Shown here piece by piece: positions 1-64,000 of a DNA stretch of 64,000 nt (positions are counted from its first letter, which is position 1; every line of letters starts with the position of its first letter). The position numbers were made by a program, and so were the translations under genes. Location: contig CAWJPR010000018.1 of the NCBI GenBank assembly GCA_963844815.1, positions 462,498 through 526,497 of the forward strand. The letters run 5' to 3'. The DNA is from an uncultured Chloroflexia bacterium. Its GTDB lineage: Bacteria; Chloroflexota; Anaerolineae; Fen-1058. Below the pieces are notes generated by a model, which had not been told where the DNA came from, searched no databases, and saw nothing but the letters and a program-made list of their open reading frames with translations.

Positions 1-237
1 GACGCGATCGTGATCCCGTATCCCGGCCGCAAGTCGCTGGAGACCATCGCCGCCATGGTCAGCGTGCCGTGGCTGATCAGGCCGGGCCATTTGGAAAATG
101 CGGCCGCCGAACTGAGTGAGGCGATCGAGCTGGGGAGCGCGGGTGTGTGGTTCGATCACGCGGTGTTTGCCCGCTCGAATCCGGTGGAACTGCTGCAGGC
201 CTATGCGGCGCAGGTCCATCCAGCGGCAGTCGCTTAA
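1..237 (+). CDS. C-terminal fragment of a gene that starts upstream of the window (hypothetical; product not identified)
   Basis: ORF is open from base 1 in the frame of ORF 10..237; stop at 235-237; high-GC codon usage. Confidence 0.3.
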   Translation, partial: DAIVIPYPGRKSLETIAAMVSVPWLIRPGHLENAAAELSEAIELGSAGVWFDHAVFARSNPVELLQAYAAQVHPAAVA

Positions 238-263
238 CACGTGACCACAGGGATGACGACATT

Positions 264-1550
264 ATGCACAACGGTTTAGAAGCCCGCATGGCACGCTTGT
301 TCAACCGGCACGGCGACGGCCGCGCGGTGTGCGTCGCCGCCGATCACGGTTACATGAGCGACGTGACGCCGAACGTCGTGAAGCTGAGGCCGATCACGGA
401 AGCCGTGATTCGCGGCGGGGTAGACGGCATCTTGATGAGCCCCGGCCAGGCCGCGCGCCTCGCGCCGCTGTTTCAGGGACGCGCCGGCCCGGCGTTGATC
501 GTGCGCGCCGACTGGATGAACCTGCCCCGGCTGGGCAGCGCCAACGTCAGCAACGCCGTGCCGCAGCGCGCGCTCTTTCATCAAAAAGTGTTGACGGCCG
601 AGCAGGCGCTGTCACTCGGCGCGACGGCGATCACGATCTATTTGTTTCTGGGTTACGGCGATGAGGTCGAGGCGGCGGGAATTGACTCCTGCGCGAAGTT
701 CGCGGCGGAGTGCCGCAAGGCCGGGCTGCCGTGCATCATGGAGCCGCTGGCCGTGGGCGGCCAGGTGACCGGCGCGAACGTCGTCGAAGTGCTCACGCTC
801 GGCGCGCGCATCTGCGTCGAAATCGGCGCAGACGCTTTGAAGATCCCGTACACGGGCGATGTCGATTCGTTTGCCAATCTGTGCCGCGTCTCGCAGGTGC
901 CCGTGCTCGTGCTCGGCGGCGCCCGCTCGGACAACGAGCGCGACGCGCTGGAACTGTTCGCCGAAGGGCTGGAGGCCGGTTGTCACGGCTGCCTGATGGG
1001 CCGCAACGTCACCAAATCGCCCGACCCCGAAAAGTTGATGCGCCAGCTCTGCCAGGTCGCGCATGAAGGTTACACCGTCGACGAGGCGCTGCGCGGCGAG
1101 CGCTGGAACTACGTCCGCTTGAAGGCCGCGGCCAGCAAATGCACCGGCTGCCAGCTGTGCGTGACTGCCTGCGTGGGCGCGCACGACAGCGGCGCGTTCA
1201 GCACGCACCTGGCGCGGCTGCACATCGATCCGGTGAAGTTGGGCCAGCACAAGGTGATGTTCTGCACGCTGTGCAAGAAGTGCCTCGACGTCTGTCCGAC
1301 AGGCGCCCTGAAGTGGCACGACAGCACGGGCGCGGTGGAACTGATCGTGGAGCAGTGCACGGCGTGCGACAAGTGCGTGGAGATTTGCCCGACCAGGGTG
1401 ATCGAGCGCAGTGACACGGCGGTGCGCTTCGACGGCACCGAGCTGCCGTGGTATCCCATCGTGTGCGACCTGTGCGGCGGCGATCCGGCCTGCGCGCGCA
1501 TCTGCCCGACCGAGGCGATCACTATCGACGAGCGCAAGAGGTTTCCATAG
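264..1550 (+). CDS. class I aldolase (DhnA/FbaB/LsrF-type TIM barrel) fused to a C-terminal 2x[4Fe-4S] polyferredoxin domain
   Basis: ATG at 264 begins MHNGLEARMARLF..., a DhnA-family aldolase-like N-terminal about 290 aa; C-terminal about 140 aa carries four CxxCxxCxxxCP-type cysteine clusters (CTGCQLCVTAC, CTLCKKCLDVCP, CTACDKCVEICP, CDLCGGDPACARICP); directly upstream of the AOR gene. Confidence 0.8.
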   Translation: MHNGLEARMARLFNRHGDGRAVCVAADHGYMSDVTPNVVKLRPITEAVIRGGVDGILMSPGQAARLAPLFQGRAGPALIVRADWMNLPRLGSANVSNAVPQRALFHQKVLTAEQALSLGATAITIYLFLGYGDEVEAAGIDSCAKFAAECRKAGLPCIMEPLAVGGQVTGANVVEVLTLGARICVEIGADALKIPYTGDVDSFANLCRVSQVPVLVLGGARSDNERDALELFAEGLEAGCHGCLMGRNVTKSPDPEKLMRQLCQVAHEGYTVDEALRGERWNYVRLKAAASKCTGCQLCVTACVGAHDSGAFSTHLARLHIDPVKLGQHKVMFCTLCKKCLDVCPTGALKWHDSTGAVELIVEQCTACDKCVEICPTRVIERSDTAVRFDGTELPWYPIVCDLCGGDPACARICPTEAITIDERKRFP

Positions 1551-1565
1551 TGCTAAGGTGAATGT

Positions 1566-3384
1566 ATGAATCCAACACAACGCGGTTATTGCAACCGTAT
1601 CTTGCGCGTGAATTTGAGCAGCGGCCGCATCTCGACCGAGCCGCTGCCCGAACCCGCCTTGCGCCTGCTGCTGGGGGGCAAGGGCCTGGGCGCCTACTTC
1701 CTGTTCAACGAACAGGCGCCGGGCGTGGAGGCGCTGTCGCCGGACAACAACTTGATCTTCAACGTCGGCCCGCTCACCGGCACGACCGCGCCAACGGCCG
1801 GCCGTTTTGGCAGCACGACGAAGAGCCCGGCCACCGGCACATACTCCGATGCCTATTGCGGCGGCTACTTCGGGCAGACGCTGAAATATGCGGGTTACGA
1901 CGCGCTGATCGTGCAGGGCGCGGCGAGCGAGCCCGTCTCCATCGTGATCGACGACGATCGGGTGGAGGTCCGCTCCGCGCGCGAGTTGTGGGGCACGACG
2001 ATCACCGCTGCCACCGAGCGCCTGTGGCGCGACTTCGGGCGCGATTGGGAATCGCTGGTCATCGGGCCGCCGGGCGAGAAACAAACCAACATCGCCAGCA
2101 TCTTCAACGATACGCGCGCGCTGGCGCGCGGCGGCGTGGGCGCGGTGATGGGCTCGAAGCATCTGAAGGCCGTCGTCGCGCGCGGAACCGGCCGGGTGAC
2201 GGTGGCCGATCGGGCGCGGTTCGATCGCGCGCTGCAGCTCGCCAGCCGGGCCGTGCGCATGTCCAGCGCCATTACTCGCATGAATCAGGAAGGCACGGCC
2301 AACATCCTGGAATTCGTCAATATGGCGGGCGCCCTGCCCACGCGCAACTTTCAGCAGGGGCAGTTTGAAGGCGCGGACGAGATCAGCGGCGAGGCCTGGA
2401 AGGAAAAATCCTGGAAGCAGAATTACGCCTGCTTCGGCTGTCCCATCGCCTGCAGCAAGATCGCGCGCGAGGTCGACGGCAAAGTGCTGGAAGGGCCGGA
2501 ATACGAGACGATCTACGCCATGGGATCGAACTGCGCCATTGCCGATCACGATACAATCATCCGCATGTCGCTGCTGTGCGACGAGTACGGCATCGACACG
2601 ATCAGCGCCGGAGCGATCGCGGCCTTCGTGATGGAGTTGTTCGAGAAAGGCTTCATCCGCGCCAGTGAGCTCGACGGCCTTGAGCCGCGCTTCGGCGATT
2701 GTCGCGCGGCGCTGGCGCTGATCGACAAGCTGGCGAAGGGGGAAGGCTGCGGCGAGTGGTTGAGCGAGGGCGTTGCCAGGATTGCGGCGCGCTATCCCGG
2801 GTCTGACGCGTTTGCCATGCACGTCAAGGGGCTGGAGATGCCGGCCTATCATCCCAACGGCGCGAAGGGCATGGCGCTGGGTTACGCGGTATCCGAGCGC
2901 GGCGCCTGTCACCTGCGCGGCGCGCCGCTGACCGAAGTGCTGGGCGGGGCCGATCCCTTGAGCATTGCCGGCAAGGCGAAGTTGTTCCGCGAGCATCAGT
3001 CCGAGTCGGCCCTGTGGAATAGCGCGGTGCTGTGCTGCTTCCCCGGCTTTGGCATGAGCCTGAAAGAGACTGTGGCAATTGGTCAACGCCGCCACCGGTT
3101 TTGATTATGCGACGGCGCGCGAGTTCGAGTCAGTGGGCGAGCGCATCAATACCCTGGCGCGGCTGTTCAATGTGCGCGAAGGCCTGGCGCGCCGGCAGGA
3201 CACGCTGCCCGCGCGGAATCTCTCGCAGCCGCTGCAAGGCAGCGGGCCGGCCAAAGGCCACGTGGTGGAACTCGATCCGATGCTGGACGAGTATTACGCG
3301 CTGATGGGCTGGGATCAGAACGGCGTGCCGACGCCGGAGCGTTTGAAGGAAATGCAGTTGGATCAACTGCTGACGGCAGCCTAA
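1566..3384 (+). CDS. aor: aldehyde:ferredoxin oxidoreductase (tungsten/molybdopterin AOR family); reading frame broken by an apparent 1-nt insertion near 3066-3070
   Basis: ORF 1566..3104 has AOR N-terminal and central domains (MNPTQRGYCNRILRVNLSSG..., GGKGLGAYFL). The AOR C-terminal domain continues in ORF 3079..3384 (LVNAATGFDY...). The junction 'gcaattggtc' versus an expected 'gcattggtc' indicates one extra base. Confidence 0.85.
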
Positions 3385-3608
3385 GTGTGCGGAATCGCAA
3401 CGGCTCAGCCGTTCCCGCGTGCACGCACGAGTGCCGCAGCGAGGCGGGCGGTAGCGGCATAGCGCGAATCGAGCGTGATCGGCCATACCCGCCGCTCATG
3501 CGGCGGAGGCGCGCTGGGCAACGGACTGACCGCTCCGCCAGGGGCGACCTCACCGACGGTCACTGGATACCGCCTAGACACGCGGGAATGCTGATACAGG
3601 AGCAATTG

Positions 3609-4652
3609 ATGCCCACTCTTTGGAACAACGCATACACCCGATCGGAATTGCAGCGCCACGTCATGGATCTGCGGCACCTGGCCGACATCCGCCCGTTTGA
3701 GTTGAGCGACGGCCCGGAACGCGGGGGGCGCTGCCTGCACGTGCGCAACGCCGCCGGTCTTGACTTCACCATCCTGGCCGATCGCGGCCTGGGCCTGTAT
3801 GACGCGCAGTTTCAAGGCGTGCCGCTGGCTTTCATCTCCTCCGTCGGCGCGACGCACCCCGCCTACGCCGAGCAGCCCGGCTTCGGCTGGCTGCGCACGT
3901 GGCCCGGCGGTTTTCTCACGCCCTGCGGGCTGACGCAAGTGGGCAGCCCGTGCAACGACAACGGCGAAGAATTGGGCATCCACGGACGCCTGTCCAATCT
4001 GGCGGCGCAGCAATTGCAGTGGGGCGCCGAGTGGCAGAACGATCGCTACGTGCTGTGGGCCGCAGGCGCGCTGCGCGAAACCTCGGTCTTTGGCGTGAAC
4101 CTCGTCATGAAGCGCCGCATCAGCACCACACTGGACGAGGCCAAAATGTGGATCGAAGATCGGATCGAGAATCACGGCTTCGAACCCGCGCCGTTGATGC
4201 TGCTGCAGCACTTCAGTCTGGGCTTTCCGCTGGCGGACGCGACCACCCGCCTGGTTTTGCCGGCCCATACGACCGTGCCGCGCGACGACGCCGCGCGTCC
4301 CGGCCTCGATCACTGCCTTGAATTCGACGATCCGATCGACGACTATCAAGAGCAGGTCTTTTATCACGACCTGCAAGCCGGCGCGGACGGCAAGGTGGAA
4401 GTGCGCCTGGTCAATTCCGCCTTTAACCACGGGCAGGGATTGGGCGTGGCGTGGCGCTACCCCAAAGCGGACTATCCCGTGCTGGTCGAATGGAAGATGA
4501 TGCGCGCGGGCTTCTATGCCGTCGGCGTCGAGCCGGGCAACTGCCGCGTGGAAGGGCGGGTTGCCGAACGCGAGCGCGGCACGCTGCAGATGATCGCGCC
4601 ACAGGAGGCGCGCACGTTCAGCATCGAGCTGGAGTTCTTCAACAACCAGTAA
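3609..4652 (+). CDS. hypothetical protein (possibly aldose-epimerase/DUF4432-like, as seen in sugar-catabolic clusters; family assignment tentative)
   Basis: ATG at 3609 preceded by AGGAG; 347-aa ORF with coding-like composition. The upstream part of listed ORF 3387.. lacks coding character. Confidence 0.7.
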   Translation: MPTLWNNAYTRSELQRHVMDLRHLADIRPFELSDGPERGGRCLHVRNAAGLDFTILADRGLGLYDAQFQGVPLAFISSVGATHPAYAEQPGFGWLRTWPGGFLTPCGLTQVGSPCNDNGEELGIHGRLSNLAAQQLQWGAEWQNDRYVLWAAGALRETSVFGVNLVMKRRISTTLDEAKMWIEDRIENHGFEPAPLMLLQHFSLGFPLADATTRLVLPAHTTVPRDDAARPGLDHCLEFDDPIDDYQEQVFYHDLQAGADGKVEVRLVNSAFNHGQGLGVAWRYPKADYPVLVEWKMMRAGFYAVGVEPGNCRVEGRVAERERGTLQMIAPQEARTFSIELEFFNNQ

Positions 4653-4678
4653 CGCGTCCGGGTTACATTCTCAATTGC

Positions 4679-4784
4679 GTGTCATTCTGAACGAGCGAAG
4701 CGAGTGAAGAATCTCTACCACAGCTTGCACTTGATGCCAATCAAGTAAGAGATGCTTCGTCCCTGCGGGACTCAGCATGACACT
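4679..4784. repeat. REP/MITE-like imperfect palindrome, family A (GTCATTCTGAACGAGCGAAGCGAGTGAAGAATCTC ... GAGATGCTTCGTCCCTGCGGGACTCAGCATGAC)
   Basis: inverted arms read directly; intercistronic. Confidence 0.7.
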
Positions 4785-4818
4785 CATGATCTAACTTCGT
4801 CAATGCGAAAGAGGAAGC

Positions 4819-5709
4819 ATGAAACTCTATGGCGGTATTGAAGCCGGCGGCACCAAATTTGTCTGCGTGATCGGCAGCGGGCCGGACGACATCGTGGCCG
4901 AGGCGCGCATCGCGACCACGCAGCCCGCGGAAACCATCGGGCACACGATCGACTTCTTCAAGCGGCACGCGCGCGACTACCCGGTCAGCGCGGTCGGCAT
5001 TGGCTCATTCGGGCCGGTCGATCTCGATCGGGCGTCCGCGACTTACGGCTACATCACCACCACGCCCAAGCCGGGCTGGGCGCAGACCGATCTCTGCGGC
5101 GCGCTCCAGCACACCCTGCAGGTCCCGGTCGCCTTTGACACCGACGTGAACGCGGCGGCCTTTGGCGAGCATCACTGGGTCGCGGAGAATCGTTTACTCG
5201 ATCCGCTGCTCTATCTCACCATCGGCACGGGCATCGGGCTGGGCGCCATCGTCAACGGCAAGCCGCTGCACGGCCTGCTGCATCCCGAAGGGGGCCACAT
5301 GTTATTACCGCACGATCGCACGGTCGATCCCTTTGAGGGCGCGTGTCCCTTTCACGGCGACTGCTGGGAGGGCCTGGCGGCCGGGCCCGCCGTGGAAAAA
5401 CGCTGGCAGCAGCGCGGCGAAACCCTGCCGCCCGATCATCCCGCGTGGCAGCTGGAGGCGCACTACGTGGCGCTGGCCGTGGCGAATTTGATCTATTGCT
5501 TCTCGCCGCGGCGGGTGGTCCTGGGCGGCGGCGTGATGCAGCAGCCGGGCATCATCGATCGCGTCCGGGGCGAAGTGCAGCGCTCGATCAACGGCTATCT
5601 GCAATCCGAGCGGATCACGCGCGACATCGATCAACTGATCGTGCCGCCGGGACTGGGCACGCGCTCCGGGGTGCTGGGCGCGATCGCGCTGGCGATTGCG
5701 GCGGAATAA
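4819..5709 (+). CDS. ROK-family sugar kinase (fructokinase/Mak-like)
   Basis: MKLYGGIEAGGTKFVCV... glycine-rich ATP-binding N-terminus; Zn-binding PEGGHMLLPHDRTVDPFEGACPFHGDCWEGLA motif typical of ROK fructokinases. Confidence 0.85.
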   Translation: MKLYGGIEAGGTKFVCVIGSGPDDIVAEARIATTQPAETIGHTIDFFKRHARDYPVSAVGIGSFGPVDLDRASATYGYITTTPKPGWAQTDLCGALQHTLQVPVAFDTDVNAAAFGEHHWVAENRLLDPLLYLTIGTGIGLGAIVNGKPLHGLLHPEGGHMLLPHDRTVDPFEGACPFHGDCWEGLAAGPAVEKRWQQRGETLPPDHPAWQLEAHYVALAVANLIYCFSPRRVVLGGGVMQQPGIIDRVRGEVQRSINGYLQSERITRDIDQLIVPPGLGTRSGVLGAIALAIAAE

Positions 5710-5925
5710 TCGTAGAGGCGTTTTCGTGCAGGGCAAGTTGGCTACTTGCCCTGCTTTTGTTTATAGAAGACGAATCAAGCGTGAACGGCGCAGGCGTCGG
5801 AAGCGAGGCGGCATGGTGCTCCTGATGGGTTGAGGTTATGCGGCGGGGGAGATGATACCATGAAGTGAATCGAACGACGCCGAGAATGTTTTGCTTGCGT
5901 TTGCCCAGCGTATCATTCGAGCATA
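5683..5925 (+). repeat. left copy of an about 240-bp diverged direct repeat (3' end of fructokinase gene + terminator + 5' end of a downstream ORF)
   Basis: About 70-75% identical to 8536-8775, e.g. gcgatcgcgctggcgattgcggcggaataa versus gcgatggcgctggcgattgcagcggaataa. Confidence 0.6.
5731..5769 (+). terminator. rho-independent terminator after the fructokinase gene
   Basis: gcagggcaag-ttggcta-cttgccctgc stem-loop followed by ttttgtttat. Confidence 0.7.
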
Positions 5926-7785
5926 AATTAGAACGCTGTAGTTTGCGCAGTTTGCTTTACTCAGAAATAGACGATGCTAAGTTGGCGGCTGAACATAAAC
6001 TGTGCCGAAAGATTAGTTGTGCTTTTCCATATATGAAAGTAAGTGTAGTACACTCTAGCAAGAGAGTGTCCATCACGGATTCAATATTTTACGATTACCT
6101 TTCAGGAAGGATGTTGTGGGCTATGGCTAAAAGAACTGATAAACACCACCCAGATCAAATGTGGATGTTTGCAGACCTAGTTGAACAGGCTGACACCATC
6201 TCAGACATTCGAGCACGTGAGTCGCAATTGCGTGGTGAGGCCGAGATTCGTATTTCAGCGCCATCCACTCACAACTTCCCACCCTTGGTTTTTCCACAAC
6301 GGTGGGAATTACTAAAAGCAGAAACCGAAAAACGGAATATTCCAATTAAACCACTCATAATACCAGTGCAGCAGGCGCTTATAGAGATTGAAAAAGAACG
6401 TCGCCAAATCCATGAAACTGGAATGGGACGCTTGTCATCATAAGCGGAGTTTGAGGCAGCGGCAAATCGACTTTTCTAAATTCGCTGGATTTGTTTATTG
6501 GGGGCGTGAGCGTACACACTATTACTCTGCGAACAATTGATCGAAATGAATCTGTCGAGGATAAACTTGCGGCACTGCGACGCGAGAAAAGTGAATTCAC
6601 TGTTATTGTGCTTGAAGGCAAAGAGTCGCCCGGGGCCTTGAAGAGCGAAGAAATCGATATTCTCCTAACAACCCTAAACTCAGACTTTCGCCATGGCGCA
6701 GGGGAAGCATACTCTTTTTGTTATTCCAACAACCTCACAATCTGTTGCGCAGGCAAATAGTCAACGTGCAGCTGATATAGGCGGTATGACATTACGATCC
6801 CGCCCATTCTACATTTTCACCGGTCCCCGCCGAAACGAATACGAGCAGACCACTGATAAGATGCTGCGTGCTTTGAATGATTCGCGAGGACTGTTCGACT
6901 ATGGAATTACTCCCGAAACCGCTAAGGGTTTGACTGAATCTTCTGAATCCATGGGACAATTCATAATCGACTGCTATGAAGAAATCAAGCGTCAGCAGGA
7001 CGCACTTAAAACAGACGGCATTTGAGATTAGGCGAAAGAACCTGCATCTTTGGATGGTCTTTTGCTCCTATGAAGAAGACAATCGCCGAAATTACGATAT
7101 CATACGCGCACTGACCATTAGCAACTTTCAATACGCCCAAGTTGGGCGTATGTTGGTTGGTGAATCCAACGAAATCAAATTCTGGGAAGGAAGGCAGTCG
7201 ACCTTTGCATTGGCTGCACAGTATTTAGACTTGCGAGTAACTTACATGCCGATGAAGACTGCAAACGCCATTGTCACTGCATATGGCAATAAGGGAGCTA
7301 ATTGAGAAACTCAAGAAAATCCCTCTAGAAAGTGGCGAGGCGGCGGTCAAACGCGAGGCAGTTGGGACAATTGCTCAAGAGTCTCTCATGGGTACAGCAC
7401 TTGGAGCATTTCTGCGCGGTGAAGAATTCGTTGAGCGTGATATTGTCCGTCGAAACAAACCCCGAGAGAAACAAAACTCTTTTCAAAGAGATAATGAAAA
7501 CCTCAAATGACAAAGACCTCAACGCCCTTGTTGCCCAAACATTGCGTGATGCAGCAGTAAAGACGCCGAACAGAAATGTTTATACTGAGACTAACGATTG
7601 ATGACGGTGGGCACCTTGTTACGGATATCGCTGTAGTAACGCCGACGGACATTTACTGCATAGAGTTAAAGTGGCGCTCATCTTTGCTGGCCGAGAGTGA
7701 AATAACCAGAGAAACTTTGGACAGAGTAAAAGACTTTTCTATTCAACTACCCGAACTGCGAAACCTTCTAGGAAGGCTCGACTAA
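5865..7785 (+). pseudogene. decayed AT-rich gene broken into at least 7 overlapping frame-shifted ORFs; C-terminal piece has a PD-(D/E)XK-nuclease-like motif
   Basis: Consecutive overlapping ORFs 5865-6443, 6491-6760, 6693-7025, 6976-7305, 7271-7510, 7332-7601, 7576-7785 in shifting frames; last piece has TDIAVVTPTDIYCIELKW (D...ELK); GC far below flanks. Confidence 0.5.
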
Positions 7786-7814
7786 GTTATGCGCTGTGTG
7801 AAGTTCGCGCTTAC

Positions 7815-8234
7815 TCAGGGCGCAAACTGCCGCAAGAATTCGTCGGGGGTGATGATTGAAATCCCACGGAAAGGGTTCAAGGTCAATAAATCCTGATCGC
7901 CGCTAATCAGATAAGCAGCCGCGCCGTTGACGGCCAATTCCAAGTACTTGTCATCCTTGGGATCACGGCAGGCATGAATTTCTTCGGCGATTTCAACCAG
8001 CTGGGCCTCACGAACCAGGGCTTCAATGAATCGATCGCGCTCCTGTGGGAGGATATACCGCTCAAACTTCTCGCGGCACAGGACTTCGATCAACTCAGTC
8101 AGCACCGGCAGCGAAATCAAAATGACAGGCTGCTCCAGAGCGAGACGAAAGGCTTGACCCGGCTTCGAGTGCTCAAAGAGCAATGCGCTGATCGCCACAT
8201 TGGCGTCAAAGATGCAGCATGTATCACTCGTCAC
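7815..8234 (-). CDS. vapC: PIN-domain toxin (VapC-like) of a type II toxin-antitoxin pair
   Basis: 139-aa intact ORF with PIN-like acidic residues (IFDANVAISAL..., ...ISGDQDLL); 11-nt overlap with upstream small ORF. Confidence 0.7.
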   Translation of the reverse strand: MTSDTCCIFDANVAISALLFEHSKPGQAFRLALEQPVILISLPVLTELIEVLCREKFERYILPQERDRFIEALVREAQLVEIAEEIHACRDPKDDKYLELAVNGAAAYLISGDQDLLTLNPFRGISIITPDEFLRQFAP

Positions 8235-8451
8235 TGAGCAGATCCTGCAGCATGTGAGGGGTCAAGCCACGCGCCTGTGCATTGCGGCTGATCTCACTCA
8301 TCACGCGCGTGAGGGATTCGGGAGTTCGCGTCGCCTCCAGCAGGCGCAAGCTTAGCAAGGTTTCCAGTTTCCGCCGCATTTCAGGCGTAACCGATGCGAA
8401 GGCGCGAGCCGCTTGTGGATCAACTTGAATTGTGATGGGAATGGTCGTCAT
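8224..8451 (-). CDS. antitoxin partner of the PIN toxin (small, acidic C-terminus)
   Basis: 75-aa ORF immediately upstream of and overlapping the PIN toxin gene; classic TA arrangement. Confidence 0.6.
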   Translation of the reverse strand: MTTIPITIQVDPQAARAFASVTPEMRRKLETLLSLRLLEATRTPESLTRVMSEISRNAQARGLTPHMLQDLLSDE

Positions 8452-8465
8452 TGCGATACCTCCTG

Positions 8466-11400
8466 CTACACTAATTCTACTGTGAATAAAGGACCGTGAC
8501 CAGGGTCTGACGTGGAGAGTATAGCATAAAGTGATAACGGCGCGATGGCGCTGGCGATTGCAGCGGAATAATGGTCAATGCACAAGGATGGGGCAAGTGA
8601 AAGCTTGCTCCGTTTTTGTTGATGGGAAGGTCGAATAAAGTAACGGCGCAGGTGTTGAAAGTGAGGCGCACAGTGCTCCATGGGCCGGGATATGTGCAAC
8701 GAGAAAGATGATGCCATGAAGCAAGATCGAACGGAAAGCAGAGGCATGATTTTCTTGCATCGCAGGCTCTTTCCTTATCGTATATCCCGTTCTTCCTTCT
8801 CCCGTCGCCACCAATCCGCTTGCCGTTTTGCAGTCTCAATATCATCTACGGCCCATTCTCTTATTCTACGCAACGGATAATTAAGGAACTTCTTTGCTAC
8901 TTCGCGCTTAATCCGCGTCGTGAGGCAATATCGCTAGAATACATCTGTCGACTTTGTGCGCCTGCACAAAATTCAGTGAAAACTAAATCATCATCTTCAA
9001 ACTCCTTTAGAACAAATTCGGTCAGCGCAGGAACGCTCACTTCACCGTTAGAATCGACGTTTGGTAATGGAAGATGTCTTGCGATATGCCTTGCGCCTTC
9101 GACTCCCACCGATTTGACCCATTCAATTACTACATCTGTAGGTAATGCTTGGATGAGGCCCTTATATTGTCCTATATAGAAATGCCAGCCTTTCTCGGCA
9201 TCCAACATCACTTGACCGAGTTGCCTCATCACAATAACAGGGTGCTGTTTTGCAACTCCAGCAAGCACTTTAAGTGCCTCATCTCTGATATAGATTCAAT
9301 TCCGTTGCAATCGCGATCTACTGCGATGCGAGCAACAAGGTCAGGATCATCAATATCGAAAGCGACTCAAGAATCCTTACCCACCAAAAAGACTCTGTTC
9401 CGTACCCCCCTCGACCGATCTCTACTACGGCGCCAAATCAAATCTCTTAATTCACCGTATTCAAGCATCTGGTTTACATCGAAATTCTGCGGATCATTTA
9501 ATCGGTATCAGACAATTTCGACAGCAATTCGCATGCAATTTGCGTTGCCGATTTCGGCTTTGGCTACAAGTGGGCTAAGGATGTTACGAATTCCGATGTT
9601 GTAATTTGTGAGATCCAGCGCACATCTGAAACTTTGAAGGTATTCCGCAGGGACTTAGCCCGAATCAACCAACCGCAAAGCTTCGGGCAAGTGAATGCGT
9701 TACTCCTTGTCCTGCTATGGCTAACTCATAAGCTTATAAACGGGTGCTTGTTGCTCCATGGTATCTAGCCAAACATTAACCGGGTCTGCGAGGCCAGGTG
9801 ACTGCCCTATAAAGCCATAAATGTATCCTCTTGCCAATGCTGCAGATTGATAAATGAAGGCTCAAATTCATTATCATGTCTAGCAATGTTCCTTGAATAT
9901 CTTGTCGTCCAAACTCTTCGCCAAGGACAACAGCACTTCGCGCGTCTGGCGAGAATAACCACCCTGACTCATTTTTGAACAAATCGGTGGCACGAAATTC
10001 AGGCGACAGAAAGCGCGTGCGAAGCTTCTGGTCCAATGATTGAGCAGTGCCAATCAGAATGATAGACCAGACCAACGTCTGGATCAATTCATCACGCTCG
10101 AGTAGCCAATCGGCCTGCCGCCGTATATTTTGACAGTCCTGCGCTCGCATAGATGATGATGCAAATTGCCTAAATTCTTCCAGCATTACCATTAAACGCG
10201 TGCGTACCTTGAGCGATATACGATCACTGGCAAATAGTTTCTGAGTACTCCAGATAACCGTCGCCAAGCAGTGACCGAGTATAAGTAATTCCGATATCAT
10301 ATGCCCCGTCACGGATAAATTGCCTGGTATCAGAAGTGAGTTCGATCAGGAAAGAAATGGCAGCATTCACGCAGATCGTACTGCAGCCGTTCGAGCGATC
10401 GTCTCTCATAATTGCGGCTACTGGTGTTCCATCTTGCAAACTCGTGTGTCGAATTCGATCACGAAAAGCCCCTTGTATCGGTGATGTCGATTCACATCAG
10501 ATCGAATTCTTTGCTTTAATCTATCAAAACGCTGCAAGAATGGGACTGATGTACCTGATAGTATGACCGATAAATCTGATGCCATATGGAAGTGGCATTA
10601 TTGCCGATGATTGGTTCAGACTCCGCCAGAGCAAATCGCAGCAAGATACTTTCGGCCTCATCAAAAAATTCCATCAACGCGACAATCCGCTCAGGTACAA
10701 GCATTGGCGTGCGGTCCCGGCTCCATGTTCCTGCGTTATTGTACTCAATTCCTCTTGTTTCGCTGATTCAATAATTCTACGAAGGACTGGCAAGTAGATT
10801 TCTGGTCTAGTATCAATCAAGATAACAAGGCGATCTACTTTGTCAACATCTGTCAAATCAGCAACTCCTAATGCCATCGCCCATTTTCGAAAAAATTCTC
10901 CAACAAGGCGACGCACCCCCTGTGATGCGCTTTGTGCTACGCGCCTTGAGAATGGTTGCAGAAATAGATTGAGGAATAATTCTTAAAAAATCTTCCGGAT
11001 TTCGTTCAAGCCAGCGTCGCCATGCACCAGAAAAAGCGGCTTCTGCAATAATCTCAGATGTGACATAGAAGTATCGACCACGTCTGCCTACAAACCTGGT
11101 ACATCATGAATCTTATAAGGATATCACTTTCTCTGTTGGAATATTTACGATGCTGCATAGGTCCTTAAGTTCACCGGCCATCTCTCCTGCAAAGCCAATT
11201 CGCGTTACTAACGCTAAGGCTTCAATAACGATCAATTCATCATCTGAAAACGTCGGCGCATATAATCACGCAAATCTTGGATCACTGGTACAACGTGACC
11301 CACTTGGTCTATTTCAGCGTGATGAGCAATCCACATTATCCGCGGCGGGCCTCGCAGAGCCACCGAGCCAAAGACGCGTATGCATGTCGCCTGTCTTCTG

Positions 11401-12600
11401 GCACATAAGGAAAGTTCTGTTTAAGTATTTCGCCAAGTAACTCTTTGGGAATTTTTTGAATCCAAATTTCAGGAGCACCGGCTATCGGACGTTCACCTGC
11501 ATTGTCAATTGCTACTATCCGAATGCGATTAGGATACCCTCTCGTGAGATCGATCAACTTTGCTCGAGTATTGAGCGAGCACTCATCAACAACCAGAATT
11601 CCATAAAGAGTTCGGTCGTTTGCAAGTGCGCCATGCAATTGAACGGCAAAGTGCTCGTCATTTGTATAAATGACAAGATTTTCCTTGCGCCGGCATGTTT
11701 CATGCTTCATAAACCATTCGCGTCTTCAACACCCGCTCTCCTGAATTGGCAGTCAATCTGTCCGTCGAAGTGACAGATTGACGTAATGTCTCAGCATTTC
11801 TCTGGAAAACATCCCACTGCGGAGGTGGAACAAAGGTAGGCGTGATCGCAGTTACGTTGGTTTTCCAAATGTCAAGATGAATAGCCTTACCAACGAGGCT
11901 CGGAGAAAAGATGCGCTGGATTAATGCTGGAAGCCGATTTGCCCGGTAAACAAATATCTGCGGTGAGTATAACATAAACCTAGAGCGCAACAGCGATTTA
12001 TGCTCTGCACACCTTGCTCAAGAACTCTCTCCCATTCATCTACTTTATTTGAGAGGCTATCACAAATACAAAATCGGTAGGCATATCCATTTAAAACACA
12101 CTCTCGGGAGTAGCGTTTGTTAACCTCTTCGAGTAGACTTTCCTTCAGATACATCTCCGGCGTCTGTTGCCTTAAACTGCCATATAGTTCTTTCCATCAT
12201 CCAACCTATAGGATCATCGACAATGCCTTGTTCGACAAGCGTATCAACGCCGCCATCCTGGATATTCACACGTAGATTGGTATGGATGCTCGCTTGCGGC
12301 AGATTGCTTACAGCAACTTGAGATCGAATAATGCTGTCAACTAATTCCGTAGAATCGATCACCGCCGGGTGTTCGTCCTAAATGAATAACATCATGGGCA
12401 TTTATAGTCCACATGTAACACTCCCTCTTCGATCGCTTTGCCAGCACATACAATCTATTTGGTCTGAGTGTAATTTGCTCAAAATGCCAGATTGTTCGAG
12501 TCTTGTAGCATCTGAGGATTAGTATAAGCATAAAGAGAATATAACGATCAACAGCCGCTGCATGCAATTCATGCTGTTGAGTCCTCGCGCACAGTGCCAT
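8466..12600 (-). pseudogene. heavily decayed AT-rich gene(s) on the minus strand (many frameshifts and stops); one fragment has a DExH-like Walker-B-like motif (ILVVDECS)
   Basis: Chain of short overlapping minus-strand ORFs (12337-12600, 12120-12362, 11921-12154, 11700-11990, 11336-11710, 10674-10916, 10516-10704, 10224-10439, 9776-10312, 8897-9268, 8466-8845) in changing frames; low GC. Confidence 0.45.
8536..8775 (+). repeat. right copy of the about 240-bp diverged direct repeat (second, non-functional copy of the fructokinase 3' end ...GAMALAIAAE-stop, hairpin, ORF start MKQDRTESRGM...)
   Basis: aligned by eye with 5683-5925. Confidence 0.6.
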
Positions 12601-12644
12601 CGGCGCTTCCCCGGCGTTGACGAACAGACGCGGGGCAGGGCGGT

Positions 12645-12777
12645 GAGACCTCGGAGGTTTTCATCAGCAGGCAGGCACGGCTCGATCATCGATCAGGTTG
12701 ATGGGCAGGCAATGACAGAAAACCGATAACTCCACGGTTGGGGGCGCTGCGCGAAACCTCCGAGGTCTTGATCAGTT
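12645..12777. repeat. two copies of a 23-26 nt motif with a central palindrome (GAGACCTCGGAGGTTTTCATCAGC / GAAACCTCCGAGGTCTTGATCAG) at the right edge of the AT-rich island
   Basis: 12645-12670 and 12753-12777; read directly. Confidence 0.5.
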
Positions 12778-12846
12778 TGGGGATGGATGCTGCGCAGAGC
12801 GGAAGTTATAGCGTTGCGAACTCTTTACCAATGATCGTAACTCAAA

Positions 12847-13473
12847 CTAATTAGCCATCAATAGACAAGCGGAACCAGTTTCTTGTACTCTCTGCCGATA
12901 CGCGCGGTACGGCTCGCCGTAGGCCTGTTGCAGCCCTGCTTCCTCGACCGGGATCAATCCGCTGAGCAGCACCACGTAGATGACGAACACGGCCAGGAAA
13001 GCCCACGATTGCAGCAGGCAAGCCAATCCCAGCGAGATGCACAAGACCGCCGAGTACATCGGATGCCTGACCAGCTTGTACGGTCCGACGATGGTCAGCT
13101 GATCGGTCTTCCGCGGGGCGTTTCCGCCTAACTGATACCTGCGTCCCAGGCAGATCAATGCCCACGCCATGAGCAGATAACCGATCACCGTCAACACCAG
13201 GCCGGCGATCTCCAACGCCTGCGCGAGCCATGGCGCAGTCACGGCCATGTGCGTCGGATCGATGGCCCCGGCGTTCCCGGTGATCAGCAGGATGGCGGCC
13301 AGCGGATTCACTACGAGCAGGAAGAAGAGATTGAAACTGTTCGTGAGCCGCAGCAAGCGGCTGCCGGTGGGCTTCTCAATAATGGAACCGGTCGCCAGTT
13401 GCTTGACGACCACCAACATCCCCAGCAGGACCAGCAGCACGATTCCAATGGTCTTTTGATCGAGCAGGTACAT
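12847..13473 (-). CDS. isoprenylcysteine carboxyl methyltransferase (ICMT)/phospholipid methyltransferase family membrane protein
   Basis: Multiple TM helices; VGPYKLVRHPMYSA motif typical of the ICMT/PEMT family; start placed at MYLLDQ (alternative upstream start at 13518). Confidence 0.75.
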   Translation of the reverse strand: MYLLDQKTIGIVLLVLLGMLVVVKQLATGSIIEKPTGSRLLRLTNSFNLFFLLVVNPLAAILLITGNAGAIDPTHMAVTAPWLAQALEIAGLVLTVIGYLLMAWALICLGRRYQLGGNAPRKTDQLTIVGPYKLVRHPMYSAVLCISLGLACLLQSWAFLAVFVIYVVLLSGLIPVEEAGLQQAYGEPYRAYRQRVQETGSACLLMAN

Positions 13474-13489
13474 CGCTGATTTCTCCTTT

Positions 13490-14266
13490 TCAAGCCACGT
13501 CACTACCGCGCGTTGCACGCCTACGCGAGTCCCCGAAGCGAAGCGGAGTGGGAGTGGGTGCGCGTGTGCCCGAGTGCCTGCGAAGCGTGTCGGGCATCCA
13601 GTTTGACCGGTTTGCTGGATTCCCGCTTAAAGCACGTGGGCACATGCGGTGTGACGATTGCGCTCCCGTGACGACGGCGTAAAATGCCCTAGCACCAAAA
13701 TCATCCGCGTGTAGGCGCAGCCGCAGAACGCAAGCCATAGTCACAACTGCTCCCATGACAGCGCCGTAGACGAGGTGCATCACCACGGAAATGCCAAACC
13801 AGAGCGCCGTCGCAGCAGCCGTCATACTTAATACGAAGGTCGCCGTTGCCAGCAGCGGCAGGCTCAGCACTTCGACGTATAGGACGCCCAGCCCCACACC
13901 TTTCTTGATCGAATCCAGCCGGAAGGCATCAATCCGCAAGACGAGTGCGACGAAAGTGACGCCGAGGGCAAGGCCCAAGAGATAGAACACCACCATCCCC
14001 AAAGGCGCGCCCCCGGCCAGTTTGATGCCCAGCATTGCAAAGAAACTCGCCGCGGCATCGCCGATGATCGAGAAGGAAATGCTCGCCGGCTGGCCCATGA
14101 CCAGGAAAATGCCAACCCCAAACACATGCATCGCGATCGTTCCTGCCAGACCTCCAGCTAACCCGACGATGATGTCTCTGGTGAAGATACCGCTGCTCCG
14201 CTGACGTTCCACACGCCGCTGAGATCCTCTGTCGATTCCGAGTGTCTGTCGCTTGCGCAGATGCAT
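13490..14266 (-). CDS. hypothetical integral membrane protein
   Basis: 258-aa ORF with several hydrophobic helices (IIVGLAGGLAGTIAMHVFGVGIFLVMG...); the C-terminal tail may be read-through. Confidence 0.55.
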   Translation of the reverse strand: MHLRKRQTLGIDRGSQRRVERQRSSGIFTRDIIVGLAGGLAGTIAMHVFGVGIFLVMGQPASISFSIIGDAAASFFAMLGIKLAGGAPLGMVVFYLLGLALGVTFVALVLRIDAFRLDSIKKGVGLGVLYVEVLSLPLLATATFVLSMTAAATALWFGISVVMHLVYGAVMGAVVTMACVLRLRLHADDFGARAFYAVVTGAQSSHRMCPRALSGNPANRSNWMPDTLRRHSGTRAPTPTPLRFGDSRRRATRGSDVA

Positions 14267-14332
14267 CTCTTCTCCTTGAGTGTCATCACGCTCCGTCCCC
14301 GATCTCCGGGGTACGGAGCGGTCGCACGATCC

Positions 14333-14635
14333 CTACACTGACGGAGTTCCCTCCGCTGTCTGGTGCTCGTCGAGCTCAGCGAACATCTTCCTCATGCGCG
14401 TGCACATCTCTGCCGGATCGAATCCTTCGCTTTTCATTTTCTCCATCATGAGGCGCGGCATCTTGCTCATCATTTCGTTCATGATCTGCGACACGAGCCG
14501 GGGGATGGCTTTGGTCGCGAGCGCTACGGCGATACCGCCGCCTAGCGCGCCTGCGAAAGCGGCCAGAATATATCCGCGCTTGGATGAATTAGAGTGTTGC
14601 ATGATATTTGCTCCTTCTGGTATGAATTGAGACAT
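14333..14635 (-). CDS. small hypothetical protein (one TM segment, Met/Lys-rich tail)
   Basis: 100-aa ORF, co-directional in the ECF-sigma operon. Confidence 0.45.
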   Translation of the reverse strand: MSQFIPEGANIMQHSNSSKRGYILAAFAGALGGGIAVALATKAIPRLVSQIMNEMMSKMPRLMMEKMKSEGFDPAEMCTRMRKMFAELDEHQTAEGTPSV

Positions 14636-14646
14636 AGCGTTCCGTT

Positions 14647-14994
14647 CTATTCACTCGCGCTGGTTTGACGCATCCCGCGTCCCAGTAAAATGATGCCCAG
14701 CACGATCAACAAGATCGCAAAGATCGGGATTTCGAACGGCAGATTCAAGGCCGCTGCGGCCAATTCCAGTCCGCCCAACACCAGGGCGAGGATGCCGAGC
14801 GTGGTGGTGAAGCCGCTGGCCGGGATGCCGTTCCGCGTCCGCACGGCATTCAAGCCGAGCAAAATCAAGCCGAGACCGATCGCGCCGACGCCCTCCGGCA
14901 GGAAATTGAACAACTCGGTGATACCCCACCACACAAAGAATAAGCCCCACCCCAACGTGTCGAGTTGGCGATTCAACAGACGTGCGTGTTCCAT
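14647..14994 (-). CDS. small hypothetical membrane protein (3 predicted TM helices)
   Basis: 115-aa ORF with GWGLFFVWWGITELF and LGLILLGLNAV hydrophobic segments. Confidence 0.5.
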   Translation of the reverse strand: MEHARLLNRQLDTLGWGLFFVWWGITELFNFLPEGVGAIGLGLILLGLNAVRTRNGIPASGFTTTLGILALVLGGLELAAAALNLPFEIPIFAILLIVLGIILLGRGMRQTSASE

Positions 14995-15016
14995 TTTTGT
15001 CTCCTATGGATTTGTT

Positions 15017-15277
15017 TTACGAACTACAGCCACACCGATCGGTTGTGGCCTCAACGGAAGAAGGGACGGCGCAGTCCAAACTGAGGACGAATTTGTCCAT
15101 CTTGGAAGCCGCGCCCTGCCGCACGCGCTTGCCGACCTCGATGGCTTCGGCGATCTGCTGGCGATCGGCTCCAAATTCGAGGGCTTTACGGACGTTGTAA
15201 TCCAGACAGGGCTGACAATTGGCAGCGACGGACGCGCCGACGGCGATCAATTCGAGGATGCGATTATCGAGATTCAT
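15017..15277 (-). CDS. carboxymuconolactone decarboxylase / AhpD-like family protein
   Basis: ILELIAVGASVAANCQPCLDYNVRKALEFGADRQQIAEAIEVG is a typical AhpD-core CxxC helix motif. Confidence 0.7.
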   Translation of the reverse strand: MNLDNRILELIAVGASVAANCQPCLDYNVRKALEFGADRQQIAEAIEVGKRVRQGAASKMDKFVLSLDCAVPSSVEATTDRCGCSS

Positions 15278-15370
15278 GGTGGATCTTCTCCTTTCTGATT
15301 CTATAGACGGTGATCAGTCCGGAAAAGATACACCCCCCGATCGGTTTTCTGCGCGGTGCGAGGCCCGGCC

Positions 15371-15970
15371 TTACTCGTCAGGCACCCACTCGGCCGGCGG
15401 GCAATACCTCTCGATGTCTTTGCGGAGCCTGGCCCGGGCGCGGTGCAATCTGATTTTGACCGCGTCCAGACTCACGCCCAGAATTTCGGCGACCTCGCTG
15501 TTGGTAAATCCTTCCATGTCGCTGAGGAGGAGCACGGTGCGATAGTTTGCGGGGAGATGCTCGAGGCGATTCCAGACACAGGCATACATTTCTTGCCGCA
15601 TCACCTCAGTCTCAAGCCGAGGTGCTTTTTCGCCCGTCCACACATCTTGATCTTCCAGTTCCACTTCGTCGTCGCCAATGGCGTCCTGCGCCAATTGGGC
15701 TTGAATGACACGTTGATAAGACGGGCTATCGATCCGATCGAGGGCGGTATTGGTGGCGATGCGATAGAGCCAGGTAGAGAGCTGCGACTCACCCCGAAAA
15801 TTCTTCAGCGCCCGACTGACTTTCACAAAAACTTCCTGCGTCAGATCCTCCGCTTCCTGCTCGCCCACCAGACGGATCAGGTAGCGCTGAATTTTCGGCC
15901 GAAAGTCTGCGTGAATTTGCTCGAATTCCAGATCAGTGTGAATCATATGGATTGCCCCTTGAGCAGACAT
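15371..15970 (-). CDS. RNA polymerase ECF (sigma-70 family) sigma factor
   Basis: Region 2 (IQRYLIRLVG...AEDLTQEVFVKV) and region 4 (LPANYRTVLLLSDMEGFTNSEVAEILGVSLDAVKIRLHRAR) are recognisable; first gene of a minus-strand operon. Confidence 0.85.
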   Translation of the reverse strand: MSAQGAIHMIHTDLEFEQIHADFRPKIQRYLIRLVGEQEAEDLTQEVFVKVSRALKNFRGESQLSTWLYRIATNTALDRIDSPSYQRVIQAQLAQDAIGDDEVELEDQDVWTGEKAPRLETEVMRQEMYACVWNRLEHLPANYRTVLLLSDMEGFTNSEVAEILGVSLDAVKIRLHRARARLRKDIERYCPPAEWVPDE

Positions 15971-16120
15971 AACAAAACGCCCGGTCTCTGCGGCCGAGCG
16001 CTACATCTCATATGTAGCACAGGCTATCGGCGCGCCGCCCGTCATCAAACTGCGTCTGCCTCCCTGACTATCTTCAGTGTACACCCTGTGTCAAGTATAA
16101 TCTTTCGGACAAGATGGACT

Positions 16121-16639
16121 TCAAAGTTCTTTGTAGAAGATCACCGTTGTCCACAGCCTGCCATCCGGGAAACTGGCATAGTTGGGAATCTCGCCGACCC
16201 GCACGTAACCGAGTTTCAAATAGAGTTGCTCGGCCAGTTCGCCTTCGATCGTATCCAGCACCAGCAAAGTAAGGTCGCGTTGTCGCGCCTCGTGCTCGAT
16301 CGCCTCCATCAAGCGGCGGCCCAGGCCGCGATTGCGATGGCGGCTGTGAACGAGCAGCTTCTGCACCTCGGCGCGATGGCGGCCGGTTTCCTTCTGGCCC
16401 AGCGACAACTGCACCGAACCGGCCACTGCGCCGCTCTCCGTGGTGGCGACGAGTATCACGCGATACGGTGATTCAACCTCGCGCAGCACGCCCTGCCAGT
16501 AAGCCTCGGCGGTTTCGCGCTTTAGCGGCGAGAGGAAGCCCACCGATGCGCCGCCCTCGACGGAATCACGGAGGAGATCGATCAGACCTTCGCGCACGGC
16601 GTAAGCCGGTGGAAGCGCCAATCGTTGTAGAGTGAACAT
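16121..16639 (-). CDS. GNAT-family N-acetyltransferase
   Basis: Acetyl-CoA binding motif HSRHRNRGLGRRLMEAIEHEAR (Q/RxxGxG/A). Confidence 0.8.
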   Translation of the reverse strand: MFTLQRLALPPAYAVREGLIDLLRDSVEGGASVGFLSPLKRETAEAYWQGVLREVESPYRVILVATTESGAVAGSVQLSLGQKETGRHRAEVQKLLVHSRHRNRGLGRRLMEAIEHEARQRDLTLLVLDTIEGELAEQLYLKLGYVRVGEIPNYASFPDGRLWTTVIFYKEL

Positions 16640-16757
16640 ACCGTCTGCCTGTTGTAAGATAACAAAATCGTAGGGGCGAGACCGCAGATGCCGCGCTGTC
16701 GGCGGCACACCTCGCCCCTACGATTACATCGGCTTCCGTCCAGTCAACACATCGGAC

Positions 16758-19700
16758 TCAGCGCATGACGAGCGGCAGATACACGGCGTGGCCGGTGACC
16801 TGCAGCGTGACGTGCACTTGGAACGGACTATTCACAGCCTGGGCTGAGTTGAAGGTGATCGTGCCCGTAAAGACTCCGACGGGCATGCCACCGGGATAGA
16901 TTGTCAGCACCGGATCGGCGGGCGTCTGCCCGCCGCCCGTATTCAGGGTCAGCCAGGGTATGTTCTCGCTGGCCGTCCAGTCCAGCACGGCTTCGCCTGA
17001 GTTGCGCACATTGAGCGTCTGTGTCACCGGAACACTGCCGACAGCCACCACGGCGCCCGCGCCGACGGGAGCCACATCAAGGTTGTTCGCTTCCGGGGTG
17101 CTTTCGTCGGCGATCGTGATCGACCGCTGCACCTGCGTGCTCATCCCGTTGCTGTCCGTGACCTGCAAGGTGATCACGTGATTGCCCGTGGTCAGCTCGG
17201 CGGTGTTCAGGCTCGCGCCCGTGCCCAGGACGCCGTCGATGCTGGACGACCATTGGAATGCGGCATCGTCCGGCGTTCCATCTTCGAGATCATAGGCGGT
17301 GCCCTGCAGCGCCACTTGTTGCGTCGGATAGAACACCTGATCGGGGTTGGGCGAGACGATCTCGACGGTCGGCGCGTGCAGCGGCAGGCCGAGCGATCCA
17401 TGGTATCCTGCCGCTCAAGAAACCGTCCGAGGCGACGATCCGCAGCAGTCCCGTGCCGCCGGGCAGCTGATTCGTGTTCAGTTGCAACCCGGTGCCCGTC
17501 AGGTTGGTGGCCAGCGTTTGCCAGCTGACGCCGTTGTCATTACTGTACAGCAGACTATACGTCAGCGCATCGCCGTCCAGGTCAGAGCCAGTCCAGGAGA
17601 CCTGGAATGGACCGGCCGAAAGCGTGCTGCCGGCCGCGGGCGAGATCAGGTTGACGGTGGGCGCGTTGGCACTGGCAGTGCGCGAGGCGAGGACTTGTCC
17701 CCCGTGACGGATCTCGACTCGGACTGTGCCCGCCGTCCAGGGAACGACTTCGGCGATCACGGCCGGTGTGCCGGGGCTTTCTTCAGCGTCCGTTCAGCTC
17801 ATCGGGGGCGAAGGGATACGTCGCCAGATCATTGTTCGCTGCTCCCACCAGCGCGATCGTCCAATCGCCGGGAACGGGCAGAGGCAGCGTGTTGTCCTGA
17901 GTGATCAGGTAGACGTTGTCGAGCGTGGCGGTATTGCTCTCCAGATCGGCCATGCCGGCCACCGCCAGAAATTGGCTGGCCGTAACCTCCTCCGGTCTTG
18001 CGCTCAGCAAGCCGATCCCCACCAGGTAACTTCGAATGCCTTCGTAAGTGAAGTCTGATACCCATTCGTTGGAGCAGTACGTCATGACATCGGTCCAGCT
18101 GGGCGGATAGATGGCGCGCGTGGTGATATCAAAGCCGTAGATCGCGGTGTTTCCGCTCAACGCCGGGCTGATGCGCCCACCCGTATAGGGATAAGGAACA
18201 CCGCCGCCCGCGCCGCAAAACTCCGCGTGATAGCGGCCGCGCGTGTGGCCGATCTCGTGCCCGCCGTACCAGTCGTTGTACGAGCCGTCGAAGTCCCAGC
18301 CCCAGTTGCCGGGCCCAGACGGTCCGGCGGCGATGGTGCCGGGGATGCCGGCGGCCTTGCCGCGCATGAAACCGCCGCCGTCGTCGACGACGCCGTAGTA
18401 AACGACGCGCGAGTCTTCACCGCTGAAGATGATCCGCAGCAGCTTGGCCAGCGCCAAATAGCCGTGCAGCGTATCCACATTCGGCAGTCCACCCACCGGA
18501 TAGATGTAGGTCTGGCGCGTCACCTGCAAACTATTGATCGGGTAGGCCCGCCGCAGCCAGGATTCCAGCGCCGACAGATGACTGTTGCCCGCCAAGTAGG
18601 TGTTGCCGCCTGCGGTGTATTGCACATTCATCAAGCGCAGCCGGAGCGGCGGCGTGCTCTTGAAGTTCACCGTCACTGTGCGGGTGTTGTTGCCCAACAC
18701 CAGATCGTTCTTGGCATTGTTGGGATCCAGTCTGGCCGTGAGCGTCAAGTTGCCGGCTGTGGTCCAACTGGAAGGCAGCTCGAACCAGAAGCTGTCGTTG
18801 ATCTGCCCGCGATTGGGACTGTTGAGCACGGTAATGTCGCTGCCGGGGTTGCCGGGATTCAGGACCGGGGCCAGGCTGACGAAGCCATGCTTGCCGCTGA
18901 GCGTGGCAAACACGTCGTTCGCATTGACGGGCGAACTGACGTGCACCCGCGCATAGGTGCGCTTGCCCGCCACCAGATCGACGCTGTTGTTGAGATCCTG
19001 GATGGCCTGCGTCACCTCGATCGAATCCACGCGCATATCCGGCCCGGGCGGCGGGCCGGATCCGGCCCAGAACAGGTGCACCGGCAGGAAAGCCTCGAAG
19101 AGCAGTGTAGTTTGATTGTTGTCCCACATCTGGATGCGCACTTTGTCCACGACCGTCGGCCCGGCGGTCAGGGTGAACGAGCCGGTGCCGCTGCCCGAGC
19201 CGACCGGGTAGACGGGCGAGCCGTGTGCGCGCATAACCAGGAGATAGGTTCGGGCCGCTGAACGGCCGGGCAAAAATGCGTACGCCATCTTGGTTGGTGG
19301 TGTAATTGAACGTCAGATTGACGTTATGGTTATACTTGAAGACATTCGGCGTATCGGGGCTGAGTTCGATGTGGGTGACGATATTCTCGGGCTGCGGAAG
19401 CGGTAGTAGACCGGCAGGAACGCTTCAAACAGGAGCATGGTTTGATTGTCATCCCACATCTGGATGCGGATCTGATCGACCACGACTTGCCCGGTAGTGA
19501 TGCTGAACGAGCCTGTGCCGCTGCCGGAGCCGGCCGGGTATAAGGGTGAACCGTGCGCGGCATAGTTCGGAGTTAAGGCTCCGTTAGTAAAGGGCCGGGC
19601 CCAGATGCGCACGCCCCCTTGCTGCCGGGTGATGTAATTGAATCTCAAATCGACGTTCTGACCGAACTTGAGCACGTCCGGGGTATCCGGACTGAGGCTG

Positions 19701-20203
19701 ACGTGGGTGACCATGTTCGGCTGATCGCTGTAGAGGTAATACACCGGGATGAAGGTCTCGAAGAGCAGCGTGGTCTGATTAGCATCCCACATCTGGAGGC
19801 GAATCTGATCGACCACGGTGGTTCCGCTCGAGATAGTGAACCAGCCGGTGCCTGACCCGGTGGCGGAGGTGGGGTATAGCGGCGAGGGGTGCGCCGCGTA
19901 GTTGGGGCTGAGCGCGCCGTTGGTGAAGGGCCGGGCGAAGATGCGCACACCGCCCGCTGCGGTGGTGCTGTAACTAAAACTCAGATCGACGTTCTGGTTG
20001 TCGCGCAGGATGTTGGGCGTGTCCGGGCCGAGGCTGATGGCCGTGACCAGATGATCCCCCGGCGCGGCGACAACTTCCGGGCCGGTTCCCTGGCCGACCG
20101 GCACAACTGACGCAGAGCGACTGGCGGCCGGGGCGAAGATCAGTGTAAACAGCAGCAGGTAAACAGTGAAACGCCACGTGGTGGACTGAAATCGAGTTCG
20201 CAT
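16758..20203 (-). CDS. large secreted multidomain zinc metalloprotease (signal peptide, 3 tandem ~100-aa N-terminal repeats, HEXXH catalytic domain, Ig/PKD-like and BACON-like C-terminal domains); interrupted by about 4 apparent frameshifts
   Basis: Pieces 19313-20203, 17783-19288, 17290-17760 and 16758-17336 read as one protein. Signal peptide is MRTRFQSTTWRFTVYLLLFTLIFAPAAS. The repeat ...GSGSGTGSF..VVDQIRIQMWD.NQT.LLFE.F.PVYY occurs 3 times. Catalytic site HEIGHTRGRYH. Frame slips sit near 19385, 19275, 17775 and 17400. Confidence 0.7.
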
Positions 20204-20379
20204 GCTAGCCTCCCTTGTGCTTGTTGCGCATACTCAATTGCTCAGTAAAAAGACGGTTGGACTACGGCTCACGCTGTGGTTCACCTCCTGAGTGTGCGGA
20301 CGCCGGAGAGACGGCTCGACGCGGCACGGCTGATGGTCCTGCGAGTCACACGAGGTACTGAATCAATCTTATCATCTTT

Positions 20380-20790
20380 CGGGAAAAGTCGAGAGGTGCG
20401 TATTTCATTACCATCGTCACTTACCAGCGCGAGTTGTTATTCGACGATCCCGTATTTCGCAAGATTGTCGAGACATTCTGGCAGCGCATTCCGCAACACA
20501 TGCCGCGCATAAAGTTGGACATTTTCATCATGATGCCCAATCACCTTCACGGCATCCTATGGCTGATCAATGCTGGTCTTGGCGCTCCAGCGCGTGACAC
20601 TATTGCTTCAACTCAACCTCCAATACACCATCGACAATCCGGCCAATTGGGCGCGGGACACGGAAAACCCCGATCGATCTGTGTAGGGGCGAGGCATTCG
20701 CACCACGATTCCCGTTGATTCACCTCACCGCCATGGCAGCGATGCTGATCGACATTCCCCTCTTGGCGAATGCCTCGCCCCTACCCTCCC
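20380..20790 (+). mobile_element. decayed IS200/IS605-family (Y1 HUH, RAYT-like) transposase remnant with a perfect 19-bp inverted repeat at its 3' side
   Basis: GAYFITIVTYQRELLFDDP... and HUH motif DIFIMMPNHLHGILWL; no start codon and a degenerate C-terminus; IR GTAGGGGCGAGGCATTCGC (20683-20701) / GCGAATGCCTCGCCCCTAC (20768-20786). Confidence 0.55.
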
Positions 20791-20898
20791 CTGGCAAGTC
20801 AGACAGAAGTCAGCGAACGGCGTACTTCCCTGTCATCCATTCACAGCGAAACAGTAGTATAGTAGGCGTATTCGATGATTAAGAGCAGGAGGCACATC

Positions 20899-21210
20899 AT
20901 GACTGAAATCACCGACATCCCGTCCGCCGCAACAGCACCCCGCCCGAAGCGGGCGCCGTCACCCGCGCAGGCACGCGCGGGTGTACAAGGCATCATCAAC
21001 CTGGCGCTCATGATTTGGACCATCTGGGACATTCGCCATCGGAGCGATGACGAGATCAACGGCAAGCGCAAGCTGTGGATGATGGCGGCTTTCGCGCCCC
21101 CGATCGGCCCGATCGCCTACTTCATCTTCGGCCGCAAACGCGGCGCGCAACAGGATGAGGCTCTATCCTCTTCGGATTCAGCACCGCAGACAGAGGTAAC
21201 GCCGCTTTAA
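20899..21210 (+). CDS. small membrane protein with a PLD-nuclease N-terminal-like (PLDc_N) domain
   Basis: LWMMAAFAPPIGPIAYFIFGRK motif. Confidence 0.55.
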   Translation: MTEITDIPSAATAPRPKRAPSPAQARAGVQGIINLALMIWTIWDIRHRSDDEINGKRKLWMMAAFAPPIGPIAYFIFGRKRGAQQDEALSSSDSAPQTEVTPL

Positions 21211-21304
21211 CTTTCGCGGATGGATCCGATCGCTCCGAACCGGTTGTCGAAGCCCAGGGAGAATCACTTCTCCCGTCTATCATGCTGCGCGGAGGTATCC
21301 GCTC

Positions 21305-22022
21305 ATGGATGAGTCCAGTCTCGAAACCGCCCGCCCCGATTGGTCCTGGCTCTACAACATCGGCGGCGCAGCTGCCCTGTTCTCAGTAGCGCTCATCCCG
21401 ATCCAGACTCATGGTCTTCTCCACCGTGCCCGAGCCTGACACCGCCATAGGCTGGTTCACCCTGTTTCAGGGCAACAAACTCCTGGGGCTCCTGTCCTTT
21501 GAAGTGTTGTTTGTGGTCAACGCTGCGCTGGGCATCACGACGACGCTGGCCCTGTACATTGCTCTCAGGCAAATCAACGAATCGCTCATGGCCATCGCTT
21601 TGGCCTTTGGCTTTATCGGGACCACCGCCATCATCGTGGCGCGACCGGCCATCGATATGCTGTACCTCAGCGACCAATATGCGGCGGCGGCGACCGCGGC
21701 GCAGAGCACCCTGTTCCTGGCGGCAGGCGAGGCGCTGATCGCCCTCCGTCAGGGCACTGCTTTCCACGTGAGTTACAACCTCGCGAACATTAATCTCCTG
21801 ATCATCGCCGCCGTCATGCTGCAGAGCCGCGGCCGTGTCTTCAGCAAAGCCACCGCCTATACGGGAATTCTGTCCGGCGTCATCGGCTTTGGCCTTTACG
21901 TGGCGACGATCGGCATCTTCATCTCGGTCTTGTCGGTCTTGTTTTTTGCGATCTGGAATATCCTGATCGCCCGCCGGCTGTTCCAACTCGGGCATCTCGC
22001 AAGCAAGCGGCCTTCCCCATAA
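21305..22022 (+). CDS. DUF4386-like integral membrane protein; apparent frameshift near 21400
   Basis: ATG at 21305 (MDESSLETARPDWSWLYNIGGAAALFSVALIPIQT) continues in the frame of ORF 21411..22022 after a 1-nt slip; multiple TM helices. Confidence 0.55.
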
Positions 22023-22041
22023 GCAGGAAACAAGGCAAATC

Positions 22042-23034
22042 ATGAAATACAAAAGCGTCGTTGCGAGCGGGAGAGGCTCCACGGAAGTTCTCAAGGTCGT
22101 CGAGAACGATCTGCGCGCGCCAGCGGCCGGAGAGGCGCGGATCAAGATCCTGGCCGTGGGTGTGTGCCAGGATGACATCGCCGCCCGGGTGGGCAACCGG
22201 CCTTTTCTGCCGAAGGTGCCGTTCGTGCCGGGCTATGACATCGTGGGCGTCGTCGATGCGATCGGCGCGGGCGTGACTGCGGCGGCGGTCGGCGATCGCG
22301 TCGCGGCTTTGACGGTCTACGGCGGCTATGCCGAATACATCACCCTGAGCCAGGATAAGTTGGTGCGCGTGCCGGCCGCGTTGGACCCGGCAGAAGTTGC
22401 GCCGCTGATCTTGAACTATCTCGTCGCTTATCAGGTACTGCACCGCATGGCCCGGGTCAAGCCGGATGACAAGGTCTTGCTCATCGGCGCGAGCGGCGGC
22501 GTGGGAACGGCTTTGCTGCAACTCGGCCGGCTGGACAATCTGAAGATGTATGGCCTGGCCTCGCCCGGCAAACATGCTGCCCTGATCGAATTGGGCGCAG
22601 TCCCGCTTGACTACCGCTCGCAGGATTTTGTCGCGGTGCTGCGCCGCGCCGAACCCGGCGGTCTCGACGCCGTGTTCAATGGGATGGCCGAGGACTATCT
22701 CCGGCGCGGCATGGCCGTGCTGCGGCGCGGAGGCACATTGGTGCACTACGGCGCTCCGCAGAGCCTTGCGCGCTTCGGGCTGTTTCTGGCGCAATTCATC
22801 TGGCTCAACGTCGTGCCGGACGGCAAGGCGATTCTGGGCTACGGCACCCACCGCGTTGAGCCCCGGTTGCATAAGGAAGATTGGATCACACTCTTCACAC
22901 TGCTGGCTGAAGGCAAAATCAAACCCATCATCGCGGCGAAGTTCCCCATCCTGGAAGCGGCCCGGGCGAATCAGCTGCTGGAAAGCGGCAGCGTCGTCGG
23001 CAATGTCGTTTTGCTGGCGCCGGAATTGCTGTAA
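22042..23034 (+). CDS. zinc-binding alcohol dehydrogenase / quinone oxidoreductase (MDR superfamily)
   Basis: GroES-like N-terminus, Rossmann motif LLIGASGGVGTALLQL, 330 aa. Confidence 0.85.
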   Translation: MKYKSVVASGRGSTEVLKVVENDLRAPAAGEARIKILAVGVCQDDIAARVGNRPFLPKVPFVPGYDIVGVVDAIGAGVTAAAVGDRVAALTVYGGYAEYITLSQDKLVRVPAALDPAEVAPLILNYLVAYQVLHRMARVKPDDKVLLIGASGGVGTALLQLGRLDNLKMYGLASPGKHAALIELGAVPLDYRSQDFVAVLRRAEPGGLDAVFNGMAEDYLRRGMAVLRRGGTLVHYGAPQSLARFGLFLAQFIWLNVVPDGKAILGYGTHRVEPRLHKEDWITLFTLLAEGKIKPIIAAKFPILEAARANQLLESGSVVGNVVLLAPELL

Positions 23035-23096
23035 AATACTGCGCCGGGCAGCAGCCGTCCCCTGCTTGCTCGAAAACACTTTAGGAGAGCCTTGTC

Positions 23097-23618
23097 ATGT
23101 CGAACACCATCCTCGTCACCTACGCCAGCCGCCTGGGCGCCACCGCCGGCGTGGCCGAAGCGATCGGCAAAACACTCACGGACAACGGCGCGCAGGTGGA
23201 AGTGCGGCGCATGGAAGAGGTTACCGACCTCACGCCTTACAGCGCAGTCGTGGCCGGGAGCGCTATTCGCGGCAAGCAGTGGCTGCCGGAAGCGATGCAG
23301 TTCATGCGGACGCATCAAGCCGCCCTGCGCCAGAAACCCTTCGCCGCGTTCCTGGTGTGCATGACGCTGGCGATGAAGGACGGCGAAAAATACCGCCCGC
23401 AGGTGGCCACGTGGCTGGATCCAGTGCGCGCCCTGGTGAAACCGGTGAGCGAGGGGCTCTTTGCCGGCGTGCTGGACATCGGCCAAATCTCTTCATTCAG
23501 CGATCGCTTGAAGTTCCGTGCGAGTGTTCTCTTCGGCGTCTGGCAAGAGGGCGATCACCGGGATTGGAATGCCATCCGTGACTGGGCGACCAGACTCCGC
23601 CCGCTGCTGCTCCCCTGA
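23097..23618 (+). CDS. flavodoxin-like fold protein (HemG/WrbA-like)
   Basis: MSNTILVTYASRLGATAGVAEAIG... is a typical flavodoxin N-terminus. Confidence 0.7.
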   Translation: MSNTILVTYASRLGATAGVAEAIGKTLTDNGAQVEVRRMEEVTDLTPYSAVVAGSAIRGKQWLPEAMQFMRTHQAALRQKPFAAFLVCMTLAMKDGEKYRPQVATWLDPVRALVKPVSEGLFAGVLDIGQISSFSDRLKFRASVLFGVWQEGDHRDWNAIRDWATRLRPLLLP

Positions 23619-23628
23619 AAGACCCATC

Positions 23629-23800
23629 ATGACAACAGGCATCAAACCGATTCGTTTGGCGCCCCCTTACAAATCAGGCAGTGTCAACTGTTATCTCATC
23701 ACCACCGGCGCCGGCTATCTCCTGATCGACACGGGCAGTTCGAATCAGCGCGCCGCAGTTGAAAAAGAACTCGCTCTCTTCCAGCGCCTGGCCCCGGCCT
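23629..23800 (+). pseudogene. N-terminal fragment of an MBL-fold metallo-hydrolase (remnant)
   Basis: MTTGIKPIRLAPPYKSGSVNCYLITTGAGYLLIDTGS matches an MBL N-terminus, but no HxHxDH follows; the frame then runs into the next gene. Confidence 0.4.
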
Positions 23801-24028
23801 TCTTGGGGTTCGGTAAGTCGCAAAGAGGCAGCCCCGATGTCATCATGCGGAGGGCGTCGATCTATCGGCCTATGGCTGCGACGCGCGAGCGCTGCATTTG
23901 CCGGGGCGTTCGACAATCGATTAACGCCGCCTCCCTGTCTGCCTGGTTGACGCATCGGTTATTTGCATCTAGAATCGCCTCGCGTCGTTCGTTGTTCATT
24001 CTCACCAATCGAGAAACTGGAGAAAACT

Positions 24029-24949
24029 ATGAAACTGAAAGTGTTGAGCATCGTCGCCATCTTCATCGTCGGAGCAGCGCTGCTGAGCGCCTGCGAGAAC
24101 ATCACACCGCAGCAGGCCAAAGCCATCGTCGCCACGTACGAGGCGCTGCCTGCCCCGCAGCGCACCGCCGTCGCCGAAAAAGCCGTGACCTATTTGAAGT
24201 CCCTCACGGCCGAACAAAAGGCCGAGATCAAAGCCAAGATGGAAGCCGCACAGGCGCAGTATGTGCAGGCTCGTGACGCCGGTGCGCCTCCGCCGCCTGT
24301 GGCCGCCGCTCCCATGTCCGCGCCTGCGCCAGTCAGCGCGACCGAAGCGCCCGCCGGTCAAGCGCCGCAGATTGTCAGCTTCTTCGCTTCAGCGCCCAGC
24401 CCCGAAGAACGCAATCAGGGCGTGGCCTACTTCTTGAACTACGATACGCTGAATGCCACGCGCGTCGAGATTGCCGGCTTCGTCATGGACAATCCCGCCA
24501 CCGGGCGCTGGCCGGTGTGGGGCACCGATCCCAACACAGTGCCTCAAGAATGGTCGATCTGGGCGTCCAATGACGCGGCCTGGGTCGATCAATGGATGCG
24601 GATCGAGTTCGATACCGATCGCGGCAGCGCCTTCCAGCCGGTCAGTGTGAACAACCGCAACGTGACGCTTTCGCTGCGCGATCCGCAATACGTCGACGGC
24701 GATGCCGTGGAACTGCGCGTCAACGGCCAATCCTTGGGCAACTACGTGCTGGATGGCCGCAAGATCAGCTTCCCGCTGGTGCTGGTCGCCGGGCAGAACA
24801 CGATCGAAATCGTCTGCACCAACGCGGGCGCTGTGCCGCCCGCCATTGTCGAACTTACCCTCAGCAATGTCTCGGCTGGAAACTCAACGCAAGTTTCGCG
24901 CGCCTTGCAGGCAGGGCAAAGCGATACGTTGATCGTCACCGCGCCGTAA
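24029..24949 (+). CDS. hypothetical lipoprotein (signal peptide + lipobox LLSAC; Ala/Pro-rich linker)
   Basis: MKLKVLSIVAIFIVGAALLSAC...; start chosen at the Met before the signal peptide. Confidence 0.65.
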   Translation: MKLKVLSIVAIFIVGAALLSACENITPQQAKAIVATYEALPAPQRTAVAEKAVTYLKSLTAEQKAEIKAKMEAAQAQYVQARDAGAPPPPVAAAPMSAPAPVSATEAPAGQAPQIVSFFASAPSPEERNQGVAYFLNYDTLNATRVEIAGFVMDNPATGRWPVWGTDPNTVPQEWSIWASNDAAWVDQWMRIEFDTDRGSAFQPVSVNNRNVTLSLRDPQYVDGDAVELRVNGQSLGNYVLDGRKISFPLVLVAGQNTIEIVCTNAGAVPPAIVELTLSNVSAGNSTQVSRALQAGQSDTLIVTAP

Positions 24950-24967
24950 AGATCGCGGCTTACGAAA

Positions 24968-25012
24968 AACCGATCGGCCTGAGCTGCTTCAAGCCGATCG
25001 GTTTTGTTTTCC
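24968..25012. terminator. bidirectional hairpin terminator between convergent genes
   Basis: aaaaccgatcggc...gccgatcggtttt flanked by U-runs on both strands. Confidence 0.55.
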
Positions 25013-25024
25013 GGTCTGATCGCA

Positions 25025-25670
25025 TCAGACGGCCGCCCGGATGAACTCCTGCGCCCGCTCGGTCAGTGCGGCCCAATCGCGCGCTGCGATCAACTGCTTA
25101 TCGACCAAATTGCCGCCCACGCCCACCGCAAATGCGCCGTGCTCCAGGTACGCTTTGAGGTTGCCGCGATCGATCCCGCCGGTCGGGATCAGGCGCAGAA
25201 ACGGCAGCGGCTCGCGCACATCCTTGAGGTAACTCGGCCCCACCGACCGCGCCGGAAACACCTTGACGGCGCTCGCGCCCGCTTCCCACGCGGCGAGGAT
25301 TTCCGTCGGCGTGAGCGCGCCCGGCATCACGGCCACCTTCAGTCTGCCGGCACGTTTCGATCGTCGCGAAGTTCGTCGCCGGCGACACGATGAACTGCGC
25401 GCCCGCCTCGATCGCAGCTCGCGCCTGATCGGCGTTCAGCACCGTGCCGAGGCCGATGACGGCTTCACCGCGATCGAATTCCGGCAGCGCGGCTTTCACC
25501 TCGGCCAGCGCCTTGATCGCAGCGGGGTTGCTCAGCGTAAACTCCAGCGCGCGGATGCCGCCGGCGAGCAGCGCTCGCGACAGATCGATCGCCGTGCTCA
25601 GATCGTTCAGGCGCACGATGGCAATCATGCGGTGAACCCCGATGATTTCGATAACTTCAGCTATTGACAT
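25025..25670 (-). CDS. eda: 2-dehydro-3-deoxyphosphogluconate / 4-hydroxy-2-oxoglutarate aldolase (KDPG aldolase); apparent frameshift near 25340
   Basis: ORF 25098-25670 (MSIAEVIEIIGVHRMIAIVRL...FIVSPATN) and ORF 25025-25336 (MPGALTPTEILAAWEAGASAVKVFPA...) together make a full Eda. Confidence 0.8.
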
Positions 25671-25812
25671 GGATTGCTCCGACGTGATTCACCCTCACCC
25701 CTACACCCCTCTCCCTGCGGCCAGCCGTCCCGCCGCTGTGCGGACACGGGAAGGGAGAGGGGAATGCGCGCTTACCCTTCTCCCTGGTAGGGAGAAGGGT
25801 GGGGGATGAGGG

Positions 25813-26929
25813 TCAATATCCTCCGTACTTCCTCGCCGCTTCAAACAAAGCGATGACGTTCCGCGCGGGCACGTCGGGCTGCAAGTGGTTCGCCGGGGCG
25901 AGCACGTAGCCTCCGCCCGGCGCGAGAACCCGCACGCGCTCCTGCACTTCCGCTTCAATGCCGGCCGCGCTGCCCTGCATCGTCTGCTTGATATCGATCG
26001 CGCCCCAGAAGGTCAGTTTGTCTCCGTATTTCGCTTTGACGCCCGCCATATCCACGTTGGGCAGCGGCTCGAGGCAGTGAAAGACATCCACGCCCAGATC
26101 GATCAGGCGGCCCAGGAACGGCTCCATGCGCCCGTCGGAGTGGAACAAGATCTTCACGTGCGGCGCGGCCTCTTTGATCAAGCCGATGAGGCGGCGATAG
26201 GCCGGCGCGAAAAACCGATCGAACATCCTGGGCGAGATCAGCGGATTCGCCGCCGCGTAGTCGTCGCCGGGCAGTTCGATCATATCCAGATAGTCGCCGG
26301 CCGTGTCGAGATAGATCTCCAGCAGGCGGCACAGCACCGTCGTCACCTTGTCGATCAGCGCCGTGACAAATTCCGGATTCCGGCCCAGATCGATCATGAA
26401 CTGATCCATGCGGCGCAGGCTGTTGCAGCGTTCCAGCGGTCCGTAGGAATCACACGGGCGGCCGGCCACCGCAAAATCAGTTTTTTCTTTCAGATACTTT
26501 GCCCGCTCGCGCAATTCATCACGCCGCACCAGCTGCTCCACGGCGGGCCACGCGAACCGGTCGAGGTCGTCCACGGTCGCGGTTTCCAGCGGATAGTTCG
26601 TCGGGCCGAGGTAAATTCCCGCCTGTGTCCAGCCCACGCCCCACGCGTCGATCGCGCCGCCGCGCGCGGGACCGCCCAGGTCGGTGAAGCCCAGCCACAC
26701 ATGGCGCACATCGGTGCCCAGCGCGTCCAGCACGCGATCGTCGTAATAGTTGACCGTGTGGCCTAAACGGCGGCGAAACGGCGGCTACGGGATCGCCCAA
26801 CTTCAGTTCCCTCAGCAGTTCAAAGTACAGCGCATCGGTGATCCCATACGCGCCGCCCCAGATCGCCGTGGGCACCCGATCGGGTGGCTGATGATTGATC
26901 GCCGTCAAGACTCGTTCGCGATGGTCCAT
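25813..26929 (-). CDS. uroporphyrinogen-decarboxylase (URO-D) superfamily protein (MtaA/CmuA-like methyltransferase or decarboxylase); apparent frameshift near 26775
   Basis: The N-terminal piece in ORF 26519-26968 (MDHRERVLTAINHQPPDRVP...) and the body in ORF 25813-26733 join into a URO-D-like TIM barrel. Confidence 0.7.
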
Positions 26930-26995
26930 GCTGCCCCGTCTCTTTACGCAGTACGCACTACGCGCCACGTATTGCGTAGTGCGTAAACCGTTTCA

Positions 26996-28081
26996 TCATT
27001 TCTTCCACAAATCGATCGGCTTCTCGACCTGCGGCGGCTGATATGGCCACTCAATCTTGCGGCCCTCGCCCGCCGACTGATACGCCGCGTAGATGATCTT
27101 CAACACTTCGCGGCCGTCCTCGCCCGTCTCGATGGGCGTCTCTTGGCCCGCCACGCAGTTGACGAAGTGCTGCATCTCCTGCGGGAAGCCATAGTTCCAC
27201 GTCTCTTCAAACGTCGTGAATGTCCAGCCTTTCGTCGTGTCGGCTTTCTCCACGGCGTAACCGTAGCCCGTGTTGCTGTACGTGGTTAAGGCATTGCCGT
27301 GCAGCAAGTCCGCGCGCGTGTGCCCGTGCGAGCCGTAGATTTCCACGCGATCATCGACGCCGCCCAACTTGGCCCACGAGTTTTCGCACACGGCCATGCA
27401 GTTGCCTTCGTATTCGATCACGGCGACTGAATGATCTTCGCCCTGCGTCTTGTCGCCGTGCACGAACGTGCCCATCGTAGCCAGGACGCTCCTCACCTTG
27501 GGCTTGCCCAACACCCAACGCGTGTACTCGATCGAGTGGCAGCCCATGTCCAGCAGCACGCCGCCGCCCGATCGCTTCACATCCCAGAACCACGGCATGT
27601 GCGGACCCGGGTGCTCTTCCATCTGCTTGGCGAGGAAGACCTTGCCCAGCGCGCCTTCATCGACCAACGTTTTGGCCCGCACGTACTTCGGCGCGAACAA
27701 TAATTCCTCGGCGTACAACAGCAGCACGCCGTGCTTCCGGCATTCGTCGATCATCTGATCGGCTTCTTCGAGCGTCTTGCACAGCGGCTTCTCGCAGATC
27801 ACGTGCTTGCCCGCGCGCGCCGCGGCGACAGCAACCTGCGCGTGGAGATCGTTCGGGATCGCCACGGTTATCACGTCGATCTCCTTCAGCGCCAGCAGAT
27901 CGCGATAGTCATCGAAGGCGTGGGGGATGCCGCGCTCTTGGGCAAAGTGCGCGGCCTTGCCCGGCGTCGGCGACGCCACCGCCACGACCTCGGCGTTCTG
28001 CACGAAATGCCTGAACGAGAACTCATGCAGATCGGTCACAAACCCCGCGCCGATCAATCCGACTTTAACGGTCTTGCTCAT
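26996..28081 (-). CDS. Gfo/Idh/MocA-family NAD(P)-dependent oxidoreductase
   Basis: VKVGLIGAGFVTDLHEF Rossmann N-terminus; ICEKPL motif. Confidence 0.85.
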   Translation of the reverse strand: MSKTVKVGLIGAGFVTDLHEFSFRHFVQNAEVVAVASPTPGKAAHFAQERGIPHAFDDYRDLLALKEIDVITVAIPNDLHAQVAVAAARAGKHVICEKPLCKTLEEADQMIDECRKHGVLLLYAEELLFAPKYVRAKTLVDEGALGKVFLAKQMEEHPGPHMPWFWDVKRSGGGVLLDMGCHSIEYTRWVLGKPKVRSVLATMGTFVHGDKTQGEDHSVAVIEYEGNCMAVCENSWAKLGGVDDRVEIYGSHGHTRADLLHGNALTTYSNTGYGYAVEKADTTKGWTFTTFEETWNYGFPQEMQHFVNCVAGQETPIETGEDGREVLKIIYAAYQSAGEGRKIEWPYQPPQVEKPIDLWKK

Positions 28082-28107
28082 GGTTGGGCCTCCTGTGTTT
28101 TAGGTAA

Positions 28108-28210
28108 GTGTCGAAGCATTCTGAGCGGAGTCAGCGCAGTCGAAGAATGCGGGCTCCCCGACAGCGCGTCCTTCGACTACGTCCCTTTGGGACTCCGCTC
28201 AGGATGCTGG
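28108..28210. repeat. REP/MITE-like nested palindrome, family A variant (GCATTCTGAGCGGAGTC ... GACTCCGCTCAGGATGC)
   Basis: intercistronic between the SIS and Gfo/Idh genes. Confidence 0.65.
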
Positions 28211-28223
28211 TGGACCATCTTGA

Positions 28224-29264
28224 TCAAAAGCCTGTTTCGCTGCTGGTCACCTGCGCCGCCACACGGAACTCGCCCGGCGTGAAACCGCGCCATTCCGCTA
28301 AACGCATGGCCGCGCACTGTACCGGAATGATTTCGATCAATGGCGCAAGGGAAGCCGTCACCTCAGGCGTTGCCCACCAACCCTCAGCGGCTTCCTCCGG
28401 CCCAATTAATCTTGCCTGCCCGCCCAGCCGCTTGAGATCGTGCGCCAGCGCGATATTCAACGCGCGCGTGGGATCGCGCGGCGCAAACACGATCGCCCGG
28501 AAATGCTCGTCGACAATCTCCACCGGCCCGTGCCGGAACTGCGCGGCCTCCATCGGCACCGAGGGGAACTTGGCCACCTCATTGAACAACAGCGCGCCTT
28601 CGCAGATCGACGCTATCGCGCGGCCACGTCCCAGCAAATGGATCGCCTGCGCTCCGTCGAAAAATGGGCGCCACTCAGCACTCTGATCAACGCACCGCGG
28701 GACGTAGTCAGCCAGCGATCGGATCGCGGTCTCCAGCTCAGCGTGCGCTGCAGCGAAGGTGTTCAGCAGCGCTGCGCCCAGCAGGCGGAGCGTGATCGAC
28801 GTCGCGGTGTAGCTCTGCACGGCCACAAGATGATCCTTGCCGCCGTGAATCAAGACCGTCGCATCCGCCTCACGCGCCAGGGTACTGCCGGCCACATCCG
28901 TCACACCGACGATGCGTGTCCCCTGCGCCTTCAAAACGGGCAGCAACTTCAGCGTCTCGATCGATTCGCCGGAGCGCGAGACCAGCACGGCCACCGCGTC
29001 ACGATAAGCGTCATGCTGATAGTGCAGCAGTTCAGCCGTATCAATCACGTTTGCAGCAGCGCCCTGTTGAGCCAGCTCCGCATTCAGCCCATAACACGCA
29101 TACAACGAGCTGCCCATGCCGCTGAAGAGCAGCCGCTGGCCGGTCATCAAACGCGCGGCGTCGTGCAGCGCCGGCTTGCCCACGCCGCAGTGATAATCAA
29201 CGGTCTCGGCCAGGGACCGCGGCTGATTGAGAATATCCCGCAAGAGAGGAGAGTCGTTAATCAT
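28224..29264 (-). CDS. SIS-domain sugar-phosphate isomerase/deaminase (AgaS / GlmS-C-terminal-like, two SIS domains)
   Basis: LLFSGMGSSLYA and VLVSRSGESIETL SIS motifs; start placed at MINDSPLL. Confidence 0.75.
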   Translation of the reverse strand: MINDSPLLRDILNQPRSLAETVDYHCGVGKPALHDAARLMTGQRLLFSGMGSSLYACYGLNAELAQQGAAANVIDTAELLHYQHDAYRDAVAVLVSRSGESIETLKLLPVLKAQGTRIVGVTDVAGSTLAREADATVLIHGGKDHLVAVQSYTATSITLRLLGAALLNTFAAAHAELETAIRSLADYVPRCVDQSAEWRPFFDGAQAIHLLGRGRAIASICEGALLFNEVAKFPSVPMEAAQFRHGPVEIVDEHFRAIVFAPRDPTRALNIALAHDLKRLGGQARLIGPEEAAEGWWATPEVTASLAPLIEIIPVQCAAMRLAEWRGFTPGEFRVAAQVTSSETGF

Positions 29265-29410
29265 ACCGAACCTTTGGACACGGATGACACGGATCATACG
29301 GATTACTGAAATCAATGTCGAATCCGTGTTGATCCGTTCAATCCGTCAAACATATGCGGTGCACGAAGTCCCCATCTTTTAGGGGAATGCTCCCGTCCGT
29401 GTACAAAAAA

Positions 29411-30331
29411 TCAGCCTATCTTTAGAACGCGTGCGGGATTGTGAACCAGCATATCTTGAATCGCATCTTCGCTCAGTCCTTCGGATCGCAGCCACGGGAT
29501 GAAGCGCCACAAAATGTACGTCAGCCCCGGCCCGCCGCCTGTGCCGTAACTGGGCCAGTAGGACTTGCGCGCCAGATCGCCGCCGAGGACGATCTGGCGG
29601 CCGAAACCCGCCTTCACGGCGCGCAGGATGAACTCCACGCGCTGGCTGTCCGGCGCGTACTTCTCTTTGCTGATCTGATCGTAGCTCAACGTCACGCCCG
29701 TCTGCCACAGCGCCACGTGGTACTCCCAGTCGAGTTTGCGATCGACGTGACCGATGATGATGCGCTCCGGCGGCACGCCGTCCGCCATGAGCAATTGAAT
29801 CTGCTCCAGGCCCATCGTGCCGACTTCGGTGTGCGTGGAGATGGCCGCGCCCGTGCGCTGCTGCGCGCGCGCCGCCGCCCGAAAGACCTTCTCCTCACTC
29901 GCGGTGATGGTGTTCAAACTCGACGCGGCTTTGATCACGCCGGCCTTGATGTCCGTGCCGTCGACGCCTTCCATCACATCGCGCGCAAAGCGATCGGCCA
30001 ATTCGTCGATCGATTTGTTCGTGACGAAGCGCGCCGAGAACTTGTCTTTGTGCAGCCCGGTCGTGGCGATGAGGTGAATGCCGGTCGCTTCAGAGACGCG
30101 CTTCATCCCCGGCGCATTGCGGCCATAATCGGCGGGCGTCATATCGACCAGCGCGCAGCCGCCGGCCTGCTTGAACCACGTCAATTCTTGAAGCGCCGCC
30201 GCTTCGCTGTCCATCTCCAAATCGCGATCGCTTACGTCGGGCGGCGGGGAGCACAGCACGTGCTCGTGCGGGTAGCACACGCCGAGGTCAGAAGGATCGA
30301 TGTCACCACGCACGGTTCGAATGAAAGGCAT
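29411..30331 (-). CDS. phosphotriesterase-family (PTE/PHP) amidohydrolase; likely a sugar-lactone(phosphate) lactonase
   Basis: CYPHEHVL (HxH), ...STHTEVG..., IIGHVD metal-ligand pattern of the PTE family. Confidence 0.75.
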   Translation of the reverse strand: MPFIRTVRGDIDPSDLGVCYPHEHVLCSPPPDVSDRDLEMDSEAAALQELTWFKQAGGCALVDMTPADYGRNAPGMKRVSEATGIHLIATTGLHKDKFSARFVTNKSIDELADRFARDVMEGVDGTDIKAGVIKAASSLNTITASEEKVFRAAARAQQRTGAAISTHTEVGTMGLEQIQLLMADGVPPERIIIGHVDRKLDWEYHVALWQTGVTLSYDQISKEKYAPDSQRVEFILRAVKAGFGRQIVLGGDLARKSYWPSYGTGGGPGLTYILWRFIPWLRSEGLSEDAIQDMLVHNPARVLKIG

Positions 30332-30372
30332 TATTTCTCCACAAATTCACACGAATCTTCACAAATACGAAT

Positions 30373-30449
30373 GTGTCATTCCGAGCGAAGCGAGGAATCT
30401 CTTCAGGTCACGCAGAGACCCCTCGCCACTCCGCGGCTCGGGGTGACAC
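30373..30449. repeat. REP/MITE-like palindrome, family A (GTGTCATTCCGAGCGAAGCGAGGAATCTC ... GGCTCGGGGTGACAC)
   Basis: intercistronic between the HD and PTE genes. Confidence 0.65.
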
Positions 30450-30471
30450 CGTAAACCAAGTGGAATTTCCG

Positions 30472-31048
30472 TTAGAAATAGCCAAACGAGTCGGCCTCAA
30501 ACTTCGCAAAGAGATCGTCCATGTCTGCCAGGCGCTGCACGGCGATCTCTTTCGATGTGGCGAGGCACAACAGGCCGGGCAGTTTCGCTCGGCGCTTGCG
30601 GCTGATGTCATAGGCCTGCCGCAAATCCCTGGCATTCTTGGATACATCGCGCAGCACGCCGACCACGCCCAGGAAGTCCAGCGCATCCGCGTCGCTCAGC
30701 AGTTGAACTTCGAGGCAGCGCGCCGCGTTATCCGCGTGATGGAATTCGATGCAGTCCAGGATCAACTTCGCATCGTCCGGCGTATAATCTCTGCTCTGCG
30801 AGAAACGCCTCGGCCACCTGACGCGAGCGCAGCGCATGATCGACGCCCGGCTGCGCCCATTTGCCGTACGCACCCCAATCGTGCAGATGCGCCGCCACCC
30901 ACAGCGCGTCGGCGTTGTACGATTGGCCTTCGCCGATGATCGAAATCAACTGCAGCAAGCGCCGCGTGTGATTGATGCCCCACGGCCCGCCGTATTCTTC
31001 GGTCAGTCGCACAAGTTCATCGCGATCGATGTTCATGAGGCAATCCAT
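30472..31048 (-). CDS. HD-domain metal-dependent phosphohydrolase; apparent frameshift near 30800-30870
   Basis: N-terminal piece MNIDRDELVRLTEEY...AAHLHDWGAY (HD motif) in ORF 30728-31456; C-terminal piece in ORF 30472-30873. Confidence 0.6.
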
Positions 31049-31077
31049 TTCAAGAGAAAAGATTGTGGGGCGAGACC

Positions 31078-32095
31078 TTACCCACCTAACTCCCCGCGCA
31101 CTGTCGTCGTCCCTTCCACCATCGCCTTCAACTTCGCGCGCGAAGCCCAGCGCGCGGTCTGGCTGAAGCCGCAATCGGGCACGATGGCGAGCTGGTCCGC
31201 AGGCACATGCTTCAACGCGGTGCGGATGCGCTGCGCCACATCTTCCGGCGTTTCGATGTAATAGTTCTTCACGTCGATTAAGCCCGCCGCCAGAGTCTTG
31301 CCCGCCTCGGCCACTTGCTTGCCAATTTCGATCTCGAACAACTCGCGATTGGCAAACTCCAGCGCCAACTCGTCGGTGCGCGTGTCGAGGATGTGCGGGA
31401 ACAGCGGCGCATAGGTCCGCTTGGCCACAGGCCGTCCGACGAAGTTGCCGAAGCACAGGTGCAGACCGATGCGCGCGTTGACGCCGTTCACGACAGCATT
31501 GAACAATTCGACAAAGTCATGCGGCGATTTGGGGTGTACCGCGTATGACGGTTCGTCGAGTTGAATAAAGTCCACGCCTGCGGCCACGAGCGCTTTCAAT
31601 TCGGCGTTGATGATCTCGGCCAGCGCGTGCGCCACATCCATGCGGTCGTTGTACGCGCTGCCCGGCGCGATGCGGCCCGCCAGCGTGAACGGCCCGGGGC
31701 ATGGCATCTTGATCGGCTTCACAGTGCGCGTGCGGACGTATTGATATTCGGGGACGAGGCCCAACCCATCGGGCGCGGCGAGGCGATCGACCGCCTCGTA
31801 GTGCTCGCGTTGATCGTGGCCGGCGGGGCCGAGCCGTCGGTCGGGCGGCAGAGTGCGCAGCCCGCTCAAGCGATTGTAGAAATCCGCCGTGAAGAAGCCC
31901 AGGCGCCGCATCTCGCCATCGGATACAATATCGATCCCCGCATCTTCCTGATCGCGCAGCGCCACATCGACGGCATCGTTCAACGTTTCCTGAATATCGG
32001 CGGGGCCGTACTCGCCGCGCTGCATGGCTTCGACGGCAGTGATGAACCACGACGGCCAGGCGTAACTGCCGATGACACTGGTGGGTAAGAAGCAT
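31078..32095 (-). CDS. cobalamin-independent methionine-synthase (MetE C-terminal domain)-like / URO-D-like TIM-barrel protein; apparent frameshift at codon ~4
   Basis: ATG 32093-32095 with AGGGAGG RBS; after MLL the frame shifts to PTSVIGSYAWPSWF...QEDAGIDIVSDGEMRR, which continues in ORF 31078-32025. Confidence 0.7.
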
Positions 32096-32122
32096 TGTAG
32101 CCTCCCTTAAACTTGGTATGTC

Positions 32123-32250
32123 GTCATTGCACGCAGCATCCTGAGCGCAGCGGAGTCGAAGGATGCGAAGGATGCGACACTTTTTGCGACGAAGCGATCG
32201 CCTACAGTTACGATCGAGATTGCTTCGCAGAAAACGCTCCTCGCAATGAC
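32123..32250. repeat. REP/MITE-like composite palindrome, family A (GTCATTGCACGCAGCATCC... ...GATTGCTTCGCAG..CTCCTCGCAATGAC)
   Basis: intercistronic between the permease and MetE-like genes. Confidence 0.7.
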
Positions 32251-32258
32251 GTGGTCAT

Positions 32259-33227
32259 TTACTGTCTGAATCCTCGCTGCCGCCCGTAGATCGAGATCAT
32301 GATGAGCAGCGTCGCGCCCAGGACCATGCGCCGCACCGATTCGGGCATCTGCATCGTGGTGAGCAGACTGGTGATCAGCGTCAGCACCAGCGCGCCCGCC
32401 ATCGTGCCCCAGTAGCTGCCCTTGCCGCCCGAGAGGAGCGTGCCGCCGACCGCGACCGCCGCGATCGACGGGAATAGAAACGGATCGCCGATACGAATGT
32501 GAACCACGCCCGTATTGCCGACGACGAGGAAGCCGCCCAGTCCGGCCAGCAGTCCCGCCAGCGCGTAAGTGCCTAACACCATGCGGGTCACATTGACGCC
32601 CGACAGGCGCGCGGTGACCCGATTGGTCCCGATGGCAAACAAATGCTTGCCGAACGTCGTGCGCTCCAACAGCAGCCACATCAACAGCCCAAAGATGATC
32701 CAGATCACGATCGCGCCGGGGATGATTTTGAGAATATTCGGGCGCGCAATCAAATCCGTCATGATCGGTGCGACGGAGCCGCTGACGTTGCCCTGCGTGA
32801 TGACGAGGATCAAGCCGCTGACGACGCCCGCCATGCCCAGCGTCATGACCAGCGGCGAGATCTTGAGGAAAGCAATGCCCGCGCCATTCAGAAACCCGAT
32901 GGCGGCCCCGACGACTAACACGGCCAGCAGGGCCGGCAGCACATTCTCGTTGCGGCCGCTGACGATCGAGTAGGTAATGATGGCCGTCAAGGTTACGACC
33001 GCGCCGATGGACAGATCGATGCCTTCGCCGCCGCTGATGATTACCAAGGTTTGTCCAGCAGCGATAATACCTAAGAACACCGAAATACGGACGATGTTGA
33101 TCGCCGTCCGAGCAGCGATGTCCAGGTCGCTGCCAAAGCCATTGGGCAACAGGCCGCTTAAGAGAAACAACACTACCGCCAACAGCACGGCGGCTACCGG
33201 GGGGGAGATGGCCAGTCGCTTCTTCAT
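32259..33227 (-). CDS. sugar ABC transporter permease (ribose/CUT2 type)
   Basis: about 10 TM helices; start at MKKRLAIS. Confidence 0.85.
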   Translation of the reverse strand: MKKRLAISPPVAAVLLAVVLFLLSGLLPNGFGSDLDIAARTAINIVRISVFLGIIAAGQTLVIISGGEGIDLSIGAVVTLTAIITYSIVSGRNENVLPALLAVLVVGAAIGFLNGAGIAFLKISPLVMTLGMAGVVSGLILVITQGNVSGSVAPIMTDLIARPNILKIIPGAIVIWIIFGLLMWLLLERTTFGKHLFAIGTNRVTARLSGVNVTRMVLGTYALAGLLAGLGGFLVVGNTGVVHIRIGDPFLFPSIAAVAVGGTLLSGGKGSYWGTMAGALVLTLITSLLTTMQMPESVRRMVLGATLLIMISIYGRQRGFRQ

Positions 33228-34195
33228 GCGCGCTTCCTCCGGATCAGGCTCAAGATGCCGGGCATCGCCAGCGCCAGCACGATGATGGCCGCGTTGACAA
33301 ACGTCTGCCACCACGATTCGACGTTGGCGAATGAAATGATGTTGCGAATCAAACCCAGAATGATCGCGCCGATGATGGCGCCAGCCACGCCGCCCTTGCC
33401 GCCGCTGAGGATCGTCCCGCCGATGACGACCGCCGTAATCGCCTGCAACGTCAACGCATCGCCGACCCCGGCGTTGCCGGAACCGGTCAGCAACGTGATA
33501 GCAATGCCGCCGAACGCCGCCATCAATCCTGAAATAACGTAGGTGCTGAACTGCACGGCGCTGACCGGCACACCCGTTTCATAGGCCGCTTCGCTATTGC
33601 CGCCAACCGCAAAGAGGTAACGGCCAAAGCGGGTTTGCCGGGTCACATACCACGCCAGCAAAATCAGGAAGATGAGGTAAAACGCCAGCGGCAGGCCTAA
33701 TGGCGTAGCCTCGCGATAAAACACGGTGAACATCGAGGGCACGCCACCGCCGGGATTCGGGAGGATGAACAACGCCAGACCCGCAAAAAGGAAACTGGTC
33801 GCGTACGTCGTGATGATCGGCTGCAAGCGCAGATAAGCGACGAAGAAGCCATTGATGGCGCCCGCGATCATGCCGACAAGCAGCGCCACGAGCATCCAGA
33901 GCACGGCCTGCCCCGGATCGCCCTTCAAGCCGATCTGCGTGGCCAGCAAAGCGTTGACCACGGACACGATCGCCCCGACCGAAATATCGATGCCACCGGC
34001 CAGGATGACCACCGCCTCTCCCGCTGACAGGAGGATCAAAGGCAGGAACACGCGCATGTTGTTGTTGAGCGTTTTCGGATCGAACAGGTCGGGCTGCAAA
34101 ACAAAATTGACGACCACCGCGACGACCAGCAGTCCCAGGGCAAAGAGATACGGATTGCGATAAGTGAAGTGCTGCCAGCGGAAGTTTTTCATGGC
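33224..34195 (-). CDS. sugar ABC transporter permease (ribose/CUT2 type), second copy
   Basis: Paralogous to the downstream permease; start at MKNFRWQ. Confidence 0.85.
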   Translation of the reverse strand, partial: AMKNFRWQHFTYRNPYLFALGLLVVAVVVNFVLQPDLFDPKTLNNNMRVFLPLILLSAGEAVVILAGGIDISVGAIVSVVNALLATQIGLKGDPGQAVLWMLVALLVGMIAGAINGFFVAYLRLQPIITTYATSFLFAGLALFILPNPGGGVPSMFTVFYREATPLGLPLAFYLIFLILLAWYVTRQTRFGRYLFAVGGNSEAAYETGVPVSAVQFSTYVISGLMAAFGGIAITLLTGSGNAGVGDALTLQAITAVVIGGTILSGGKGGVAGAIIGAIILGLIRNIISFANVESWWQTFVNAAIIVLALAMPGILSLIRRKRA

Positions 34196-35724
34196 AGCTC
34201 CTCGTGCGCGGCCCCGAGGCTGGCTGCCACCAGATTCGATTTCGTGAGCGAGTCGCCGGCCAGTTCTGATCGGATCACCCCATCGTGCATCACCAGCACT
34301 CGATCGCACAAGCCGATCAACTCTTCGTCGTCGCTGCTGTAGAACAACACCGACTTGCCTTCTTCACACAACTGCGTCAGCAACTGATAGAACTCGGCTT
34401 TCGTGCCCACGTCTACGCCTTTAGTGGGATCGTCCAACAGCAGAAAGCGCGGATTGCGTAATAACCATTTGCCGATGACGACTTTCTGCGCGTTGCCGCC
34501 CGATAGGCTGCTCACCGGCTCCTTCAATCCCGCCATTTTCAAACTCAGGCGTTTACCCATTTCCGTGGCGTCGGCACTGGCCCGGCCCAGGCGCAGCGGC
34601 GTGCCATACTTGCGCCACGAAGGAATCTGGAAGTTCTCCAGGATCGATCGGATGAACAACAGTCCTTCTTTCGCGCGTTCGCCGGGCACGAGCGATAAGC
34701 CTTGCTCCATCGCCTGGCGCGGATGCGTGAAGTGCATCGCCGTGCCGTCAATGCTGACCGTCCCGGCATACGGCATATCGCCGAACAACGCCAGCAGCAG
34801 ATCGCGCTGGCCCTGTCCCTTCAAGCCGCCCAGCCCCAGCAGCTCGCCCTGGTGCAGTTGCACGCTCACGCCCTTCAGGACATCGGTCCGCAGGTCTTTG
34901 ACCTCCATCTGCACCGCGCGTTCCCGCAGGCTCTGCGCTGAGGGGCGGCTGCGCTGCACTACCTTCTCCACCGCGGCCGTTTCCACCATCAAGTCCACCA
35001 GCGTTCGGGTGGTGGCGTCTTTCATCGGGCCTTCGCCCACGGTCTGGCCGTTGCGCAGCACCGAATAGCGATCGGCGATCTGGAAGATCTCTTCCATGCG
35101 GTGTGAGACAAACACGATCGCTTTGCCGTCCGCCTTCCAGCGCGTCACCAACTCGAACAGGCGCTGCACCTGCCGGCTGTCCAGGCTGGCGGTCGCTTCG
35201 TCCAGGAGCAACAAGCGGGGATTGAAACTCACCGCTTTCAAGATCTCGATGATCTGTTTTTCGTCGGGCGGCAAAGAACCGATCGGGGTGTCCGGCGTCA
35301 ACGCGGATTTGAACATGCCGTCGAACAACGCCAGCAGTTCCTCCGTCCGGCGATAGATCTCTGGCTGCGCCACAAAGCCCGCGCGTTTCAGCGGCTCGCG
35401 CGTCAGCCAGATGTTCTCGGCCACCGTCAGCTGCGGCACCAGGCTGAGCTCTTGAAAGACCGTGGAAATGCCGACGTTTTTAGCAGCGTGCGGCGCAGAG
35501 AACTGGATGGCTTGCCCATCGAGGATCAGCTGTCCGCCATCGAGGACAACAACGCCGTTGATGATCTTGCTGAGCGTGCTCTTGCCGCTGCCATTGGCCC
35601 CGATCAACGCCAGCACCTCACCGGATTGAATATCCAGGTTGGCATCGGAAAGCGCAACCACACCGCCGTAGCGTTTAACCACATGACGGGCAGACAGCGA
35701 TATTGTCATGACTCCCTTTTCCAT
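34189..35724 (-). CDS. sugar ABC transporter ATP-binding protein with two fused ATP-binding domains (RbsA/MglA-like)
   Basis: Walker A GANGSGKST and a second ABC signature; the start is ambiguous (35709/35724/35730) because the 5' extension overlaps a palindrome. Confidence 0.85.
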   Translation of the reverse strand: MEKGVMTISLSARHVVKRYGGVVALSDANLDIQSGEVLALIGANGSGKSTLSKIINGVVVLDGGQLILDGQAIQFSAPHAAKNVGISTVFQELSLVPQLTVAENIWLTREPLKRAGFVAQPEIYRRTEELLALFDGMFKSALTPDTPIGSLPPDEKQIIEILKAVSFNPRLLLLDEATASLDSRQVQRLFELVTRWKADGKAIVFVSHRMEEIFQIADRYSVLRNGQTVGEGPMKDATTRTLVDLMVETAAVEKVVQRSRPSAQSLRERAVQMEVKDLRTDVLKGVSVQLHQGELLGLGGLKGQGQRDLLLALFGDMPYAGTVSIDGTAMHFTHPRQAMEQGLSLVPGERAKEGLLFIRSILENFQIPSWRKYGTPLRLGRASADATEMGKRLSLKMAGLKEPVSSLSGGNAQKVVIGKWLLRNPRFLLLDDPTKGVDVGTKAEFYQLLTQLCEEGKSVLFYSSDDEELIGLCDRVLVMHDGVIRSELAGDSLTKSNLVAASLGAAHEELP

Positions 35725-35730
35725 ATTCAT

Positions 35731-35770
35731 GTCATCCTTGCGAGGGCGTGATAGCCCTCGCAAGGATGAC
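35731..35770. repeat. perfect 17-bp inverted repeat (GTCATCCTTGCGAGGGC / GCCCTCGCAAGGATGAC) between the binding-protein and ATPase genes; REP-family-A-like intercistronic hairpin
   Basis: read directly from sequence. Confidence 0.8.
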
Positions 35771-35839
35771 GCTTGTTCATCCTCCCGGCCAAGGAAAGCT
35801 AACCCTGGCAGGAAACACTGAGTTGGAGGTGAGAGTTTA

Positions 35840-37972
35840 CTACTTGAAATACTGTTGAACTTCGGCGTCGCTCATGATGCCGTCGAGCAGGTACGTGGCC
35901 GGCTTGTCCTTGCACATCGACTCGTACACTTGCTTGAAGTTGTCCTTGGTCACGGTCACGGGCACCGGGATCACAAACGACATATCGTTCGCGCCGCCCA
36001 ATTTGCTCATGTCTACTTGCTTGCCTTGCAGCATATTGTAGGCAATGCGCAAGCCGGTGGGCGACACGCCCGGCGGATTCGCCACAGCGATCGACTCGAA
36101 GTTTGGATCTTTTTGCAGCTGCTCATTCCACAGTTGCAGGAACTGGCAGCGGCCTTCGCCGACGACCGCCGGCCACTTGGCCGGATTTGCCGCCAGCAGC
36201 GCCTGCATCGCGCCGATGGCCATGCCGTCCTGCGTCCAGTACCCGTTCAGATTCGGGAACGACGCCAGGAAGTTCGACATCACTTGCTGGCCGGTGGCCT
36301 CATCCCACTTGCCGGTCTCGGTCGCCAGCACCTTGATGTCGGGATAGTCCTTCAGCACTTCCGCCACGCCTTCCATGCGCGCTACATTGGCGGGATGGCC
36401 GGGGAAGCCCTCGATCTGCACGATGCTGCCCTGGCCGCCCAACTTCTCGGCCAGCCACTTCGCCGACGTCTTCGCCCATTCCTTCTGATCGATGCCCACG
36501 TTGTACACGTTCGGCGTCGCCAGTTCCTGATCCACCGAGATGACGATGATGCCCTTTTTCACCGCCTCTTGCAGCGTGTCGTTCAGCCCGTTGACATCGC
36601 CGGGATTCACCAGGATCGCATCGACGCCCTTGCTCATCAGGTTCTGCAATTGCTGAATCTGGCCGGCCACATCGGTGTCGGCGCTCTCGATCACCAGATC
36701 GTTGGCAATGCCCTTGTCCACGTATTCTTTGTTGATATCCTTGAGCTCCTGAATCATCTGCGTGCGATACTCGCTGCTGATGAACGGATTCGAGATACCC
36801 ACGGTGAATTTCTCGCCGCCGGTCGAGGACGCCGCCGGGGCCTTACCGCCCACAAAGAACTGCTGCACTTCCTCGTCGCTCATGATGCCGTCGAGCAGGA
36901 ACGTGGCCGGCTTGTCCTGGCACGTCGACTCATAGACTTCCTTGAAGTTGTCCTTGGTCACGACCACCGGCACCGGAATCACAAACGATTGGCCGCTCAG
37001 CTTGCTCTTGTCCACTTCCTTGCCTTGCAGCATATTCACCGCGATGCGCAGGCCGGTCGGGGACACGCCCGGCGGATTCGCCACCGCGATCGTCTCGAAG
37101 TTCGGATCGTCCTTCAGACGCTGATCCCACAGTTGCAGGAACTGGCAGCGGCCTTCGCCGACGACCACCGGCCACTTCGCCGGGTTCGCCGCCAGCAGCG
37201 CCTGCATCGCGCCGATCGCCATGCCGTCCTGCGTCCAGTACCCATTCAGATTCGGGAACGACGCCAGGAAGTTCGACATCACTTGCTGCCCGGTCGCCTC
37301 GTCCCACTTGCCGGTCTCGGTCGCCAGCACTTTGATGTCCGGATAGTCCTTCAACACTTCCGCCACGCCGTCCATGCGCGCCACATTCGCCGGGTGGCCG
37401 GGGAAACCTTCGATCTGCACGATGTCGCCCTTGCCGCCCAACTTCTCGGCCAGCCACTTCGCCGACGTCTTCGCCCATTCCTTCTGGTCGATGCCCACAT
37501 TGTATACGCACGGCACGTCCAGTGCCTGGTCCACCGAGATCACGATGATGCCCTTGTCGCACGCTTCCTTCAGCGTGTCATTCAAACCGTTGACATCACC
37601 CGGGTTAACGAGGATGGCATCCACGTTCTTGCTGATCAAGTTTTGCAGTTGTTGAATCTGGCCGGCCACATCGGTGTCGGCGCTCTCGATCACCAGATCA
37701 TTCGTCAGGTCCGCCGCCATGTACTCGGCATTCACGTCCTTCAATTCCTGAATCATCTGCGTGCGATACTCGCTGCTGATGAACGGATTGGAAATGCCGA
37801 TGGTAAATCGTCCACCCGTAACCGGGGCCGCCGTCGGGGCTTCAGCCGGAGCGGTCGTCGGAGCCGCCGCCGGAGCGGTCGTTGGAGCAGCGGCCGGGGC
37901 TTGCGTCGGAGCCGGGGTCGGTGCGGCACACGCTGCCAGCACTTGCGCCACCACCAGCAACAAGACCATCAC
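35840..37972 (-). CDS. periplasmic sugar-binding lipoprotein made of two tandem, about 85-90% identical RbsB-like binding domains (internal duplication); 5' end uncertain
   Basis: Lipobox VAQVLAAC and a Pro/Ala/Thr linker; two about 330-aa halves (GGRFTIGISNPFISSEYRTQMIQELKD... and GGEKFTVGISNPFISSEYRTQMIQELKD...); long identical nucleotide runs between 35.87-36.86 kb and 36.87-37.87 kb. Confidence 0.8.
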   Translation of the reverse strand: MMVLLLVVAQVLAACAAPTPAPTQAPAAAPTTAPAAAPTTAPAEAPTAAPVTGGRFTIGISNPFISSEYRTQMIQELKDVNAEYMAADLTNDLVIESADTDVAGQIQQLQNLISKNVDAILVNPGDVNGLNDTLKEACDKGIIVISVDQALDVPCVYNVGIDQKEWAKTSAKWLAEKLGGKGDIVQIEGFPGHPANVARMDGVAEVLKDYPDIKVLATETGKWDEATGQQVMSNFLASFPNLNGYWTQDGMAIGAMQALLAANPAKWPVVVGEGRCQFLQLWDQRLKDDPNFETIAVANPPGVSPTGLRIAVNMLQGKEVDKSKLSGQSFVIPVPVVVTKDNFKEVYESTCQDKPATFLLDGIMSDEEVQQFFVGGKAPAASSTGGEKFTVGISNPFISSEYRTQMIQELKDINKEYVDKGIANDLVIESADTDVAGQIQQLQNLMSKGVDAILVNPGDVNGLNDTLQEAVKKGIIVISVDQELATPNVYNVGIDQKEWAKTSAKWLAEKLGGQGSIVQIEGFPGHPANVARMEGVAEVLKDYPDIKVLATETGKWDEATGQQVMSNFLASFPNLNGYWTQDGMAIGAMQALLAANPAKWPAVVGEGRCQFLQLWNEQLQKDPNFESIAVANPPGVSPTGLRIAYNMLQGKQVDMSKLGGANDMSFVIPVPVTVTKDNFKQVYESMCKDKPATYLLDGIMSDAEVQQYFK

Positions 37973-38161
37973 TACGTCATCTTCTTCATGGTAAACTCCT
38001 CCTGAGAGTATTGGGATGCACTACAGCTTGTTGAGCAATCAGTCGAACAACATCCGCTTTTTTCTTCGTGTAGAGCAGCCTCCTTTCTTTCACGACTGAG
38101 AACGTCGATAAGGGCAGTTATGGAGAAAATAGCCTCATACACTACACTCGCAATGACTGTG

Positions 38162-38965
38162 TTACTTCACTGTCCAGCCACCATCTACGGTCAACACCGC
38201 ACCCGTCACAAACTTTGCCTGCTCCGAAGCGAGATACAAGGCCGCTTGTGCCACATCACCCGGCTGTCCGAAATCGCCCGTCAACGGCTGAAGTTCACTC
38301 AAGCGCGCGCGAATCGCCTCGTTCGCCTGGGCGCGTCGGCTCATCGGGGTGGCGATCAACCCCGGACAGATCACATTCGCGCGAATCCGCTGCGGCGCGT
38401 AGTAGGCCGCGATCGAGCGCGTCAGGCTGATGATGCCGCCCTTGCTCGCCGCGTAAGCGTGCGTCGCGAAATCTTCATCGCCGCCCACCAGCCCCAACAC
38501 CGACGACAGGTTGACGATCGCGCCGCCGCCGGCTTTCAGCATTTCACGGATCGCATACTTGCAGCCCAGGAACACGCTCTTCAAATTGATTGCCAGCACG
38601 CGATCCCACGCTTCTTCCGTGCAGTCGGCCGTTGGCCCATCGCCCCACTTGCGGCCGCTCAACCCCGCGCCGTTGAAGATCACGTCGAGCCGGCCAAACT
38701 CTGCAACCGTACGTTTTACAGCGGTTTCAACATCCTGCGCGACGCTCACATCCGTTCGCGCGAAGATCGCGCCGCCGCCGTTCGTTCGAATCTCCTCGAC
38801 CGTCTGCTGCCCGCCCGTTTCATCCAGATCGAAGATCGCGACGCGCGCGCCTGCCTGTGCGAACAGCAGCGCGGTGGCCCGCCCGATGCCGCTGGCCCCG
38901 CCCGTCACGATGGCCACCTTGCGATCCAACACTCGTTCTGCCACAATCACTCTATCCACCGTCAT
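38162..38965 (-). CDS. SDR-family short-chain dehydrogenase/reductase
   Basis: TGGASGIGRA cofactor motif; YAASK catalytic motif. Confidence 0.85.
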   Translation of the reverse strand: MTVDRVIVAERVLDRKVAIVTGGASGIGRATALLFAQAGARVAIFDLDETGGQQTVEEIRTNGGGAIFARTDVSVAQDVETAVKRTVAEFGRLDVIFNGAGLSGRKWGDGPTADCTEEAWDRVLAINLKSVFLGCKYAIREMLKAGGGAIVNLSSVLGLVGGDEDFATHAYAASKGGIISLTRSIAAYYAPQRIRANVICPGLIATPMSRRAQANEAIRARLSELQPLTGDFGQPGDVAQAALYLASEQAKFVTGAVLTVDGGWTVK

Positions 38966-39094
38966 GGCCAGGAGGCCACAGGCCGACGACACATGCGCCT
39001 GCGTTGCGCTTGGCGCAGTGCAGGTGAGCAATCCCGGTGCCAATCAACAAGAGATTGCTTCGCCGCTGCGCGGCTCGCAATGACGTTTCCGCGT

Positions 39095-39877
39095 TTAATC
39101 ATCGCCACATCCGTAAACGCGCCTGACCCGCGATCGATAATCGTCGTAGACTTCGTCAAACCGCTGCGACGAGGCCGCCTCTCCGATGAAGAAGCTGCTC
39201 GTCAAAACCGGCGGCATCTTGCCCAGCCGTGTGAGCCGATCGGCCACCAGCACCTTGAGCGCATTCGCGACCAGCGCATGTCCGATGGTGGAGCCCGGCC
39301 CAATCGGATCTTCCAGCCCTTCAATCTTCACCAGCGCGTCGCCGCCCGGCGTGCCATTATCGATCACGACGTCGGCGGCATCCGGCAGGCGCTGGCCCGA
39401 ACTGTGCCTGATCGGCGAATGCATACAATGATCCAGGGACACCACCGCCATCACCGGCAGCCCGCGCCGCTGCGCGCCGAGGGCCACTTCTACCACCACT
39501 TCATTCACGCCGCTGTTGGAAAAGATCAGAAAACTATCAGGCGGCTCCAGCACGAAATTGCGCAGAATCACTTCGCCCAGTCCCTCGACATGTTCGAGGA
39601 ACATCGCCTGACGTTGGCCATTGGCGCCGACGACGGGATTGTGATAAGTCAGCGACAACTCGACGATGGGGTGAAAACCCGGATAACTGCCATGGCGCGG
39701 AAACATCTCTTCAACCGGGATGCGCGAGTGTCCCGTGCCAAACACGTGCACCAATCCGCCACTGGCAATCGAGCCGGCGCAAATCTCAGCCGCACGCTCC
39801 AACGCCTCCATTTGCGTGGCGCGAATGCGATCCAGAATCTTCTGCACCTCGTCGAAGTAAGTTGCTGCTGGGCTCAT
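39095..39877 (-). CDS. SIS_2 (UPF0309-like) sugar-isomerase-domain protein
   Basis: LVHVFGTGHSRIPVEEMFPR signature. Confidence 0.6.
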   Translation of the reverse strand: MSPAATYFDEVQKILDRIRATQMEALERAAEICAGSIASGGLVHVFGTGHSRIPVEEMFPRHGSYPGFHPIVELSLTYHNPVVGANGQRQAMFLEHVEGLGEVILRNFVLEPPDSFLIFSNSGVNEVVVEVALGAQRRGLPVMAVVSLDHCMHSPIRHSSGQRLPDAADVVIDNGTPGGDALVKIEGLEDPIGPGSTIGHALVANALKVLVADRLTRLGKMPPVLTSSFFIGEAASSQRFDEVYDDYRSRVRRVYGCGDD

Positions 39878-39906
39878 CTGGTTGACTTGCTTCCTGGCCT
39901 GCTTGC

Positions 39907-41097
39907 CTACGGTATTTTCTGCACAATCTCGCCCGTCGTTTTATCCTTCAAGATAAACTTCGTCTGGCCGTCCGGCAACACTTCCTGCTTGATCAAGAAG
40001 TACTGCGCGTCGAATTCGGTCAGGCCCGCTTTCGTCGCGATTTCCTCTGAACCGCGCCACACCTCCAACTGCACCGGCTCCCACTTCTTCGACGCGATCG
40101 AGCGATAAGCCGCATCCATGATGGCATTCACCACGTAGCCGTCGTAGAAGGTCTCCATCGGCGCCTGGCCCGCGTCATACGAATTGAGCATGTCCATGAA
40201 CATCGCTTCGTAACCCAGGGCCGCGACTTCATCGCCGACCGGGAACAGCCAGCCGGAATCGCTCTCGCTCTTTTCGGAGACATAGCCGCCCTGCCCCGGC
40301 GCGGAGAACATCTCGAAGCCGGTGCGCAGCCAGTGGTTCAGCCAGATCGTGCCTTCCGTGCCGGAGACTTCATCGCGCAAGTCCATGCCGCCGCGGAACG
40401 TCCACGACACTTCAAACTGCGACAGCGCGCCGCTGGCATAGCGCACCAGCCCGACCGCGCTGTCTTCCGCTTCGATGGGATGCACCTGCGTGTCCGCCCA
40501 GCACATCACCTCCAACGGTTTCACATCTTTGCCGATGAAGTTTCGGCCGATCTCGATGCAGTGGCAGCCCATGTCCACGATCGCGCCGCCGCCCGAGAGT
40601 TCCTTCTTCCAGAACCAATCGCTGTGCGGGCCGGGGTGTGTCTCGCGCGAGCGCGTCCACAACACCTTGCCGATCGAGCCATTCTTGACCGCTTGCAGTG
40701 ACTTCAGCGTCTTGGGAGTGTAAGCCAGGTCTTCGAGATAACCGTGGAAGACGCCCGCCTTCTCGACCGCGGCCAGCATCTCTTGCGCTTCGGCGGCCGT
40801 GCGCCCCAGCGGCTTGGTGCAGAAGATCGCCTTGCCGGCCTGCGCGGCCAGCAGCACCGCTTCCCTGTGCAGATAATTGGGCAGCCCCACAATGACGACG
40901 TCGACATCGGGGCGCTGCACCGCCTCGGCAATGCTCGTCGTCCAGTGGGGAATGCCCCATTTCTGCGCGAAAGCGCTGGTTTCATCCGCGCGCCTGGCGC
41001 AGACGACGGCAATCTGATCGCGCCCGCGCTTGGCCTGCAAACTCATCGTGTAGAACATGCCGATGAGGCCGGTGCCCAACATCGCGATGTTTGCCAT
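39907..41097 (-). CDS. Gfo/Idh/MocA-family oxidoreductase
   Basis: [16 protein letters not shown] Rossmann N-terminus; 396 aa. Confidence 0.85.
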
Positions 41098-41145
41098 AGC
41101 TGATCTCTCCTTGATCTAGCGGGCAGGTTTGCAACTCGCCCGGCA

Positions 41146-41949
41146 TTACCTGGCGGCTACAACGGCAATCTCCACCTGCGCGCGATCGCCGCGCTGCTTG
41201 GCGACGCCATGCTCCACGGGCCGGCCTTCCACGTCATACATGGTGCTGTGAATGACTAACAGGGGCATGCTGGCTTTGACGTGCAGCAGCCGGGCCTCTT
41301 CCGGCGAACAGGGAGCCGCCTCGGCCAGGCGCACGCCATGATCGAGCCGGATGCCGTATTTGGATTGCATCAGCGCGTAGAGCGAAGCCGTGGTCAGATC
41401 TTCGCGCTCCAGTCCCGGAAACAACTGGGCCGGCAAATAGTTCGTGGCGATGTCAAACGGCTTATCGTCGACGTAGCGCAACCGCACGAATTTCACGACC
41501 GGGGCGCCCAGGTTCAGGCCCAACTCAGCAGCGACACGTTGATCCGCCGGCGCCAGGGCCTGTTCCAGCACGCGGATTTTGACCCCCAGGCCGCGCCGCG
41601 CCATATCGGCGTGAAAGCCAGCCGTCTCCTGCGCCCACTGCACGCGGAATTTGTGCGGCGAAACAAACGTCCCTTTGCCCTGCACCGTGTACAGCAGGCC
41701 CTGATGGACCAAATCGTTCAGCGCTTTGCGCACCGTGATGCGGCTGACCTCGTGCGCCTGGCACAATTCGTTCTCAGACGGGATCGGCTGGCCGCTCTGC
41801 AGCAGGTCAATCTGCTCACGCAAGGTTTCACGCAGCTGATAATACTTCGGCAGTGGAGCGGCTTTCCCGCCGGGTTGACTCTTGGGCAGGCGCGTTGTCG
41901 TATTCACGCTGGAGATTTCCCGGAGTCTGAAGTGAGTACAACTCGTCAT
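41146..41949 (-). CDS. GntR/HutC-family transcriptional regulator (winged HTH + UTRA effector domain)
   Basis: LPKYYQLRETLREQI...SENELCQAHEVSRITVRKALNDLVHQGLLYTVQGKGTFV. Confidence 0.8.
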   Translation of the reverse strand: MTSCTHFRLREISSVNTTTRLPKSQPGGKAAPLPKYYQLRETLREQIDLLQSGQPIPSENELCQAHEVSRITVRKALNDLVHQGLLYTVQGKGTFVSPHKFRVQWAQETAGFHADMARRGLGVKIRVLEQALAPADQRVAAELGLNLGAPVVKFVRLRYVDDKPFDIATNYLPAQLFPGLEREDLTTASLYALMQSKYGIRLDHGVRLAEAAPCSPEEARLLHVKASMPLLVIHSTMYDVEGRPVEHGVAKQRGDRAQVEIAVVAAR

Positions 41950-42181
41950 GTTGTCATTACAAGCCAAGTGCATTATACTATAATTTATCAACCCGGACGC
42001 CCGCAAAAAAGCGGCGTAACTCCCACAAAAACGCGCGGTGGCGGCCAACTTACGAACATTTCACTATAACTTACGAAAATTCGTGAAGTAAGTCATGTGA
42101 CTGATTACACATTGATCACATGACAAGCGTACCGAAATTGTGTTACGCTGGAAGCCAGCCCACCGGGGTCGATGGCGCTGC

Positions 42182-43438
42182 ATGCCTAGAACTGCTGCCA
42201 AACCGATCGCTCCAACGCTCCCCACTGCCCCGCTGATTGTGTCAACGCACGCGGCGCAGATCATCGCGGCGCTGCGCAAGCGCGAAGCGATCTCGCGCAC
42301 CGATCTGGCGCGCCTGACGGGCTGGTCGCGCCCGAAAGTCACGGCCGAGGTGGGCAAGCTGGCGAAGCGCAACCTCCTGGTCGAAAGCGGTGAAGGCGCC
42401 TCGCAGGGTGGGCGGCGGCCGCGCTTGCTGAAGTTCAACTATGAATTAGGCTATATCGTCGGCGTAGACATCGGCGCAACGAGCATGGATATCGCGGTCG
42501 CCGATCTCAACGCGCAGGTTCTGCAGCGCGACAGCGGTCCGGCTGATGTGCGCGACGAGCCGCTCGAGCTGCTGGGCGAAGCAAAACGGCGCGCGCTGGC
42601 CCTGCTGGCCAGACGTGACATTCGACCCGAACAAGTTCTGGGCGTGGGCGTGGGCGTGCCCGGTCCGGTGGACTTCATCAAAGGGGTATTAGTTGCGCCG
42701 CCGTTGATGCCCGCCTGGGAAGGCTTTTCCATTCGCAGCTATTTTCACCCGATCTTTCCTTCGGCGTTCATCGCCGTCGACAATGACGTCAACATCATGG
42801 CGCTGGGTGAATTGAAGGGCGGCGCCGGAATGGGCCAGGATGATTTCATCTTCGTCAAGATCGGCACGGGCATCGGCGCGGGCATCGTGTGCCACGGCGT
42901 CATTCATCGCGGCCACACCGGCAGCGCGGGAGATATCGGGCACATTTGCGCCGATCACCAGGGCCCGATCTGCCGCTGCGGCAACGTCGGCTGCCTGGAA
43001 GCGATGGCCGCCGGGCCGGCGATTGCCGATCGGGCACTGGCCGCCGCGCAGAATGGCGCGAGCCCGATCCTGGCGCACAAGCTCGCCGCGAGCCAGGGCG
43101 TGCTGCGCGCCGAGGATGTGGCCGCGGCCGTTCGCGAGGGCGATCACGCCGCCATCGAAATCGTGCAGCGCAGCGGGCAGCTCATCGGCGATGTGTTGGC
43201 CGGGCTGGTGAACTTCTTCAATCCCAGCCTGATTCTGGTGGGCGGCGGCGTCGCCAACATTGGCAACCAGCTGTTGGCGTCGATCCGCCAGGCCGTGCTG
43301 CGCCGCTCGACGGCGCTGGCGACGCGCGAATTGATCGTGAGCTATTCGCCGATGGGCGGCGAAGCGGGCATGACCGGCGCGATTCATCTGGCCCTAGAGC
43401 ACTTGTTTGTCGTGCAGGATAAACCTTCAGGAGTGTGA
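42182..43438 (+). CDS. ROK-family transcriptional repressor (NagC/XylR-like; N-terminal HTH + ROK sugar-binding domain)
   Basis: ISRTDLARLTGWSRPKVTAEVGKL HTH; ROK Zn motif CRCGNVGCLEAMA. Confidence 0.85.
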   Translation: MPRTAAKPIAPTLPTAPLIVSTHAAQIIAALRKREAISRTDLARLTGWSRPKVTAEVGKLAKRNLLVESGEGASQGGRRPRLLKFNYELGYIVGVDIGATSMDIAVADLNAQVLQRDSGPADVRDEPLELLGEAKRRALALLARRDIRPEQVLGVGVGVPGPVDFIKGVLVAPPLMPAWEGFSIRSYFHPIFPSAFIAVDNDVNIMALGELKGGAGMGQDDFIFVKIGTGIGAGIVCHGVIHRGHTGSAGDIGHICADHQGPICRCGNVGCLEAMAAGPAIADRALAAAQNGASPILAHKLAASQGVLRAEDVAAAVREGDHAAIEIVQRSGQLIGDVLAGLVNFFNPSLILVGGGVANIGNQLLASIRQAVLRRSTALATRELIVSYSPMGGEAGMTGAIHLALEHLFVVQDKPSGV

Positions 43439-43439
43439 C

Positions 43440-44147
43440 ATGCCACAAACCCCGACCTTGAACAGCAGAACCATTACCTACGAGCAGCTCGCCAAAACGA
43501 TCGATCACTCGCTGCTGCGGCCCGAACTCACCGAAGCCGACGTCGTCGCCGGCTGTGACTTGGCCGCGCAGTATCACGTGGCCTCGGTGTGCGTGAAGCC
43601 CTGCCACGTCAAGCTGGCCAAGAAACTGCTGGCCGGTTCCGACGTCGCCGTGGGCACCGTCGTCGGATTTCCGCACGGCAACTCGACGATGGCGACCAAG
43701 GTGTTTGAAACGCAGGAAGCCGTGGCCGCCGGCGCCACCGAAATTGACATGGTCATCAACATCGGCGAGCTGCAATCGGGCCACGCGGACTATGTCCGCA
43801 ATGAGATCCGCGCCGTGGTCAATGCCGCGCACCCGCAGGCGATCGTGAAAGTGATTCTGGAGAACGCTTACCTCACGCACGCCGAGAAAGTGCTGGGCTG
43901 CCAGTTGGTGGAGGAAGCCGGCGCGGATTTCGTGAAGACCTCGACCGGCTTTGCGCCGACCGGCGCAACGGTGGAAGACATCACCTTGATGCGGGCGTCC
44001 GTGGGGCCGCAGGTGCAGGTCAAGGCCGCGCACGGCGTGCGCACGCTCGATCAACTGCTGGCCATGATCGATGCCGGCGCCACCCGCTCGGGCGCCACGG
44101 CGACGGCGACGATTCTCGACGAATTCAAGCAACGCCACGGAGGATAA
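43440..44147 (+). CDS. deoC: deoxyribose-phosphate aldolase
   Basis: [15 protein letters not shown]...VCVKP...VKTSTGF, the catalytic Lys region of DeoC. Confidence 0.85.
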
Positions 44148-44148
44148 C

Positions 44149-45306
44149 ATGCCAGATTTGAAAGTAGGCGTGATCGGCACAGGGTTCATCGGGCCAGTGC
44201 ATGTGGAAGCGCTGCGGCGTCTGGGGATCGAGGTGGCGGCGGTGGCCGGACCGCGCGCCGACGGCGTGGCCGAAAAAGCCCGGGCCCTGCGCATTCAGAA
44301 GTACTACGAGACAGCCGAAGCGTTGATCGCCGATCCGGCGATCGACGTCGTGCACATCACCTCGCCCAATCACGCGCATTACCCGCAGGCTAAGGCAGCG
44401 CTGCTGGCGGGCAAGCATGTGGTGTGCGAGAAGCCGCTGGCGATGAACTCGGCCGAATCGAGCGAGCTGGTGAAGTTGGCCAAGGACGCGCAGCGGGTTA
44501 ACGCCGTTAACTTCAACATTCGCTTCTATCCGTTGTCGCATCAGGCGCGGCAGTTGGTGCAGAGCGGCGAGATCGGCGAAGTGTACATCGTGCAGGGATC
44601 GTATCTGCAGGACTGGCTGCTGCTGCCCACCGACTGGAACTGGCGGCTGGAACCGCAGTTCAGCGGCGAAATGCGCGCCGTGGCCGACATCGGATCGCAT
44701 TGGCTCGATCTGACGACGTTTATCACCGGTCTGCAAATCGAAGCCGTGTGCGCCGATTTTGCGACGTTCTTGAAGACGCGCCGGAAGCCGGCGCAGCCGG
44801 TGGAAACCTTCACGGGCAAACTGCAGACCGCCGCGGAATACGTGGAGCAGCCCATCAACACCGAGGACTATGCCACCGTGATGCTGCGTTATAACAACGG
44901 CGCGCGCGGCGTGATGACGGTCGCGCAGGTCTGCGCCGGGCGCAAGAATCGCTTAAGCTACGAAATCGACGGCGCGCGCGCGGCCCTCGTCTGGGACGGC
45001 GAGCGGCCCAACGAGCTGTGGATCAACCATCGGGAACGGCCCAACGAACTGCTGTTGAAGGATCCCGCGCTGCTGGCGCCCGAAGCGCGGCAGTTCGCGT
45101 CCTATCCCGGCGGGCACAACGAGGGCTTTCCCGATACGTTCAAGCAGCTGTATCATGCCATCTATCGCTACATTGAAGCGGGCGACTTCAGCGCCCGGCC
45201 CGACTTCCCGACCTTTGAAGATGGTCAGCGCGCCCTGCGGGTGGGTGAGGCGATCTTCCGCAGCGCGAAAGAGGGACGCTGGGTAAATATGAGCGAAATC
45301 GGCTAG
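44149..45306 (+). CDS. Gfo/Idh/MocA-family oxidoreductase
   Basis: [22 protein letters not shown]; VCEKPLAM motif. Confidence 0.85.
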
Positions 45307-45318
45307 TAATGAACAAGC

Positions 45319-45360
45319 AATGAGTAACGAGTAATTCACTTGTTACTCATTACTCGTTAC
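45319..45360. repeat. family-B repeat: GAGTAACGAGTAAT and inverted TTACTCATTACTCGTTAC, forming a hairpin downstream of a TAG-TAA-TGA triple stop
   Basis: read directly; 17 nt upstream of the isomerase start. Confidence 0.65.
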
Positions 45361-45376
45361 GCATTAGGAGGGAATC

Positions 45377-46291
45377 ATGAAACTCGGATTGATGAGCGCA
45401 GCTTTCCCGAACATGTCGCTGGAAAATCTCGCCAGGTGGGCGGCCGGCAATGGGTTTGAGATGCTGGAACTGGCCTGCTGGCCGGTCGGCAAAGCCGATC
45501 GGAGGTACGCGGGGGTTACGCACGTCGACGTGGCTACCCTGACACCCGCCCAGGCCAGGAAGATTCAGGGCCTGATCAAGAAGAACGGCCTGGAAATCTC
45601 TTCGTTAGGCTATTACCCCAATCCGCTCCATCCCGATCTGCAGCACCGCAAAGGCGTGATCGAGCATCTCAAGAAAGTCATCACGGCCGCGGAACTGCTC
45701 AACGTCCCGGTGGTGGGCACGTTCGTCGGGCGCGACAAGGACAAGACGCTGGAAGAGAATCTGGACGAATACGCCAGGGTGTGGCCCGCGATTGTGAAGT
45801 TTGCCAACGACCACGGCGTGAAGATTGCGATCGAGAACTGCCCGATGATCTTCTCCAACGACGAATGGCCCGGCGGCAACAACCTGGCGATCTCGCCCTA
45901 CGTGTGGCGCAAGATGTGGGAGATCATTCCCGATCCGAACTTCGGCCTTAATCTCGATCCGTCGCACCTGATCTGGCAAATGATCGATGTGGTGCGCGTG
46001 GTGTACGAGTTCGGCCCGCGCATCTTCCACGTGCACGCCAAGGACCTGCGTATCGATCGGGAGCAGCTGTATCAGCGCGGCGTGATGTCGCTGGGCATGG
46101 GCTGGCAAATTCCGCGCCTGCCCGGCCTGGGCGATGTGAATTGGGCGCAGTTCATCAGCGCTTTGTACGGTGCGGGCTACGACTACGCGATCAGCATCGA
46201 GCACGAAGATCGCGCCTTTGAGAAGACTGAGGAGTTGATCAAGCGCGGCTTCCTGATCTCGCGCGACGCATTAAGGCCGTACATTCATTAA
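45377..46291 (+). CDS. sugar phosphate isomerase/epimerase (xylose-isomerase-like TIM barrel)
   Basis: 304 aa; IAIENCP and ISIEHEDRAFE motifs. Confidence 0.8.
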   Translation: MKLGLMSAAFPNMSLENLARWAAGNGFEMLELACWPVGKADRRYAGVTHVDVATLTPAQARKIQGLIKKNGLEISSLGYYPNPLHPDLQHRKGVIEHLKKVITAAELLNVPVVGTFVGRDKDKTLEENLDEYARVWPAIVKFANDHGVKIAIENCPMIFSNDEWPGGNNLAISPYVWRKMWEIIPDPNFGLNLDPSHLIWQMIDVVRVVYEFGPRIFHVHAKDLRIDREQLYQRGVMSLGMGWQIPRLPGLGDVNWAQFISALYGAGYDYAISIEHEDRAFEKTEELIKRGFLISRDALRPYIH

Positions 46292-46297
46292 ACCACC

Positions 46298-46383
46298 GTC
46301 ATTGCGAGCCGCGCAGCAGCGAAGCAATCTCCCGCGCAAGTCATGAGATTGCGTCGTCGGCCTGTGGCCTCCTCGCAATGACT
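46298..46383. repeat. REP/MITE-like palindrome, family A (GTCATTGCGAGCCGCGCAGCAGCGAAGCAATCTC ... GAGATTGCGTCGTCGGCCTGTGGCCTCCTCGCAATGAC)
   Basis: intercistronic between the isomerase and glucokinase genes. Confidence 0.75.
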
Positions 46384-46396
46384 CCCACATAACCCC

Positions 46397-47371
46397 ATGA
46401 GCAAAGTCATCGGCGTCGATCTGGGCGGAACCAATCTGCGAGCGGCGGTGATCAACACCGACACCGGCGCGTTCGAGCACCTGACCTCGGTGCCCACCCT
46501 GGCACGCGAAGGCCACGCGGCGGTCATGGACCACATGGCGCGCTTGATCGAGCAGGTCATCGCCGACAGCGGCTTGAGAAAATCCGATATCGGCGGCGTG
46601 GGCATCGGCGTGCCGGGGGTGCTCGATCTGGAGCACGGCCTCACCGTCTTTCTGCCCAACCTCCCCGGCACGTGGCCCAACGTTCCGCTGCGGGACACGA
46701 TCGCCGATCGGGTGCAGCTGCCCGCGTTCCTGATCAACGATGCGCGCGCCATGACGCTGGGTGAATATTCCTTTGGCGCAGGGCGCGGCGTCGATACGAT
46801 CGCGTGTCTGGGCATCGGCACCGGCATCGGCGGCGGACTGGTGATCAATGGCCGCCTGCATCTCAACCTCGGCGGCACCTCGGCAGAATTAGGCCACACC
46901 GTCATCGATATGAACGGCCCGCTGTGCGGCTGCGGCACGCGCGGCTGTCTGGAAGCGTATGCCTCGGGCCCGGCCATCACCGCGCTGGGCCTGAAGGCCG
47001 TGGTGCAAGGCGCCACGACGCGCATTGGCGAGATGGTGGACTACGATCTCAATCGCATCACGCCGCAAGTGATCTTCGAAGCGGCTCGCGCGGGCGATGC
47101 GATTGCGAAAGACATCTATGAGCAGGCCGGGTTCTACATCGGCGTGGCCGTATCCAACATCATCATTGCCGTCGGGCCGCAGCGCGTCGTCATCGGCGGG
47201 GGTGTCTCGCAAGCAGGCGATTTGCTGCTGGATCCGATCCGGCGCACGGTGGCGGAGCGCGTCAACGTCACTTCGATCGAAAAGGTGCAGATCGTGCGCG
47301 CTGAGCTTGGCCCTAACGCGGGACTGATCGGCGCGGGAGTGTGGGTCAGAGATCAAAATCAGGTGGGATAG
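46397..47371 (+). CDS. ROK-family glucokinase
   Basis: [18 protein letters not shown]; Zn motif [15 protein letters not shown]. Confidence 0.85.
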
Positions 47372-47468
47372 TTGTTTTGCAGAGGTAGATCAAGCGATCG
47401 ACTATTAAATAGCCGATCGTTTTGTTTATTCTCGCCTGCTAGCGGAATTTGTGAAAAAAATCCCATTG

Positions 47469-47498
47469 TTGACGAATGATTGACATCTCCCATATAAT
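47469..47498 (+). promoter_or_regulatory. sigma-70-like promoter (-35 TTGACG, 18-nt spacer, -10 TATAAT) in an AT-rich spacer upstream of the hdr locus
   Basis: ttgacg-aatgattgacatctccca-tataat read directly from sequence. Confidence 0.45.
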
Positions 47499-47541
47499 AG
47501 AAATAGCCGCAGGGGGGAAGAAGCAGTCGCGCTAAGGTCTG

Positions 47542-48090
47542 GTGGTGGGGAGCGCGATGGCCATCTTCCGAAATGGGCAGACACGCAGTAAAGCTGAGGT
47601 TGCCGCCACGATCGCTGGCGGCGGCATTAGTTTGGTGTGGCCTGCTTTCGACCCTGCGGACGCCGGGCTCAAGATTTTCCTCGTCGAACATTCCCCCTGC
47701 CCCGGCCAACACGTTACCCAACTCGGATCCATGTTTTTGCCGCGCCGCGGCGCTTCCGGTCACGGACACGGTTGCACGCGGCCGTTCATTTCTCCTGCGC
47801 ACATTCATCACAACCAACATTCCAACGTCGAGGTCCTCACCAACGCGCGCGTGATCGGCGTCGAAGGTCAGGCCGGTGATTTCACCCTAGCGCTGCATCC
47901 GGAACCGCACGATGCAGATGTCGAACGCTGCCTCGTGCACGGATGCACGCCGCCCGGCGAACGGGAAAGGTTCTTGACCAGATCGACAGCGGCGGCGAAC
48001 GGCTGGTTCGCGAAAGACGCGCAGCATAGGCAGCAATTGAGGGAATGCTGCACTTCATTAACAATATTACTCGTCACTCATTACTCGTGA
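47542..48090 (+). pseudogene. decayed partial paralog of the HdrA/HdrL N-terminal region (FAD-binding + first Fe-S motif), cysteine ligands lost
   Basis: AATIAGGGISLVWPAFDPADAGLKIFLVE..GQHVTQLGSMFLP and SNVEVLTNARVIGVEGQAGDFTLAL parallel GAVMVVGGGIAGMQSALDLADQGFKVYLVE..GGHMAQLDKTFPT and PNITLMTDSEVLDVQGQVGDFNVRV of the downstream gene. Confidence 0.5.
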
Positions 48091-48091
48091 C
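48066..48091. repeat. family-B repeat: two tandem ATTACTCGTSAC units immediately upstream of hdrL copy 1
   Basis: attactcgtcactcattactcgtgac. Confidence 0.65.
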
Positions 48092-48106
48092 CCATACTAA
48101 ACCAAT

Positions 48107-51100
48107 ATGACTCAAACCAACGAACCTGCAACGAATAAGCAACCCATCGGGGCCGTCATGGTCGTCGGCGGCGGCATCGCCGGGATGCAGTCCGCGCTCG
48201 ATCTGGCCGATCAGGGCTTCAAGGTGTATCTCGTCGAAGCTCAATCGGCCATCGGTGGACACATGGCGCAGCTCGACAAGACCTTCCCCACCAACGACTG
48301 CGCCATGTGCACCATTTCGCCGCGCCTGGTCGAGACGGGCCGGCATCCCAACATCACCTTGATGACCGACAGCGAAGTCCTCGACGTGCAGGGCCAGGTC
48401 GGCGATTTCAACGTGCGCGTGCGACATCATCCGCGCTACATCGATCTTGAAAAGTGCGTCGGCTGTGGCGATTGCGCCAAGGTCTGCCCCATTCTCATTC
48501 CCGACACGTTCAACGAGGGATTGGCGAAACGCCGCGCGGCCTACAAGTTGTATCCGCAGGCCGTGCCCAACGCTTACGCCATCGCCAAGCGCGGCATTGC
48601 CCCGTGCCGGGATGCCTGCCCCGCCGGCCAACGCGCGCAGGGTTATATCGCGCTGATCCGTGAAGGCCGCTGGAATGACGCGCTGCGCGTGATCAAGATG
48701 GACAATCCGTTCCCCGGCATCTGCGGGCGGATTTGCAATCATCGCTGCGAGACGGCTTGCAATCGCGGACAAGTTGACGAGCCGATCAATATCCGCGCGC
48801 TCAAGCGCTTCGTGACCGATAAAGTCTACGCGGAGCCACGCCAATCGGTGGAGCCGCTGCCCCGGAAGTTCGACCAGCGCGTCGCCATTATCGGCGCAGG
48901 GCCGTGCGGCTTGACGGCGGCGCAGGACCTGGTGCGGGCGGGCTTTGGCGTCACCGTCTTCGAAGCGATGCCGGTGGCGGGCGGCATGCTGCGCCTCGGC
49001 GTGCCGGAATACCGCCTGCCGACGGCCATCATCGAGCGTGAAGTGCAGGACATCGTCGATCTCGGCGTCGATCTGCAACTGAATCATCGCATCGACAATC
49101 TCGACGACATCTTCAGCGCAGGCTTCGATTCGGTGCTGATCGCCGTCGGCGCGCACGAGGGCATTCGCCTGCCCATCCCCGGCGCGAACCTCGACGGCGT
49201 GATCATCAATACGCATTTCTTGAGAGATGTGAGATTGGGCAAGTACACTGGTAACTTGGCAGATAGTAAATTGGCAGATGGTAAATTGGGCAATTCGCCC
49301 ATTACCAATTTACCAATCACCAATCTACCAACCGCCTTAGGCAAAAACGTGCTCGTCCTCGGCGGCGGCAATGTGGCCATCGACTGCGCGCGCAGCGCGG
49401 TGCGCCTGGGCCGCCATGTCGAGATGGCGTGCCTCGAAAGCGGCGACAAGGTTCCGGCGCATGCGTGGGAAGTGCAGGCCGCGCAGGAAGAAGGCATCGT
49501 CCTGCATGAGGGCCGTACCTTTGAGCGAGTTCTGAGCGACGATAACGGGCACGTGCGCGGCGTCGAGTGTATGCGCGTCGCCTCGTTCCATTTCGACGAG
49601 ATGGGACGCTTGAACGTCGAGAAAGTGCCGAACTCAACGCACGTGATCGAATGCGATACCGTGATCTTCTCGGTGGGCCAGCGCGCCGGTCTCGCCTTCA
49701 TTCCCGATGATGCCGGTGTGGGCTTGACGGGCCGCAAGCTGATCGCGGTGAATCCCAACACGCTGGCCGCAACGCGCGAAGGCGTATTCGCTGCGGGCGA
49801 TAGTGTCTCGGGCACGGCGTTTGTGATCGAGGCGGTGAACAGCGGCCACACCGCGGCCCGATCGATCATCCGCTATTTGCAGGGCGAGCATCTCGAGCCG
49901 CCGCATCGACCCGATCTGCCGGTCGTGAAGTCTGACGCGCGATGAGATCAACACGCGCATGGCGCGCGGCGAGATCAGCCGCCAGCCGCGCGTCCCCCTG
50001 CCCGAAGTGCCGGTCGCGCAGCGCATCGACAACTTCATCGAGGTCGAAGGCGGCTACGACGATCAATCAGCGCAGCTGGAAGCCGCTCGCTGCCTGGCCT
50101 GCGGCATCTGCTCGGAGTGCATGAGCTGCACGTTTGCGTGCGGCGTCAACGCGATCGATCACAACATGGTCGCGCGCGACGAAAGCGTGCGCGTGGGAGC
50201 CGTCGTGCTCGCGCCCGGTTATCAAGCCTATCGCGCCGAATTGTCCGAAGAATACGGTCTGGGCCGCTACCCGAACGTCGTCACGTCGCTGCAATTCGAG
50301 CGCCTGCTGTCGGCATCGGGACCAACGTTAGGGCACGTGCAGCGCCCATCGGATGCCAGGGGCGCGCAGAAGATCGCGTTTCTGCAATGCGTGGGCAGCC
50401 GCGACCCAGCGCACGATTACTGCTCGTCGGTGTGCTGCATGTACGCGGCCAAGCAAGCGATCATGGCCGTGGAGCACGCCAAGGCGGAAACGCTTCGCGA
50501 CGACGGCCCGCTGCACTGCCAGGTGTTCTTCATGGACACGCGCGCTTACAGTAAGGGTTACGAAGAATACTATCGGCGGGCGGAGAAGAAATACGGCGTG
50601 CAGTACACGCGCTGCCGCATCAGCGATTTGCGCGAGGACCCCGCCACGCACGATTTGATCCTGCGCTACTTCGACGAACAAGGCCAACTGCAGCGCGAGC
50701 GCTTCGATCTTGTCACGCTGTCGATCGGCATGGAGATTTCGCCCAAGGTGCGCGAGTTGGGGCTGCGGCTGGGCATCGAACTGGATGAGTACGGCTTCTG
50801 CCACACGGTGCAGTTCAATCCGCTCGAGACGAGCCGCGCGGGCATCTATGCCGTCGGGCCGTTCCGCGAGCCGAAGGACATCCCCGAATCGATCGTGGAA
50901 GCGAGCGGCGCGGCAGCCGCCGTTGCGGCGCGCCTTGGCGAGGCGCGCTTCACCTTGACGACGCGCAAAGAGTTTCCACCCGAACGTGATATCACGCAGG
51001 AAGAGCCGCGCGTGGGCGTGTTCGTGTGTCACTGCGGATCGAACATCGGCGGCTTCCTCGATGTGCCCGATGTGTCGGCGTATGCGAAGACCCTGCCGAA

Positions 51101-52871
51101 CGTCGTGCATGCCGAAAACAATCTTTACACCTGCTCGCAAGACAGCATCAAGCACATCATCGAGCGGGTGCAGGAACTCAATCTCAATCGCGTGGTCGTA
51201 GCGTCGTGCACGCCCTTGACGCACGAGCCGTTGTTCCAGGATGCGATTCATCAGGCAGGCCTGAATCCGTATTTGTTCGAGATGGCGAACATCCGCAATC
51301 AATGTTCGTGGGTGCATCCGGGCGATTGGGACGGCGCGACGGCGAAAGCGAAGACGCTGGTGCGCATGGCGGCGGCGCGCGCGGCTGAGCTCGAGCCGCT
51401 GCAGACCTCGCAAGTGCCGATCCAGCACGCGGCGTTGATCATTGGCGGCGGAGCGGCGGGCTTGAACGCCGCGTTGTCGCTGGCCGAGCAAGGTTTCCCG
51501 GTGCATCTGATCGAAAAGAGCGATCAGCCTGGCGGCAATCTGCGCCACCTGCATTTCCTGATTGGCGAGGAGCGCAGCCCGCAGGACTATCTGGCGGAAT
51601 TGGTCGATCGCGCCGCACATCACCCGCTGATCACCATTTACCTGCAAACGGAGTTGATCCAGACCGGCGGCTTCAAGGGCAACTTCACGAGCAAGGTGCG
51701 TGATGCGGCCGGCGCCCTGCAAGAGATACAGCACGGCGTGACCATTGTGGCGACGGGCGGCACGGAATACCGAGGTCGCGAGTATAGCTACGGCAAGCAT
51801 CCGGGCATCATGACCCAGTTGGAGTTTGAGGCGCTGCTAAGTGATATGACATCGTCATTGCGAGGAGCATCCTTGCGCGACGAAGCAATCCCCGATGTGG
51901 CAAAGGAGATTGCTTCGCGAAAAAATGCTCGCAATGACGTGGCTTCGGTGGTCATGATCCAGTGCGTCGGCCCGGGCGAGAAATTCTGCTCGCGCCTGTG
52001 CTGCTCGACGGCGCTCAAGAACGCCTTGCAGGTCAAGCAGCTCAATCCCCAGGCCGAAGTCACGATCCTTTATCGCGACATCCGCACCTACGGCTTCAAA
52101 GAGCGCCTGTACACCGCAGCGCGGCGCGCCGGCGTGCGCTTCATCCGCTTCGACTTCGATCACAAACCAACAGTTGACATCAGCGATCAGCCATCAGCCA
52201 TCAGCCATCAGCAAATCATCGTGCGCGTTCACGAGCCGATTCTGAACCGTGAGGTTGAATTGCGTCCTGATCTGCTCGTCCTCAGCACGCCGATCGTGCC
52301 GCAGAAGGACGCGCACCAGCTGGCCGCGCGCCTCAAAGTGCCGCTCGACGCCGACGGCTTCTTCCTCGAAGCGCATCCGAAATTGCGGCCGGTGGACTTC
52401 GCCTCCGACGGGCTGTTCATGGCGGGCGTGGCGCACTATCCCAAGTTCCTCGACGAGACGATCGCGCAGGCGCAGGCGGCCGCGGCGCGCGCGGCGATCA
52501 TTCTCTCGCAAGAGAGCGTGCTGACCAATGCGCGCGTGGCCGTGGTCGATAACACGAAGTGTGTGGGCTGTCTCACCTGTGTGCGCGCGTGCCCGTATGA
52601 CGTGCCGAAAGTCAAGATGAGCTTCACGGGCGTGGGCAATATCACCGGCGCGGCCTACATCGAAGCCGCCATGTGCCAGGGCTGCGGCACCTGCGCCGCC
52701 GAGTGCCCGGCCCAGGCGATCCAGTTGATGCACTATCGGGATGCGGAGATGCTGCCCAAGATCGACGCCTTGTTCGGGTTGCAGCCGGGAGTAGTCAGTA
52801 GTCAGATTTCAGAAGACAGTACGCAGTCGGGCACATACTGGCTAATGCCCAAGGAGAGCGAGCGTGCATAA
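48107..52871 (+). CDS. giant HdrA-family flavoprotein, copy 1: HdrA N-half + inserted GltD-like NAD(P)H oxidoreductase module (HdrL-like) + HdrA C-half, fused in-frame to a second complete HdrA; one apparent frameshift near 49930
   Basis: VMVVGGGIAGMQSALDLADQGF, TNDCAMC and CVGCGDCAKVCP (HdrA N-half). CRDACPAGQRAQGY...GICGRICNHRCETAC...IIGAGPCGLTAA (GltD-like). Then, in the ORF 49959 frame, ARCLACGICSECMSCTFAC...FLQCVGSRD...YCSSVCCMYAA (HdrA C-half). This is followed by VGVFVCHCGSNIGG, ANIRNQCSWVH, IIGGGAAGLNAAL, IQCVGPGEKFCSRLCCS and a C-terminal 2x[4Fe-4S] domain (complete second HdrA). Confidence 0.8.
51854..51938. repeat. family-A REP/MITE-like palindrome inserted IN-FRAME inside hdrA copy 1 (GTCATTGCGAGGAGCATCCTTGCGCGACGAAGCAATC ... 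GAGATTGCTTCGCGAAAAAATGCTCGCAATGAC)
   Basis: Encodes ...MTSSLRGASLRDEAIPDVAKEIASRKNARNDVAS... between conserved QLEFEALLSD and VVMIQCVGPGEKF. Confidence 0.75.
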
Positions 52872-53256
52872 GTTCAGGGAATTAAAAGTCTGGCAGCGAT
52901 CGATGGATTTGATAGTCGAAGTTTATCAGCTCACCCAGACTTTTCCGCAGGCGGAACAACTTGGACTGATCAGCCAGTGCGACGGGCAGCCGTCTCAATT
53001 TCGTTGAACATTGCTGAGGGTGCGGGCAGCGGCACCGATCCTGAATTTCGGTGCTTCTGGCGCATGGCGCTGCGTTCCTGTTACGAAGTGATGACCGGCC
53101 TGGAAATTGGCCACCGTTTGGGCTACTGCGACGATCGACGTGTGAATACCTTGATTCCAGAAGCGGACGAGATCGCTGCCATGATCGTTGGTCTTAGCCG
53201 CGGCCTATCCGAGAAGTAATCTGACTACTGACTTCTGACTACTGACTACTGGAGAC
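52795..53256. mobile_element. small cassette carrying the four-helix-bundle gene, flanked by inverted simple repeats (GTAGTCAGTAGTCAG / CTGACTACTGACTTCTGACTACTGACTACTGG), inserted at the 3' end of hdrA copy 1
   Basis: Inverted (CTGACTA)n-type arms at 52795-52809 and 53223-53255. The hdrA copy-1 ORF is extended by about 25 codons encoded by the left arm, relative to copy 2. Confidence 0.5.
52864..53219 (+). CDS. four-helix-bundle protein (TIGR02436-like, '23S rRNA intervening-sequence protein' family); apparent frameshift near 52975
   Basis: VHKFRELKVWQRSMDLIVEVYQLTQTFPQAEQLGLISQ, then in the next frame RRAAVSISLNIAEGAGSGTDPEFRCFWRMALRSCYEVMTGLEI...; GTG start overlaps the hdrA stop. Confidence 0.65.
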
Positions 53257-53260
53257 ACCT

Positions 53261-53719
53261 TTGAGCAACAATGGATTCGAACCGAACATCATAGCGTTCT
53301 GCTGTCACTACTGCGCGTACGCCGCCGCCGATCTGGCCGGGTCGATGCGCCTCGAATACCCGACGGCGGTGAAGATCGTCGAGCTGCCCTGCACCGGCAA
53401 ACTCGACGTGCTCTACGTCTTGCGCGCGTTCGAGGACGGCGCCGACGGCGTGCTGGTGGCGGGTTGACTGGAAGGCGAATGTCATTACCTGGAAGGTAAT
53501 CTCAACGCCCGCCGGCGAATTGAATACGCGCAGAAACTGTTGGAGCAGATCGGATTGCAGGGCCGCCGCGTCCAGATGATCAACCTGTCGTCGGCGATGG
53601 GCGGCCAGTTCGCGTTCTCGATCGCGGAATTGACCGCGGAGATCAAGCAGCTGGGGCCGAACCCATTGGGCATTAAAGACCTGGCAGGTTCTTCTGCGCC
53701 TGAAGGCGAAACTCGATAG
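53261..53719 (+). CDS. mvhD: MvhD-like protein (methyl-viologen-reducing hydrogenase delta subunit family; HdrA electron-transfer partner) with in-frame TGA (putative selenocysteine) at the conserved Cys of the AG[C/U]..G.CHY motif
   Basis: FCCHYCAYAAADLAG...VELPCTGKLDVLYVLRAFEDGADGVLVAG-TGA(53465-53467)-LEGECHYLEGNLNARRR...; the frame is conserved through the TGA. Confidence 0.75.
53474..53509 (+). promoter_or_regulatory. putative bacterial SECIS hairpin downstream of the mvhD UGA (copy 1)
   Basis: ggcg-aatgtc-attacc-tggaa-ggtaat-ctcaa-cgcc; the core gtcattacctggaaggtaatctcaacgc is nucleotide-identical in the paralogous copy. Confidence 0.5.
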
Positions 53720-53793
53720 ACTAACGTGTGATGTTGGCAAGCAAGACCAGACAGAGAGTGAAAACCTGCCAGGTCTACCCACAGAGGTAAAAG

Positions 53794-54189
53794 ATGGACA
53801 AGCAGCCGTACATCATCATCACCGACGACGATCCCGACATCATTGAGAACCTGGTTACCATTCTCGGCACCCGGCCCTATCGGCTGGGGACGGCGCGCGA
53901 TGGCAAGCAGTGCCTGGCGCTGATCAGACAGGAGCAGCCCGATCTGCTGATCCTCGACATGCTGATGCCGCGCATGGACGGCTGGGGCGTGATCCGCGAA
54001 CTGCGCAGCGATCCGTTGTATGCCGATTTGCCGATCATGGTGTTGACCACCGTCGTCGAAGACGCCAGCCGCCGCCGCTACGAACTGGAAGTCGGCATGG
54101 AGATGGACGTGCAGGACTACCTGCAGAAACCGGCCAAGCCCGCCGAGCTGCTGCAGCGTGTCGAGAAACTGCTGAAGGTCCATGCTTAA
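53794..54189 (+). CDS. response regulator, receiver domain only (CheY-like)
   Basis: IIITDDDPDI...LILDMLMPRMDGW...KP signature residues. Confidence 0.8.
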   Translation: MDKQPYIIITDDDPDIIENLVTILGTRPYRLGTARDGKQCLALIRQEQPDLLILDMLMPRMDGWGVIRELRSDPLYADLPIMVLTTVVEDASRRRYELEVGMEMDVQDYLQKPAKPAELLQRVEKLLKVHA

Positions 54190-55384
54190 CCCAGCGATCA
54201 CGTCCATCTCAATCCGAGTTGACCGCCTGCGCCGATCGGAAATCTTCAGCGAGCTGGCCGAGGCCGACCTGTTGGCTATCGCCGAGCTCTGCGCCGAGGA
54301 ACGCTACGACGAGGGTGAGGCGGTGCTGTCTGAAGGCGCGCCCGCCGCCGCGGTGTTCGTCGTCGAGCGCGGCAAACTCGCCCTGGAGAAGAAGATCCAG
54401 ATCGGGCGGCACTCGACGCCGCGCAATGCGACCATCGACTACGTCGAGCCGGGCAAGACGGCGGGATTCTCGGGGTTGGTGGCGCCGTTTGTCTATTCCA
54501 CATCCGCCGTCTGCCTGGAGCCGACGCGCGTCCTGCGCGTCGACGGCCCGGCGCTGCGCGCCTACCTCGCAGCGCATCCGGCCGCGGGCGTGAAAGTGTT
54601 CACGGCGGTAGCCGAATTGATCAGCGATCGCTATCGCCACTCGATCGATACCTTGACTTACTTTTTGTCGGTCGTGTCGCACGAACTCCGCTCGCCGCTG
54701 GCCGCGGTCGAGAATTATCTGCAGACGCTGCTGGGCGGCTACGCCGGCGAGCTCACCGACAAGCAGCAGCACATGATGACGCGCTGCGTGCTGCGGGTGA
54801 CCGATCTGCGCGGGCTGATCGGCGACGTGGTCGATCTGGCGCGCATGCGGCCCGAGCAGATTCAGGCCGACTTCGAATGGTTCGATCCCGGCGAGGTGGG
54901 CACCGAGTCGATCGAGGATGCGCGGTTGGCGGCCGCCGAAAAAGGGATTCACCTCAAGATCGAAGCGCCGCCGAAGTTCGAACCGATCGTCGGCGCGCGG
55001 CGGCGCATGCGCCAGGTGTTTACGAACCTGCTGAACAACGCGGTCAAGTATGCGCCGCCCGACAGCATCGTGACGATTCGCGCGTGGTACGCGCCGGACA
55101 CGCTGTATTTTGAAGTCGAGGACGAAGGTCCCGGGATTCCGGCCGAAGATGTGCCGCACGTTTTCGAGGAATTCTTTCGCTCCGAAAGCACGAGTGATAC
55201 GCCGGGCGTCGGTCTCGGCCTGTCAATCGCCCAGAAGATCGTCGCTGCGCACCACGGCGAAATCACTGTAAAGAGCGTGCATGGTTTTGGGGCCACAGGC
55301 ACCCGTTTCACCGTCACCATCCCGCGCAACTTGCAGACGCCGGAGATGCGGCGGCGCGAATGGATGATGACAGGCAATGAGTGA
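54182..55384 (+). CDS. sensor histidine kinase with an N-terminal cyclic-nucleotide-binding (cNMP/CAP-like) domain
   Basis: cNMP-like SEIFSELAEADLLAIAELCAEERYDEGEAVLSEG; H-box VSHELRSPL; N-box and G-boxes (NLLNNAVKYA, GVGLGLSI). Confidence 0.8.
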   Translation: MLNPAITSISIRVDRLRRSEIFSELAEADLLAIAELCAEERYDEGEAVLSEGAPAAAVFVVERGKLALEKKIQIGRHSTPRNATIDYVEPGKTAGFSGLVAPFVYSTSAVCLEPTRVLRVDGPALRAYLAAHPAAGVKVFTAVAELISDRYRHSIDTLTYFLSVVSHELRSPLAAVENYLQTLLGGYAGELTDKQQHMMTRCVLRVTDLRGLIGDVVDLARMRPEQIQADFEWFDPGEVGTESIEDARLAAAEKGIHLKIEAPPKFEPIVGARRRMRQVFTNLLNNAVKYAPPDSIVTIRAWYAPDTLYFEVEDEGPGIPAEDVPHVFEEFFRSESTSDTPGVGLGLSIAQKIVAAHHGEITVKSVHGFGATGTRFTVTIPRNLQTPEMRRREWMMTGNE

Positions 55385-55435
55385 CGAGTGATAAGTAACG
55401 AGTAATGGATTACGTATTACGCACTACTCGTTATC
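55377..55435. repeat. family-B repeat: AATGAGTGACGAGTGATAAGTAACGAGTAATGG ... CACTACTCGTTATC upstream of hdrL copy 2; supplies the histidine-kinase stop codon
   Basis: read directly. Confidence 0.65.
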
Positions 55436-55497
55436 ATAGATGAATCGACATGACTTAAGCCAGTGACACGCAATCAAATAAGCAGCCTATCGGCGCC

Positions 55498-58400
55498 GTG
55501 ATGGTCGTCGGCGGCGGCATCGCGGGGATGCAGGCCGCGCTCGATCTGGCCGATCAGGGCTTCAAGGTCTACCTCGTCGAGGAGAAATCGGCGATCGGCG
55601 GCCACATGGCGCAGCTCGATAAGACGTTCCCGACCAACGACTGCGCGATGTGCAACATCAGCCCGAAGTTGGTGGACGTGGGCCGCCATCTCAACATCGA
55701 GATTCTCACCGACACGGACGTGCTCGGCGTCACCGGACAGGCCGGCAATTTCACGGTGTCCGTGCGCCGCCGGCCGCGCTACGTCGACGTGGCGAAGTGT
55801 ATCGGCTGCGGCGACTGCGCGCAGGTGTGTCCGGTGTCGCTGCCCAACTTGTACGAAGAGCAGCTGAAGGATCGCAAGGCCGCGTATCGCTTGTACACGC
55901 AGGCCGTGCCCTCGGCCTATGCGATCGACAAACGCGGCGTCGCGCCGTGTCGCGATGCCTGTCCAGCGGGTCAGCGCGCGCAGGGTTACATCGCGTTGAT
56001 CGCGCAGGGGCGCTACCGCGAAGCGTTCCGCGTCATCAAAGAGGACAATCCGTTCCCCAGCGTCTGCGGGCGCACGTGCCACCATCCGTGCGAAGGGCAC
56101 TGCACGCGCGCCATGGTCGACGAAGCGGTCGGCATCATGTCGCTCAAGCGCTTCGTGATCGATCACGCCCTCGCCTACGGGCGCGAGAAGGTCGAGCCCG
56201 CGGCGCGCACGCGGCCCGCATGGATCGCCGTCGTCGGCGCGGGCCCGGCCGGCCTTACCGCCGCGCACGATCTGGCGAAGCTGGGCTACGGCGTCACCGT
56301 GTACGAAGCGCTGCCGGTAGCGGGCGGCATGATGCGCGTCGGCATCCCGGCGCACCGCCTGCCCAAAGGCGTGCTGCAGCAGGACATCGACGACATCCTG
56401 GCGTTGGGCGTCGTCCTCAAGACCAACTCTCCGGTCAAAGACCCGGCCGAGCTGCTCAAGCGTGGCTACAACGCGGTGTGCCTGGCGACGGGCATCTCGT
56501 CGCGCGATCAAGCGATCGGGATTGAAGGTGAAAACGCCGCGGGCGTCATCCCCGCTGCGACGTTCCTGCGCAAGGTCAATCTGGGCGAGCCGGTCACGAT
56601 CGGGGATCGCGTGGCCGTGATCGGCGGGGGCATCACGGCGCTGGATGCGGCCGCCGTCGCGCGCCGCCTGGGCGCCGAGGTTTACCTGGTGCTCGATCGG
56701 CCTCGCGGCGAGATTCCGGCCTACGAAGTGGAGATGAACGCGGTTGAAGCAGAGGGCATTCATCTCTTCGAGCGCACGACCGCGACGCGCATCCTGGCGC
56801 AGAATGGCAAAGTCACCGGCGTCGAGCTGGCGCAGACCGAAGGCGGCCTGACGACCGACGAGCGCGGCCGCCGCCGTCCGATGATCAAACCCGGCTCTGA
56901 ATTCACGTGCGAGGTCGATACCGTGATCGGCACGGTCGGCCAGTTCTCCGATCTGTCGTTCCTCGATCAGCGCTACGACGATCTCACGGTCGATAAGCAC
57001 ACGCTGGCGAGCGACATCCCCGGCCTGTTCGTGGTGGGCGGCCGCAAGACCGGCGCGAGCTATATCATCGAGGCGGTGGCGCTGGGGCATCGCGTCGCCG
57101 CGTCGATCGATCGTTACTTGCAGGGCCAGCCGCTGAAACACGCTGCGCCGCCCGCCCCGCCGGTCGTGAAATTCGCGCGCGAAGAGCTGGCGCAGAAAGT
57201 GACTGCGCGGCGAGATTCGTTTGCAGCCGCGCACGCAGCCGGCCCTGCTGCCGATGGAAGAGCGCGTGACCAGCTTCCGCGAAGTGGTGCTGGGGCTCAC
57301 CGAGCGGCAGGCGCGCGCCGAAGCGCAGCGCTGCCTGCAATGCGGCCTGTGCTCCGAATGCCTGGCGTGTGTCTATGCCTGCGGCGTCGACGCGATTGAT
57401 CACAACGCGGTCGCGCGCGAGGAGCAGATCGATGTCGGCGCCGTCATTCTCGCGCCGGGTTATCAGGCTTACCAGGCCGCCCTGTCACGCGAATACGGCT
57501 TCGGCCGTTATCCGAACGTGATCACGGCGCTGCAATTCGAGCGCTTGCTGTCGGCGTCCGGCCCGACCCTGGGGCATGTGCGCCGGCCGTCGGATCAACG
57601 TGAACCGCAGCGCGTCGCGTTCCTGCAGTGTGTCGGCTCGCGCGATCAGGCGCACGATTACTGCTCGGCGGTGTGCTGCATGTACGCGACGAAGGAAGCG
57701 GTCATCGCCAAAGAACACCAACCCGATCTGGACGTGCACGTCTTCATGATGGACATGCGCGCCTTCAGCAAAGGCTATTGGTCCTACTTCGAGCGCGCGC
57801 GCGATCAATACGGCGTGCACTACCATCGCTGCCGCGTCAGCGAACTGCACGAAGACCCAGCGACGCATAATCTGCTCATTCGATATCAGGGCGATCAGCA
57901 ATCTCGCGGGGATAGTGGGCACTCGGCACTCAGCATTCAGCATTCAGCAATCAGCACTCAAGAATTCGATCTCGTCGTGTTATCCGTCGGAATGGAAATC
58001 TCAGAGTCTGTTCGCGCGTTAGGCAAGCGCCTGGGCGTCGAACTCGACGAGTACGGCTTCTGCCACACGGTGCAATTCAACCCGATCGAAACGAGTCGTC
58101 CGGGCATCTATGCGGTCGGCCCGTTCCGCGAGCCGAAGGACATTCCCGAATCCGTCGTGGAGGCGAGCGGTGCAGCGGCGGCGAGCGCGGGCCTGCTGGC
58201 CGGCGCCCGCTGGTCCCTGACGCGCACCCGTGAGTACGCGGCCGAACGCGACGTCGCACATGAAGAACCGCGGATCGGCGTGTTCGTGTGCCACTGCGGA
58301 TCGAACATCGCCGGTTACCTCGACGTGCCTGCCGTGACCGAGTATGCGCGCGCGCTGCCGCACGTCGTCCACGCCGAAGACAAGCTGTATGCCTGCTCGC

Positions 58401-60180
58401 AGGATTCGATCAAGTTGATTACCGAGCGCGTGCAGGAACATCACCTCAACCGCGTGGTCGTCGCCAGCCTGCACGCCGCTGACGCATCAGCCCTTGTTCC
58501 AGGACAGCATCCGCAACGCCGGGTTGAATCCGTACCTGTTCGAGATGGCGAACATCCGCAATCAATGCTCGTGGGTGCACTCGCACGAACCGGATGTCGC
58601 CACCGAGAAAGCGCAGGACCTCGTGCGCATGTCCGTCGCGCGCGCGGCGCTGCTTCAACCTCAACACACGTTCACGGTGCCGGTCAAGCACGCGGCGCTG
58701 ATCGTCGGCGGCGGCGTGGCGGGCATGACGGCGGCACTCTCGTTAGCCGAGCAGGGCTTTCCCGTTCACTTGGTCGAGAAGGAAGCGGAGCTCGGCGGCA
58801 ATCTGCGGCAGGCGTTCCTGCCGTCCAACGGCAAAGAGCCGCAAATCATCCTGACGCAACTGGTTGATCAAGTTCAACACAACTCGCTCATCACCGTTCA
58901 TCTCGAAAGCCGGGTCGTGTCGACCGGCGGCTTTATGGGCAACTTCGAAAGCAAGATGCGTGATGCAAGAGGCATACTGCAGGAAGTGCAGCACGGCGTG
59001 ACAATTTTAGCCACCGGCGCCCAGGAATATCGCGGATCGGACTACGGTTTCGGCACGCACCCGAGGATTATCACGCAACAACAGTTTGAGAGAATGCTGA
59101 CCAAAGGGTGTCATTCCCCCCAGCGCGCCCCCGCTGAGAAGCAGCGGACAGGGCGTGAGGCGCGTAGCGCCGAAGAATCTCTACCGCCGACGAACAGCGC
59201 TACCGATCAGAGCCGAGATTCTTCGCTCCCCGCAAAGCGGGTCGCTCAGAATGACACGGCCAGAAATGAGCCGCTCGCCATTCCGAATTCCGAATTCCGA
59301 GTTCAGAATTCCGTCGTCATGATCCAGTGCGTCGGCCCGGCTGAGAAGTTCTGCAGCCGTATCTGCTGCGCCGAGGCGCTAAAGAATGCCATTGCACTGA
59401 AAGCGCAGCAGCCCGAGGCACAGGTTGTCATTCTCTACAAGGATATCCGCACCTATGGCTTCAAAGAGCGGCTCTATACAACTGCCCGCCAGCATGGCGT
59501 CATCTTCATGCGCTATGATGATAATCATCGGCCAGAGGTAGTAGTCAGCAATCAGCAGTCAGCAATCAGCAGTTCAGGCCTGGGATTCCATTCTGCAACG
59601 TTCCATCATCCTGCAACCCAATCTACTCGTCCTGTCAATGCCCGTGGTGCCACGCGACGACGCGCACGAGGTCGCCAAGTTGTTCAAGGTCTCGCTCGAC
59701 GCCGACGGTTTCTTCCTCGAAGCACACGTGAAATTGCGGCCGGTTGATTTCGCATCCGACGGCGTGTTCATGGCGGGCATGGCGCATTATCCCAAGCTGT
59801 TGGACGAGACGATGATTCAGGCGCAGGCGGCTGCCTCGCGCGCGGCGAGAGTGCTGAGCCACGAATCGCTCACGGCAGGCGGGCGCGTCGCCGTGGTGGA
59901 CGATGCGAAGTGCACCGGCTGCCTGACGTGCGTGCGCATCTGCCCCTTCGGCGTGCCGAAGATCAAAGCGAACTTGACCGGCGTGGGCCACATCGTCGGC
60001 GCGGCCTATATCGAAGCAGCCGTGTGCCAGGGCTGCGGCTCGTGCGTGGCCGAATGTCCTGCGCAGGCGATCCAGTTGATGCATTACACTGATGCGCAGA
60101 TGGTCGCAAAGATTCAGGCGCTGATGCGGCCGTCGGGCGGGTTTGTACCAGTCGATGAGATAGCGGCGAGTGGAAACTAA
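55498..60180 (+). CDS. giant HdrA/HdrL-like + HdrA fusion, copy 2 (same architecture as copy 1); three apparent frameshifts (about 57217, 58466, 59575) and a TAA at codon 3 of the ancestral start
   Basis: ORFs 55498-57399, 57221-58867, 58494-59747 and 59638-60180 align co-linearly with copy 1. Upstream in-frame ATG ACT TAA (55450-55458) corresponds to the ATG ACT CAA start of copy 1. Confidence 0.7.
59109..59256. repeat. family-A REP/MITE-like palindrome inserted IN-FRAME inside hdrA copy 2 at the homologous position (GTGTCATTCC...GAAGAATCTC ... GAGATTCTTCG...CAGAATGACAC)
   Basis: Encodes ...GCHSPQRAPAEKQRTGREARSAEESLPPTNSATDQSRDSSLPAKRVAQNDTARNE... followed by the tandem repeat cattccgaattccgaattccgagttcagaattccg (59278-59312). 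Confidence 0.75.
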
Positions 60181-60251
60181 CGCAGTGAAGCACTTGCCGT
60201 CTTAGCAGGTAAGTCCATCATTTGAAAGAGATAGCAGTGAGTAATCGCTAA

Positions 60252-60713
60252 ATGGATACAGCATCAAGTGCAGTTCAAACAAAACTGAATATCATCGCCT
60301 ACTGCTGTGAGCACTGCGCTTACGCCGCGGCCGATCTGGCGGGTGGATTGCGGATGCAATACCCGCCCGCGATCAAGATCGTGCAGATACCCTGCACGGG
60401 CCGCATGGATGTGCTGACCGTGTTGCGGGCCATCGAGGACGGCGCGGACGGCATCATGGTGGCGGGTTGACTGCCCGGCGACTGTCATTACCTGGAAGGT
60501 AATCTCAACGCAAAACGCCGGGTGGCCCATGTGCAGGATGTGCTGAAGAACATCGGGCTGGAGCCCGAGCGCGTGCAGATGTTCAACCTGTCCTCGGCAA
60601 TGGCGGGACGATTTGCCGAGGCGACGAAAGAGATGACGGAAAAGATTGAGGAGTTGGGCCCAAATCCATTGAGAGAAGAGATGACAAAGCGATCCACGAA
60701 TGAACACGAATGA
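60252..60713 (+). CDS. mvhD: MvhD-like protein, copy 2, with in-frame TGA (putative selenocysteine) at the same position
   Basis: YCCEHCAYAAADLAG...VQIPCTGRMDVLTVLRAIEDGADGIMVAG-TGA(60468-60470)-LPGDCHYLEGNLNAKRR... Confidence 0.75.
60475..60521 (+). promoter_or_regulatory. putative bacterial SECIS hairpin downstream of the mvhD UGA (copy 2)
   Basis: ccggcg-actgtc-attacc-tggaa-ggtaat-ctcaacgcaaaa-cgccgg. Confidence 0.5.
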
Positions 60714-60783
60714 ACACGAACAAAAAATCATTCGAGAAGATTCGTGGAGATTCGTGCGATCAGCCTTTAGCATTGAACGGAGG

Positions 60784-61473
60784 ATGAACATGATCGTAGC
60801 CGAACAGAAACCCCTGGCAGAAATCAAGACGCTGGTCGCCAACGCGCAGAAAGTGCTGGTGGTCGGGTGCGGCACGTGCGTAACGGTGTGCTTTGCGGGC
60901 GGCGCGCGTGAAGCCGCCATCACCGCCTCGTCGCTGCGCATGGCCACCAAGCTCGACGGCAGCGGCAAGGAGGTCGCCGACGTGACCGTGCAGCGCCAGT
61001 GCGAGTGGGAATACCTTGACGAGATCGCGCCGCAAGTCGGCGAGGTCGACGTCGTCCTTTCGCTGGGCTGCGGCATCGGCGTGCAGGCCATGGCCGAGCA
61101 TTTTCCCAACGCGTGGATCGTGCCGGGCCTCAACACCAGCTTCCTGGGCATGCCGACCGAGCAAGGGGTATGGGCCGAGCGCTGCGCCGCCTGCGGCGAT
61201 TGCATCCTCGGCCTGACGGGCGGCATCTGCCCGATCGCGCGCTGCTCCAAGTCGCTGCTCAACGGGCCGTGCGGCGGATCGGAGAACGGCCACTGCGAGA
61301 TCAATGCCGAGGTGCCGTGCGCCTGGCAGCTGATCTACGACCGCTTGAGCAGCATGGGCAAACTCGACCAGCTGCTGGAGATTCAGCCGCCCAAGAACTG
61401 GCGCACGGCGCGCGATGGCGGCCCGCGCAAAATCGTTCGGCCCGATCTGAGACTGGCTTCGGAAGAAGAATAA
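60784..61473 (+). CDS. metV: MetV (methylene-tetrahydrofolate reductase C-terminal-domain, zinc-ribbon protein; MetF partner)
   Basis: VVGCGTCVTVC...CAACGDCILGLTGGICPIARCSKSLLNGPCGGS..GHCE, hallmark of the MTHFR_C/MetV family; GGAGG RBS. Confidence 0.8.
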   Translation: MNMIVAEQKPLAEIKTLVANAQKVLVVGCGTCVTVCFAGGAREAAITASSLRMATKLDGSGKEVADVTVQRQCEWEYLDEIAPQVGEVDVVLSLGCGIGVQAMAEHFPNAWIVPGLNTSFLGMPTEQGVWAERCAACGDCILGLTGGICPIARCSKSLLNGPCGGSENGHCEINAEVPCAWQLIYDRLSSMGKLDQLLEIQPPKNWRTARDGGPRKIVRPDLRLASEEE

Positions 61474-61476
61474 TTC

Positions 61477-61546
61477 AATGCGGAACGTGGAATGCGGAGT
61501 GCGGAATACGCCATTCCGAGTTCCGAATTCCGCATTCCGAATTGAA
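61477..61546. repeat. imperfect palindrome built from (G)CGGAAT / ATTCCG units between metV and metF (hairpin; related to the tandem ATTCCGAATTCCG run inside hdrA copy 2)
   Basis: caatgcggaacgtggaatgcggagtgcggaatacgccattccgagttccgaattccgcattccgaattg. Confidence 0.65.
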
Positions 61547-61557
61547 CGGAGGAAACA

Positions 61558-62592
61558 ATGGCTCCACAGCCCAATGGCAACGGTTACCTGTCTGGATCAA
61601 ATCTGGAGAAGGTGCTCAAGAACGGCCACTTCGCCGTCACGGCCGAGCTCGGTCCGCCGCAGAGCGCCGATGGTGAGGTCATTCGCAAGAAAGCCAAACT
61701 GCTTAAAGGCAACTGCGACGCGGTGAACATCACCGACAACCAGACGGCCATCGTGCGCATGTCGAGCATCAGCGCGGGGACGATCGTGGTGCAGGAAGGG
61801 CTGGAGCCGATCATCCAGATGACCTGCCGCGATCGCAACCGGCTGGCGATACAGAGCGATCTGCTCGGCGCCTACGCGCTGGGCATGCGCAACCTGTTGT
61901 GCCTGTCGGGCGATCACCAGACGTTCGGCAATCATCCCGGCGCCAAGAACGTTTTTGACATGGACTCGATCCAGCTGGTGCAGATGGTGGCGGCGATGCG
62001 CGATCAGCACGTGTTCCAGAGCGGCGACGCCTTCAAGGGGCCGGAACCGCGCTTCTTCGTCGGCGCCGCCGAATCGCCCTTTGCCAACCCGGTCGAGTTT
62101 CGCCCCCTGCGGCTGGCCAAGAAAGTCAAAGCAGGCGCGAACTTCATCCAGACGCAGTTGATCTACGACATCGAAGCATTCACGGCGTTCATGGCGAAAG
62201 TGCGCGAGCTCGGCCTGCACGAGAAAGTCTACCTCCTGGCCGGAGTCGGCCCGTTGAAGAGCCCGATGATGGCGCGTCATATGAAAGACAACGTGCCGGG
62301 CCTGCGCATACCCGATCAGATCATCGCTCGGATGGAAGCCGCCGGCGCGCCGTGGGCCAGCAAGTCGAAAGACGAATTGACGAAGGAAGACAGAAAGGCC
62401 CGAATGATTGCCTGGCAGCATGAAGGGATCAAGATCTGCATCGAGCTGATCCAGCAGATCCGCGAGATCGAAGGCGTGGCCGGCGTGCACATCATGGCCA
62501 TCGAGTGGGAAGAGGCCGTGAAGCCGATCGTGGAAGGCGCGGGCCTGCTGCCCCGGCCGATCGTGACAGAGACGGTCGCAACGCTGACATGA
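61558..62592 (+). CDS. metF: methylenetetrahydrofolate reductase
   Basis: 344-aa MTHFR TIM barrel (…AVNITDNQTAIVRMSS…, …IQTQLIYD…). Confidence 0.85.
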   Translation: MAPQPNGNGYLSGSNLEKVLKNGHFAVTAELGPPQSADGEVIRKKAKLLKGNCDAVNITDNQTAIVRMSSISAGTIVVQEGLEPIIQMTCRDRNRLAIQSDLLGAYALGMRNLLCLSGDHQTFGNHPGAKNVFDMDSIQLVQMVAAMRDQHVFQSGDAFKGPEPRFFVGAAESPFANPVEFRPLRLAKKVKAGANFIQTQLIYDIEAFTAFMAKVRELGLHEKVYLLAGVGPLKSPMMARHMKDNVPGLRIPDQIIARMEAAGAPWASKSKDELTKEDRKARMIAWQHEGIKICIELIQQIREIEGVAGVHIMAIEWEEAVKPIVEGAGLLPRPIVTETVATLT

Positions 62593-62728
62593 GGTCTGGG
62601 CGTTGGTGATGCAGAAGGAGGAATCGCTATTGATTTAACCAATGACGATGCCTGCTGGTCATTTGCCGAGAAGAAACTCGTCGCGAGCACAACTCGATTC
62701 AACATTGCACAAAGCGGAGGAAGACAAG

Positions 62729-63151
62729 ATGGCTAAACCAACGTATCAAGATGCGACGCTTATGCTCCAGCTTGCTCAGTGGGGCGCGGTCTCTGGCTTA
62801 CAGGAGGCGCAGAGCTGGCTGTGGAGCGATCAGTTCACGCCTGACTATGCGGAGTTCTCAAAGCAATATCCTCCCGGCACTGAAGGCAGCATTAAGGTTT
62901 CCAAAGTCTGCAACTATTTTGAGACGCTGGGCACACTCTGGAAGCACGGATTGCTCAACGAGGAATTGATCTTCGACTGGTGGGCCGTCTCTGCAGTCTG
63001 GGAGAGGATCAAGAATATTCCTCTGGGATGGAGACAAAATGCCGGTAATCCACGCTTGTATGAGAATTTTGAAGCCCTGGCTAAGGCCAATGTTGCTTAC
63101 GATGCGAAATCGAACAGGCGAGCAACCAAAACCAGGCGTTCCAAAAAATAG
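62729..63151 (+). CDS. hypothetical protein (lower-GC orphan gene between metF and hdrCB)
   Basis: MAKPTYQDATLMLQLAQWGAVSG...; 140 aa; composition differs from its neighbours. Confidence 0.45.
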   Translation: MAKPTYQDATLMLQLAQWGAVSGLQEAQSWLWSDQFTPDYAEFSKQYPPGTEGSIKVSKVCNYFETLGTLWKHGLLNEELIFDWWAVSAVWERIKNIPLGWRQNAGNPRLYENFEALAKANVAYDAKSNRRATKTRRSKK

Positions 63152-63253
63152 CAGAGATACCTGTCGTTGAAGATACACCTATCGCTGCCTGACTGCTGGG
63201 CAAGAGCGGTAGGTGAAAGACCACCGGGCAGATAAGGCTGTGAGGAGGCGCAC

Positions 63254-64000
63254 ATGAGTGAATCAACACCGATCAATTCTGAACTGGCTCGCCGGGTGCA
63301 GGACGAAACCGGGCAGAATGTTCATCTGTGTTATCAGTGCGTCAAGTGCACCAGCGGCTGTCCGGTTGCGGAGTTCTTCGACTGGCAGCCCAACCAGATC
63401 ATGCGCGCCTTGCAGTTGGGGCAGGAAGACATTGCCCTGCATTCGCAGACGCCGTGGCTGTGCGCCTCGTGCCAGACCTGCACCACCCGCTGTCCGCAGG
63501 GCCTGGACATCACGGCGATCATGGAGTTCCTGACGCGCGAGGCGAAGGCGCGCGACATCGAACCGCAGGTGCCCGAGGTCAACATCTTCAACGAAGCGTT
63601 CCTGCGCGAAATCAAGTTGTGGGGCCGCGCTTACGAGCTGGGCCTGATGGCCGAGATGAAACTGCGCACAGGCAACATCATGGGCGATATGGACCTGGGC
63701 GTGAAGATGCTGCGCAAGCGCAAGATGCCGTTTCTGCCGCATCCTACCCGCCCGCCGCACAACGTCAAACCCGTCAGCGGCGCGACGAATGCCGTAGCCT
63801 ACTATCCGGGCTGCTCGCTGCATTCGACGGCAACGGAGTTCAACGCATCGACGCACGCGGTCTGTGAGGCGCTCGATCTGAAATTGATCGAGCCGCACGG
63901 CTGGATTTGCTGCGGCAGTTCCGCCGCACACCGCGCCGACCCCGACGAAGCGCTGCGGCTGCCGCTGGAAAACCTGGCTATCGTCGAGCAGAGCGGCTTC
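63254..64000 (+). CDS. hdrCB: fused heterodisulfide reductase subunits C and B (HdrCB), 3'-truncated by the window end
   Basis: GAGGAGG RBS; HdrC motifs CYQCVKCTSGCP and CASCQTCTTRCP; HdrB CCG-domain start YYPGCSLHS...WICCGS. Confidence 0.8.
   Translation, partial: MSESTPINSELARRVQDETGQNVHLCYQCVKCTSGCPVAEFFDWQPNQIMRALQLGQEDIALHSQTPWLCASCQTCTTRCPQGLDITAIMEFLTREAKARDIEPQVPEVNIFNEAFLREIKLWGRAYELGLMAEMKLRTGNIMGDMDLGVKMLRKRKMPFLPHPTRPPHNVKPVSGATNAVAYYPGCSLHSTATEFNASTHAVCEALDLKLIEPHGWICCGSSAAHRADPDEALRLPLENLAIVEQSGF

Follow-up and report, generated by a model that had tools for sequence, protein, structure and literature searches.

Among the closest described systems are the 3-keto routes by which levoglucosan (LgdA/B/C) and, in Bacteroides, glycosides (BT2156-2160) are degraded. 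They pair a Gfo/Idh/MocA dehydrogenase with an adjacent xylose-isomerase-like barrel and add a second Gfo enzyme, a ROK kinase of the glucokinase type and an ABC importer; to our knowledge they have no DeoC and no protein of the URO-D/MtaA fold. Single enzymes also bear comparison, i.e., the core folate-independent methionine synthases MesA-D, the COG1735 phospho-sugar lactonases together with E. coli Php, the methylcobalamin:coenzyme M methyltransferase MtaA, uroporphyrinogen decarboxylase (URO-D) and, within UPF0309, the Streptomyces GlcNAc-6-phosphate dehydratase NagS (SCO4393). Counterparts of all of these lie in a 22-kb region (positions 25025-47371) of an uncultured Anaerolineae genome, within the 64,000-nucleotide stretch of DNA analysed here (the window). 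This region is a genuine gene set for the uptake and breakdown of a sugar-like compound. Our preferred reading, tentative and a little short of probable, is a repressor-controlled regulon for a phosphosugar that would be oxidised and broken down by way of a lactone and would lose an alkyl group, probably a methyl, in a homocysteine-dependent step.

Gene content and regulation

Profile matches (Pfam and NCBIfam) recovered every enzyme family named in the preliminary description of this DNA (Table 1), and its view of the region as a sugar uptake and catabolism cluster holds, the genes being co-localised and flanked by repressors and parts of the set being kept together in other genomes. Genome-neighbourhood comparison, one of its suggested checks, showed that the same genes recur jointly in related and distant genomes, and chance grouping is therefore rejected. 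Two entries needed amendment: the "two ROK kinases" are one kinase and one regulator, and the HD phosphohydrolase is present as an ORF with a weak HD assignment confined to one fragment and no counterpart in loci L031 or L127 (tblastn). Moreover, four of the 20 genes (eda, URO-D-like, HD-like and MetE-like) are out of frame in the assembly through single-base slips, which the description does not mention.

Table 1 Features of the 25025-47371 region (positions within the window)
Feature	Positions	Strand	Evidence
eda, KDPG/KHG-type aldolase	25025..25670	-	PF01081 and TIGR01182 on N-terminal half; +1 frame slip near 25343
URO-D/MtaA-fold protein (URO-D-like), about 371 aa if intact	25813..26929	-	PF01208; frame slip near 26762-26790
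Gfo/Idh/MocA oxidoreductase Gfo1	26996..28081	-	best match IolG; TIGR04380 188.8 bits vs cut-off 355
Double-SIS protein, GlmS isomerase-half-like (class of FrlB, AgaS, NagB-II)	28224..29315	-	PF01380 twice; GlmS C-terminal half 113.8 bits
PTE-family hydrolase	29411..30331	-	PF02126, 232 bits
HD-like ORF, two frames	30472..31036	-	weak HD, 17.8 bits vs Pfam cut-off 22; slip near 30780-30870
MetE-like single-barrel zinc enzyme, about 337-340 aa	31078..32095	-	PF01717; 1-nt insertion in codons 2-3
Two CUT2 (ribose-type) ABC permeases	32259..34309	-	PF02653; RbsC, YjfF, GguB below cut-offs
ABC ATPase, two ATP-binding domains	34189..35763	-	PF00005 twice
Tandem double RbsB-like substrate-binding protein, 710 aa	35840..37972	-	PF13407 twice
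SDR oxidoreductase, glucose-1-dehydrogenase-like	38162..39043	-	PF13561; NF005559 230 bits vs cut-off 215
UPF0309 phosphosugar enzyme (SIS_2), NagS relative	39095..39877	-	PRK02947, 277 bits vs cut-off 135
Gfo/Idh/MocA oxidoreductase Gfo2, common to both modules	39907..41097	-	family match; best match IolG
GntR/HutC-type regulator with UTRA domain	41146..42048	-	PF00392 and PF07702
Inverted repeat, candidate operator	42092..42124		GTCATGTGA-N15-TCACATGAC; between divergent regulator genes, read from sequence
ROK-family regulator, NagC/Mlc-like, N-terminal HTH	42140..43438	+	PF00480 and weak MarR_2; NagC 158.7 bits, below cut-off
Deoxyribose-phosphate aldolase DeoC	43407..44147	+	TIGR00126, 247 bits vs cut-off 117.3
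Gfo/Idh/MocA oxidoreductase Gfo3	44071..45306	+	best match levoglucosan dehydrogenase; NF052479 181.6 bits vs cut-off 650, full-length alignment
Xylose-isomerase-like TIM barrel	45377..46291	+	PF01261; weak IolE and IolO matches
ROK sugar kinase	46397..47371	+	PF00480; ROK_glcA 223 bits vs cut-off 260

Two recurrent modules with an importer between them

The cluster consists of two recurrent modules that have been joined and, placed between the two, the CUT2 ABC importer. Module A is made up of Gfo2, SIS_2, the SDR, the MetE-like enzyme, Eda and a hydrolase of either the PTE or the MBL type. It is found repeatedly in Chloroflexota, Bacteroidota, Acidobacteriota, Verrucomicrobiota and Planctomycetota, and L032 carries it as a bare six-gene unit in the PTE form. 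Module B recurs in Anaerolineae, where the order DeoC, Gfo3, xylose-isomerase-like barrel, ROK kinase, URO-D-like, Gfo2 is kept in L132 and L133, and that of the last three genes in about eight loci; the placement of the barrel next to Gfo3 is conserved. Gfo2 is a neighbour of SIS_2 and the MetE-like gene and also of the URO-D-like gene. The tandem RbsB-like gene contains an internal 1-kb repeat (89% identity), and its double form is also present in genome G234.

A survey of 69 loci encoding MetE-like relatives (about 45-88% identity, at least five phyla) found, within 10 kb of that gene, an MBL hydrolase in 43, SIS_2 in 40, the SDR in 37 and a ROK kinase in 31, with a Gfo enzyme (17), PF12831 (8) and PTE (6) being rarer; in about 25 loci the gene sits amid unrelated ones, which counts against our preferred reading. 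In a sample of 400 other Chloroflexota genomes, 36 (the unpublished G227 being one) encode the MetE-like enzyme and 35 SIS_2; both occur in 20, where about 3 would be expected if they were independent, and in all 20 they lie within 17 kb of each other on a single contig. A SIS_2 relative (53-68% identity) is still encoded in five genomes where these genes are non-adjacent. On the other side, 16 Chloroflexota genomes with more distant MetE-like copies gave no SIS_2 match at the threshold used, which again counts against our preferred reading.

Because the cluster joins two separate modules, the URO-D-like/MetE-like "pair" that the preliminary description had singled out is a product of the merger and not a conserved pair. 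The companions of the former gene are the ROK kinase and Gfo2, those of the latter SIS_2, the SDR and the hydrolase, and the two co-occur in this genus and otherwise in just two loci. Moreover, the G234 regulon has a URO-D-like gene and no MetE-like match, and that of G142 matches neither query, and so the MetE-like step looks accessory to the regulon.

The MetE-like and URO-D-like barrels

The MetE-like enzyme has in common with MesA-D a single Meth_synt_2 barrel, with no folate barrel, and both sets of binding residues. Its zinc ligands (HCEC) and homocysteine-binding residues (S/E/D), taken from PMC7857596, are invariant in 69-70 of 70 relatives; since every one of them is kept, the methyl transfer suggested earlier for both barrels is a live reading for this one. 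The nearest solved structure is MesD (3RPD, 131 bits against MesD thresholds of 390-560 bits), an indirect comparison as these thresholds were measured against ACIAD3523 (Price et al. 2021, PMC7857596). Unlike MesA-D, the enzyme has an invariant HDQR, R142, KNY and RW of its own (family-specific positions H94, D95, R142, K277, N278, Y279, R316 and W317) and is linked to sugar-phosphate genes, not to MesX or a corrinoid protein. R142 occupies what we take to be the position of the pterin-stacking Trp of MetE, and these family-specific residues would fit an anionic co-substrate, e.g., a phosphosugar.

MetH is encoded in this genome and in four of five other carriers of the MetE-like gene, and its presence rules out a housekeeping methionine synthase. 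The enzyme could instead be a fifth Mes-type core synthase with a methyl donor unrelated to the sugar genes, the linkage to these reflecting co-regulation or inheritance. All seven methionine-synthase functional residues are there, the MesD structure contains bound selenomethionine, MesC and MesD set a precedent for methyl donors of unknown identity, and sugar genes are absent nearby in about a third of the 69 loci. We nevertheless consider this improbable, given the linkage to SIS_2, SDR and hydrolase across at least five phyla and in every sampled Chloroflexota genome having both genes, the MetH already encoded, and scores under all NCBIfam methionine-synthase equivalog cut-offs. Within our preferred reading, homocysteine-dependent dealkylation by the MetE-like enzyme is itself possible though doubtful: without activation, a sugar methyl ether donates its methyl group poorly, and we know of no case in which a sugar passes such a group to homocysteine, both of which count against it.

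The URO-D-like gene was retrieved as two tblastn pieces in different frames, intact relatives being 370-378 aa long. A 97%-identical relative has an AlphaFold model of pLDDT 92.7, to which MtaA is the best structural match (4ay7, TM 0.70-0.77), followed by URO-D; the URO-D-like sequence matched no solved structure at E <= 0.001 and scores 47 with the MtaA equivalog, whose cut-off is 400. It carries H-S-D at what we take to be the position of the MtaA zinc motif H-x-C, and the RQAGR arginine motif of URO-D is apparently missing when judged by eye from the family consensus. Nothing that we found favours the decarboxylation put forward earlier as the other option. Within the cluster, we identified no gene for a corrinoid protein. 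The MetE-like, UPF0309 and URO-D-like subfamilies found here include no member with a known substrate, a further point against our preferred reading.

A putative route and its rivals

SIS_2 matches the NagS structure (PDB 9eol, phmmer E = 7e-26), and all 41 relatives compared retain the NagS catalytic residues H53, R64, E94 and D179 together with its phosphate-binding serines; the S91 position is Met, Leu or Ile and that of N228 is variable. Judged by these positions, SIS_2 retains the NagS catalytic tetrad and not its specificity residues. The NagS gene stands beside dmdR1, whereas that of SIS_2 belongs to a catabolic operon. NagS, which acts on GlcNAc-6P, is the sole experimentally characterised UPF0309 enzyme, and homologues with 26-36% identity failed to dehydrate this compound (PMC12680351), which also weighs against our preferred reading. 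The best solved relative of the PTE-family hydrolase is the COG1735 phospho-sugar lactonase Lmo2620 (3pnz, E = 3e-63), followed by Php, and it has the PTE fold in common with both; on this likeness it is probably a phospho-sugar lactonase, although it scores under the NCBIfam equivalog cut-offs (172 vs 630 and 201 vs 486). A route using dehydrogenase, lactonase, isomerase and aldolase, as proposed earlier, agrees with these matches; the SDR, for its part, passes the glucose-1-dehydrogenase subfamily cut-off.

We postulate that one regulon under the GntR/HutC and ROK regulators imports and degrades a neutral sugar-like compound that probably bears a substituent, in an order of steps that we infer. 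The ROK kinase would yield a sugar phosphate, whose ring SIS_2 would open, followed by isomerisation or dehydration through the conserved His/Arg/Glu/Asp. Zinc-activated homocysteine in the MetE-like enzyme might then remove an alkyl group, most likely methyl, from an activated intermediate and give methionine, the SDR could oxidise C1 to a phospho-lactone, the PTE hydrolase (in other phyla, the MBL-fold hydrolase that replaces it beside the MetE-like gene) would open this lactone, and Eda would cleave the resulting 2-keto-3-deoxy-phospho-acid. Module B may operate like the 3-keto routes (oxidise, eliminate or hydrate, reduce, phosphorylate), with a final DERA-type cleavage. The scheme gives no account of what Gfo1, Gfo2, the double-SIS protein, the PF12831 flavoprotein and the MBL hydrolase do, or of the joint occurrence of PTE and MBL hydrolases in L035 and L041, which counts against it.

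The substrate might also be an unmodified anhydro-sugar, deoxy-sugar, glycoside or cyclitol, with the two barrels performing chemistry other than alkyl transfer (e.g., zinc-assisted hydration, ring opening, isomerisation or decarboxylation of a keto-intermediate). This is unlikely, albeit the most serious of the alternatives. The best family of Gfo3 over its full length is levoglucosan dehydrogenase, that of Gfo1 and Gfo2 is IolG, and the barrel weakly resembles IolE/IolO; the pairing of Gfo3 with a TIM barrel is the layout of the 3-keto routes, the His/Cys/Cys/Glu zinc set also occurs in alcohol dehydrogenase, where it binds oxygen ligands, and the URO-D-like protein departs from the MtaA motif. 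The family scores, however, are all far under the equivalog cut-offs (181 vs 650 and 189 vs 355), and the conservation of the homocysteine-binding residues would be difficult to account for without a bound amino acid.

Degradation of an amino sugar or a glycated amine (Amadori- or opine-like), the MetE-like site holding the amino-acid part of the conjugate, appears about as improbable as a fifth Mes-type synthase. The GlmS/FrlB-class double-SIS protein, the GntR/HutC-UTRA regulator, the xylose-isomerase-like barrel and the kinases recall the frl system, related loci contain a NagB/Pgl-like gene and the PF12831 flavoprotein, and NagS uses an amino sugar. However, the transporters found with the module are of the CUT2 ABC or MFS Sugar_tr type, which typically serve neutral sugars rather than amino-acid conjugates and so suggest a neutral sugar here; the double-SIS gene, found also in L031, L127, L044 and L059, is outside the conserved core; and the NagS specificity residues are not retained.

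Frame slips and start codons

The four out-of-frame genes were counted against our preferred reading. That the cluster is decaying in this lineage, with slips that are real mutations and a pathway that no longer works here, strikes us as very unlikely. The slips affect a fifth of the genes, and eda, the sole PF01081 gene of the assembly, has its halves in different frames and is more decayed in the same-genus genome G413, being truncated there and frame-shifted at another position. The G413 eda is only 59-71% identical to the intact Eda of L031 (about 88% for its neighbours) and 61-70% to that of the window (neighbours 87-92%); L032 also has an intact copy. Against decay, G413 and L031 both have undisrupted copies of the URO-D-like and MetE-like genes, the reading frames are otherwise undamaged with a strong third-position GC bias, and the assembly comprises only 20 contigs for 6.6 Mb. 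The MetE-like slip was placed near 32090 by comparing the start region with the same-genus copy. A REP-like repeat covers the first codons of the SDR ORF, and the true start of this gene is probably near 38930.

Gene content, regulation and transport

We regard the cluster as a variant form of the pathways that break down sugars oxidatively through a lactone. Its genes were chosen by third-position GC bias, in a window with a G+C content of ca. 61%, and were named with Pfam and NCBIfam. The genes on either flank are unrelated: on one side they encode an alcohol dehydrogenase, a flavodoxin and a protein of no known family, and on the other they belong to the hdr locus. The families listed in the preliminary description were correct, but there are two ROK proteins rather than three, the HD phosphohydrolase is a weak assignment (17.8 bits, below the cut-off), and four of the listed genes were found out of frame. 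At the position of this HD-like ORF, an Anaerolineae locus that is 88% identical (L031) has a 358-aa ORF that, by eye, resembles a membrane protein whose tail is rich in histidine.

Coordinates of the cluster's genes, frame changes and sequence elements, and of genes at related loci
Feature	Sequence	Position	Strand	Remarks
15 minus-strand genes (Pfam/NCBIfam)	window	42048 down to 25025	-	in order: GntR/UTRA regulator, Gfo2, SIS_2/UPF0309, SDR, 710-aa tandem RbsB-like binding protein, double ABC ATPase, two CUT2 permeases, MetE-like, HD-like ORF, PTE-family hydrolase, GlmS-like double-SIS, Gfo1, URO-D-like, eda
Plus-strand genes	window	end 47371	+	in order: ROK regulator, DeoC, Gfo3, xylose-isomerase-like barrel, ROK kinase
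Tandem RbsB-like binding protein	window	35840-37972	-
Broken eda	window	25025-25670	-
Frame change in eda	window	near 25343
Frame change in URO-D-like gene	window	near 26762-26790
Frame change in HD-like ORF	window	near 30780-30870
ATG of MetE-like gene	window	32095		out of frame with the rest of the gene owing to one additional base in codons 2-3
Candidate operator	window	42092-42124		GTCATGTGA-N15-TCACATGAC
REP-like elements, two 35-nt copies	window	39051-39085 and 46297-46331		inverted orientation
Palindrome, 18-bp stem	window	35730-35771		between binding-protein and ATPase genes
AT-rich region	window	6000-12000
358-aa ORF	L031	10966-12042		at the position of the HD-like ORF
Tandem RbsB-like binding protein	L116 (genome G234)	15064-17022
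Cluster-site eda	L127 (genome G413)	10657-11122

A 91-bp spacer separates the genes for the GntR and ROK regulators, which are divergently oriented, and contains a 9-bp inverted repeat, a candidate operator. A scan for promoters and terminators gave no result above chance. Two REP-like elements, 97% complementary to each other, are found in spacers between genes of the two operons. The AT-rich part of the window (G+C ca. 0.46 versus 0.61 for the remainder) may be foreign DNA.

The double RbsB-like binding protein is shared, at 78% identity over ca. 650 residues, with a genome of another Anaerolineae family (G234), and the duplication is thus not private to the window's genome; a single-domain form is found in L031, L052 and G076. 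Its matches to solved structures are proteins that bind ribose, xylitol, threitol or inositol; they reach at most ca. 116 bits and do not indicate a ligand. Related loci carry MFS Sugar_tr carriers in place of the CUT2 system, and both kinds of transport point to a neutral sugar or cyclitol as the substrate.

Two gene sets and their distribution

The co-occurrence of a URO-D-like and a MetE-like gene in one sugar operon had been singled out as a pair that standard pathways do not explain. A comparison of 17 Anaerolineae loci with the URO-D-like gene did not bear out a conserved pair, as the neighborhoods differ and each gene travels with a different gene set, with a MetE-like gene close by only in the locus of the window's own genus. 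Thus, the URO-D-like gene belongs to a separate set, and the pairing arose as a side effect when two modules merged in the window's lineage, a result that narrows the experiments required. The first set, module A, comprises Gfo2 (one of the three Gfo/Idh/MocA oxidoreductases, Gfo1 to Gfo3), SIS_2 (UPF0309), SDR, the MetE-like protein, a PTE or MBL hydrolase and Eda. For the second, module B, ca. 8 of the 17 loci share the order ROK kinase, URO-D-like, Gfo2, and two loci (L132 and L133) have the full order DeoC, Gfo3, TIM barrel, ROK kinase, URO-D-like, Gfo2. Module B resembles levoglucosan and glycoside 3-keto routes, with an extra DERA step of its own.

Module A was followed by comparing 80 loci with MetE-like relatives to the window proteins (tblastn and ORF clustering). 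Among 69 loci where the MetE-like relative has ca. 45-88% identity, genes up to 10 kb away include an MBL-fold hydrolase in 43, SIS_2 in 40, SDR in 37, a ROK kinase in 31, a Gfo enzyme in 17, a PF12831 flavoprotein in 8 and PTE in 6, counts that were cross-checked by tblastn and are approximate because the ad hoc ORF caller predicts too many ORFs where loci are GC-rich. Sugar genes adjoin the MetE-like gene in Chloroflexota, Bacteroidota and Rhodothermales, Acidobacteriota, Verrucomicrobiota, Planctomycetota and one Coatesbacteria MAG. Cultured bacteria with a five-gene operon are found among the Chitinophagaceae and in Roseiflexus. Bacteroidota loci run SDR, ROK, SIS_2, MetE-like, MBL, and a minimal Anaerolineae form (L032) consists of Gfo2, SIS_2, SDR, MetE-like, PTE and Eda. 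The same-genus locus (L127) has the gene order of the window, and L031 has the window's full operon uninterrupted, i.e., without the mid-operon transporter. In most module-bearing loci the hydrolase adjoins the MetE-like gene or stands one gene away; given that PTE and MBL-fold hydrolases occur together next to this gene in some loci (L035 and L041), one does not simply replace the other. Neither the PF12831 flavoprotein nor the MBL hydrolase had an orthologue in the window's genome with the queries used.

Among 400 other Chloroflexota genomes sampled, the MetE-like gene is present in 36 (including one unpublished genome, G227, on which no other result rests) and SIS_2 in 35. Both occur in 20 of these genomes, always on the same contig and within 17 kb, where ca. 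3 would be expected by chance, a comparison that is not a formal test since the sampled genomes are related. Five genomes with a solitary MetE-like gene carry a close SIS_2 gene elsewhere. The regulon also occurs in G234 with the URO-D-like gene and no match to the MetE-like query, and in another genome (G142) where neither the URO-D-like nor the MetE-like query matched, and both barrels therefore look like accessory steps.

Enzymes of the cluster and a proposed route

The MetE-like protein is a single Meth_synt_2 barrel of ca. 340 aa (PF01717, 83.5 bits versus a cut-off of 21) that lacks the N-terminal folate-binding barrel of full-length MetE. The closest solved structure (131 bits) is 3RPD, the core methionine synthase MesD with selenomethionine bound, and seven positions are functional in these enzymes, i.e., four zinc ligands and the Ser, Glu and Asp that hold homocysteine (Price et al., PMC7857596). 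The zinc ligands His-Cys-Glu-Cys are invariant in all 70 relatives of the MetE-like protein, and the homocysteine-binding residues (E. coli S433, E484 and D599, mapped via 3RPD Ser22, Glu73 and Asp188) are kept in 69-70 of the 70. Several further invariants are specific to this family and found in neither MetE nor MesD (H94, D95, R142, K277, N278, Y279, R316 and W317), and R142 presumably occupies the site of the pterin-stacking tryptophan of MetE. With three basic residues close to its active site, the enzyme may use an anionic co-substrate, e.g., a sugar phosphate, and H94, R142, K277 and R316 form the predicted anion pocket.

Could this simply be a methionine synthase? The protein falls under all curated methionine-synthase cut-offs (at best 202 versus 406 bits for PRK04326 and 156 versus 392 for PRK09121), and on these scores, together with the 131 bits to 3RPD, we reject MesD or any other named methionine synthase. 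It is the sole Meth_synt_2 protein of the window's genome, which also encodes a full MetH, as do four of five other carriers, and because MetH is present we reject a housekeeping role.

The SIS_2 enzyme (PRK02947, 277 bits versus a cut-off of 135) matches the structure of SCO4393 (9eol, E = 7e-26), which is NagS, a GlcNAc-6-phosphate dehydratase inhibited by 6-phosphogluconate, with His53, Arg64, Glu94 and Asp179 as essential residues (PMC12680351). All 41 SIS_2 relatives retain these four residues as well as the serines that bind phosphate. In contrast, the substrate-contacting Ser91 is always replaced by a hydrophobic residue (Met, Leu or Ile) and the position of Asn228, also in contact with the substrate, is variable. 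NagS homologues at 26-36% identity are inactive on GlcNAc-6P (PMC12680351). As the specificity residues differ, we reject a NagS orthologue, and read SIS_2 as an enzyme of NagS-type chemistry acting on a different sugar phosphate.

Among the remaining enzymes, DeoC is above its equivalog cut-off (TIGR00126, 247 bits versus 117.3) and the SDR exceeds that of the glucose-1-dehydrogenase subfamily. Among solved structures, the PTE protein matches 3pnz best (E = 3e-63) and E. coli Php next, and it scores 172 bits against a cut-off of 630 for NF045706; 3pnz is Lmo2620, which hydrolyzes lactones of phosphorylated sugars. Gfo1 and Gfo2 match IolG best, under its cut-off, and the alignment of Gfo3 with levoglucosan dehydrogenase (LgdA) covers the full length, but we reject this identity at 181.6 versus 650 bits. 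The URO-D-like protein matches PF01208, a protein atlas search returned only "URO-D family", and a search of PDB sequences gave no match. Its model (pLDDT 92.7) resembles MtaA best, then URO-D and then MetE (Foldseek TM 0.70-0.77 to MtaA 4ay7 and ca. 0.7 to URO-D). Its invariant motifs are FHSDG, HC.EP and NH.QPD, with RQAGR, the arginine motif of URO-D, absent from the consensus, and they presumably differ from the zinc site of MtaA.

In the reading that we favor, these enzymes together form a route in which the CUT2 system would import a neutral sugar or cyclitol, the ROK kinase would phosphorylate it, and the NagS-like SIS_2 would dehydrate or rearrange the phosphosugar, followed by oxidation at C1 by the SDR, opening of the phospho-lactone by PTE and cleavage of a KDPG-like product by Eda. 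Most simply, the MetE-like enzyme would take an alkyl (methyl) substituent off the activated intermediate, given that its homocysteine site is complete and that it travels with module A, yet is missing from some genomes. A concrete scheme might start from a 2-O-substituted hexose 6-phosphate dehydrated to an enol ether by the NagS-like enzyme, whereupon the methyl would pass to homocysteine, leaving a 3-deoxy-osone phosphate that would be oxidized and, as a lactone, hydrolyzed to KDPG. It is tempting, though we hold it to be rather improbable, to see in the MetE-like protein an enzyme that dealkylates (demethylates) a phosphorylated intermediate of sugar breakdown in a homocysteine-dependent reaction. 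It would then be a fifth type of methionine synthase that works without folate, drawing methyl directly from methylated carbohydrates or cyclitols with neither oxygen nor corrinoid, and the NagS-like UPF0309 enzyme would activate the ether by dehydration. Our literature search found no relevant URO-D-like or MetE-like sugar demethylase, nor pinitol demethylation; pinitol use by Erwinia involves no separate demethylase.

Three widespread subfamilies without a known reaction meet in this cluster: the MetE-like zinc barrel, the UPF0309 relative of NagS and the URO-D/MtaA-fold protein. Bacteria from soil, freshwater and sludge, belonging to at least five phyla, carry the MetE-like/SIS_2/SDR/hydrolase set, and solving its function would provide annotation for thousands of genes. 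It might also link sugar breakdown to the methionine cycle, e.g., in an oxygen-independent use of methylated plant or algal sugars. New here are the connection to NagS, which was checked residue by residue, the finding that the URO-D-like and MetE-like genes belong to separate modules, the genomes without one or both barrels, and the condition of eda in the window's genus.

Frame slips and the state of eda

Single-base slips affect the eda, URO-D-like, HD-like and MetE-like genes. Based on the intact URO-D-like and MetE-like genes in L031 and in G413 (the genome of the same genus that contains L127), and on an assembly of 20 contigs (6.6 Mb), we take most of them to be consensus errors. The eda gene may be an exception. 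Its halves match KDPG aldolase (PF01081/TIGR01182) at 68.7 and 64.8 bits, but in different frames, and it is the sole PF01081 gene of the window's genome. The copy at the cluster site of G413 has lost its N-terminus, is frame-shifted elsewhere than the window's copy and is far more diverged than the neighboring genes, and G413 has a second, intact eda at another location.

Follow-up and report, generated by a model that had tools for sequence, protein, structure and literature searches.

The window analyzed here, a 64,000-nt stretch of a contig from an uncultured Chloroflexia bacterium (Anaerolineae, Fen-1058), carries two HdrA-like polyferredoxin genes on the plus strand: copy 1 at 48107–52871, delimited from ORFs, orthologs and dN/dS, and copy 2 from about 55450 to 60180, delimited from tblastn frames, junction sequences and dN/dS. 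The two copies share 61% amino acid identity. Orthologs of copy 1 are single ORFs of 1530–1590 aa; in this assembly, one extra base at ~49931 splits the gene into 612 and 970 aa, and three +1 frame breaks (~57202, ~58469 and ~59568–59571) interrupt copy 2. If these breaks are real, the hdrA proteins are not intact in this strain, and the genes, copy 2 most of all, might be dead or dying, with the palindromic elements described below being untranslated pseudogene junk. A premature stop codon in the element-bearing copy 2 of the related locus L001 would fit such decay, but we consider it improbable. Of the four breaks, three consist of one surplus base each, plausibly assembly consensus errors, and once single-base breaks are removed the window genes show no stop codon over ~1550 codons. 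Both genes are under strong purifying selection, with dN/dS of about 0.1: the values were 0.07–0.13 for all pairs of both copies and 0.11–0.13 for window copy 2 against its relatives, the same as for pairs of intact genes. The neighboring genes match their counterparts in the relative L002 exactly in length (304, 324, 131 and 400 aa), and genes with intact full-length ORFs elsewhere carry the elements, namely four copy-1 genes (1574, 1553, 1588 and 1563 aa) and the copy 2 of L127 (1619 aa).

In both copies, a palindromic element lies in frame in the second HdrA module, within the loop between the helix ..TQLEFE..L and the strand VVMIQCVGP, just where the original prediction had placed it. The copy-1 element (51853–51939, plus strand), delimited by sequence and motif searches, folding and orthologous copies in L002, L123, L124 and L126, is a nested palindrome (CGTCATTGCGAG..CGAAGCAATCCC..GGAGATTGCTTCG..CTCGCAATGACG) of 87 nt with its CGTC tags, or the predicted 85 nt when counted from GTCATT to AATGAC. 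Two CGTC-tagged REP-like units make it up, joined head to head as a dimer, with outer arms at 51853–51864 and 51928–51939, inner arms at 51881–51892 and 51905–51917, and a central loop of 17 nt; the tag of this family, designated A, is CGTC at 51853–51856 and its reverse complement at 51936–51939. The element folds at −40.8 kcal/mol (z −5.76) and is in frame in the 970-aa ORF (49959–52871), giving the peptide ..LLSDMTSSLRGASLRDEAIPDVAKEIASRKNARNDVASVVMIQ.. (also written ..SSLRGASLRDEAIPDVAKEIASRKNARND..).

The copy-2 element (59108–59257, plus strand), found by motif searches, folding and orthologous copies in L001 and L127, is a 150-nt relative of the copy-1 element (GTGTCATTC..CGAAGAATCTC..GAGATTCTTCG..TCAGAATGACAC) and belongs to a TGTC tag variant, family B, with TGTC at 59109–59112 and its reverse complement at 59253–59256. 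A variant of 148 bp had been predicted here; the distance from GTCATTC to GAATGAC is in fact 146 nt. Its outer arms lie at 59108–59116 and 59249–59257 and its inner arms at 59171–59181 and 59215–59225, and it contains an extra hairpin-forming piece of ~39 nt (~59117–59155) that the L001 and L127 orthologs lack; the whole folds at −65.5 kcal/mol (z −4.26). On its 3' side, Tandem Repeats Finder confirmed the anticipated ATTCCG-type run as 4.9 copies of ATTCCGA (59280–59313, plus strand). Throughout the element and the run, the local frame of ORF 58494–59747 stays open; given the one frame break in copy 1 and the three in copy 2, the claim that the elements read through without stops holds locally, not across the genes as assembled. 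In the orthologous filled alleles the family-A element measures 87, 87, 123, 150 and 87 nt, all multiples of three, and in eight filled alleles the frame is kept with no stops despite many internal indels.

Five further family copies, all intergenic, were found in the window by motif search, in agreement with the predicted five or more. These comprise a family-B (TGTC-tagged) dimer at 4682–4793, a TGTC-tagged relative at 30373–30450 (GTGTCATTCCGAGCG..GGGGTGACAC), a partial (half) family-A element with an intact right unit at 32190–32252, a family-A dimer, its left arm degenerate, that is flanked by two minus-strand genes at 38960–39086, and a family-A dimer between an AP-endonuclease-2-family gene and a ROK gene at 46296–46383; all except the half element were also supported by folding, and the last by an ortholog in L002. 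Five of the seven window copies are head-to-head dimers. A single isolated arm was additionally seen at 38147–38157. The arm motif has 10 matches in the window against 2.2 expected, a count reached in none of 100 shuffles, and a second arm-motif search gave 7 matches against 0.96 expected. Rfam 15 yielded no match at the gathering score anywhere in the window, and only chance matches below threshold at 51800–52000.

The elements bear the hallmarks of CGTC/TGTC-tagged REP head-to-head dimers. This class, described by Di Nocera, De Gregorio & Rocco (2013, BMC Genomics 14:522; PMC3733652), consists predominantly of head-to-head dimers of units with an unpaired terminal tetranucleotide (CGTC, or TGTC or CCTC), a stem of 8–9 bp beginning with two A-T pairs, a loop of 4–5 nt in the published families and a short unpaired 3' tail of consensus CCA; copies are mostly intergenic, with some in ORFs, where they encode 20–30 or more residues. 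The hdrA elements share the CGTC or TGTC terminal tag, a stem that starts with A-T/T-A pairs (ATTGC../..GCAAT; ATTC../..GAAT) and a C-rich tail, which is CCA in copies from other phyla and CCC or CTC in the window (most cross-phylum copies listed end in ..GCAATCCA(G), and window copies in ..GCAATCCC, ..GCAATCTC or ..GAATCTC). They also share the dominance of head-to-head dimers, with a variable spacer able to form one long hairpin, the mainly intergenic location with some copies inside ORFs, and a strong presence in Alphaproteobacteria, Bradyrhizobium and sphingomonads among them. The class was reported in five phyla, Chloroflexi not among them (PMC3733652). Our units differ in having a 5 bp stem and a "loop" of at least 12 nt that holds a GCGAAGC-type mini-hairpin, and thus belong to none of the four published families, forming at most an additional family within the superfamily. 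A single unit folds at −2.7 kcal/mol (z ~0), which is not significant, and the encoded peptides (SLRGA.., ..ARND, CHSE.. and ..AQND) are not in the published lists for CGTC-1 to CGTC-4.

A likeness to Rickettsia palindromic elements (RPEs) had been proposed from the outset, and the analogy goes further than was then apparent, as the superfamily includes RPE-4 (CGTC-4) and RPE-6 (CGTC-1) of Rickettsia conorii (PMC3733652). The work of Ogata et al. (2000 Science 290:347; 2002 Genome Res 12:808), as relayed in PMC10969869 and PMC3733652, presents RPEs as palindromic repeats in frame within unrelated housekeeping genes, where they add a peptide segment at positions thought to be structurally tolerant; here too the family is intergenic as well as in frame in conserved genes, with element-free orthologs, and the inserts would likewise be translated, at a probably tolerant position. 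Unlike RPEs, the hdrA elements belong to another sequence family, reside in a free-living, GC-rich host of the Anaerolineae type rather than in a reduced intracellular genome, occupy a site where heptamer tandem repeats also lie, and can be studied in empty as well as filled alleles of both orthologs and paralogs. REPINs, which are RAYT-mobilized, GTAG-tagged and lineage-specific (Bertels & Rainey 2011, PLoS Genet 7:e1002132; PMC3116915), similarly pair two inverted REP units across a short spacer in a hairpin of ~80–150 nt that acts as a unit; however, we rejected a REPIN/RAYT assignment, as the tag here is CGTC or TGTC, not GTAG, and there is no known RAYT link and the arms are near-identical across phyla. 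Intragenic palindromic repeats are already documented (PMC3733652; reviewed in PMC10969869), so the original description of their tolerance in this protein as "unusual" was too strong, although its reading of the elements as insertions was essentially right.

The loci of the relatives (L001, L002 and L123–L127) provide the history of the site. Writing the state as copy 1/copy 2, the window is filled/filled, L002 and L126 are filled/empty, and L001 and L127 are empty/filled; among genomes with a single copy, L123 and L124 are filled and L125 is empty. Element-free alleles, which the prediction had proposed to look for, thus exist for copy 1 (L001, L125 and L127) and for copy 2 (L002 and L126), and empty/empty is the sole combination missing among syntenic relatives. 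Within each paralog lineage, the filled alleles have identical junctions (ATGACr-nCGTCAT.. and ..AATGACG-TGGCYTCG) and common spacer motifs, so they descend from one event. The filled/empty, empty/filled and filled/filled states together show two separate acquisitions of different family members, one in each copy and both later than the duplication. This settles the choice originally offered: the site is a permissive or hot linker, rather than one that already held an insertion when the gene duplicated. Presence is nonetheless patchy, each filled copy-1 allele having a nearest neighbor that lacks the element (94, 92, 91 and 91% amino acid identity), so that a single origin has to be combined with several subsequent replacements, or with exchange of alleles.

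Among 117 orthologs, the linker is most often 12 aa long; it measures 9–12 aa in 80 of them and 20 aa or more in 30, with a maximum of 57 aa, and this range of 9–57 aa argues that the site tolerates changes in length. Compared with the usual 12 aa, copy 1 has gained ~24 aa net and copy 2 ~59 aa, where 35–65 residues had been expected. In an AlphaFold model, whose mean pLDDT is only 64.6, the insert scores 45–50 and the flanking blocks 78–87. The insert aligns to a loop at about residues 360–378 of HdrA in 5ODC_A, directly before the strand IAFIQCVGSRD, and probably belongs to a surface excursion that would tolerate changes in length and sequence. Other inserts occur at the same linker in orthologs, including an unclassified sequence of ~29 aa (P0004 type), inverted heptamer arrays in L127, read as DNA, and hairpin-forming inverted heptamer arrays in P0015 and P0018, judged from protein sequences only. 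An ancestral long linker in which the palindrome is only apparent would be in keeping with the long linkers without obvious REP signature in the distant orthologs P0024, P0054, P0083 and P0117; we find it hardly credible, since the closest relatives have 12-aa linkers and each arm of the hdrA insert has its match in intergenic repeats of the window and of other phyla.

The default linker itself appears to be built of heptamers. In all four empty alleles that were read as DNA, it is a 7-nt tandem array (CCAACCT x4, AATCAGA x4 and CAATCAG-type), and the elements are insertions into, or replacements of, this ~12-aa linker. The ATTCCGA run of copy 2 is by its homology a remnant of the heptamer-coded linker, corresponding to ATTCCGC arrays in L001 and L127 and to AATCAGA x4 in the empty L002 allele; in copy 1, the whole array has been replaced by the element, not merely interrupted. 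Repeat searches found similar in-frame arrays in other variable linkers, all on the plus strand: inverted 7/8-nt arrays in copy 1 (49251–49336; ..NLADSKLADGKLGNSPITNLPITNLP..), without a counterpart in copy 2; a CATCAGC x5 run in a third such linker, also in copy 1 (52178–52212; ..SAISHQQ..), with a copy-2 counterpart at 59543–59573; and a 42-nt GCACTCA x6 run in copy 2 (57919–57960; ..HSALSIQHSAIS..). Cyanobacteria reportedly have short tandemly repeated heptanucleotide sequences (STRR; Mazel et al. 1990). The likeness, by description only, is in genome-scattered 7-nt tandem arrays with some inverted pairs, which in the present lineage are in frame in variable linkers; the phylum is another one.

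These arrays raise the question of a true mutational hot spot, in which heptamers or the motif (C/T)GTCATGATCCA, which encodes VVMIQ and resembles a REP unit in its tag, the beginning of the stem and the tail, draw in elements, with selection secondary. In paralogs only 61% identical, different family members begin within two codons of the same linker start, every empty linker read as DNA is a heptamer repeat with the other inserts being inverted heptamer arrays or of the P0004 type, the conserved downstream codons read CGTCATGATCCA or TGTCATGATCCA in all alleles, and among 120 orthologs the REP signature occurs at this linker only, being absent from the protein's three other variable linkers. 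We nonetheless regard such targeting as unlikely. A single origin per paralog lineage leaves just two events to explain, and the elements do not touch GTCATGATCCA, lying 8 nt upstream in copy 1 and ~60 nt upstream in copy 2. No target-site signature or duplication is visible at the elements, and the intergenic copies in the window show no consistent adjacency to heptamer arrays. The predicted identity of codon position stands only as a shared linker: the elements start 5 codons (copy 1) and 3 codons (copy 2) past the conserved ..LL/..ML, and identity at the nucleotide level is not demonstrable.

One observation was unexpected, in that arms this conserved would not be expected of a purely passive passenger. 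Across five orthologous filled alleles the arms are 98.2% identical (8 mismatches in 440 pair-positions), whereas the flanking coding DNA is ~80% identical and synonymous sites are ~45% different (P ~1e-14 in a conservative test). The central loop is steady in length (17–19 nt) while its sequence drifts, and the intergenic copy at 46296–46383 is 92% identical to its L002 ortholog, with the spacer hairpin stems kept and the loops changed. The same arms of 11–12 nt occur in at least 120 loci, in Alphaproteobacteria, Bacteroidota, Chloroflexota, Patescibacteria, Zixibacteria, Ignavibacteriota, Planctomycetes, Spirochaetes and others. All this, together with the different hairpin-forming inserts at the same linker in L127, P0015 and P0018, could mean that the arms are not mere passengers but are maintained by sequence-specific selection or continual gene conversion; the arms would then have a DNA or RNA role, for example as a conserved host factor's binding site or hairpin, in mRNA processing or stability, or as an inter-domain translational pause, and the hdrA linker would be one location among others that tolerates or uses it. 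We consider this rather unlikely. Many close relatives have no element, and direct repeats, as in the default linker, cannot fold, so no host function can be essential at this site; conversion among the many genomic copies, or template-switch repair of the palindrome, could conserve the arms without benefit to the host. In addition, no trans-acting factor is known, and the 50-fold range in CGTC-REP copy number between species was taken to argue against one general function (PMC3733652).

We consider it likely that palindromic REP-like dimers are tolerated and translated in a permissive loop of both hdrA-like paralogs. The elements would arrive by the spreading mechanism of the REP class itself, a class with no known dedicated transposase (none is tied to it in the published survey; PMC3733652), and would persist because the loop is tolerant and about half of the frames through them are open. 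Among copies from other genomes, 82 head-to-head dimers of 70–119 nt were collected, and 53% of the reading frames through them are open; one likely in-frame copy lies within an ORF of 410 codons in a Bacteroidales genome with 41% GC. Given a tolerant loop and open frames, the insert would then be translated, adding 24–59 flexible and hydrophilic residues that hardly affect the enzyme, which is the RPE scenario of Rickettsia. The shared site in the two paralogs would mainly reflect a selection filter acting through one permissive loop, to which a mutational bias of repeat-rich DNA may add. On this reading, the neighboring hdrA paralogs, each with a selfish-looking repeat, would add a new and clean case to a phenomenon known first from Rickettsia.

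Copy 1 (48107-52871) and copy 2 (about 55450-60180), which lie about 7.3 kb apart in the window (60% GC), are paralogous genes for large HdrA-like polyferredoxins; in orthologs each such protein is encoded by one uninterrupted ORF of 1530-1590 aa. As the original prediction held, both genes contain in-frame palindromes. The nested palindrome of copy 1, at 51853-51939, reads CGTCATTGCGAG-(16 nt)-CGAAGCAATC-(17 nt)-GATTGCTTCG-(10 nt)-CTCGCAATGACG and lies between two conserved segments, TQLEFEALL and VVMIQCVGPGEKF. A longer relative occupies 59108-59257 in copy 2, with outer arms GTGTCATTC / GAATGACAC and inner arms CGAAGAATCTC / GAGATTCTTCG, followed by an ATTCCGA x4.9 run at 59280-59313. The local gene frame is open through both elements, and both fold far more stably than shuffled sequences (copy 1, -40.8 kcal/mol, z -5.8; copy 2, -65.5 kcal/mol, z -4.3). 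The arm motifs are strongly over-represented in the window, where five further members of the family, all intergenic, were found at 4682-4793, 30373-30450, 32190-32252, 38960-39086 and 46296-46383, in agreement with the claim of at least five such sites. Apart from small corrections, both the initial observation and its interpretation were upheld. In the intergenic element at 38960-39086, an arm provides an ATG (..CCATGACG.., window 38940-38965, minus strand), from which the short-chain dehydrogenase downstream (MTVDRVIVAERVLDRKVAIVTGG..) most plausibly starts.

The question of whether these stretches are insertions or an ancestral linker was addressed in relatives. The linker, from ..FE..L to VVMIQC, measures 9-12 aa in 80 of 117 orthologs (mode 12) and at least 20 aa in 30 of the 117, with a maximum of 57 aa. 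A presence/absence table was built from the syntenic contigs of relatives, in which a linker was scored as filled or empty according to whether it holds a palindromic element. Both copies are filled in the window; copy 1 is filled and copy 2 empty in L002 and L126, copy 1 is empty and copy 2 filled in L001, and in L127 copy 1 holds inverted heptamer arrays and copy 2 is filled. Three loci have no copy 2, and their copy 1 is filled in L123 and L124 and empty in L125. Every combination except empty/empty is therefore represented, and the element-free alleles of both paralogs, together with the short linker of most orthologs, favor insertion. Orthologs are 85-93% identical, as against 61% protein identity between copy 1 and copy 2, so the paralogs are much older than the genomes compared; since empty alleles of each paralog exist, the two elements were acquired separately, after the duplication. 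These separate gains contradict one of the two accounts initially offered for the shared position, namely an ancestral insertion followed by divergence. The empty linkers consist of 7-nt tandem arrays: CCAACCT x4 in L001 copy 1, AATCAGA x4 in L002 copy 2, a CAATCAG-type array in L125 and, in L126 copy 2, repeats of TCATCAG type. A heptamer array survives downstream of the copy-2 element, whereas in copy 1 the array has been replaced by the element.

Within each paralog, the element appears to have a single origin. In the five filled copy-1 alleles both junctions are identical to the nucleotide (..ATGACr-n-CGTCATTGCGAG.. / ..CTCGCAATGACG-TGGCYTCG-GTS..), and the spacer motifs GAGCATCYTTG.. and ..rGATG are common to all five, although the family-A (CGTC-tagged) element itself measures 87, 87, 123, 150 and 87 nt. 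These common junctions and spacer motifs indicate a single ancestral event in copy 1, after which indels arose inside the element; on the same evidence, the alternative that each copy-1 lineage independently received a site-specific insertion was considered and rejected. The three filled copy-2 alleles, of the TGTC-tagged family B, likewise have junctions and side hairpins in common, and the window copy-2 element has about 39 nt of additional nested sequence. Presence is nevertheless patchy, in that the nearest neighbor of each filled copy-1 allele lacks the element (ortholog proteins P0003/P0005, 94% identical; P0001, the window's own copy-1 protein, and P0004, 92%; P0009/P0011, 91%; P0012/P0010, 91%), and the immediate flanks of filled L123 are closest to those of empty L001. 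Given this pattern, either the element was replaced several times, by heptamer arrays or by other inserts, or alleles were exchanged between lineages.

The inserts are predicted to be translated. Four intact genes carry a family-A element (1574, 1553, 1588 and 1563 aa) and one, L127 copy 2, carries a family-B element (1619 aa); indels inside the elements are all multiples of three, no stop codons occur in the filled alleles, and all pairwise dN/dS values, in either paralog, fall within 0.07-0.13. The window assembly itself has four +1 frame breaks, at ~49931 in copy 1 and at ~57202, ~58469 and ~59568-59571 in copy 2; three consist of one extra base each, and the fourth falls inside the heptamer run AGTCAGCAATCAGC. 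With the breaks removed, both window genes are stop-free over about 1550 codons with dN/dS as in their intact relatives, and the neighboring genes are intact, with lengths exactly as in L002; for these reasons the breaks either stem from assembly error or reflect inactivation that is very recent. The break within the AGTCAGCAATCAGC run would be a natural slippage frameshift. A link between a filled copy 2 and pseudogenization, suggested by the broken genes of both the window and L001, was rejected, as copy 2 of L127 is filled and intact and dN/dS is ~0.1.

The second HdrA module aligns with Methanothermococcus HdrA (5ODC_A), in which the linker corresponds to residues ~360-378, the loop preceding the IAFIQCVGSRD strand and its Fe-S-binding cysteines. 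An AlphaFold model built with 41 homologs, of moderate overall quality (mean pLDDT 64.6), places two short helices in the insert at pLDDT 45-50, with flanks at 78-87; this pattern and the 9-57 aa length range fit a tolerant, probably exposed excursion. The simplest account of why the same loop was hit in both paralogs would be a selection filter, this being the only loop of the module that is free in both length and sequence. A mutational component at the linker, the other account initially offered, may also contribute, given that the default linker is slippage-prone repeat DNA, that inverted heptamer arrays occupy the same linker in other orthologs and that the downstream VVMIQ codons read (C/T)GTCATGATCCA, which is similar to a REP unit in its tag, stem start and tail. 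Against it, neither element directly adjoins this motif, and the events to be explained number only two. The REP signature was found in this linker only among 120 orthologs, and the three other variable linkers of the protein are filled with heptamer runs instead. These in-frame 7/8-nt tandem or inverted arrays (49251-49336, 52178-52212, 57919-57960 and 59543-59573) vary between paralogs and among orthologs, and the variable linkers of the HdrA-like family are largely made of repeat DNA.

Inverted heptamer arrays (AGTAGTC / CTGACTA; 52790-52819 and 53221-53250) also bracket a truncated '23S rRNA intervening-sequence protein' gene (52977-53219, +; PF05635, four-helix bundle, E 2e-19) placed between hdrA copy 1 and flpD. 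Among relatives, L123 and the P0004 contig have a PDDEXK_3 gene at this spot, L124 has an ORF of 162 aa without annotation, and others have nothing; the spot seems to be a second place where small selfish genes land. The FlpD/MvhD gene after copy 1 (53261-53722, +; paralogous stretch at 60283-60582) has an in-frame TGA at 53465-53467, at the position of a conserved MvhD Cys (..GADGVLVAG-TGA-LEGECHYLEGN..), beyond which conserved sequence resumes; all relatives have the gene divided in the same way, into ORFs of about 68 aa and 58 aa, and the TGA probably encodes selenocysteine in an MvhD of Chloroflexi type. Relatives also carry, immediately upstream of copy 1, an extra HdrA-like gene (~1030-1056 aa) and a full-length FlpD, placed after the ROK gene in L002 (5525-9900); in the window this interval spans no more than about 730 nt (47371-48107), so the pair is missing.

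The elements resemble the CGTC-tagged REP superfamily (Di Nocera et al. 2013, PMC3733652), whose members have a terminal CGTC/TGTC tag, an AT stem start and a CCA tail, occur mostly as head-to-head dimers without an associated transposase, have intragenic copies in several species and include RPE-6 (CGTC-1) and RPE-4 (CGTC-4) of R. conorii. The elements described here share the tag, AT start, tail and dimer arrangement; unlike the published REPs, their unit has only a 5-bp stem around at least 12 nt, and a single unit does not fold on its own. Because these stem and loop dimensions fall outside those of the superfamily and the encoded peptides are absent from the tabulated CGTC-REP peptides, we file the elements as a putative further family with CGTC-superfamily hallmarks, outside the four published families. 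The canonical CGTC-1 unit (GTCATTCCCGCGAAAGCGGGAAT) is not present anywhere in the window. Rfam gave no matches for the whole window at gathering thresholds, and only chance microRNA and CRISPR-repeat matches for the copy-1 element at permissive E-values; full-text literature searches returned nothing relevant for the arm sequences and typical encoded peptides and nothing informative for heptanucleotide repeats in Chloroflexi.

When one genome per species was scanned, the family-A architecture was found at no fewer than 120 loci, the matches listed being from Bradyrhizobium and other Alphaproteobacteria (including Rickettsiales), Bacteroidota, Chloroflexota, Patescibacteria, Zixibacteria, Ignavibacteriota, Planctomycetes, Spirochaetes, Desulfobacteraceae and Syntrophomonadaceae. 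Among these listed matches, with 82 full copies of 70-119 nt, the arms hardly vary, in contrast to the variable loops and spacers. The pattern also occurs in 102 IMG/VR contigs (L128-L207 and further loci), which are viral or proviral, some of them (L190, L193 and L200) with 3 tandem or dispersed copies; viral or proviral carriage is a possible route for cross-phylum spread. Reading frames through the family copies are open in 53% of cases. Among long-ORF candidates spanning such copies, only L072 (3453-3522, Bacteroidales MAG WQWA01000003.1, 41% GC) resembles a real in-frame case: its dimer lies in frame (..RHCEALSAEAIQKEVDCFATLAMT..) in a 410-codon ORF with a Walker-A motif and no Pfam match, and is probably another genuine coding insertion of family A in a different phylum. 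The long ORFs over copies in the GC-rich Bradyrhizobium/proteobacterial loci L099, L085, L010 and L109 were dismissed, on grounds of composition, as spurious antisense ORFs.

Comparison of the five copy-1 orthologs of the element gave 98.2% identity over 44 arm positions; the flanking coding DNA is ~80% identical, synonymous sites differ by about 45% (40-58%), and the central loop keeps its length of 17-19 nt as its sequence drifts. The intergenic dimer at 46296-46383 is similarly kept at the orthologous L002 site (4262-4350) with 92% identity, its spacer hairpin stems retained and its loops changed, against a synonymous divergence of ~40% between the genomes. The arms are either under sequence-specific constraint or continually homogenized against other copies, and their near-identity across phyla points in the same direction. 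A view of the elements as passive passengers leaves this conservation unaccounted for. The arm pattern would fit recognition by a putative conserved trans-acting factor, either a CGTC-class mobilizing enzyme or a host DNA- or RNA-binding protein; we regard this as rather doubtful because many relatives manage without the element. If it is true, the filled and empty alleles of the two hdrA paralogs would make their linker a natural place in which to probe the role of such a factor.

The phenomenon is of a described kind, that of intragenic CGTC-type REP dimers with RPE-like behavior. What is new here is the host phylum, the host gene, the further stem family and the coupling with heptamer-coded linkers, along with a well-controlled comparison of paralogs and orthologs and an arm-conservation pattern worth following up. 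The controls are unusually clean, drawing on two paralogs and on eight relatives in which all fill states but empty/empty occur, and the CGTC-tagged class now takes in Chloroflexota as well as a further stem family. For annotation, the lesson is that protein peptides of the types ..SLRGA..ARND.. and ..CHSE..AQND.. are repeat-derived, and that variable linkers of the HdrA-like family are filled with repeat DNA. REP-type palindromes can persist for long periods as predicted translated sequence inside an Fe-S flavoprotein that looks essential, in a free-living bacterium as well as in Rickettsia.

What the first reader, a model, noticed from the sequence alone, without database searches (positions are those of the whole stretch)
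52795..53256. Four-helix-bundle ('23S IVS-type') protein gene delivered as a mini-cassette flanked by inverted simple repeats at the end of hdrA copy 1
GTAGTCAGTAGTCAG (52795-52809) and CTGACTACTGACTTCTGACTACTGACTACTGG (53223-53255) are inverted relative to each other and bracket only the 4HB gene. hdrA copy 1 ends with 25 extra codons (VVSSQISEDSTQSGTYWLMPKESERA) encoded by the left arm and cassette, which copy 2 lacks. Related (CAGYMAT)n runs also encode the variable linker inside both hdrA genes. TIGR02436-type proteins were first noted inside mobile rRNA intervening sequences, so a mobile context here is plausible, but the mechanism is unknown.
Basis: partly seen in the sequence, partly recalled or inferred. 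Interest (0 to 1): 0.6.

Follow-up and report, generated by a model that had tools for sequence, protein, structure and literature searches.

The report
IVS-type four-helix-bundle gene cassette

Summary
(AGTAGTC)2.3 at 52790-52805 and (CTGACTA)4.4 at 53221-53251 are inverted and bracket one TIGR02436/PF05635 gene (52864-53219). That gene carries a -1 frameshift here.

The insertion is not recent. Relatives at 75-87% protein identity carry the gene at the same hdrA|mvhD junction with the same arms. Most outgroups have a 56-nt junction with neither. dN/dS is about 0.1. The window's lineage is decaying: a frameshift here, a 179-nt deletion in near-identical strains, 8 codons left in L100, only a hairpin in L096/97.

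The architecture is family-wide. In 76 loci from over ten phyla, 7-nt periodicity appears only just before the start and just after the stop. In 36 of 44 two-armed loci, the downstream unit is the reverse complement of the upstream one. Examples include the XCC0516 (PDB 2GSC) orthologue in Xanthomonas and a filled/empty pair in Nostoc and Calothrix.

The closest known relative is the Coxiella 23S rRNA IVS: an S23p ORF, a terminal stem, variable heptamers and RNase III excision. I read this as an IVS-type cassette in an mRNA operon. RNA processing and the mode of movement remain inferred. I found no paper stating the general rule.

The parts
49959..52871 (+). hdrA copy 1. Its last 26 codons run through the left arm and the spacer, and its stop TAA (52869-52871) overlaps the 4HB start.
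   Evidence: ORF list. HdrA-type NCBIfam and Pfam hits. Comparison of HdrA tails across 80 relatives.
52790..52805 (.). Left arm: (AGTAGTC)2.3. Degenerate heptamers (AGATTTC AGAAGAC AGTACGC) continue to about 52826.
   Evidence: TRF. Inverted-repeat pair I1. Pairs with 53234-53250 at probability 0.99 or higher. Copy number differs in L001, L003, L004 and L094.
52806..52863 (+). Spacer between the left arm and the gene. It holds degenerate units, the Shine-Dalgarno AAGGAG (52851-52856), and the last codons of hdrA.
   Evidence: Sequence. AAGGAGA...GTGCATAAG is conserved in L001, L003 and L004. Whether part of it is the ancestral HdrA tail is unresolved.
52864..53219 (+). Four-helix-bundle (TIGR02436/PF05635, S23p/Avd-like) gene, GTG start. 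It has a -1 frameshift between 52977 and 52978 and substitutions at two near-invariant positions (R64C, L66W).
   Evidence: Alignment A1. PDB 2GSC at 5e-19. Intact orthologues in L001, L003, L004 and L099 with dN/dS 0.08-0.14.
53221..53251 (.). Right arm: (CTGACTA)4.4. It starts 1 nt after the 4HB stop, and its last unit runs into the mvhD Shine-Dalgarno.
   Evidence: TRF score 55.. Conserved position with variable copy number in relatives.
53251..53263 (+). mvhD translation-initiation region: GGAG (53251-53254) and the TTG start (53261-53263), directly abutting the base of the arm helix.
   Evidence: Sequence. ORF list. CTGGAGAC-N6-TTGAGC is conserved in L001, L003, L004, L100 and L103.
53261..53719 (+). 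mvhD (FlpD/VhuD-like) copy 1, downstream neighbour, with an in-frame TGA at 53465-53467.
   Evidence: PF02662 at 6e-47 and NF045873. Relatives' ORFs are all called at 68 aa.

Best explanation
The segment 52790-53251 is an IVS-type cassette. It is a small four-helix-bundle gene (S23p/XCC0516/Avd-like) with its own ribosome-binding site, enclosed by two arms of the same tandem heptamer in opposite orientation. It lies between hdrA and mvhD of a MetFV-HdrA-MvhD-type operon.

Shown:
- The ancestor of a small clade (closest named relative Ardenticatenaceae, Chloroflexota) acquired it once at a junction that elsewhere is 56 nt with overlapping stop and start.
- It has been inherited vertically under purifying selection.
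- In the window's lineage it is decaying.
- The arms change by whole-unit gain and loss yet stay complementary.
- This gene-plus-inverted-heptamer-arms layout is the norm for the whole protein family across phyla.

Inferred:
- In the operon transcript the arms form a helix of 17 perfect base pairs, about 30 bp with the imperfect extension, that closes off the inserted ORF. This matches the Coxiella 23S rRNA IVS, where RNase III cuts the equivalent stem. The helix would be the feature that lets such a gene sit inside essential transcripts (rRNA, accBC, nrdAB, cas, hdr) by being processed out or structurally insulated.
- Arm complementarity is kept at the DNA level, by slippage plus template switching or conversion between arms.
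- The cassette moves or is lost by recombination involving the arms, leaving gene-less hairpins behind.
For: Identity of the gene.

Arms and helix. The MFE and centroid structures of window 52770-53275 and of L004 both close with the arm helix. Pair probabilities are 0.99 or higher over 17 bp.

Same site and same arms, with different unit numbers, in L001-L004 and L099.

Absence from most relatives, the ancestral tail GF[IV]PxES[IV]EV and the overlapping stop/start. A single cassette clade in the NJ tree.

dN/dS of 0.08-0.14.

Decay series: frameshift in the window, a 179-nt deletion in L094/95, 8 codons left in L100, hairpin only in L096/97.

Family-wide rule:
- Period-7 autocorrelation is 0.38 upstream and 0.47 downstream against a 0.25 background, and only within about 100 nt of the gene ends. 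There is no signal at periods 5, 6, 8 or 9.
- 44 of 76 loci have arrays on both sides. In 36 of these 44 the arrays are reverse complements within 1 mismatch, while direct comparison gives 3-5 mismatches.
- About two-thirds of loci have an inverted-repeat score above every shuffle.
- The typical distance between arms is 364-511 nt.

Independent cases:
- Non-orthologous contexts L005-L013.
- L168, a divergent PF05635 gene found only through its arms.
- Nostoc filled site versus Calothrix empty site.
- X. campestris XCC0516 orthologue between accB and accC.
- A viral-contig copy, L180.

Literature:
- The Coxiella IVS is a 428-nt selfish element with a 28-bp terminal stem, RNase III excision, a decaying S23p ORF and 2-3 variable GACAGAT heptamers next to the cleavage site (PMC4990558).
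- 23S_rRNA_IVP genes have been seen wedged inside cas operons (PMC3936711).
Against: RNA processing was not shown here.

The hdrA stop codon lies inside the closed loop, in the window and also in L003, L004 and L100. Cutting the stem would therefore leave hdrA mRNA without a stop.

Mismatches between arms show no wobble bias: 46 G:U-type against 45 A:C-type. Nothing therefore points specifically to selection on the sense RNA.

Strong purifying selection on the protein does not fit a purely junk or selfish ORF.

Gene-less heptamer hairpins with other units occur at the same junction in relatives and elsewhere in the window. Near 4HB cassettes the gene-less arrays share the cassette's unit, and the XCC0516 arms use the genome's dominant GGGAATC unit (PMC4692102). 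The arms may therefore be a host-wide or trans-generated feature rather than cargo of the cassette.

No recombinase, transposase or reverse transcriptase was found in the ORFs scanned around the cassette (the hdr/mvhD/regulator block, about 48.1-57.4 kb, plus ten ORFs from 35.9-47.4 kb and 60.8-63.2 kb), and there is no clear target-site duplication.

The 58-nt spacer may be native hdrA sequence, which would mean that arm, gene and arm were not inserted as one piece.
Confidence: 0.6

Rival explanations
1. The 4HB protein is itself the trans-acting factor that creates, spreads or maintains heptamer hairpins. On this view the gene-with-arms unit is the autonomous form and gene-less hairpins are its non-autonomous derivatives. 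The heptamer sequence would be set by the protein variant.
For: Gene-less arrays next to cassettes share the cassette's unit in L015, L020, L021, L023, L054, L088 and L091. The XCC0516 arms are the GGGAATC unit that occurs at about 186 sites in X. campestris (PMC4692102). Arm-unit distance tracks protein distance (Mantel p about 0.001; 60% of close protein pairs against 2-4% of distant pairs have units within 1 mismatch). This includes the cross-phylum pair L015/L016. The protein is under purifying selection. The family is related to Avd, which works with a polymerase on nucleic acid.
Against: The protein-unit correlation can equally come from shared ancestry of the gene and its arms, or from relatedness of the hosts. 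This window's genome uses several different units: TAGTCAG, ATTCCGA, CATCAGC and a 10-mer. No polymerase or nuclease partner is encoded nearby. No biochemical activity is known for the family.
Confidence: 0.15
2. It is a domesticated operon part. The arms are a long-range RNA switch that restores translational coupling of hdrA to mvhD across the insertion, and the 4HB protein serves the host.
For: In the ancestral state, hdrA stop and mvhD start overlap. The left arm lies inside the hdrA reading frame and the right arm abuts the mvhD Shine-Dalgarno in all orthologues. In the window, the predicted helix extends outward over the mvhD start. The hdrA stop overlaps the 4HB start as GTGCATAA in the window, L003, L004 and L100. 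dN/dS is about 0.1.
Against: The outward pairing over the mvhD start is not reproduced in L004. The gene is repeatedly lost or broken in close relatives with no sign of compensation. The same architecture occurs in many unrelated contexts, including one on the strand opposite to nrdAB. A locus-specific coupling role therefore cannot be the general explanation.
Confidence: 0.12
3. It is a coincidence of generic simple repeats. Heptanucleotide slippage arrays are common in this genome and merely happen to flank a small gene.
For: At least eight heptamer arrays are in the window, several of them inside hdrA genes. Heptamers are the commonest 5-11 nt repeat class in many bacteria (reviewed in PMC4679880 and PMC4692102).
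Against: The arms are reverse complements of each other. The CTGACTA unit occurs nowhere else in the window except in one related run. The arrangement is conserved in all orthologues and recurs in the family across phyla. In 76 loci, 7-nt periodicity is confined to the gene's two ends.
Confidence: 0.05
4. It is an integron-like or transposon-like cassette moved by a site-specific recombinase or transposase encoded elsewhere.
For: Some copies have a full hairpin on each side of the gene (L001/L099) or a hairpin on one side (L016, L180). This resembles attC-ORF-attC. Direct repeats of a hairpin would allow excision as a circle and would leave a solo hairpin.
Against: No integrase or transposase was found in the ORFs scanned around the cassette, which cover about 48.1-57.4 kb plus ten ORFs elsewhere in the window rather than the whole 64 kb, or in the loci inspected. 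The arms are tandem heptamers whose sequence differs between genomes, unlike attC sites or the terminal repeats of one transposon family. No clear target duplication was seen.
Confidence: 0.05

Closest known systems
Coxiella burnetii 23S rRNA intervening sequence (IVS) with the S23p ORF (Afseth 1995; Warrier et al. 2016, PMC4990558)
   Same: The size is about the same: 428 nt against 462 nt here. Both have terminal inverted repeats forming a long stem, an S23p-family ORF with its own SD in the loop, and tandem heptamers in the 5' part whose number differs between strains. In both, the ORF is decaying, and acquisition was horizontal followed by vertical inheritance.
   Different: The host transcript here is a protein-coding operon, not rRNA helix 45. 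The left arm is translated as part of hdrA. RNase III excision is shown for Coxiella and only inferred here. Here the orthologous protein is under purifying selection in most lineages.
XCC0516 of Xanthomonas campestris (PDB 2GSC) and the B. thetaiotaomicron protein 2RLD: pentameric four-helix-bundle proteins of unknown function
   Same: Same protein family (5e-19 and 1.2e-30). The XCC0516 orthologue is likewise wedged into an operon (accB|accC) between inverted heptamer arms.
   Different: The arm unit is GGGAATC-type rather than TAGTCAG. The structures give no function.
bAvd, the accessory protein of diversity-generating retroelements
   Same: Distant sequence similarity (PHROG 3206, 1.6e-5) and the same fold family.
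   Different: No reverse transcriptase and no template/variable repeat pair are near the gene.
Unexplained prokaryotic heptanucleotide repeats: cyanobacterial STRR, Xanthomonas/Nostoc GGGAATC/GGGGAYT (PMC4692102), Beggiatoaceae TAACTGA (PMC4679880)
   Same: All are imperfect tandem 7-nt units, mostly intergenic, with strain-variable copy number and often in convergent (hairpin-forming) pairs. The arms of the XCC0516 orthologue and of the Nostoc plasmid copy belong to these repeat families.
   Different: Those papers do not connect the repeats with 4HB genes. Most such repeats have no gene between them.
Integron gene cassettes (attC) and REP/BIME-type palindromes
   Same: All involve a small promoter-less ORF or an intergenic hairpin inside operons. 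Some copies show a hairpin-ORF-hairpin layout.
   Different: No integrase was found in the ORFs scanned around the cassette. The arms are tandem arrays on both sides of the gene, and their sequence is not conserved between genomes.

Membership tests
TIGR02436 / PF05635 four-helix-bundle (23S rRNA IVS protein, S23p) | Profile score above the curated cut-off | tested here: met
   113.8 bits against a cut-off of 24, and 118.8 bits against 33.8, using the ORF repaired by one base.
TIGR02436 / PF05635 four-helix-bundle (23S rRNA IVS protein, S23p) | Intact ORF of about 110-130 codons | tested here: not met
   A -1 frameshift lies between 52977 and 52978. tblastn splits the match into two frames. 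Orthologues are intact.
TIGR02436 / PF05635 four-helix-bundle (23S rRNA IVS protein, S23p) | Conserved RxxxSxxxNxxE motif (Zhang & Ye 2013) and homology to the solved pentamer XCC0516 | tested here: met
   R41, S45, N49 and E52 are present just after the frameshift. 2GSC matches at 5e-19.
rRNA intervening sequence (IVS) element | Inserted in a helix of 23S or 16S rRNA | tested here: not met
   It lies between hdrA and mvhD coding sequences. There is no rRNA or other Rfam match in 52000-62000.
rRNA intervening sequence (IVS) element | Terminal inverted repeats forming a long stem that encloses the ORF | tested here: met
   A 17-bp perfect core, about 30 bp with extensions. It appears in the MFE and centroid structures with pair probability 0.99 or higher.
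rRNA intervening sequence (IVS) element | Tandem heptamers in the 5' part with strain-variable copy number (Coxiella) | tested here: met
   against PMC4990558.
rRNA intervening sequence (IVS) element | Excision from the transcript by RNase III | not testable with these tools
   No transcript data. The helix length fits an RNase III substrate, but the hdrA stop lies inside the loop.
Diversity-generating retroelement (Avd module) | Adjacent reverse transcriptase and a template/variable repeat pair | tested here: not met
   The neighbours are hdrA, mvhD, a response regulator and a histidine kinase. There are no long direct repeats around the gene. No RT was found among the further ORFs scanned.
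Prokaryotic heptanucleotide simple repeats (STRR-like) | Imperfect tandem 7-nt units with copy number varying between strains | tested here: met
   TRF period 7. Unit numbers differ among the window, L001, L003, L004 and L094.
Integron gene cassette | attC recombination site and an integron integrase | tested here: not met
   The arms are tandem heptamers on both sides. No integrase was found among the ORFs scanned. Only part of the window was scanned.
Transposon / MITE with terminal inverted repeats | Transposase, or copies with identical ends, and a target-site duplication | tested here: inconclusive
   No transposase nearby. The filled/empty comparison in Nostoc and Calothrix allows at most a TTAG duplication, at only 85% flank identity.

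The most novel reading that the evidence does not exclude
The four-helix-bundle (S23p/XCC0516/Avd-like) proteins, over 21,000 clusters at 50% identity, may be the missing factor behind the long-unexplained excess of heptanucleotide repeats in prokaryotes. These include cyanobacterial STRRs, the Xanthomonas GGGAATC 'quadruplex' repeats, the Beggiatoa TAACTGA repeats and rRNA IVS stems. On this reading the gene between inverted heptamer arms is the autonomous form of an element, gene-less heptamer hairpins are its derivatives or targets, and the protein variant specifies the heptamer.
Probability: 0.15. Interest if true: 0.85.

Novelty: new variant of a known kind. Interest (0 to 1): 0.65.

Why it matters
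The copy in this window is an old, decaying insertion and is unremarkable in itself. What matters is what it reveals.

A very large protein family of unknown function has two solved structures and is annotated in thousands of genomes. It is almost always packaged between inverted runs of a genome-specific heptamer. That is the same design as the classic rRNA intervening sequences.

This ties together several loose ends:
- why these genes can sit inside essential transcripts such as rRNA, accBC, nrdAB, cas operons and hdr operons;
- where some intergenic heptamer hairpins come from;
- possibly why heptamers dominate bacterial simple repeats.

It also gives a practical rule: inverted heptamer arms 360-520 nt apart predict a 4HB gene. 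That rule found a divergent copy in L168 that the sequence search had missed. The model organisms Xanthomonas campestris and Nostoc offer direct experimental tests. Heptamer slippage also appears to break or restore reading frames in the neighbouring hdrA genes.

Tried and rejected
- Three-frame stop idea. Heptamers carrying a stop triplet would close all frames, but the stop content of upstream units (0.63) is not above the composition-matched shuffle (0.56 +/- 0.06). Dropped.
- Wobble test for an RNA-level stem. G:U-type and A:C-type mismatches are equal at 46 and 45. No support either way.
- Methylation or basecalling artefact. The 4HB and first hdrA2 frameshifts both hit CAGCTG-like sites, but CAGCTG is not depleted (26 sites). 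Unresolved, not supported.
- Sequestration of the mvhD start by outward extension of the stem. Predicted in the window but not in L004. Not conserved.
- DGR, defence system or known RNA. No RT or TR/VR pair, no PADLOC hit, no Rfam family.
- Terminator or promoter in the arms. None found.
- Homology of the 58-nt spacer to the ancestral HdrA tail. There is a 15/20 match to L104, but it is confounded by the Shine-Dalgarno. Left open.
- Duplex-energy cross-matching of arms between loci. A locus's own downstream arm is the best partner in 18 of 76 loci. This supports the rule, but GC content confounds the energies.
- Literature searches for a statement of the general rule found none.
- Viral contigs hold only two relatives of this subfamily, so phages are not an obvious vector.
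Full report
**1. The observation**

Reading the sequence and running Tandem Repeats Finder shows (AGTAGTC)2.3 at 52790-52805 and (CTGACTA)4.4 at 53221-53251. The two runs are inverted relative to each other, with 30-nt arms at 87% complementarity. The unit is far commoner than chance: 9 matches against 0.41 expected, and 0 of 100 shuffles reach 9.

Between the arms lies a single gene. As written it is two overlapping ORFs, 52864-53007 and 52977-53219. tblastn with a repaired protein shows the two halves in different frames. One C is missing between 52977 and 52978, where the orthologues read CAGCTG. With that base restored, the protein scores TIGR02436 at 4e-33 and PF05635 at 1.5e-34. It matches the solved pentameric four-helix bundle XCC0516 (2GSC, 5e-19) and, weakly, the Avd protein of DGRs.

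hdrA copy 1 (49959-52871) does read through the left arm. Its stop overlaps the GTG start of the small gene in the sequence GTGCATAA. The right arm begins one base after the small gene's stop, and its last unit runs into the Shine-Dalgarno of mvhD (TTG start at 53261).

**2. The same locus in relatives**

A protein search and contig look-ups found the gene at 75-87% identity in four other contigs. In each it lies between hdrA and mvhD, flanked by TAGTCAG-type arrays on the left and CTGACTA-type arrays on the right. Unit numbers differ. In L001/L099 each flank is a complete hairpin of the two orientations.

A metagenome scan with the HdrA C-terminus gave 80 junctions. Most have a 56-nt junction in which HdrA ends ...GF[IV]PxES[IV]EV[RK] and its stop overlaps the mvhD ATG. 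These have no gene and no repeats.

A neighbour-joining tree of the flanking coding sequence puts all gene-bearing contigs in one clade. Within that clade there is a graded series of decay:
- intact genes (L001, L003, L004, L099);
- the window's frameshift, plus substitutions at two near-invariant residues (R64C, L66W);
- a 179-nt internal deletion in L094/L095, whose flanks are 96-100% identical to the window;
- only the first eight codons (MHKFRELK) between retained arms in L100;
- only a degenerate TAGTC/GACTA hairpin in L096/L097.

Among intact orthologues dN/dS is 0.08-0.14, with dS of 0.7-1.7. The insertion is therefore old and inherited vertically. It has been under purifying selection for most of that time and is being lost in the window's lineage. 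The frameshift could still be a sequencing error. The two unusual substitutions and the deletion in the sister strains argue that the decay is real.

**3. The architecture belongs to the family, not to the locus**

Related 4HB genes in unrelated contexts carry the same kind of arms:
- next to aroA (L005-7);
- between a PLD-like and a HerA-like gene (L012/13);
- together with an Nmad2 gene inside a different hdrA-like operon (L008-11).

A genome scan with a family alignment returned 80 loci. They come from Bacteroidota, Acidobacteriota, Planctomycetota, Nitrospirota, Omnitrophota, Desulfobacterota, Gemmatimonadota, Cyanobacteria, CPR and others.

I aligned these loci on the gene's start and stop. 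The fraction of positions identical to the base 7 nt away rises from a 0.25 background to 0.38 in the 100 nt before the start, and to 0.47 in the 50 nt after the stop. It rises nowhere else within +/-1 kb. Periods 5, 6, 8 and 9 show nothing.

Of 76 loci with sufficient flanking sequence, 52 have an upstream array, 54 a downstream array and 44 both. In 36 of those 44, the downstream unit is the reverse complement of the upstream unit within one mismatch. Compared in direct orientation, the units differ at 3-5 positions.

The unit itself differs from genome to genome: AGTATCA, AGATTTG, AGCTGTC, GCAGTGA and others. The upstream arm is C-poor in the gene's orientation. The distance between arms is typically 364-511 nt.

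The rule worked in reverse as well. A pair of (GAAGGAT)n/(CTTCATC)n arms 369 nt apart in L168, a locus fetched for its hdrA gene, encloses a divergent PF05635 gene (4e-15) that my sequence search had missed.

Three further cases:
- A Nostoc edaphicum plasmid carries the gene with (GGGAGTA)8/(CCCTACT)4 arms between nrdB and nrdA. The homologous Calothrix plasmid has a 20-nt spacer with neither gene nor arms.
- The X. campestris orthologue of the crystallised XCC0516 sits between accB and accC, with GGGAATC-type arms.
- A viral-contig copy has the same design.

The family is very large: 21,323 clusters at 50% identity with E of 1e-3 or better.

**4. What is known**

The closest described object is the 23S rRNA intervening sequence. 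Warrier et al. (PMC4990558) describe the Coxiella IVS as a 428-nt selfish element with these features:
- a 28-bp stem made by terminal inverted repeats;
- excision by RNase III;
- an S23p ORF that is degenerating;
- two or three GACAGAT heptamers upstream of the ORF, whose number differs between strains, with the 5' cleavage site at the first repeat.

Zhang and Ye noted 23S_rRNA_IVP genes inserted within cas operons (PMC3936711). Heptamer repeats have been described as unexplained features in Xanthomonas and Nostoc (PMC4692102, about 70 convergent pairs), in Beggiatoaceae, cyanobacteria and Bacteroidetes (PMC4679880), and as cyanobacterial STRRs. None of these papers links the repeats to 4HB genes. 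Six literature searches found no statement of the general rule. That is absence from the searchable library, not proof of novelty.

**5. How it most likely works**

Shown: the arms are predicted to pair in the transcript. The minimum-energy and centroid structures of 52770-53275 both close with the arm helix. That helix has 17 perfect pairs at probability 0.99 or higher, plus imperfect extensions. L004 gives the same result.

Inferred by homology with the IVS: this helix is what lets the gene reside inside essential transcripts, either as an RNase III site or as a structural insulator.

Several results argue for caution:
- The hdrA stop lies inside the loop, so a cut in the stem would strand hdrA without a stop codon.
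- Mismatches between arms show no wobble bias (46 against 45). Complementarity therefore looks as if it is maintained at the DNA level, for example by unit slippage plus template switching or conversion between arms.
- Gene-less heptamer hairpins exist at this junction with unrelated units in L098, L101, L144 and L149. They also occur in the window at 61477-61543, and as 10-mers at 60695-60756.
- Near cassettes, gene-less arrays share the cassette's unit.
- Arm units track protein similarity (Mantel p about 0.001), including one cross-phylum pair.

The last two points fit either co-inheritance of gene and arms or a protein that specifies the repeat. How the cassette moves is unknown. No recombinase, transposase or RT was found among the ORFs scanned, which cover the region around the cassette and part of the rest of the window.

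Copies with a full hairpin on each side (L001; partly L016 and L180) would allow loss by recombination, leaving a solo hairpin. They would also allow gain by the reverse reaction.

One further hint of exchange: between the window and L094/95 the flanks are 96-100% identical, but the cassette interior is only 72-85% identical, and the step in identity falls at the arms. A strain-chimeric assembly at the repeats could mimic this, although two independent samples agree.

**6. Verdict**

The element does not meet the defining location of an rRNA IVS, so I file it as a new variant of that known kind. It exposes an apparently undescribed family-wide architecture that deserves a proper census and a simple RNase III experiment.

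Noticed in passing
53465-53467 and 60468-60470: Both mvhD copies have an in-frame TGA at the Cys position of the VAG[C]xxGxCHY motif. About 19 nt downstream of each is the same 7-bp hairpin (AUUACCU GGA AGGUAAU). Relatives' FlpD ORFs are all called at 68 aa. The best NCBIfam hit is the selenoprotein VhuD. This is probably a selenocysteine codon.
   Followed up: partly
57221-60180: hdrA copy 2 is split over three frames. There is an extra C near 58468-58470 (AGC-C-TGC against AGC TGC in copy 1). There is also a +1 shift inside the heptamer array 59543-59573, where removing one 7-nt unit restores the frame. The cause could be slippage-driven inactivation, phase-like variation or assembly error in the repeat.
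   Followed up: partly
52977/52978 and ~58468: The 4HB frameshift and the first hdrA2 frameshift both fall in a CAGCTG-like site, one base lost and one gained. CAGCTG is not depleted in the window (26 sites), so a methylation or basecalling artefact is not supported. The coincidence is unexplained.
   Followed up: partly
61477-61543 and 60695-60756: Two gene-less hairpins are built from inverted tandem repeats. One uses heptamers AATGCGG/ATTCCGA between metV and metF (z = -5.5). The other uses 10-mers CACGAATGAA/ATTCGTGAAG between mvhD2 and metV (z = -5.0). A relative (L168) has a 4HB cassette at the mvhD|metV junction.
   Followed up: partly
52179-52212, 57918-57960, 59280-59311, 59545-59571: Heptamer arrays are translated in-frame inside variable linkers of both hdrA genes. 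In the relative L149, the in-gene array is the reverse complement of the junction array 575 nt downstream, so together they bracket the C-terminal ferredoxin domain.
   Followed up: partly
51853-51939 and 59171-59225: Nested palindromes of about 55-90 nt (for example CGTCATTGCGAG...CTCGCAATGACG enclosing CGAAGCAATCCCC...GGAGATTGCTTCG) are translated inside both hdrA genes. They look like small hairpin elements tolerated in a protein linker.
   Followed up: no
whole window: CGATCG occurs 129 times and GATC 641 times in 64 kb, far more often than other 6-mer palindromes of similar composition. GGTACC and CCTAGG are absent.
   Followed up: no
L008:1797-2895 (also L009-L011): A two-gene cassette of Nmad2 (PF18753, 5e-54) followed by a 4HB gene lies between (GTCAGTA)n and (CTGACTA)n arms 991 nt apart. 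It is inserted between two HdrA-like genes of an unrelated hdr operon.
   Followed up: partly
window 52300-53720 against L094:319-1600: The flanking hdrA and mvhD are 96-100% identical between the window and L094/L095. The left flank and the 4HB remnants are only 72-85% identical, and the change occurs at the two arms. This suggests either cassette allele exchange or chimeric assembly.
   Followed up: partly
48107-49945 / 49959-52871 and 55498-57399 / 57221-60180, 60790-62592: The window carries two tandem sets of a GltD-like NAD(P)H oxidoreductase, hdrA and mvhD. They are separated by a response regulator and a cNMP-binding histidine kinase, and followed by metV (PF12225) and metF. This is a duplicated MetFV-HdrA-MvhD-type module.
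   Followed up: partly

Follow-up and report, generated by a model that had tools for sequence, protein, structure and literature searches.

Two tandem mvhD genes of an uncultured Anaerolineae bacterium are predicted to encode selenoproteins through an in-frame TGA and an intragenic hairpin

Results

Both mvhD genes carry an in-frame TGA at a conserved cysteine column

We analyzed a 64-kb stretch of DNA (hereafter the window) from an uncultured member of the Chloroflexota/Anaerolineae and found that the in-frame TGA of both of its mvhD genes is almost certainly read as selenocysteine (Sec), aided by a conserved RNA hairpin. An earlier note had proposed a Sec codon followed by a bacterial SECIS element (bSECIS), and this proposal is supported by conservation of the TGA, association of the hairpin with it, frozen codons, compensatory changes and agreement with the bSECIS constraints. 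The arrangement is nevertheless ordinary: dozens of related genomes share it, and the family has long been known as a selenoprotein family. Features of the two clusters are collected in Table 1.

Table 1. Features of the two mvhD clusters, in window coordinates.
Feature	Position	Strand	Basis
hdrL_A, GltD/NfnB-like NAD(P)H module and large HdrA-like flavoprotein	48107..52871	+	Pfam, tblastn
mvhD_A, MvhD/FrhD-family [2Fe-2S] subunit gene	53261..53719	+	PF02662, translation
In-frame TGA of mvhD_A, predicted selenocysteine codon	53465..53467	+	Cys column, orthologue TGAs, X of 9sfi_K
bSECIS of mvhD_A (predicted)	53468..53517	+	MFE structure; covariance model R1
Response regulator (53794-54189) and cNMP-binding histidine kinase (54182-55384)	53794..55384	+	Pfam
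hdrL_B, paralogous putative GltD-HdrA fusion gene 5' of mvhD_B	55459..60180	+	tblastn
mvhD_B, second MvhD/FrhD-family gene	60252..60713	+	PF02662, translation
In-frame TGA of mvhD_B, predicted selenocysteine codon	60468..60470	+	alignment column common to the mvhD_A TGA
bSECIS of mvhD_B (predicted)	60471..60525	+	MFE structure; covariance model R1
metV (60700-61473, DUF5981) and metF (61558-62592, methylene-THF reductase)	60700..62592	+	Pfam, NCBIfam
HdrC/HdrB-like Fe-S/CCG protein gene, cut by the window end	63236..64000	+	NCBIfam HdrC, GlpC

The mvhD_A gene begins with a TTG that aligned to the ATG of homologue P0005, ends with TAG, and encodes 152 aa including the predicted Sec69; mvhD_B begins with ATG, encodes 153 aa including the predicted Sec73, and overlaps the start of metV in the region of its TGA stop. 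The two copies share 71% nucleotide identity. With Cys put at the TGA, the Pfam FlpD/MvhD family (PF02662) covered both products end to end (profile positions 1-123 of 123; E 6e-47 and 159.1 bits for mvhD_A, E 2e-49 and 167.4 bits for mvhD_B; curated cut-off 22.3 bits), and PDB homologues were found with E-values of 1e-40 to 1e-32. The frame continues as MvhD across the TGA, as the note had observed, reading VLVAG*LEGECHYLEGNLNARRR in mvhD_A and IMVAG*LPGDCHYLEGNLNAKRR in mvhD_B; the predicted Sec-bearing peptides are VLVAG-U-LEGECHYLEGNLNAR and IMVAG-U-LPGDCHYLEGNLNAK, respectively. A metagenomic homologue (P0001) with 83% identity to mvhD_B has the TGA and hairpin in common with it.

Both window proteins have the cysteine set that the MvhD/FrhD/VhuD family uses for its [2Fe-2S] cluster, with one additional Cys (CCxxC ... 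PC ... G-C/U-xxGxC-H), and C19, C22, C48 and C78 were invariant in an alignment with 24 Cys-type homologues. In all 24 the TGA column is Cys, bearing out the claim that the TGA stands at a conserved cysteine in both copies. The conserved Cys/Sec columns correspond to C13, C16, C42, C67 and C72 of Methanothermobacter marburgensis MvhD, with the TGA column at Cys67 (9sw2_D). The alignment with VhuD that the note had suggested places the TGA at the second of two X residues in the Methanococcus maripaludis VhuD chain 9sfi_K (VAG-X-KPNEC), an X that we read here as Sec. Consistent with this, a 2026 review lists MvhD/FrhD as an experimentally verified selenoprotein family.

We then compared distinct sequences of related loci from species-representative genomes. 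Among 82 orthologous sequences the column was TGA in 53 and TGC or TGT in 29, and in none was it TAA or TAG; a covariance-model match gave one more TGA form (L044). An independent metagenomic contig (L001) kept the TGA amid synonymous differences around it. Reassignment of TGA in the genetic code was rejected, since TGA is the ordinary stop of 14 of the 34 confident genes of the window. A window-wide scan for further in-frame TGAs with coding-like flanks returned only the two mvhD sites. Its remaining candidates were dismissed because they have the high GC1 of antisense shadow frames. A seeming in-frame TGA at 3102-3104, with a long ORF in the same frame on either side, was dismissed because the AOR homology runs on in another frame.

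Recoding of the UGA might instead insert Cys (or Trp), either through near-cognate read-through or through a tRNA(Cys) that resembles tRNA(Sec), suppresses opal codons and works with a second SelB, a route proposed for some Deltaproteobacteria. Such a system has precedent, as the selC* tRNA(Cys)UCA known with selB* in Syntrophobacterales and Desulfobacterales can insert Cys at a Sec-UGA (PMC5389517), and Cys is functionally acceptable at the column, where 29 homologues have it. No sel gene is visible in the window: NCBIfam models detected no selA, selB or selD among 40 window ORFs, and ARAGORN detected neither tRNA nor tRNA(Sec) in the 64 kb or in 50 TGA-bearing loci. However, reports of selC*/selB* all come from organisms that also have a complete Sec apparatus, and none is from Chloroflexi, a group in which genuine tRNA(Sec), including an 8/4-type form, has been reported; tRNA(Sec) and Sec-containing FDH both occur in Chloroflexi/Anaerolineae. 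The X of the solved archaeal VhuD structure likewise speaks for Sec, and a Cys product would give a TGA with a costly hairpin no advantage over TGC, yet the TGA is kept in 53 lineages. We thus regard Cys insertion as improbable and favor Sec as the residue inserted at both sites.

An identical hairpin follows both TGAs

Downstream of each TGA we found the same 29-nt run, TGTCATTACCTGGAAGGTAATCTCAACGC (53480-53508 and 60483-60511); the run that the note had reported was confirmed at 29 nt, but the string it quoted has 28 nt, with the leading T dropped. A second run common to both copies, 17 nt in length (TGGTGGCGGGTTGACTG), extends across the TGA. Outside the identical segment, codons for the same amino acid were the same in only 36 of 70 cases, in line with the differing flanking codons noted before, whereas nine consecutive codons agree inside it (0.514^9 = 0.0025). 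The 17-mer hairpin core occurred exactly twice in the window against zero occurrences expected from shuffles.

The regions after both TGAs folded into a 7-bp stem with a GGA loop above a lower GGCG/CGCC (or CCCGGCG/CGCCGGG) helix (-19.5 kcal/mol for mvhD_A and -23.3 kcal/mol for mvhD_B), essentially the fold anticipated earlier (an ATTACC stem closed by GGCG/CGCC or CCGGCG/CGCCGG). In mvhD_A the apical hairpin (AUUACCU GGA AGGUAAU, 7 bp; 53484-53500) begins 16 nt 3' of the UGA over lower helices GGCG/CGCC (53474-77 with 53506-09) and CUGG/CCGG; in mvhD_B it occupies 60487-60503 over a 10-bp lower stem of CUGCCCGGCG paired with CGCCGGGUGG. Minimum free energies of the annotated elements were -18.6 kcal/mol (mvhD_A, 50 nt) and -22.2 kcal/mol (mvhD_B), and covariance model R1 scored 81 bits and 78.5 bits, respectively. 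Single-sequence folding z-scores were weak (-1.7 and -2.0), as was the apical hairpin by itself (-5.1 kcal/mol); folding energy alone is unconvincing, and the weight of the evidence lies in the comparative data.

Rfam returned no match in the whole window at the gathering threshold or around both sites at E <= 1. To our knowledge no Rfam family covers bacterial SECIS elements, so this null result is uninformative. A published bSECIS model calls for a loop of 3-9 nt with G in the first two loop positions, an upper stem of 4-16 bp, a distance of 16-37 nt from the UGA and an MFE <= -7.5 kcal/mol (constraints quoted from PMC13188914). The window elements fall within all four, having a GGA loop (or U-GGA-A, following the pattern N1 G [G/U] N N2), a 7-bp stem, a UGA-to-loop spacing of 23 nt and an MFE of -10.2 to -22.2 kcal/mol.

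The hairpin is associated with TGA across relatives

Across the orthologues, the complete 7-bp stem was present in 50 of 53 TGA forms and in 1 of 29 Cys forms (Fisher p = 1.8e-17). The association was present within each phylum: in Desulfobacterales the stem was complete in 3/3 TGA forms and in 0 Cys forms, and among the Chloroflexota it was lost in six of seven Cys forms. Since one Cys-form relative (L002) retains the complete hairpin, the hairpin by itself is no proof of recoding.

Codons +6 to +11 were nearly frozen in the TGA forms (CAT 53/53, TAC 50/50, CTG 51/51, GAA 46/50, GGT 50/53 and AAT 53/53), whereas the third positions of their flanking codons varied by 1-1.9 bits. In Cys forms the same six codons varied freely, and the synonymous freezing was confined to TGA forms. 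Frozen hairpin codons end in A or T, against a GC3 of about 0.8 in the window genes. Some changes within the stem were compensatory: three Desulfobacterales loci (L031, L075, L080) show an A-U to U-A change through a Tyr-to-Phe replacement and a synonymous GGU-to-GGA change, and L024 shows U-A to A-U. The lower helix is partly conserved, with 24 of 53 sequences unpaired at one of its pairs. Taken together, these comparisons support a hairpin that is tied to the TGA and not to the peptide.

A second alternative holds that the 29 identical nucleotides form no functional RNA and owe their identity to gene conversion involving the two paralogues, or to the constraint that the conserved peptide CHYLEGNLNA places on codon choice. 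The peptide is indeed identical in both copies, the hairpin persists in the Cys-form L002, and the single mvhD of L002 looks like an A/B hybrid joined within the identical segment, showing that recombination happens there. Yet the Cys forms that encode H-[YF]-x-x-G-N use CAC, GGC/GGA/GGG and AAC freely and lack the stem in 28 of 29 cases, and the exact nucleotides are kept by TGA forms from four phyla. The compensatory double changes, which preserve pairing, and the A/T-ending codons, which run counter to the genome's GC3 bias, also speak against this reading, and we judge it very unlikely. A hairpin acting as a bSECIS for the TGA remains our preferred interpretation.

The mvhD genes lie in hdrL clusters with frame breaks

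An HdrA-like gene lies directly 5' of each mvhD copy, as it does in nearly all related loci, and in both clusters GltD-type and HdrA-type modules are adjacent, with frames broken once in cluster A and three times in cluster B. The hdrL_A gene is split into two ORFs (48107-49945 and 49959-52871) by one extra nucleotide at about 49931, as judged against L002, where the orthologue is an intact fusion of 1642 aa. By tblastn the two parts were 87% and 82% identical to that fusion protein, with the frame passing from 2 to 3 at 49930/49932. The three breaks in hdrL_B are +1 shifts at about 57203, 58467 and 59571, and the third sits in a heptamer tandem repeat. HdrL orthologues are single ORFs, of 1642 aa in L002 and in frame in L007, L008, L011 and L013. 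The remaining frame breaks had been described as slips and not TGA codons, which holds for both large hdrL genes (1-nt shifts), and these several breaks mean that the sequence quality or gene integrity of the window is imperfect.

That imperfection, with four 1-nt breaks in the two adjacent hdrL genes and apparent breaks in the AOR gene too, is what could be said for the TGAs as nonsense mutations or sequencing errors in mvhD pseudogenes or miscalled TGC/TGT codons, but the window's other defects are indels and not substitutions, the same column is always TGA in both paralogues, an independent metagenome contig and 50 other genomes, and the downstream frame is open and conserved up to a normal C-terminus, so that we give this explanation almost no weight and consider it effectively refuted by the comparative data.

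The response regulator/histidine kinase pair stands between the two clusters, and the order mvhD(Sec)-RR-HK-gltD-hdrA recurs in L025, L030, L055 and L085. Cluster B has the makeup of a MetFV-HdrABC-MvhD operon (metV, metF, mvhD, an HdrA-type gene and an HdrC/GlpC-like gene), and cluster A is without metVF. The order hdrL-mvhD-metV-metF-hdrCB is kept in most related loci, the orthologue of the HdrC/HdrB-like gene following metF in L002 and most others.

Discussion

A model for decoding and function

We consider it very probable that both mvhD paralogues are selenoproteins whose UGA is decoded via SelB and an intragenic bSECIS, and that they serve paralogous HdrL modules. During translation, Sec-tRNA(Sec) delivered by SelB would decode the UGA, SelB being recruited by the hairpin that begins within the coding sequence 16 nt 3' of that codon. 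The predicted stem would consist of the codons for His-Tyr-Leu-Glu-Gly-Asn (CAU UAC CUG GAA GGU AAU). We infer the SelB dependence, the selenium insertion itself and the part of the residue as a cluster ligand.

Sec would take the place of the Cys67 equivalent of M. marburgensis MvhD, by elimination one of four [2Fe-2S] ligands: Cys16, in the CxxC motif, has been described as an additional non-ligand cysteine, so that of the five conserved columns Cys13, Cys42, Cys67 (the Sec column) and Cys72 would be the four ligands. The cluster would then hand electrons on to the HdrA-like flavoprotein. Each MvhD may have its own NAD(P)H-linked HdrL partner (a GltD-HdrA fusion); the two modules are paralogues, and the second would be coupled to the MetV-MetF methylene-tetrahydrofolate reductase. 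Two further propositions we hold at roughly even chances, namely that Sec is a direct [2Fe-2S] ligand, making this a natural selenolate-ligated Fe-S cluster, and that the Sec form predominates among the Anaerolineae HdrL-MvhD-MetVF systems sampled here.

Comparison with known systems

The E. coli fdhF element is the prototype of the consensus bacterial SECIS. The window hairpin has no sequence similarity to it, but resembles the bSECISearch consensus in lying inside the ORF directly after the UGA, with a small apical loop starting in GG, a 7-bp upper stem and a 23-nt spacing. Overlap with the conserved CHYLEGN motif makes its nucleotide sequence unusually uniform from one phylum to another.

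As the note had stated, MvhD/VhuD selenoproteins were already known. FrhD/MvhD ranks third in number among bacterial selenoprotein families and contains Sec in Moorella (PMC1794560), and Desulfobacterium autotrophicum has hdrL-mvhD and four Sec-containing mvhD genes (PMC2702500). The window genes resemble these bacterial FrhD/MvhD selenoproteins (COG1908 / PF02662; mvhD1, mvhD2, mvhD3 and mvhD5 of D. autotrophicum HRM2, and FrhD of Syntrophobacter, Syntrophus and Moorella) in domain family, in having one in-frame UGA with an intragenic stem-loop after it, and in position directly 3' of hdrA or hdrL, a glutamate-synthase-HdrA fusion (PMC1794560, PMC2702500). The Desulfobacterales loci L031, L075 and L080 have the TGA at the same column together with a compensated version of the window hairpin. 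Unlike these precedents, the window host is an uncultured member of the Chloroflexota/Anaerolineae, the nearest loci are all from Anaerolineae MAGs, and mvhD occurs twice, in tandem clusters. The 2026 review holds Sec-containing hydrogenase-type subunits to be exclusive to sulfate reducers and methanogens; the related loci found here show otherwise for Sec-type MvhD/FrhD.

The archaeal VhuD of M. maripaludis (PDB 9SFI/9T1S chain K) is homologous over its whole length (E 1e-38) but has an additional Sec in an N-terminal CxxU motif, at a position occupied by Cys in the window proteins. Its partner is a [NiFeSe] hydrogenase or FDH and not MetFV, and it belongs to a system with the SECIS in the 3' UTR and not just after the UGA. 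Cluster B matches the MetFV-HdrABC-MvhD system of Moorella thermoacetica in having an HdrA-type flavoprotein, mvhD, metV, metF and an HdrC/B-like gene in one operon. An hdrABC-mvhD-metVF cluster has also been described in single-cell genomes and MAGs of marine Anaerolineae (PMC5736913), in a 2017 paper whose passages returned by a term search make no mention of Sec in MvhD. What sets the window apart from such systems is the probable fusion of HdrA with a GltD/NfnB-like NAD(P)H module (HdrL type), together with a further hdrL-mvhD pair upstream that lacks metVF and is set off by a two-component system. The gltD-hdrA ("HdrL")–mvhD(–metV–metF) operons that contain the window genes follow an arrangement already described from D. 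autotrophicum, Moorella and marine Anaerolineae.

Implications

Each mvhD should be annotated as one selenoprotein, of 152 or 153 aa; standard gene callers truncate or split such genes, or read the TGA as Trp, as in the JGI entry P0001. The current understanding of Sec decoding is unchanged by these genes, which provide a clean natural example of the same nucleotides encoding both an RNA structure and a metal-binding peptide motif. As the related loci show, Chloroflexota operons that join NAD(P)H to methylene-THF reductase and a bifurcating flavoprotein of HdrA type commonly encode a Sec-type MvhD, so the supply of selenium may bear on the C1 metabolism of these abundant sediment and subsurface bacteria.

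Two mvhD genes each carry a single in-frame TGA

Translation of the two MvhD/FrhD-family genes, mvhD_A and mvhD_B, found a single in-frame TGA in each, after which the frame runs on to a normal C-terminus. With Cys set at the TGA, both products matched the whole PF02662 profile (FlpD, the delta subunit of methyl-viologen-reducing hydrogenase in Pfam; E = 6e-47 for mvhD_A and 2e-49 for mvhD_B), bearing out the claim of an earlier note that both paralogs stay MvhD-like through the TGA. Apart from identical runs, the two copies align with 71% nucleotide identity. One run, of 29 nt (TGTCATTACCTGGAAGGTAATCTCAACGC; 53480-53508 and 60483-60511), is identical despite differing flanks, as had been noted, and a second of 17 nt lies across the TGA. 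Where both copies encode the same amino acid, 36 of 70 codons are shared outside the 29-nt run, compared with nine consecutive codons inside it.

Features of the window discussed in the text
Feature	Position (nt)	Strand	Remarks
mvhD_A	53261-53719		in-frame TGA 53465-67; region read and translated
mvhD_B	60252-60713		in-frame TGA 60468-70; region read and translated
hdrL_A (cluster A)	48107-52871		GltD/NfnB-like module + large HdrA-like protein
23S rRNA-intervening-sequence-family ORF, truncated	52977-53219		between hdrL_A and mvhD_A; PF05635, four-helix bundle, profile positions 35-105 of 106
hdrL_B (cluster B)	about 55459-60180		paralogous GltD-HdrA gene
Frame-break sites in hdrL genes	49926-49945; 57195-57210; 58460-58475; 59545-59575
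7-nt tandem arrays	52178-52212; 53221-53251; 57919-57960; 59280-59313; 59545-59571; 61477-61543
Aldehyde:ferredoxin oxidoreductase gene	1566-4652		seemingly split over frames
Low-GC island	~5900-12600		GC 0.43-0.48 (window 0.60)
PIN-domain toxin	7815-8234	minus	within low-GC island
710-aa ORF	35840-37972	minus	two tandem RbsB-type periplasmic sugar-binding domains

Searching the protein collection gave thousands of full-length homologues, for the most part from MAGs of Chloroflexota/Anaerolineae. When 24 of them were aligned, the TGA column was Cys, the sole exception being a protein (P0001) given W there by the gene caller. Its DNA (L001 676-1119, JGI metagenome 3300082317) carries TGA at the column and then the hairpin of the window genes, and it differs synonymously in the surrounding codons, which argues independently against a sequencing error; the public gene call renders this TGA as Trp (VAGWLPGDCHYL). 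The column corresponds to Cys67 in MvhD of M. marburgensis (9SW2 chain D). In VhuD of M. maripaludis (9SFI/9T1S chain K, ...VAG-X-KPNEC...) it is one of two residues given as X, which we read as Sec.

A bacterial SECIS-like hairpin accompanies the TGA

RNA folding of both sites returned the hairpin drawn in the earlier note, a 7-bp stem (AUUACCU/AGGUAAU) capped by a GGA loop, plus a lower stem; z-scores of the two regions were only -1.7 and -2.0, and folding alone is therefore little proof. The window contains exactly two copies of the hairpin core (0 expected). [quoted passage not shown]

We then compared 80 related loci from a scan of species-representative genomes. Among their distinct sequences the column codon was TGA in 53 and TGC/TGT in 29, never TAA or TAG, and the complete 7-bp stem was present in 50/53 TGA forms versus 1/29 Cys forms (Fisher p = 1.8e-17), consistent with the putative bacterial SECIS proposed earlier. 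The association also held inside phyla; in Desulfobacterales the stem was complete in all three TGA forms (L031, L075, L080) and not in the clade's Cys forms, and it was lost in 6/7 Chloroflexota Cys forms. Synonymous-site analysis found the H-Y-L-E-G-N codons nearly fixed in TGA forms (CAT 53/53, TAC 50/50, CTG 51/51, GAA 46/50, GGT 50/53, AAT 53/53), with third-position variation of 1-1.9 bits in adjoining codons, and freely variable in Cys forms. Hairpin codons are A- or T-ending, contrary to a genomic GC3 of ~0.8. The three Desulfobacterales stems read AUUUCCU/AGGAAAU, in which a Tyr-to-Phe change is matched by a synonymous GGU-to-GGA change and base pairing is thereby regained, and another locus (L024) has a second compensated pair; conservation of the lower helix is only partial. 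A covariance model built from TGA forms gave these 62-81 bits, compared with 15-50 bits for most Cys forms; its only matches within the window were the two mvhD sites.

Alternatives to selenocysteine

A hairpin-dependent event might instead insert Cys by means of a tRNA(Cys) that resembles tRNA(Sec), as has been proposed for some Deltaproteobacteria (PMC5389517); we consider this very improbable. tRNA(Sec) is reported for Chloroflexi, and Sec-containing formate dehydrogenases for Anaerolineae (PMC5389517, PMC5736913); no tRNA or sel genes were found within the 64-kb window. Codon bias or gene conversion gives no account of stem loss where the codon is TGC/TGT. The conservation of the TGA in >50 genomes, along with the intact downstream frame, excludes pseudogenisation and substitution error, and code reassignment is excluded by TGA terminating 14 of the 34 confident window genes.

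Operon context and likely function

Cluster A consists of GltD/NfnB-like and HdrA-like genes (hdrL_A), a small 23S-IVP-family ORF and mvhD_A, and is followed by a response regulator (RR) and then a cNMP-binding histidine kinase (HK). Cluster B holds the GltD-HdrA gene hdrL_B, mvhD_B, metV, metF and an HdrC/B-like gene. The order hdrL-mvhD-metV-metF-hdrCB is common to most related loci, and the tandem order mvhD(Sec)-RR-HK-hdrL recurs in four (L025, L030, L055, L085). This organisation resembles D. autotrophicum loci combining mvhD with "HdrL", a glutamate-synthase-HdrA fusion, where four of the mvhD genes contain Sec (PMC2702500); it also resembles the MetFV-Hdr-MvhD system of Moorella type that has been reported from marine Anaerolineae (PMC5736913).

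According to the literature, MvhD has a [2Fe-2S] cluster that passes electrons on in the direction of the HdrA flavin. There are five conserved Cys/Sec columns, and Cys16 of M. marburgensis MvhD, the CxxC-motif residue that is Sec in BamF, is described as an additional cysteine between cluster and FAD; by elimination, the column of the predicted Sec (Cys67) is inferred to supply a ligand of the cluster. This column adjoins His68 and Asp71, which contact an unknown ligand held by HdrA Cys202/Cys205.

Frame breaks, repeats and other window features

Relative to intact fused orthologues (e.g. a 1642-aa protein in L002), the hdrL genes contain 1-nt shifts, so the neighbouring frame breaks are slips and not TGA, as the first reading had it. 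hdrL_A has one break (AAGTCTGACG vs AAGTTGACG) and hdrL_B three, one within the conserved VVVAS-C-TPLTHQ motif and one within a heptamer repeat; these may reflect errors of assembly or genuine pseudogenisation. Short tandem arrays of 7-nt units (CATCAGC, CTGACTA, GCACTCA, ATTCCGA, TCAGCAA; 4-6 copies each) are scattered over both clusters, in intergenic spacers and inside hdrL reading frames. The array at 59545-59571 is the site of one break, and gain or loss of copies in an array within a coding sequence would alter the reading frame.

In the closest Cys-form relative (L002 10001-10429, GCA_964398185.1) there is only one mvhD, which carries TGC and retains a complete "fossil" SECIS hairpin. 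This mvhD is MvhD_A-like in its N-terminal half and MvhD_B-like in its C-terminal half, and the RR-HK-cluster B (hdrL_B) segment is absent from L002, which suggests deletion by recombination between the two paralogues inside the shared SECIS segment, together with a Sec-to-Cys change.

Elsewhere, the aldehyde:ferredoxin oxidoreductase gene has its N-terminal 221 aa in one frame and its typical C-terminal segment (FDYATAREFESVGERINTLARLFNVREG) in another from 3100; the TGA that separates two long ORFs of the same frame (3102-3104) was accordingly rejected as a Sec site. The low-GC island has short ORFs only, nine of which, besides the toxin gene, had no Pfam match, and may be foreign or mobile DNA. 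The 710-aa ORF is part of a sugar ABC transporter operon and adjoins two permeases and an ATPase.

What is known and what is new

By 2006, FrhD/MvhD already ranked third in number among bacterial selenoprotein families, with a Sec-containing form in Moorella (PMC1794560), and the 2026 review lists it as experimentally verified. Thus mvhD_A and mvhD_B are a known kind of gene, correctly identified, in a new genome, and are predicted selenoproteins. The same review places such Sec subunits exclusively in sulfate reducers and methanogens; against this, a minor new point is that the nearest Chloroflexota orthologues retrieved were mostly of the TGA form, in a sample made up of the 80 loci closest to the query and hence not free of bias. 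The Trp call in L001 suggests that public protein sets give Sec-type MvhD genes in mis-translated or truncated form, and this would conceal their true frequency.
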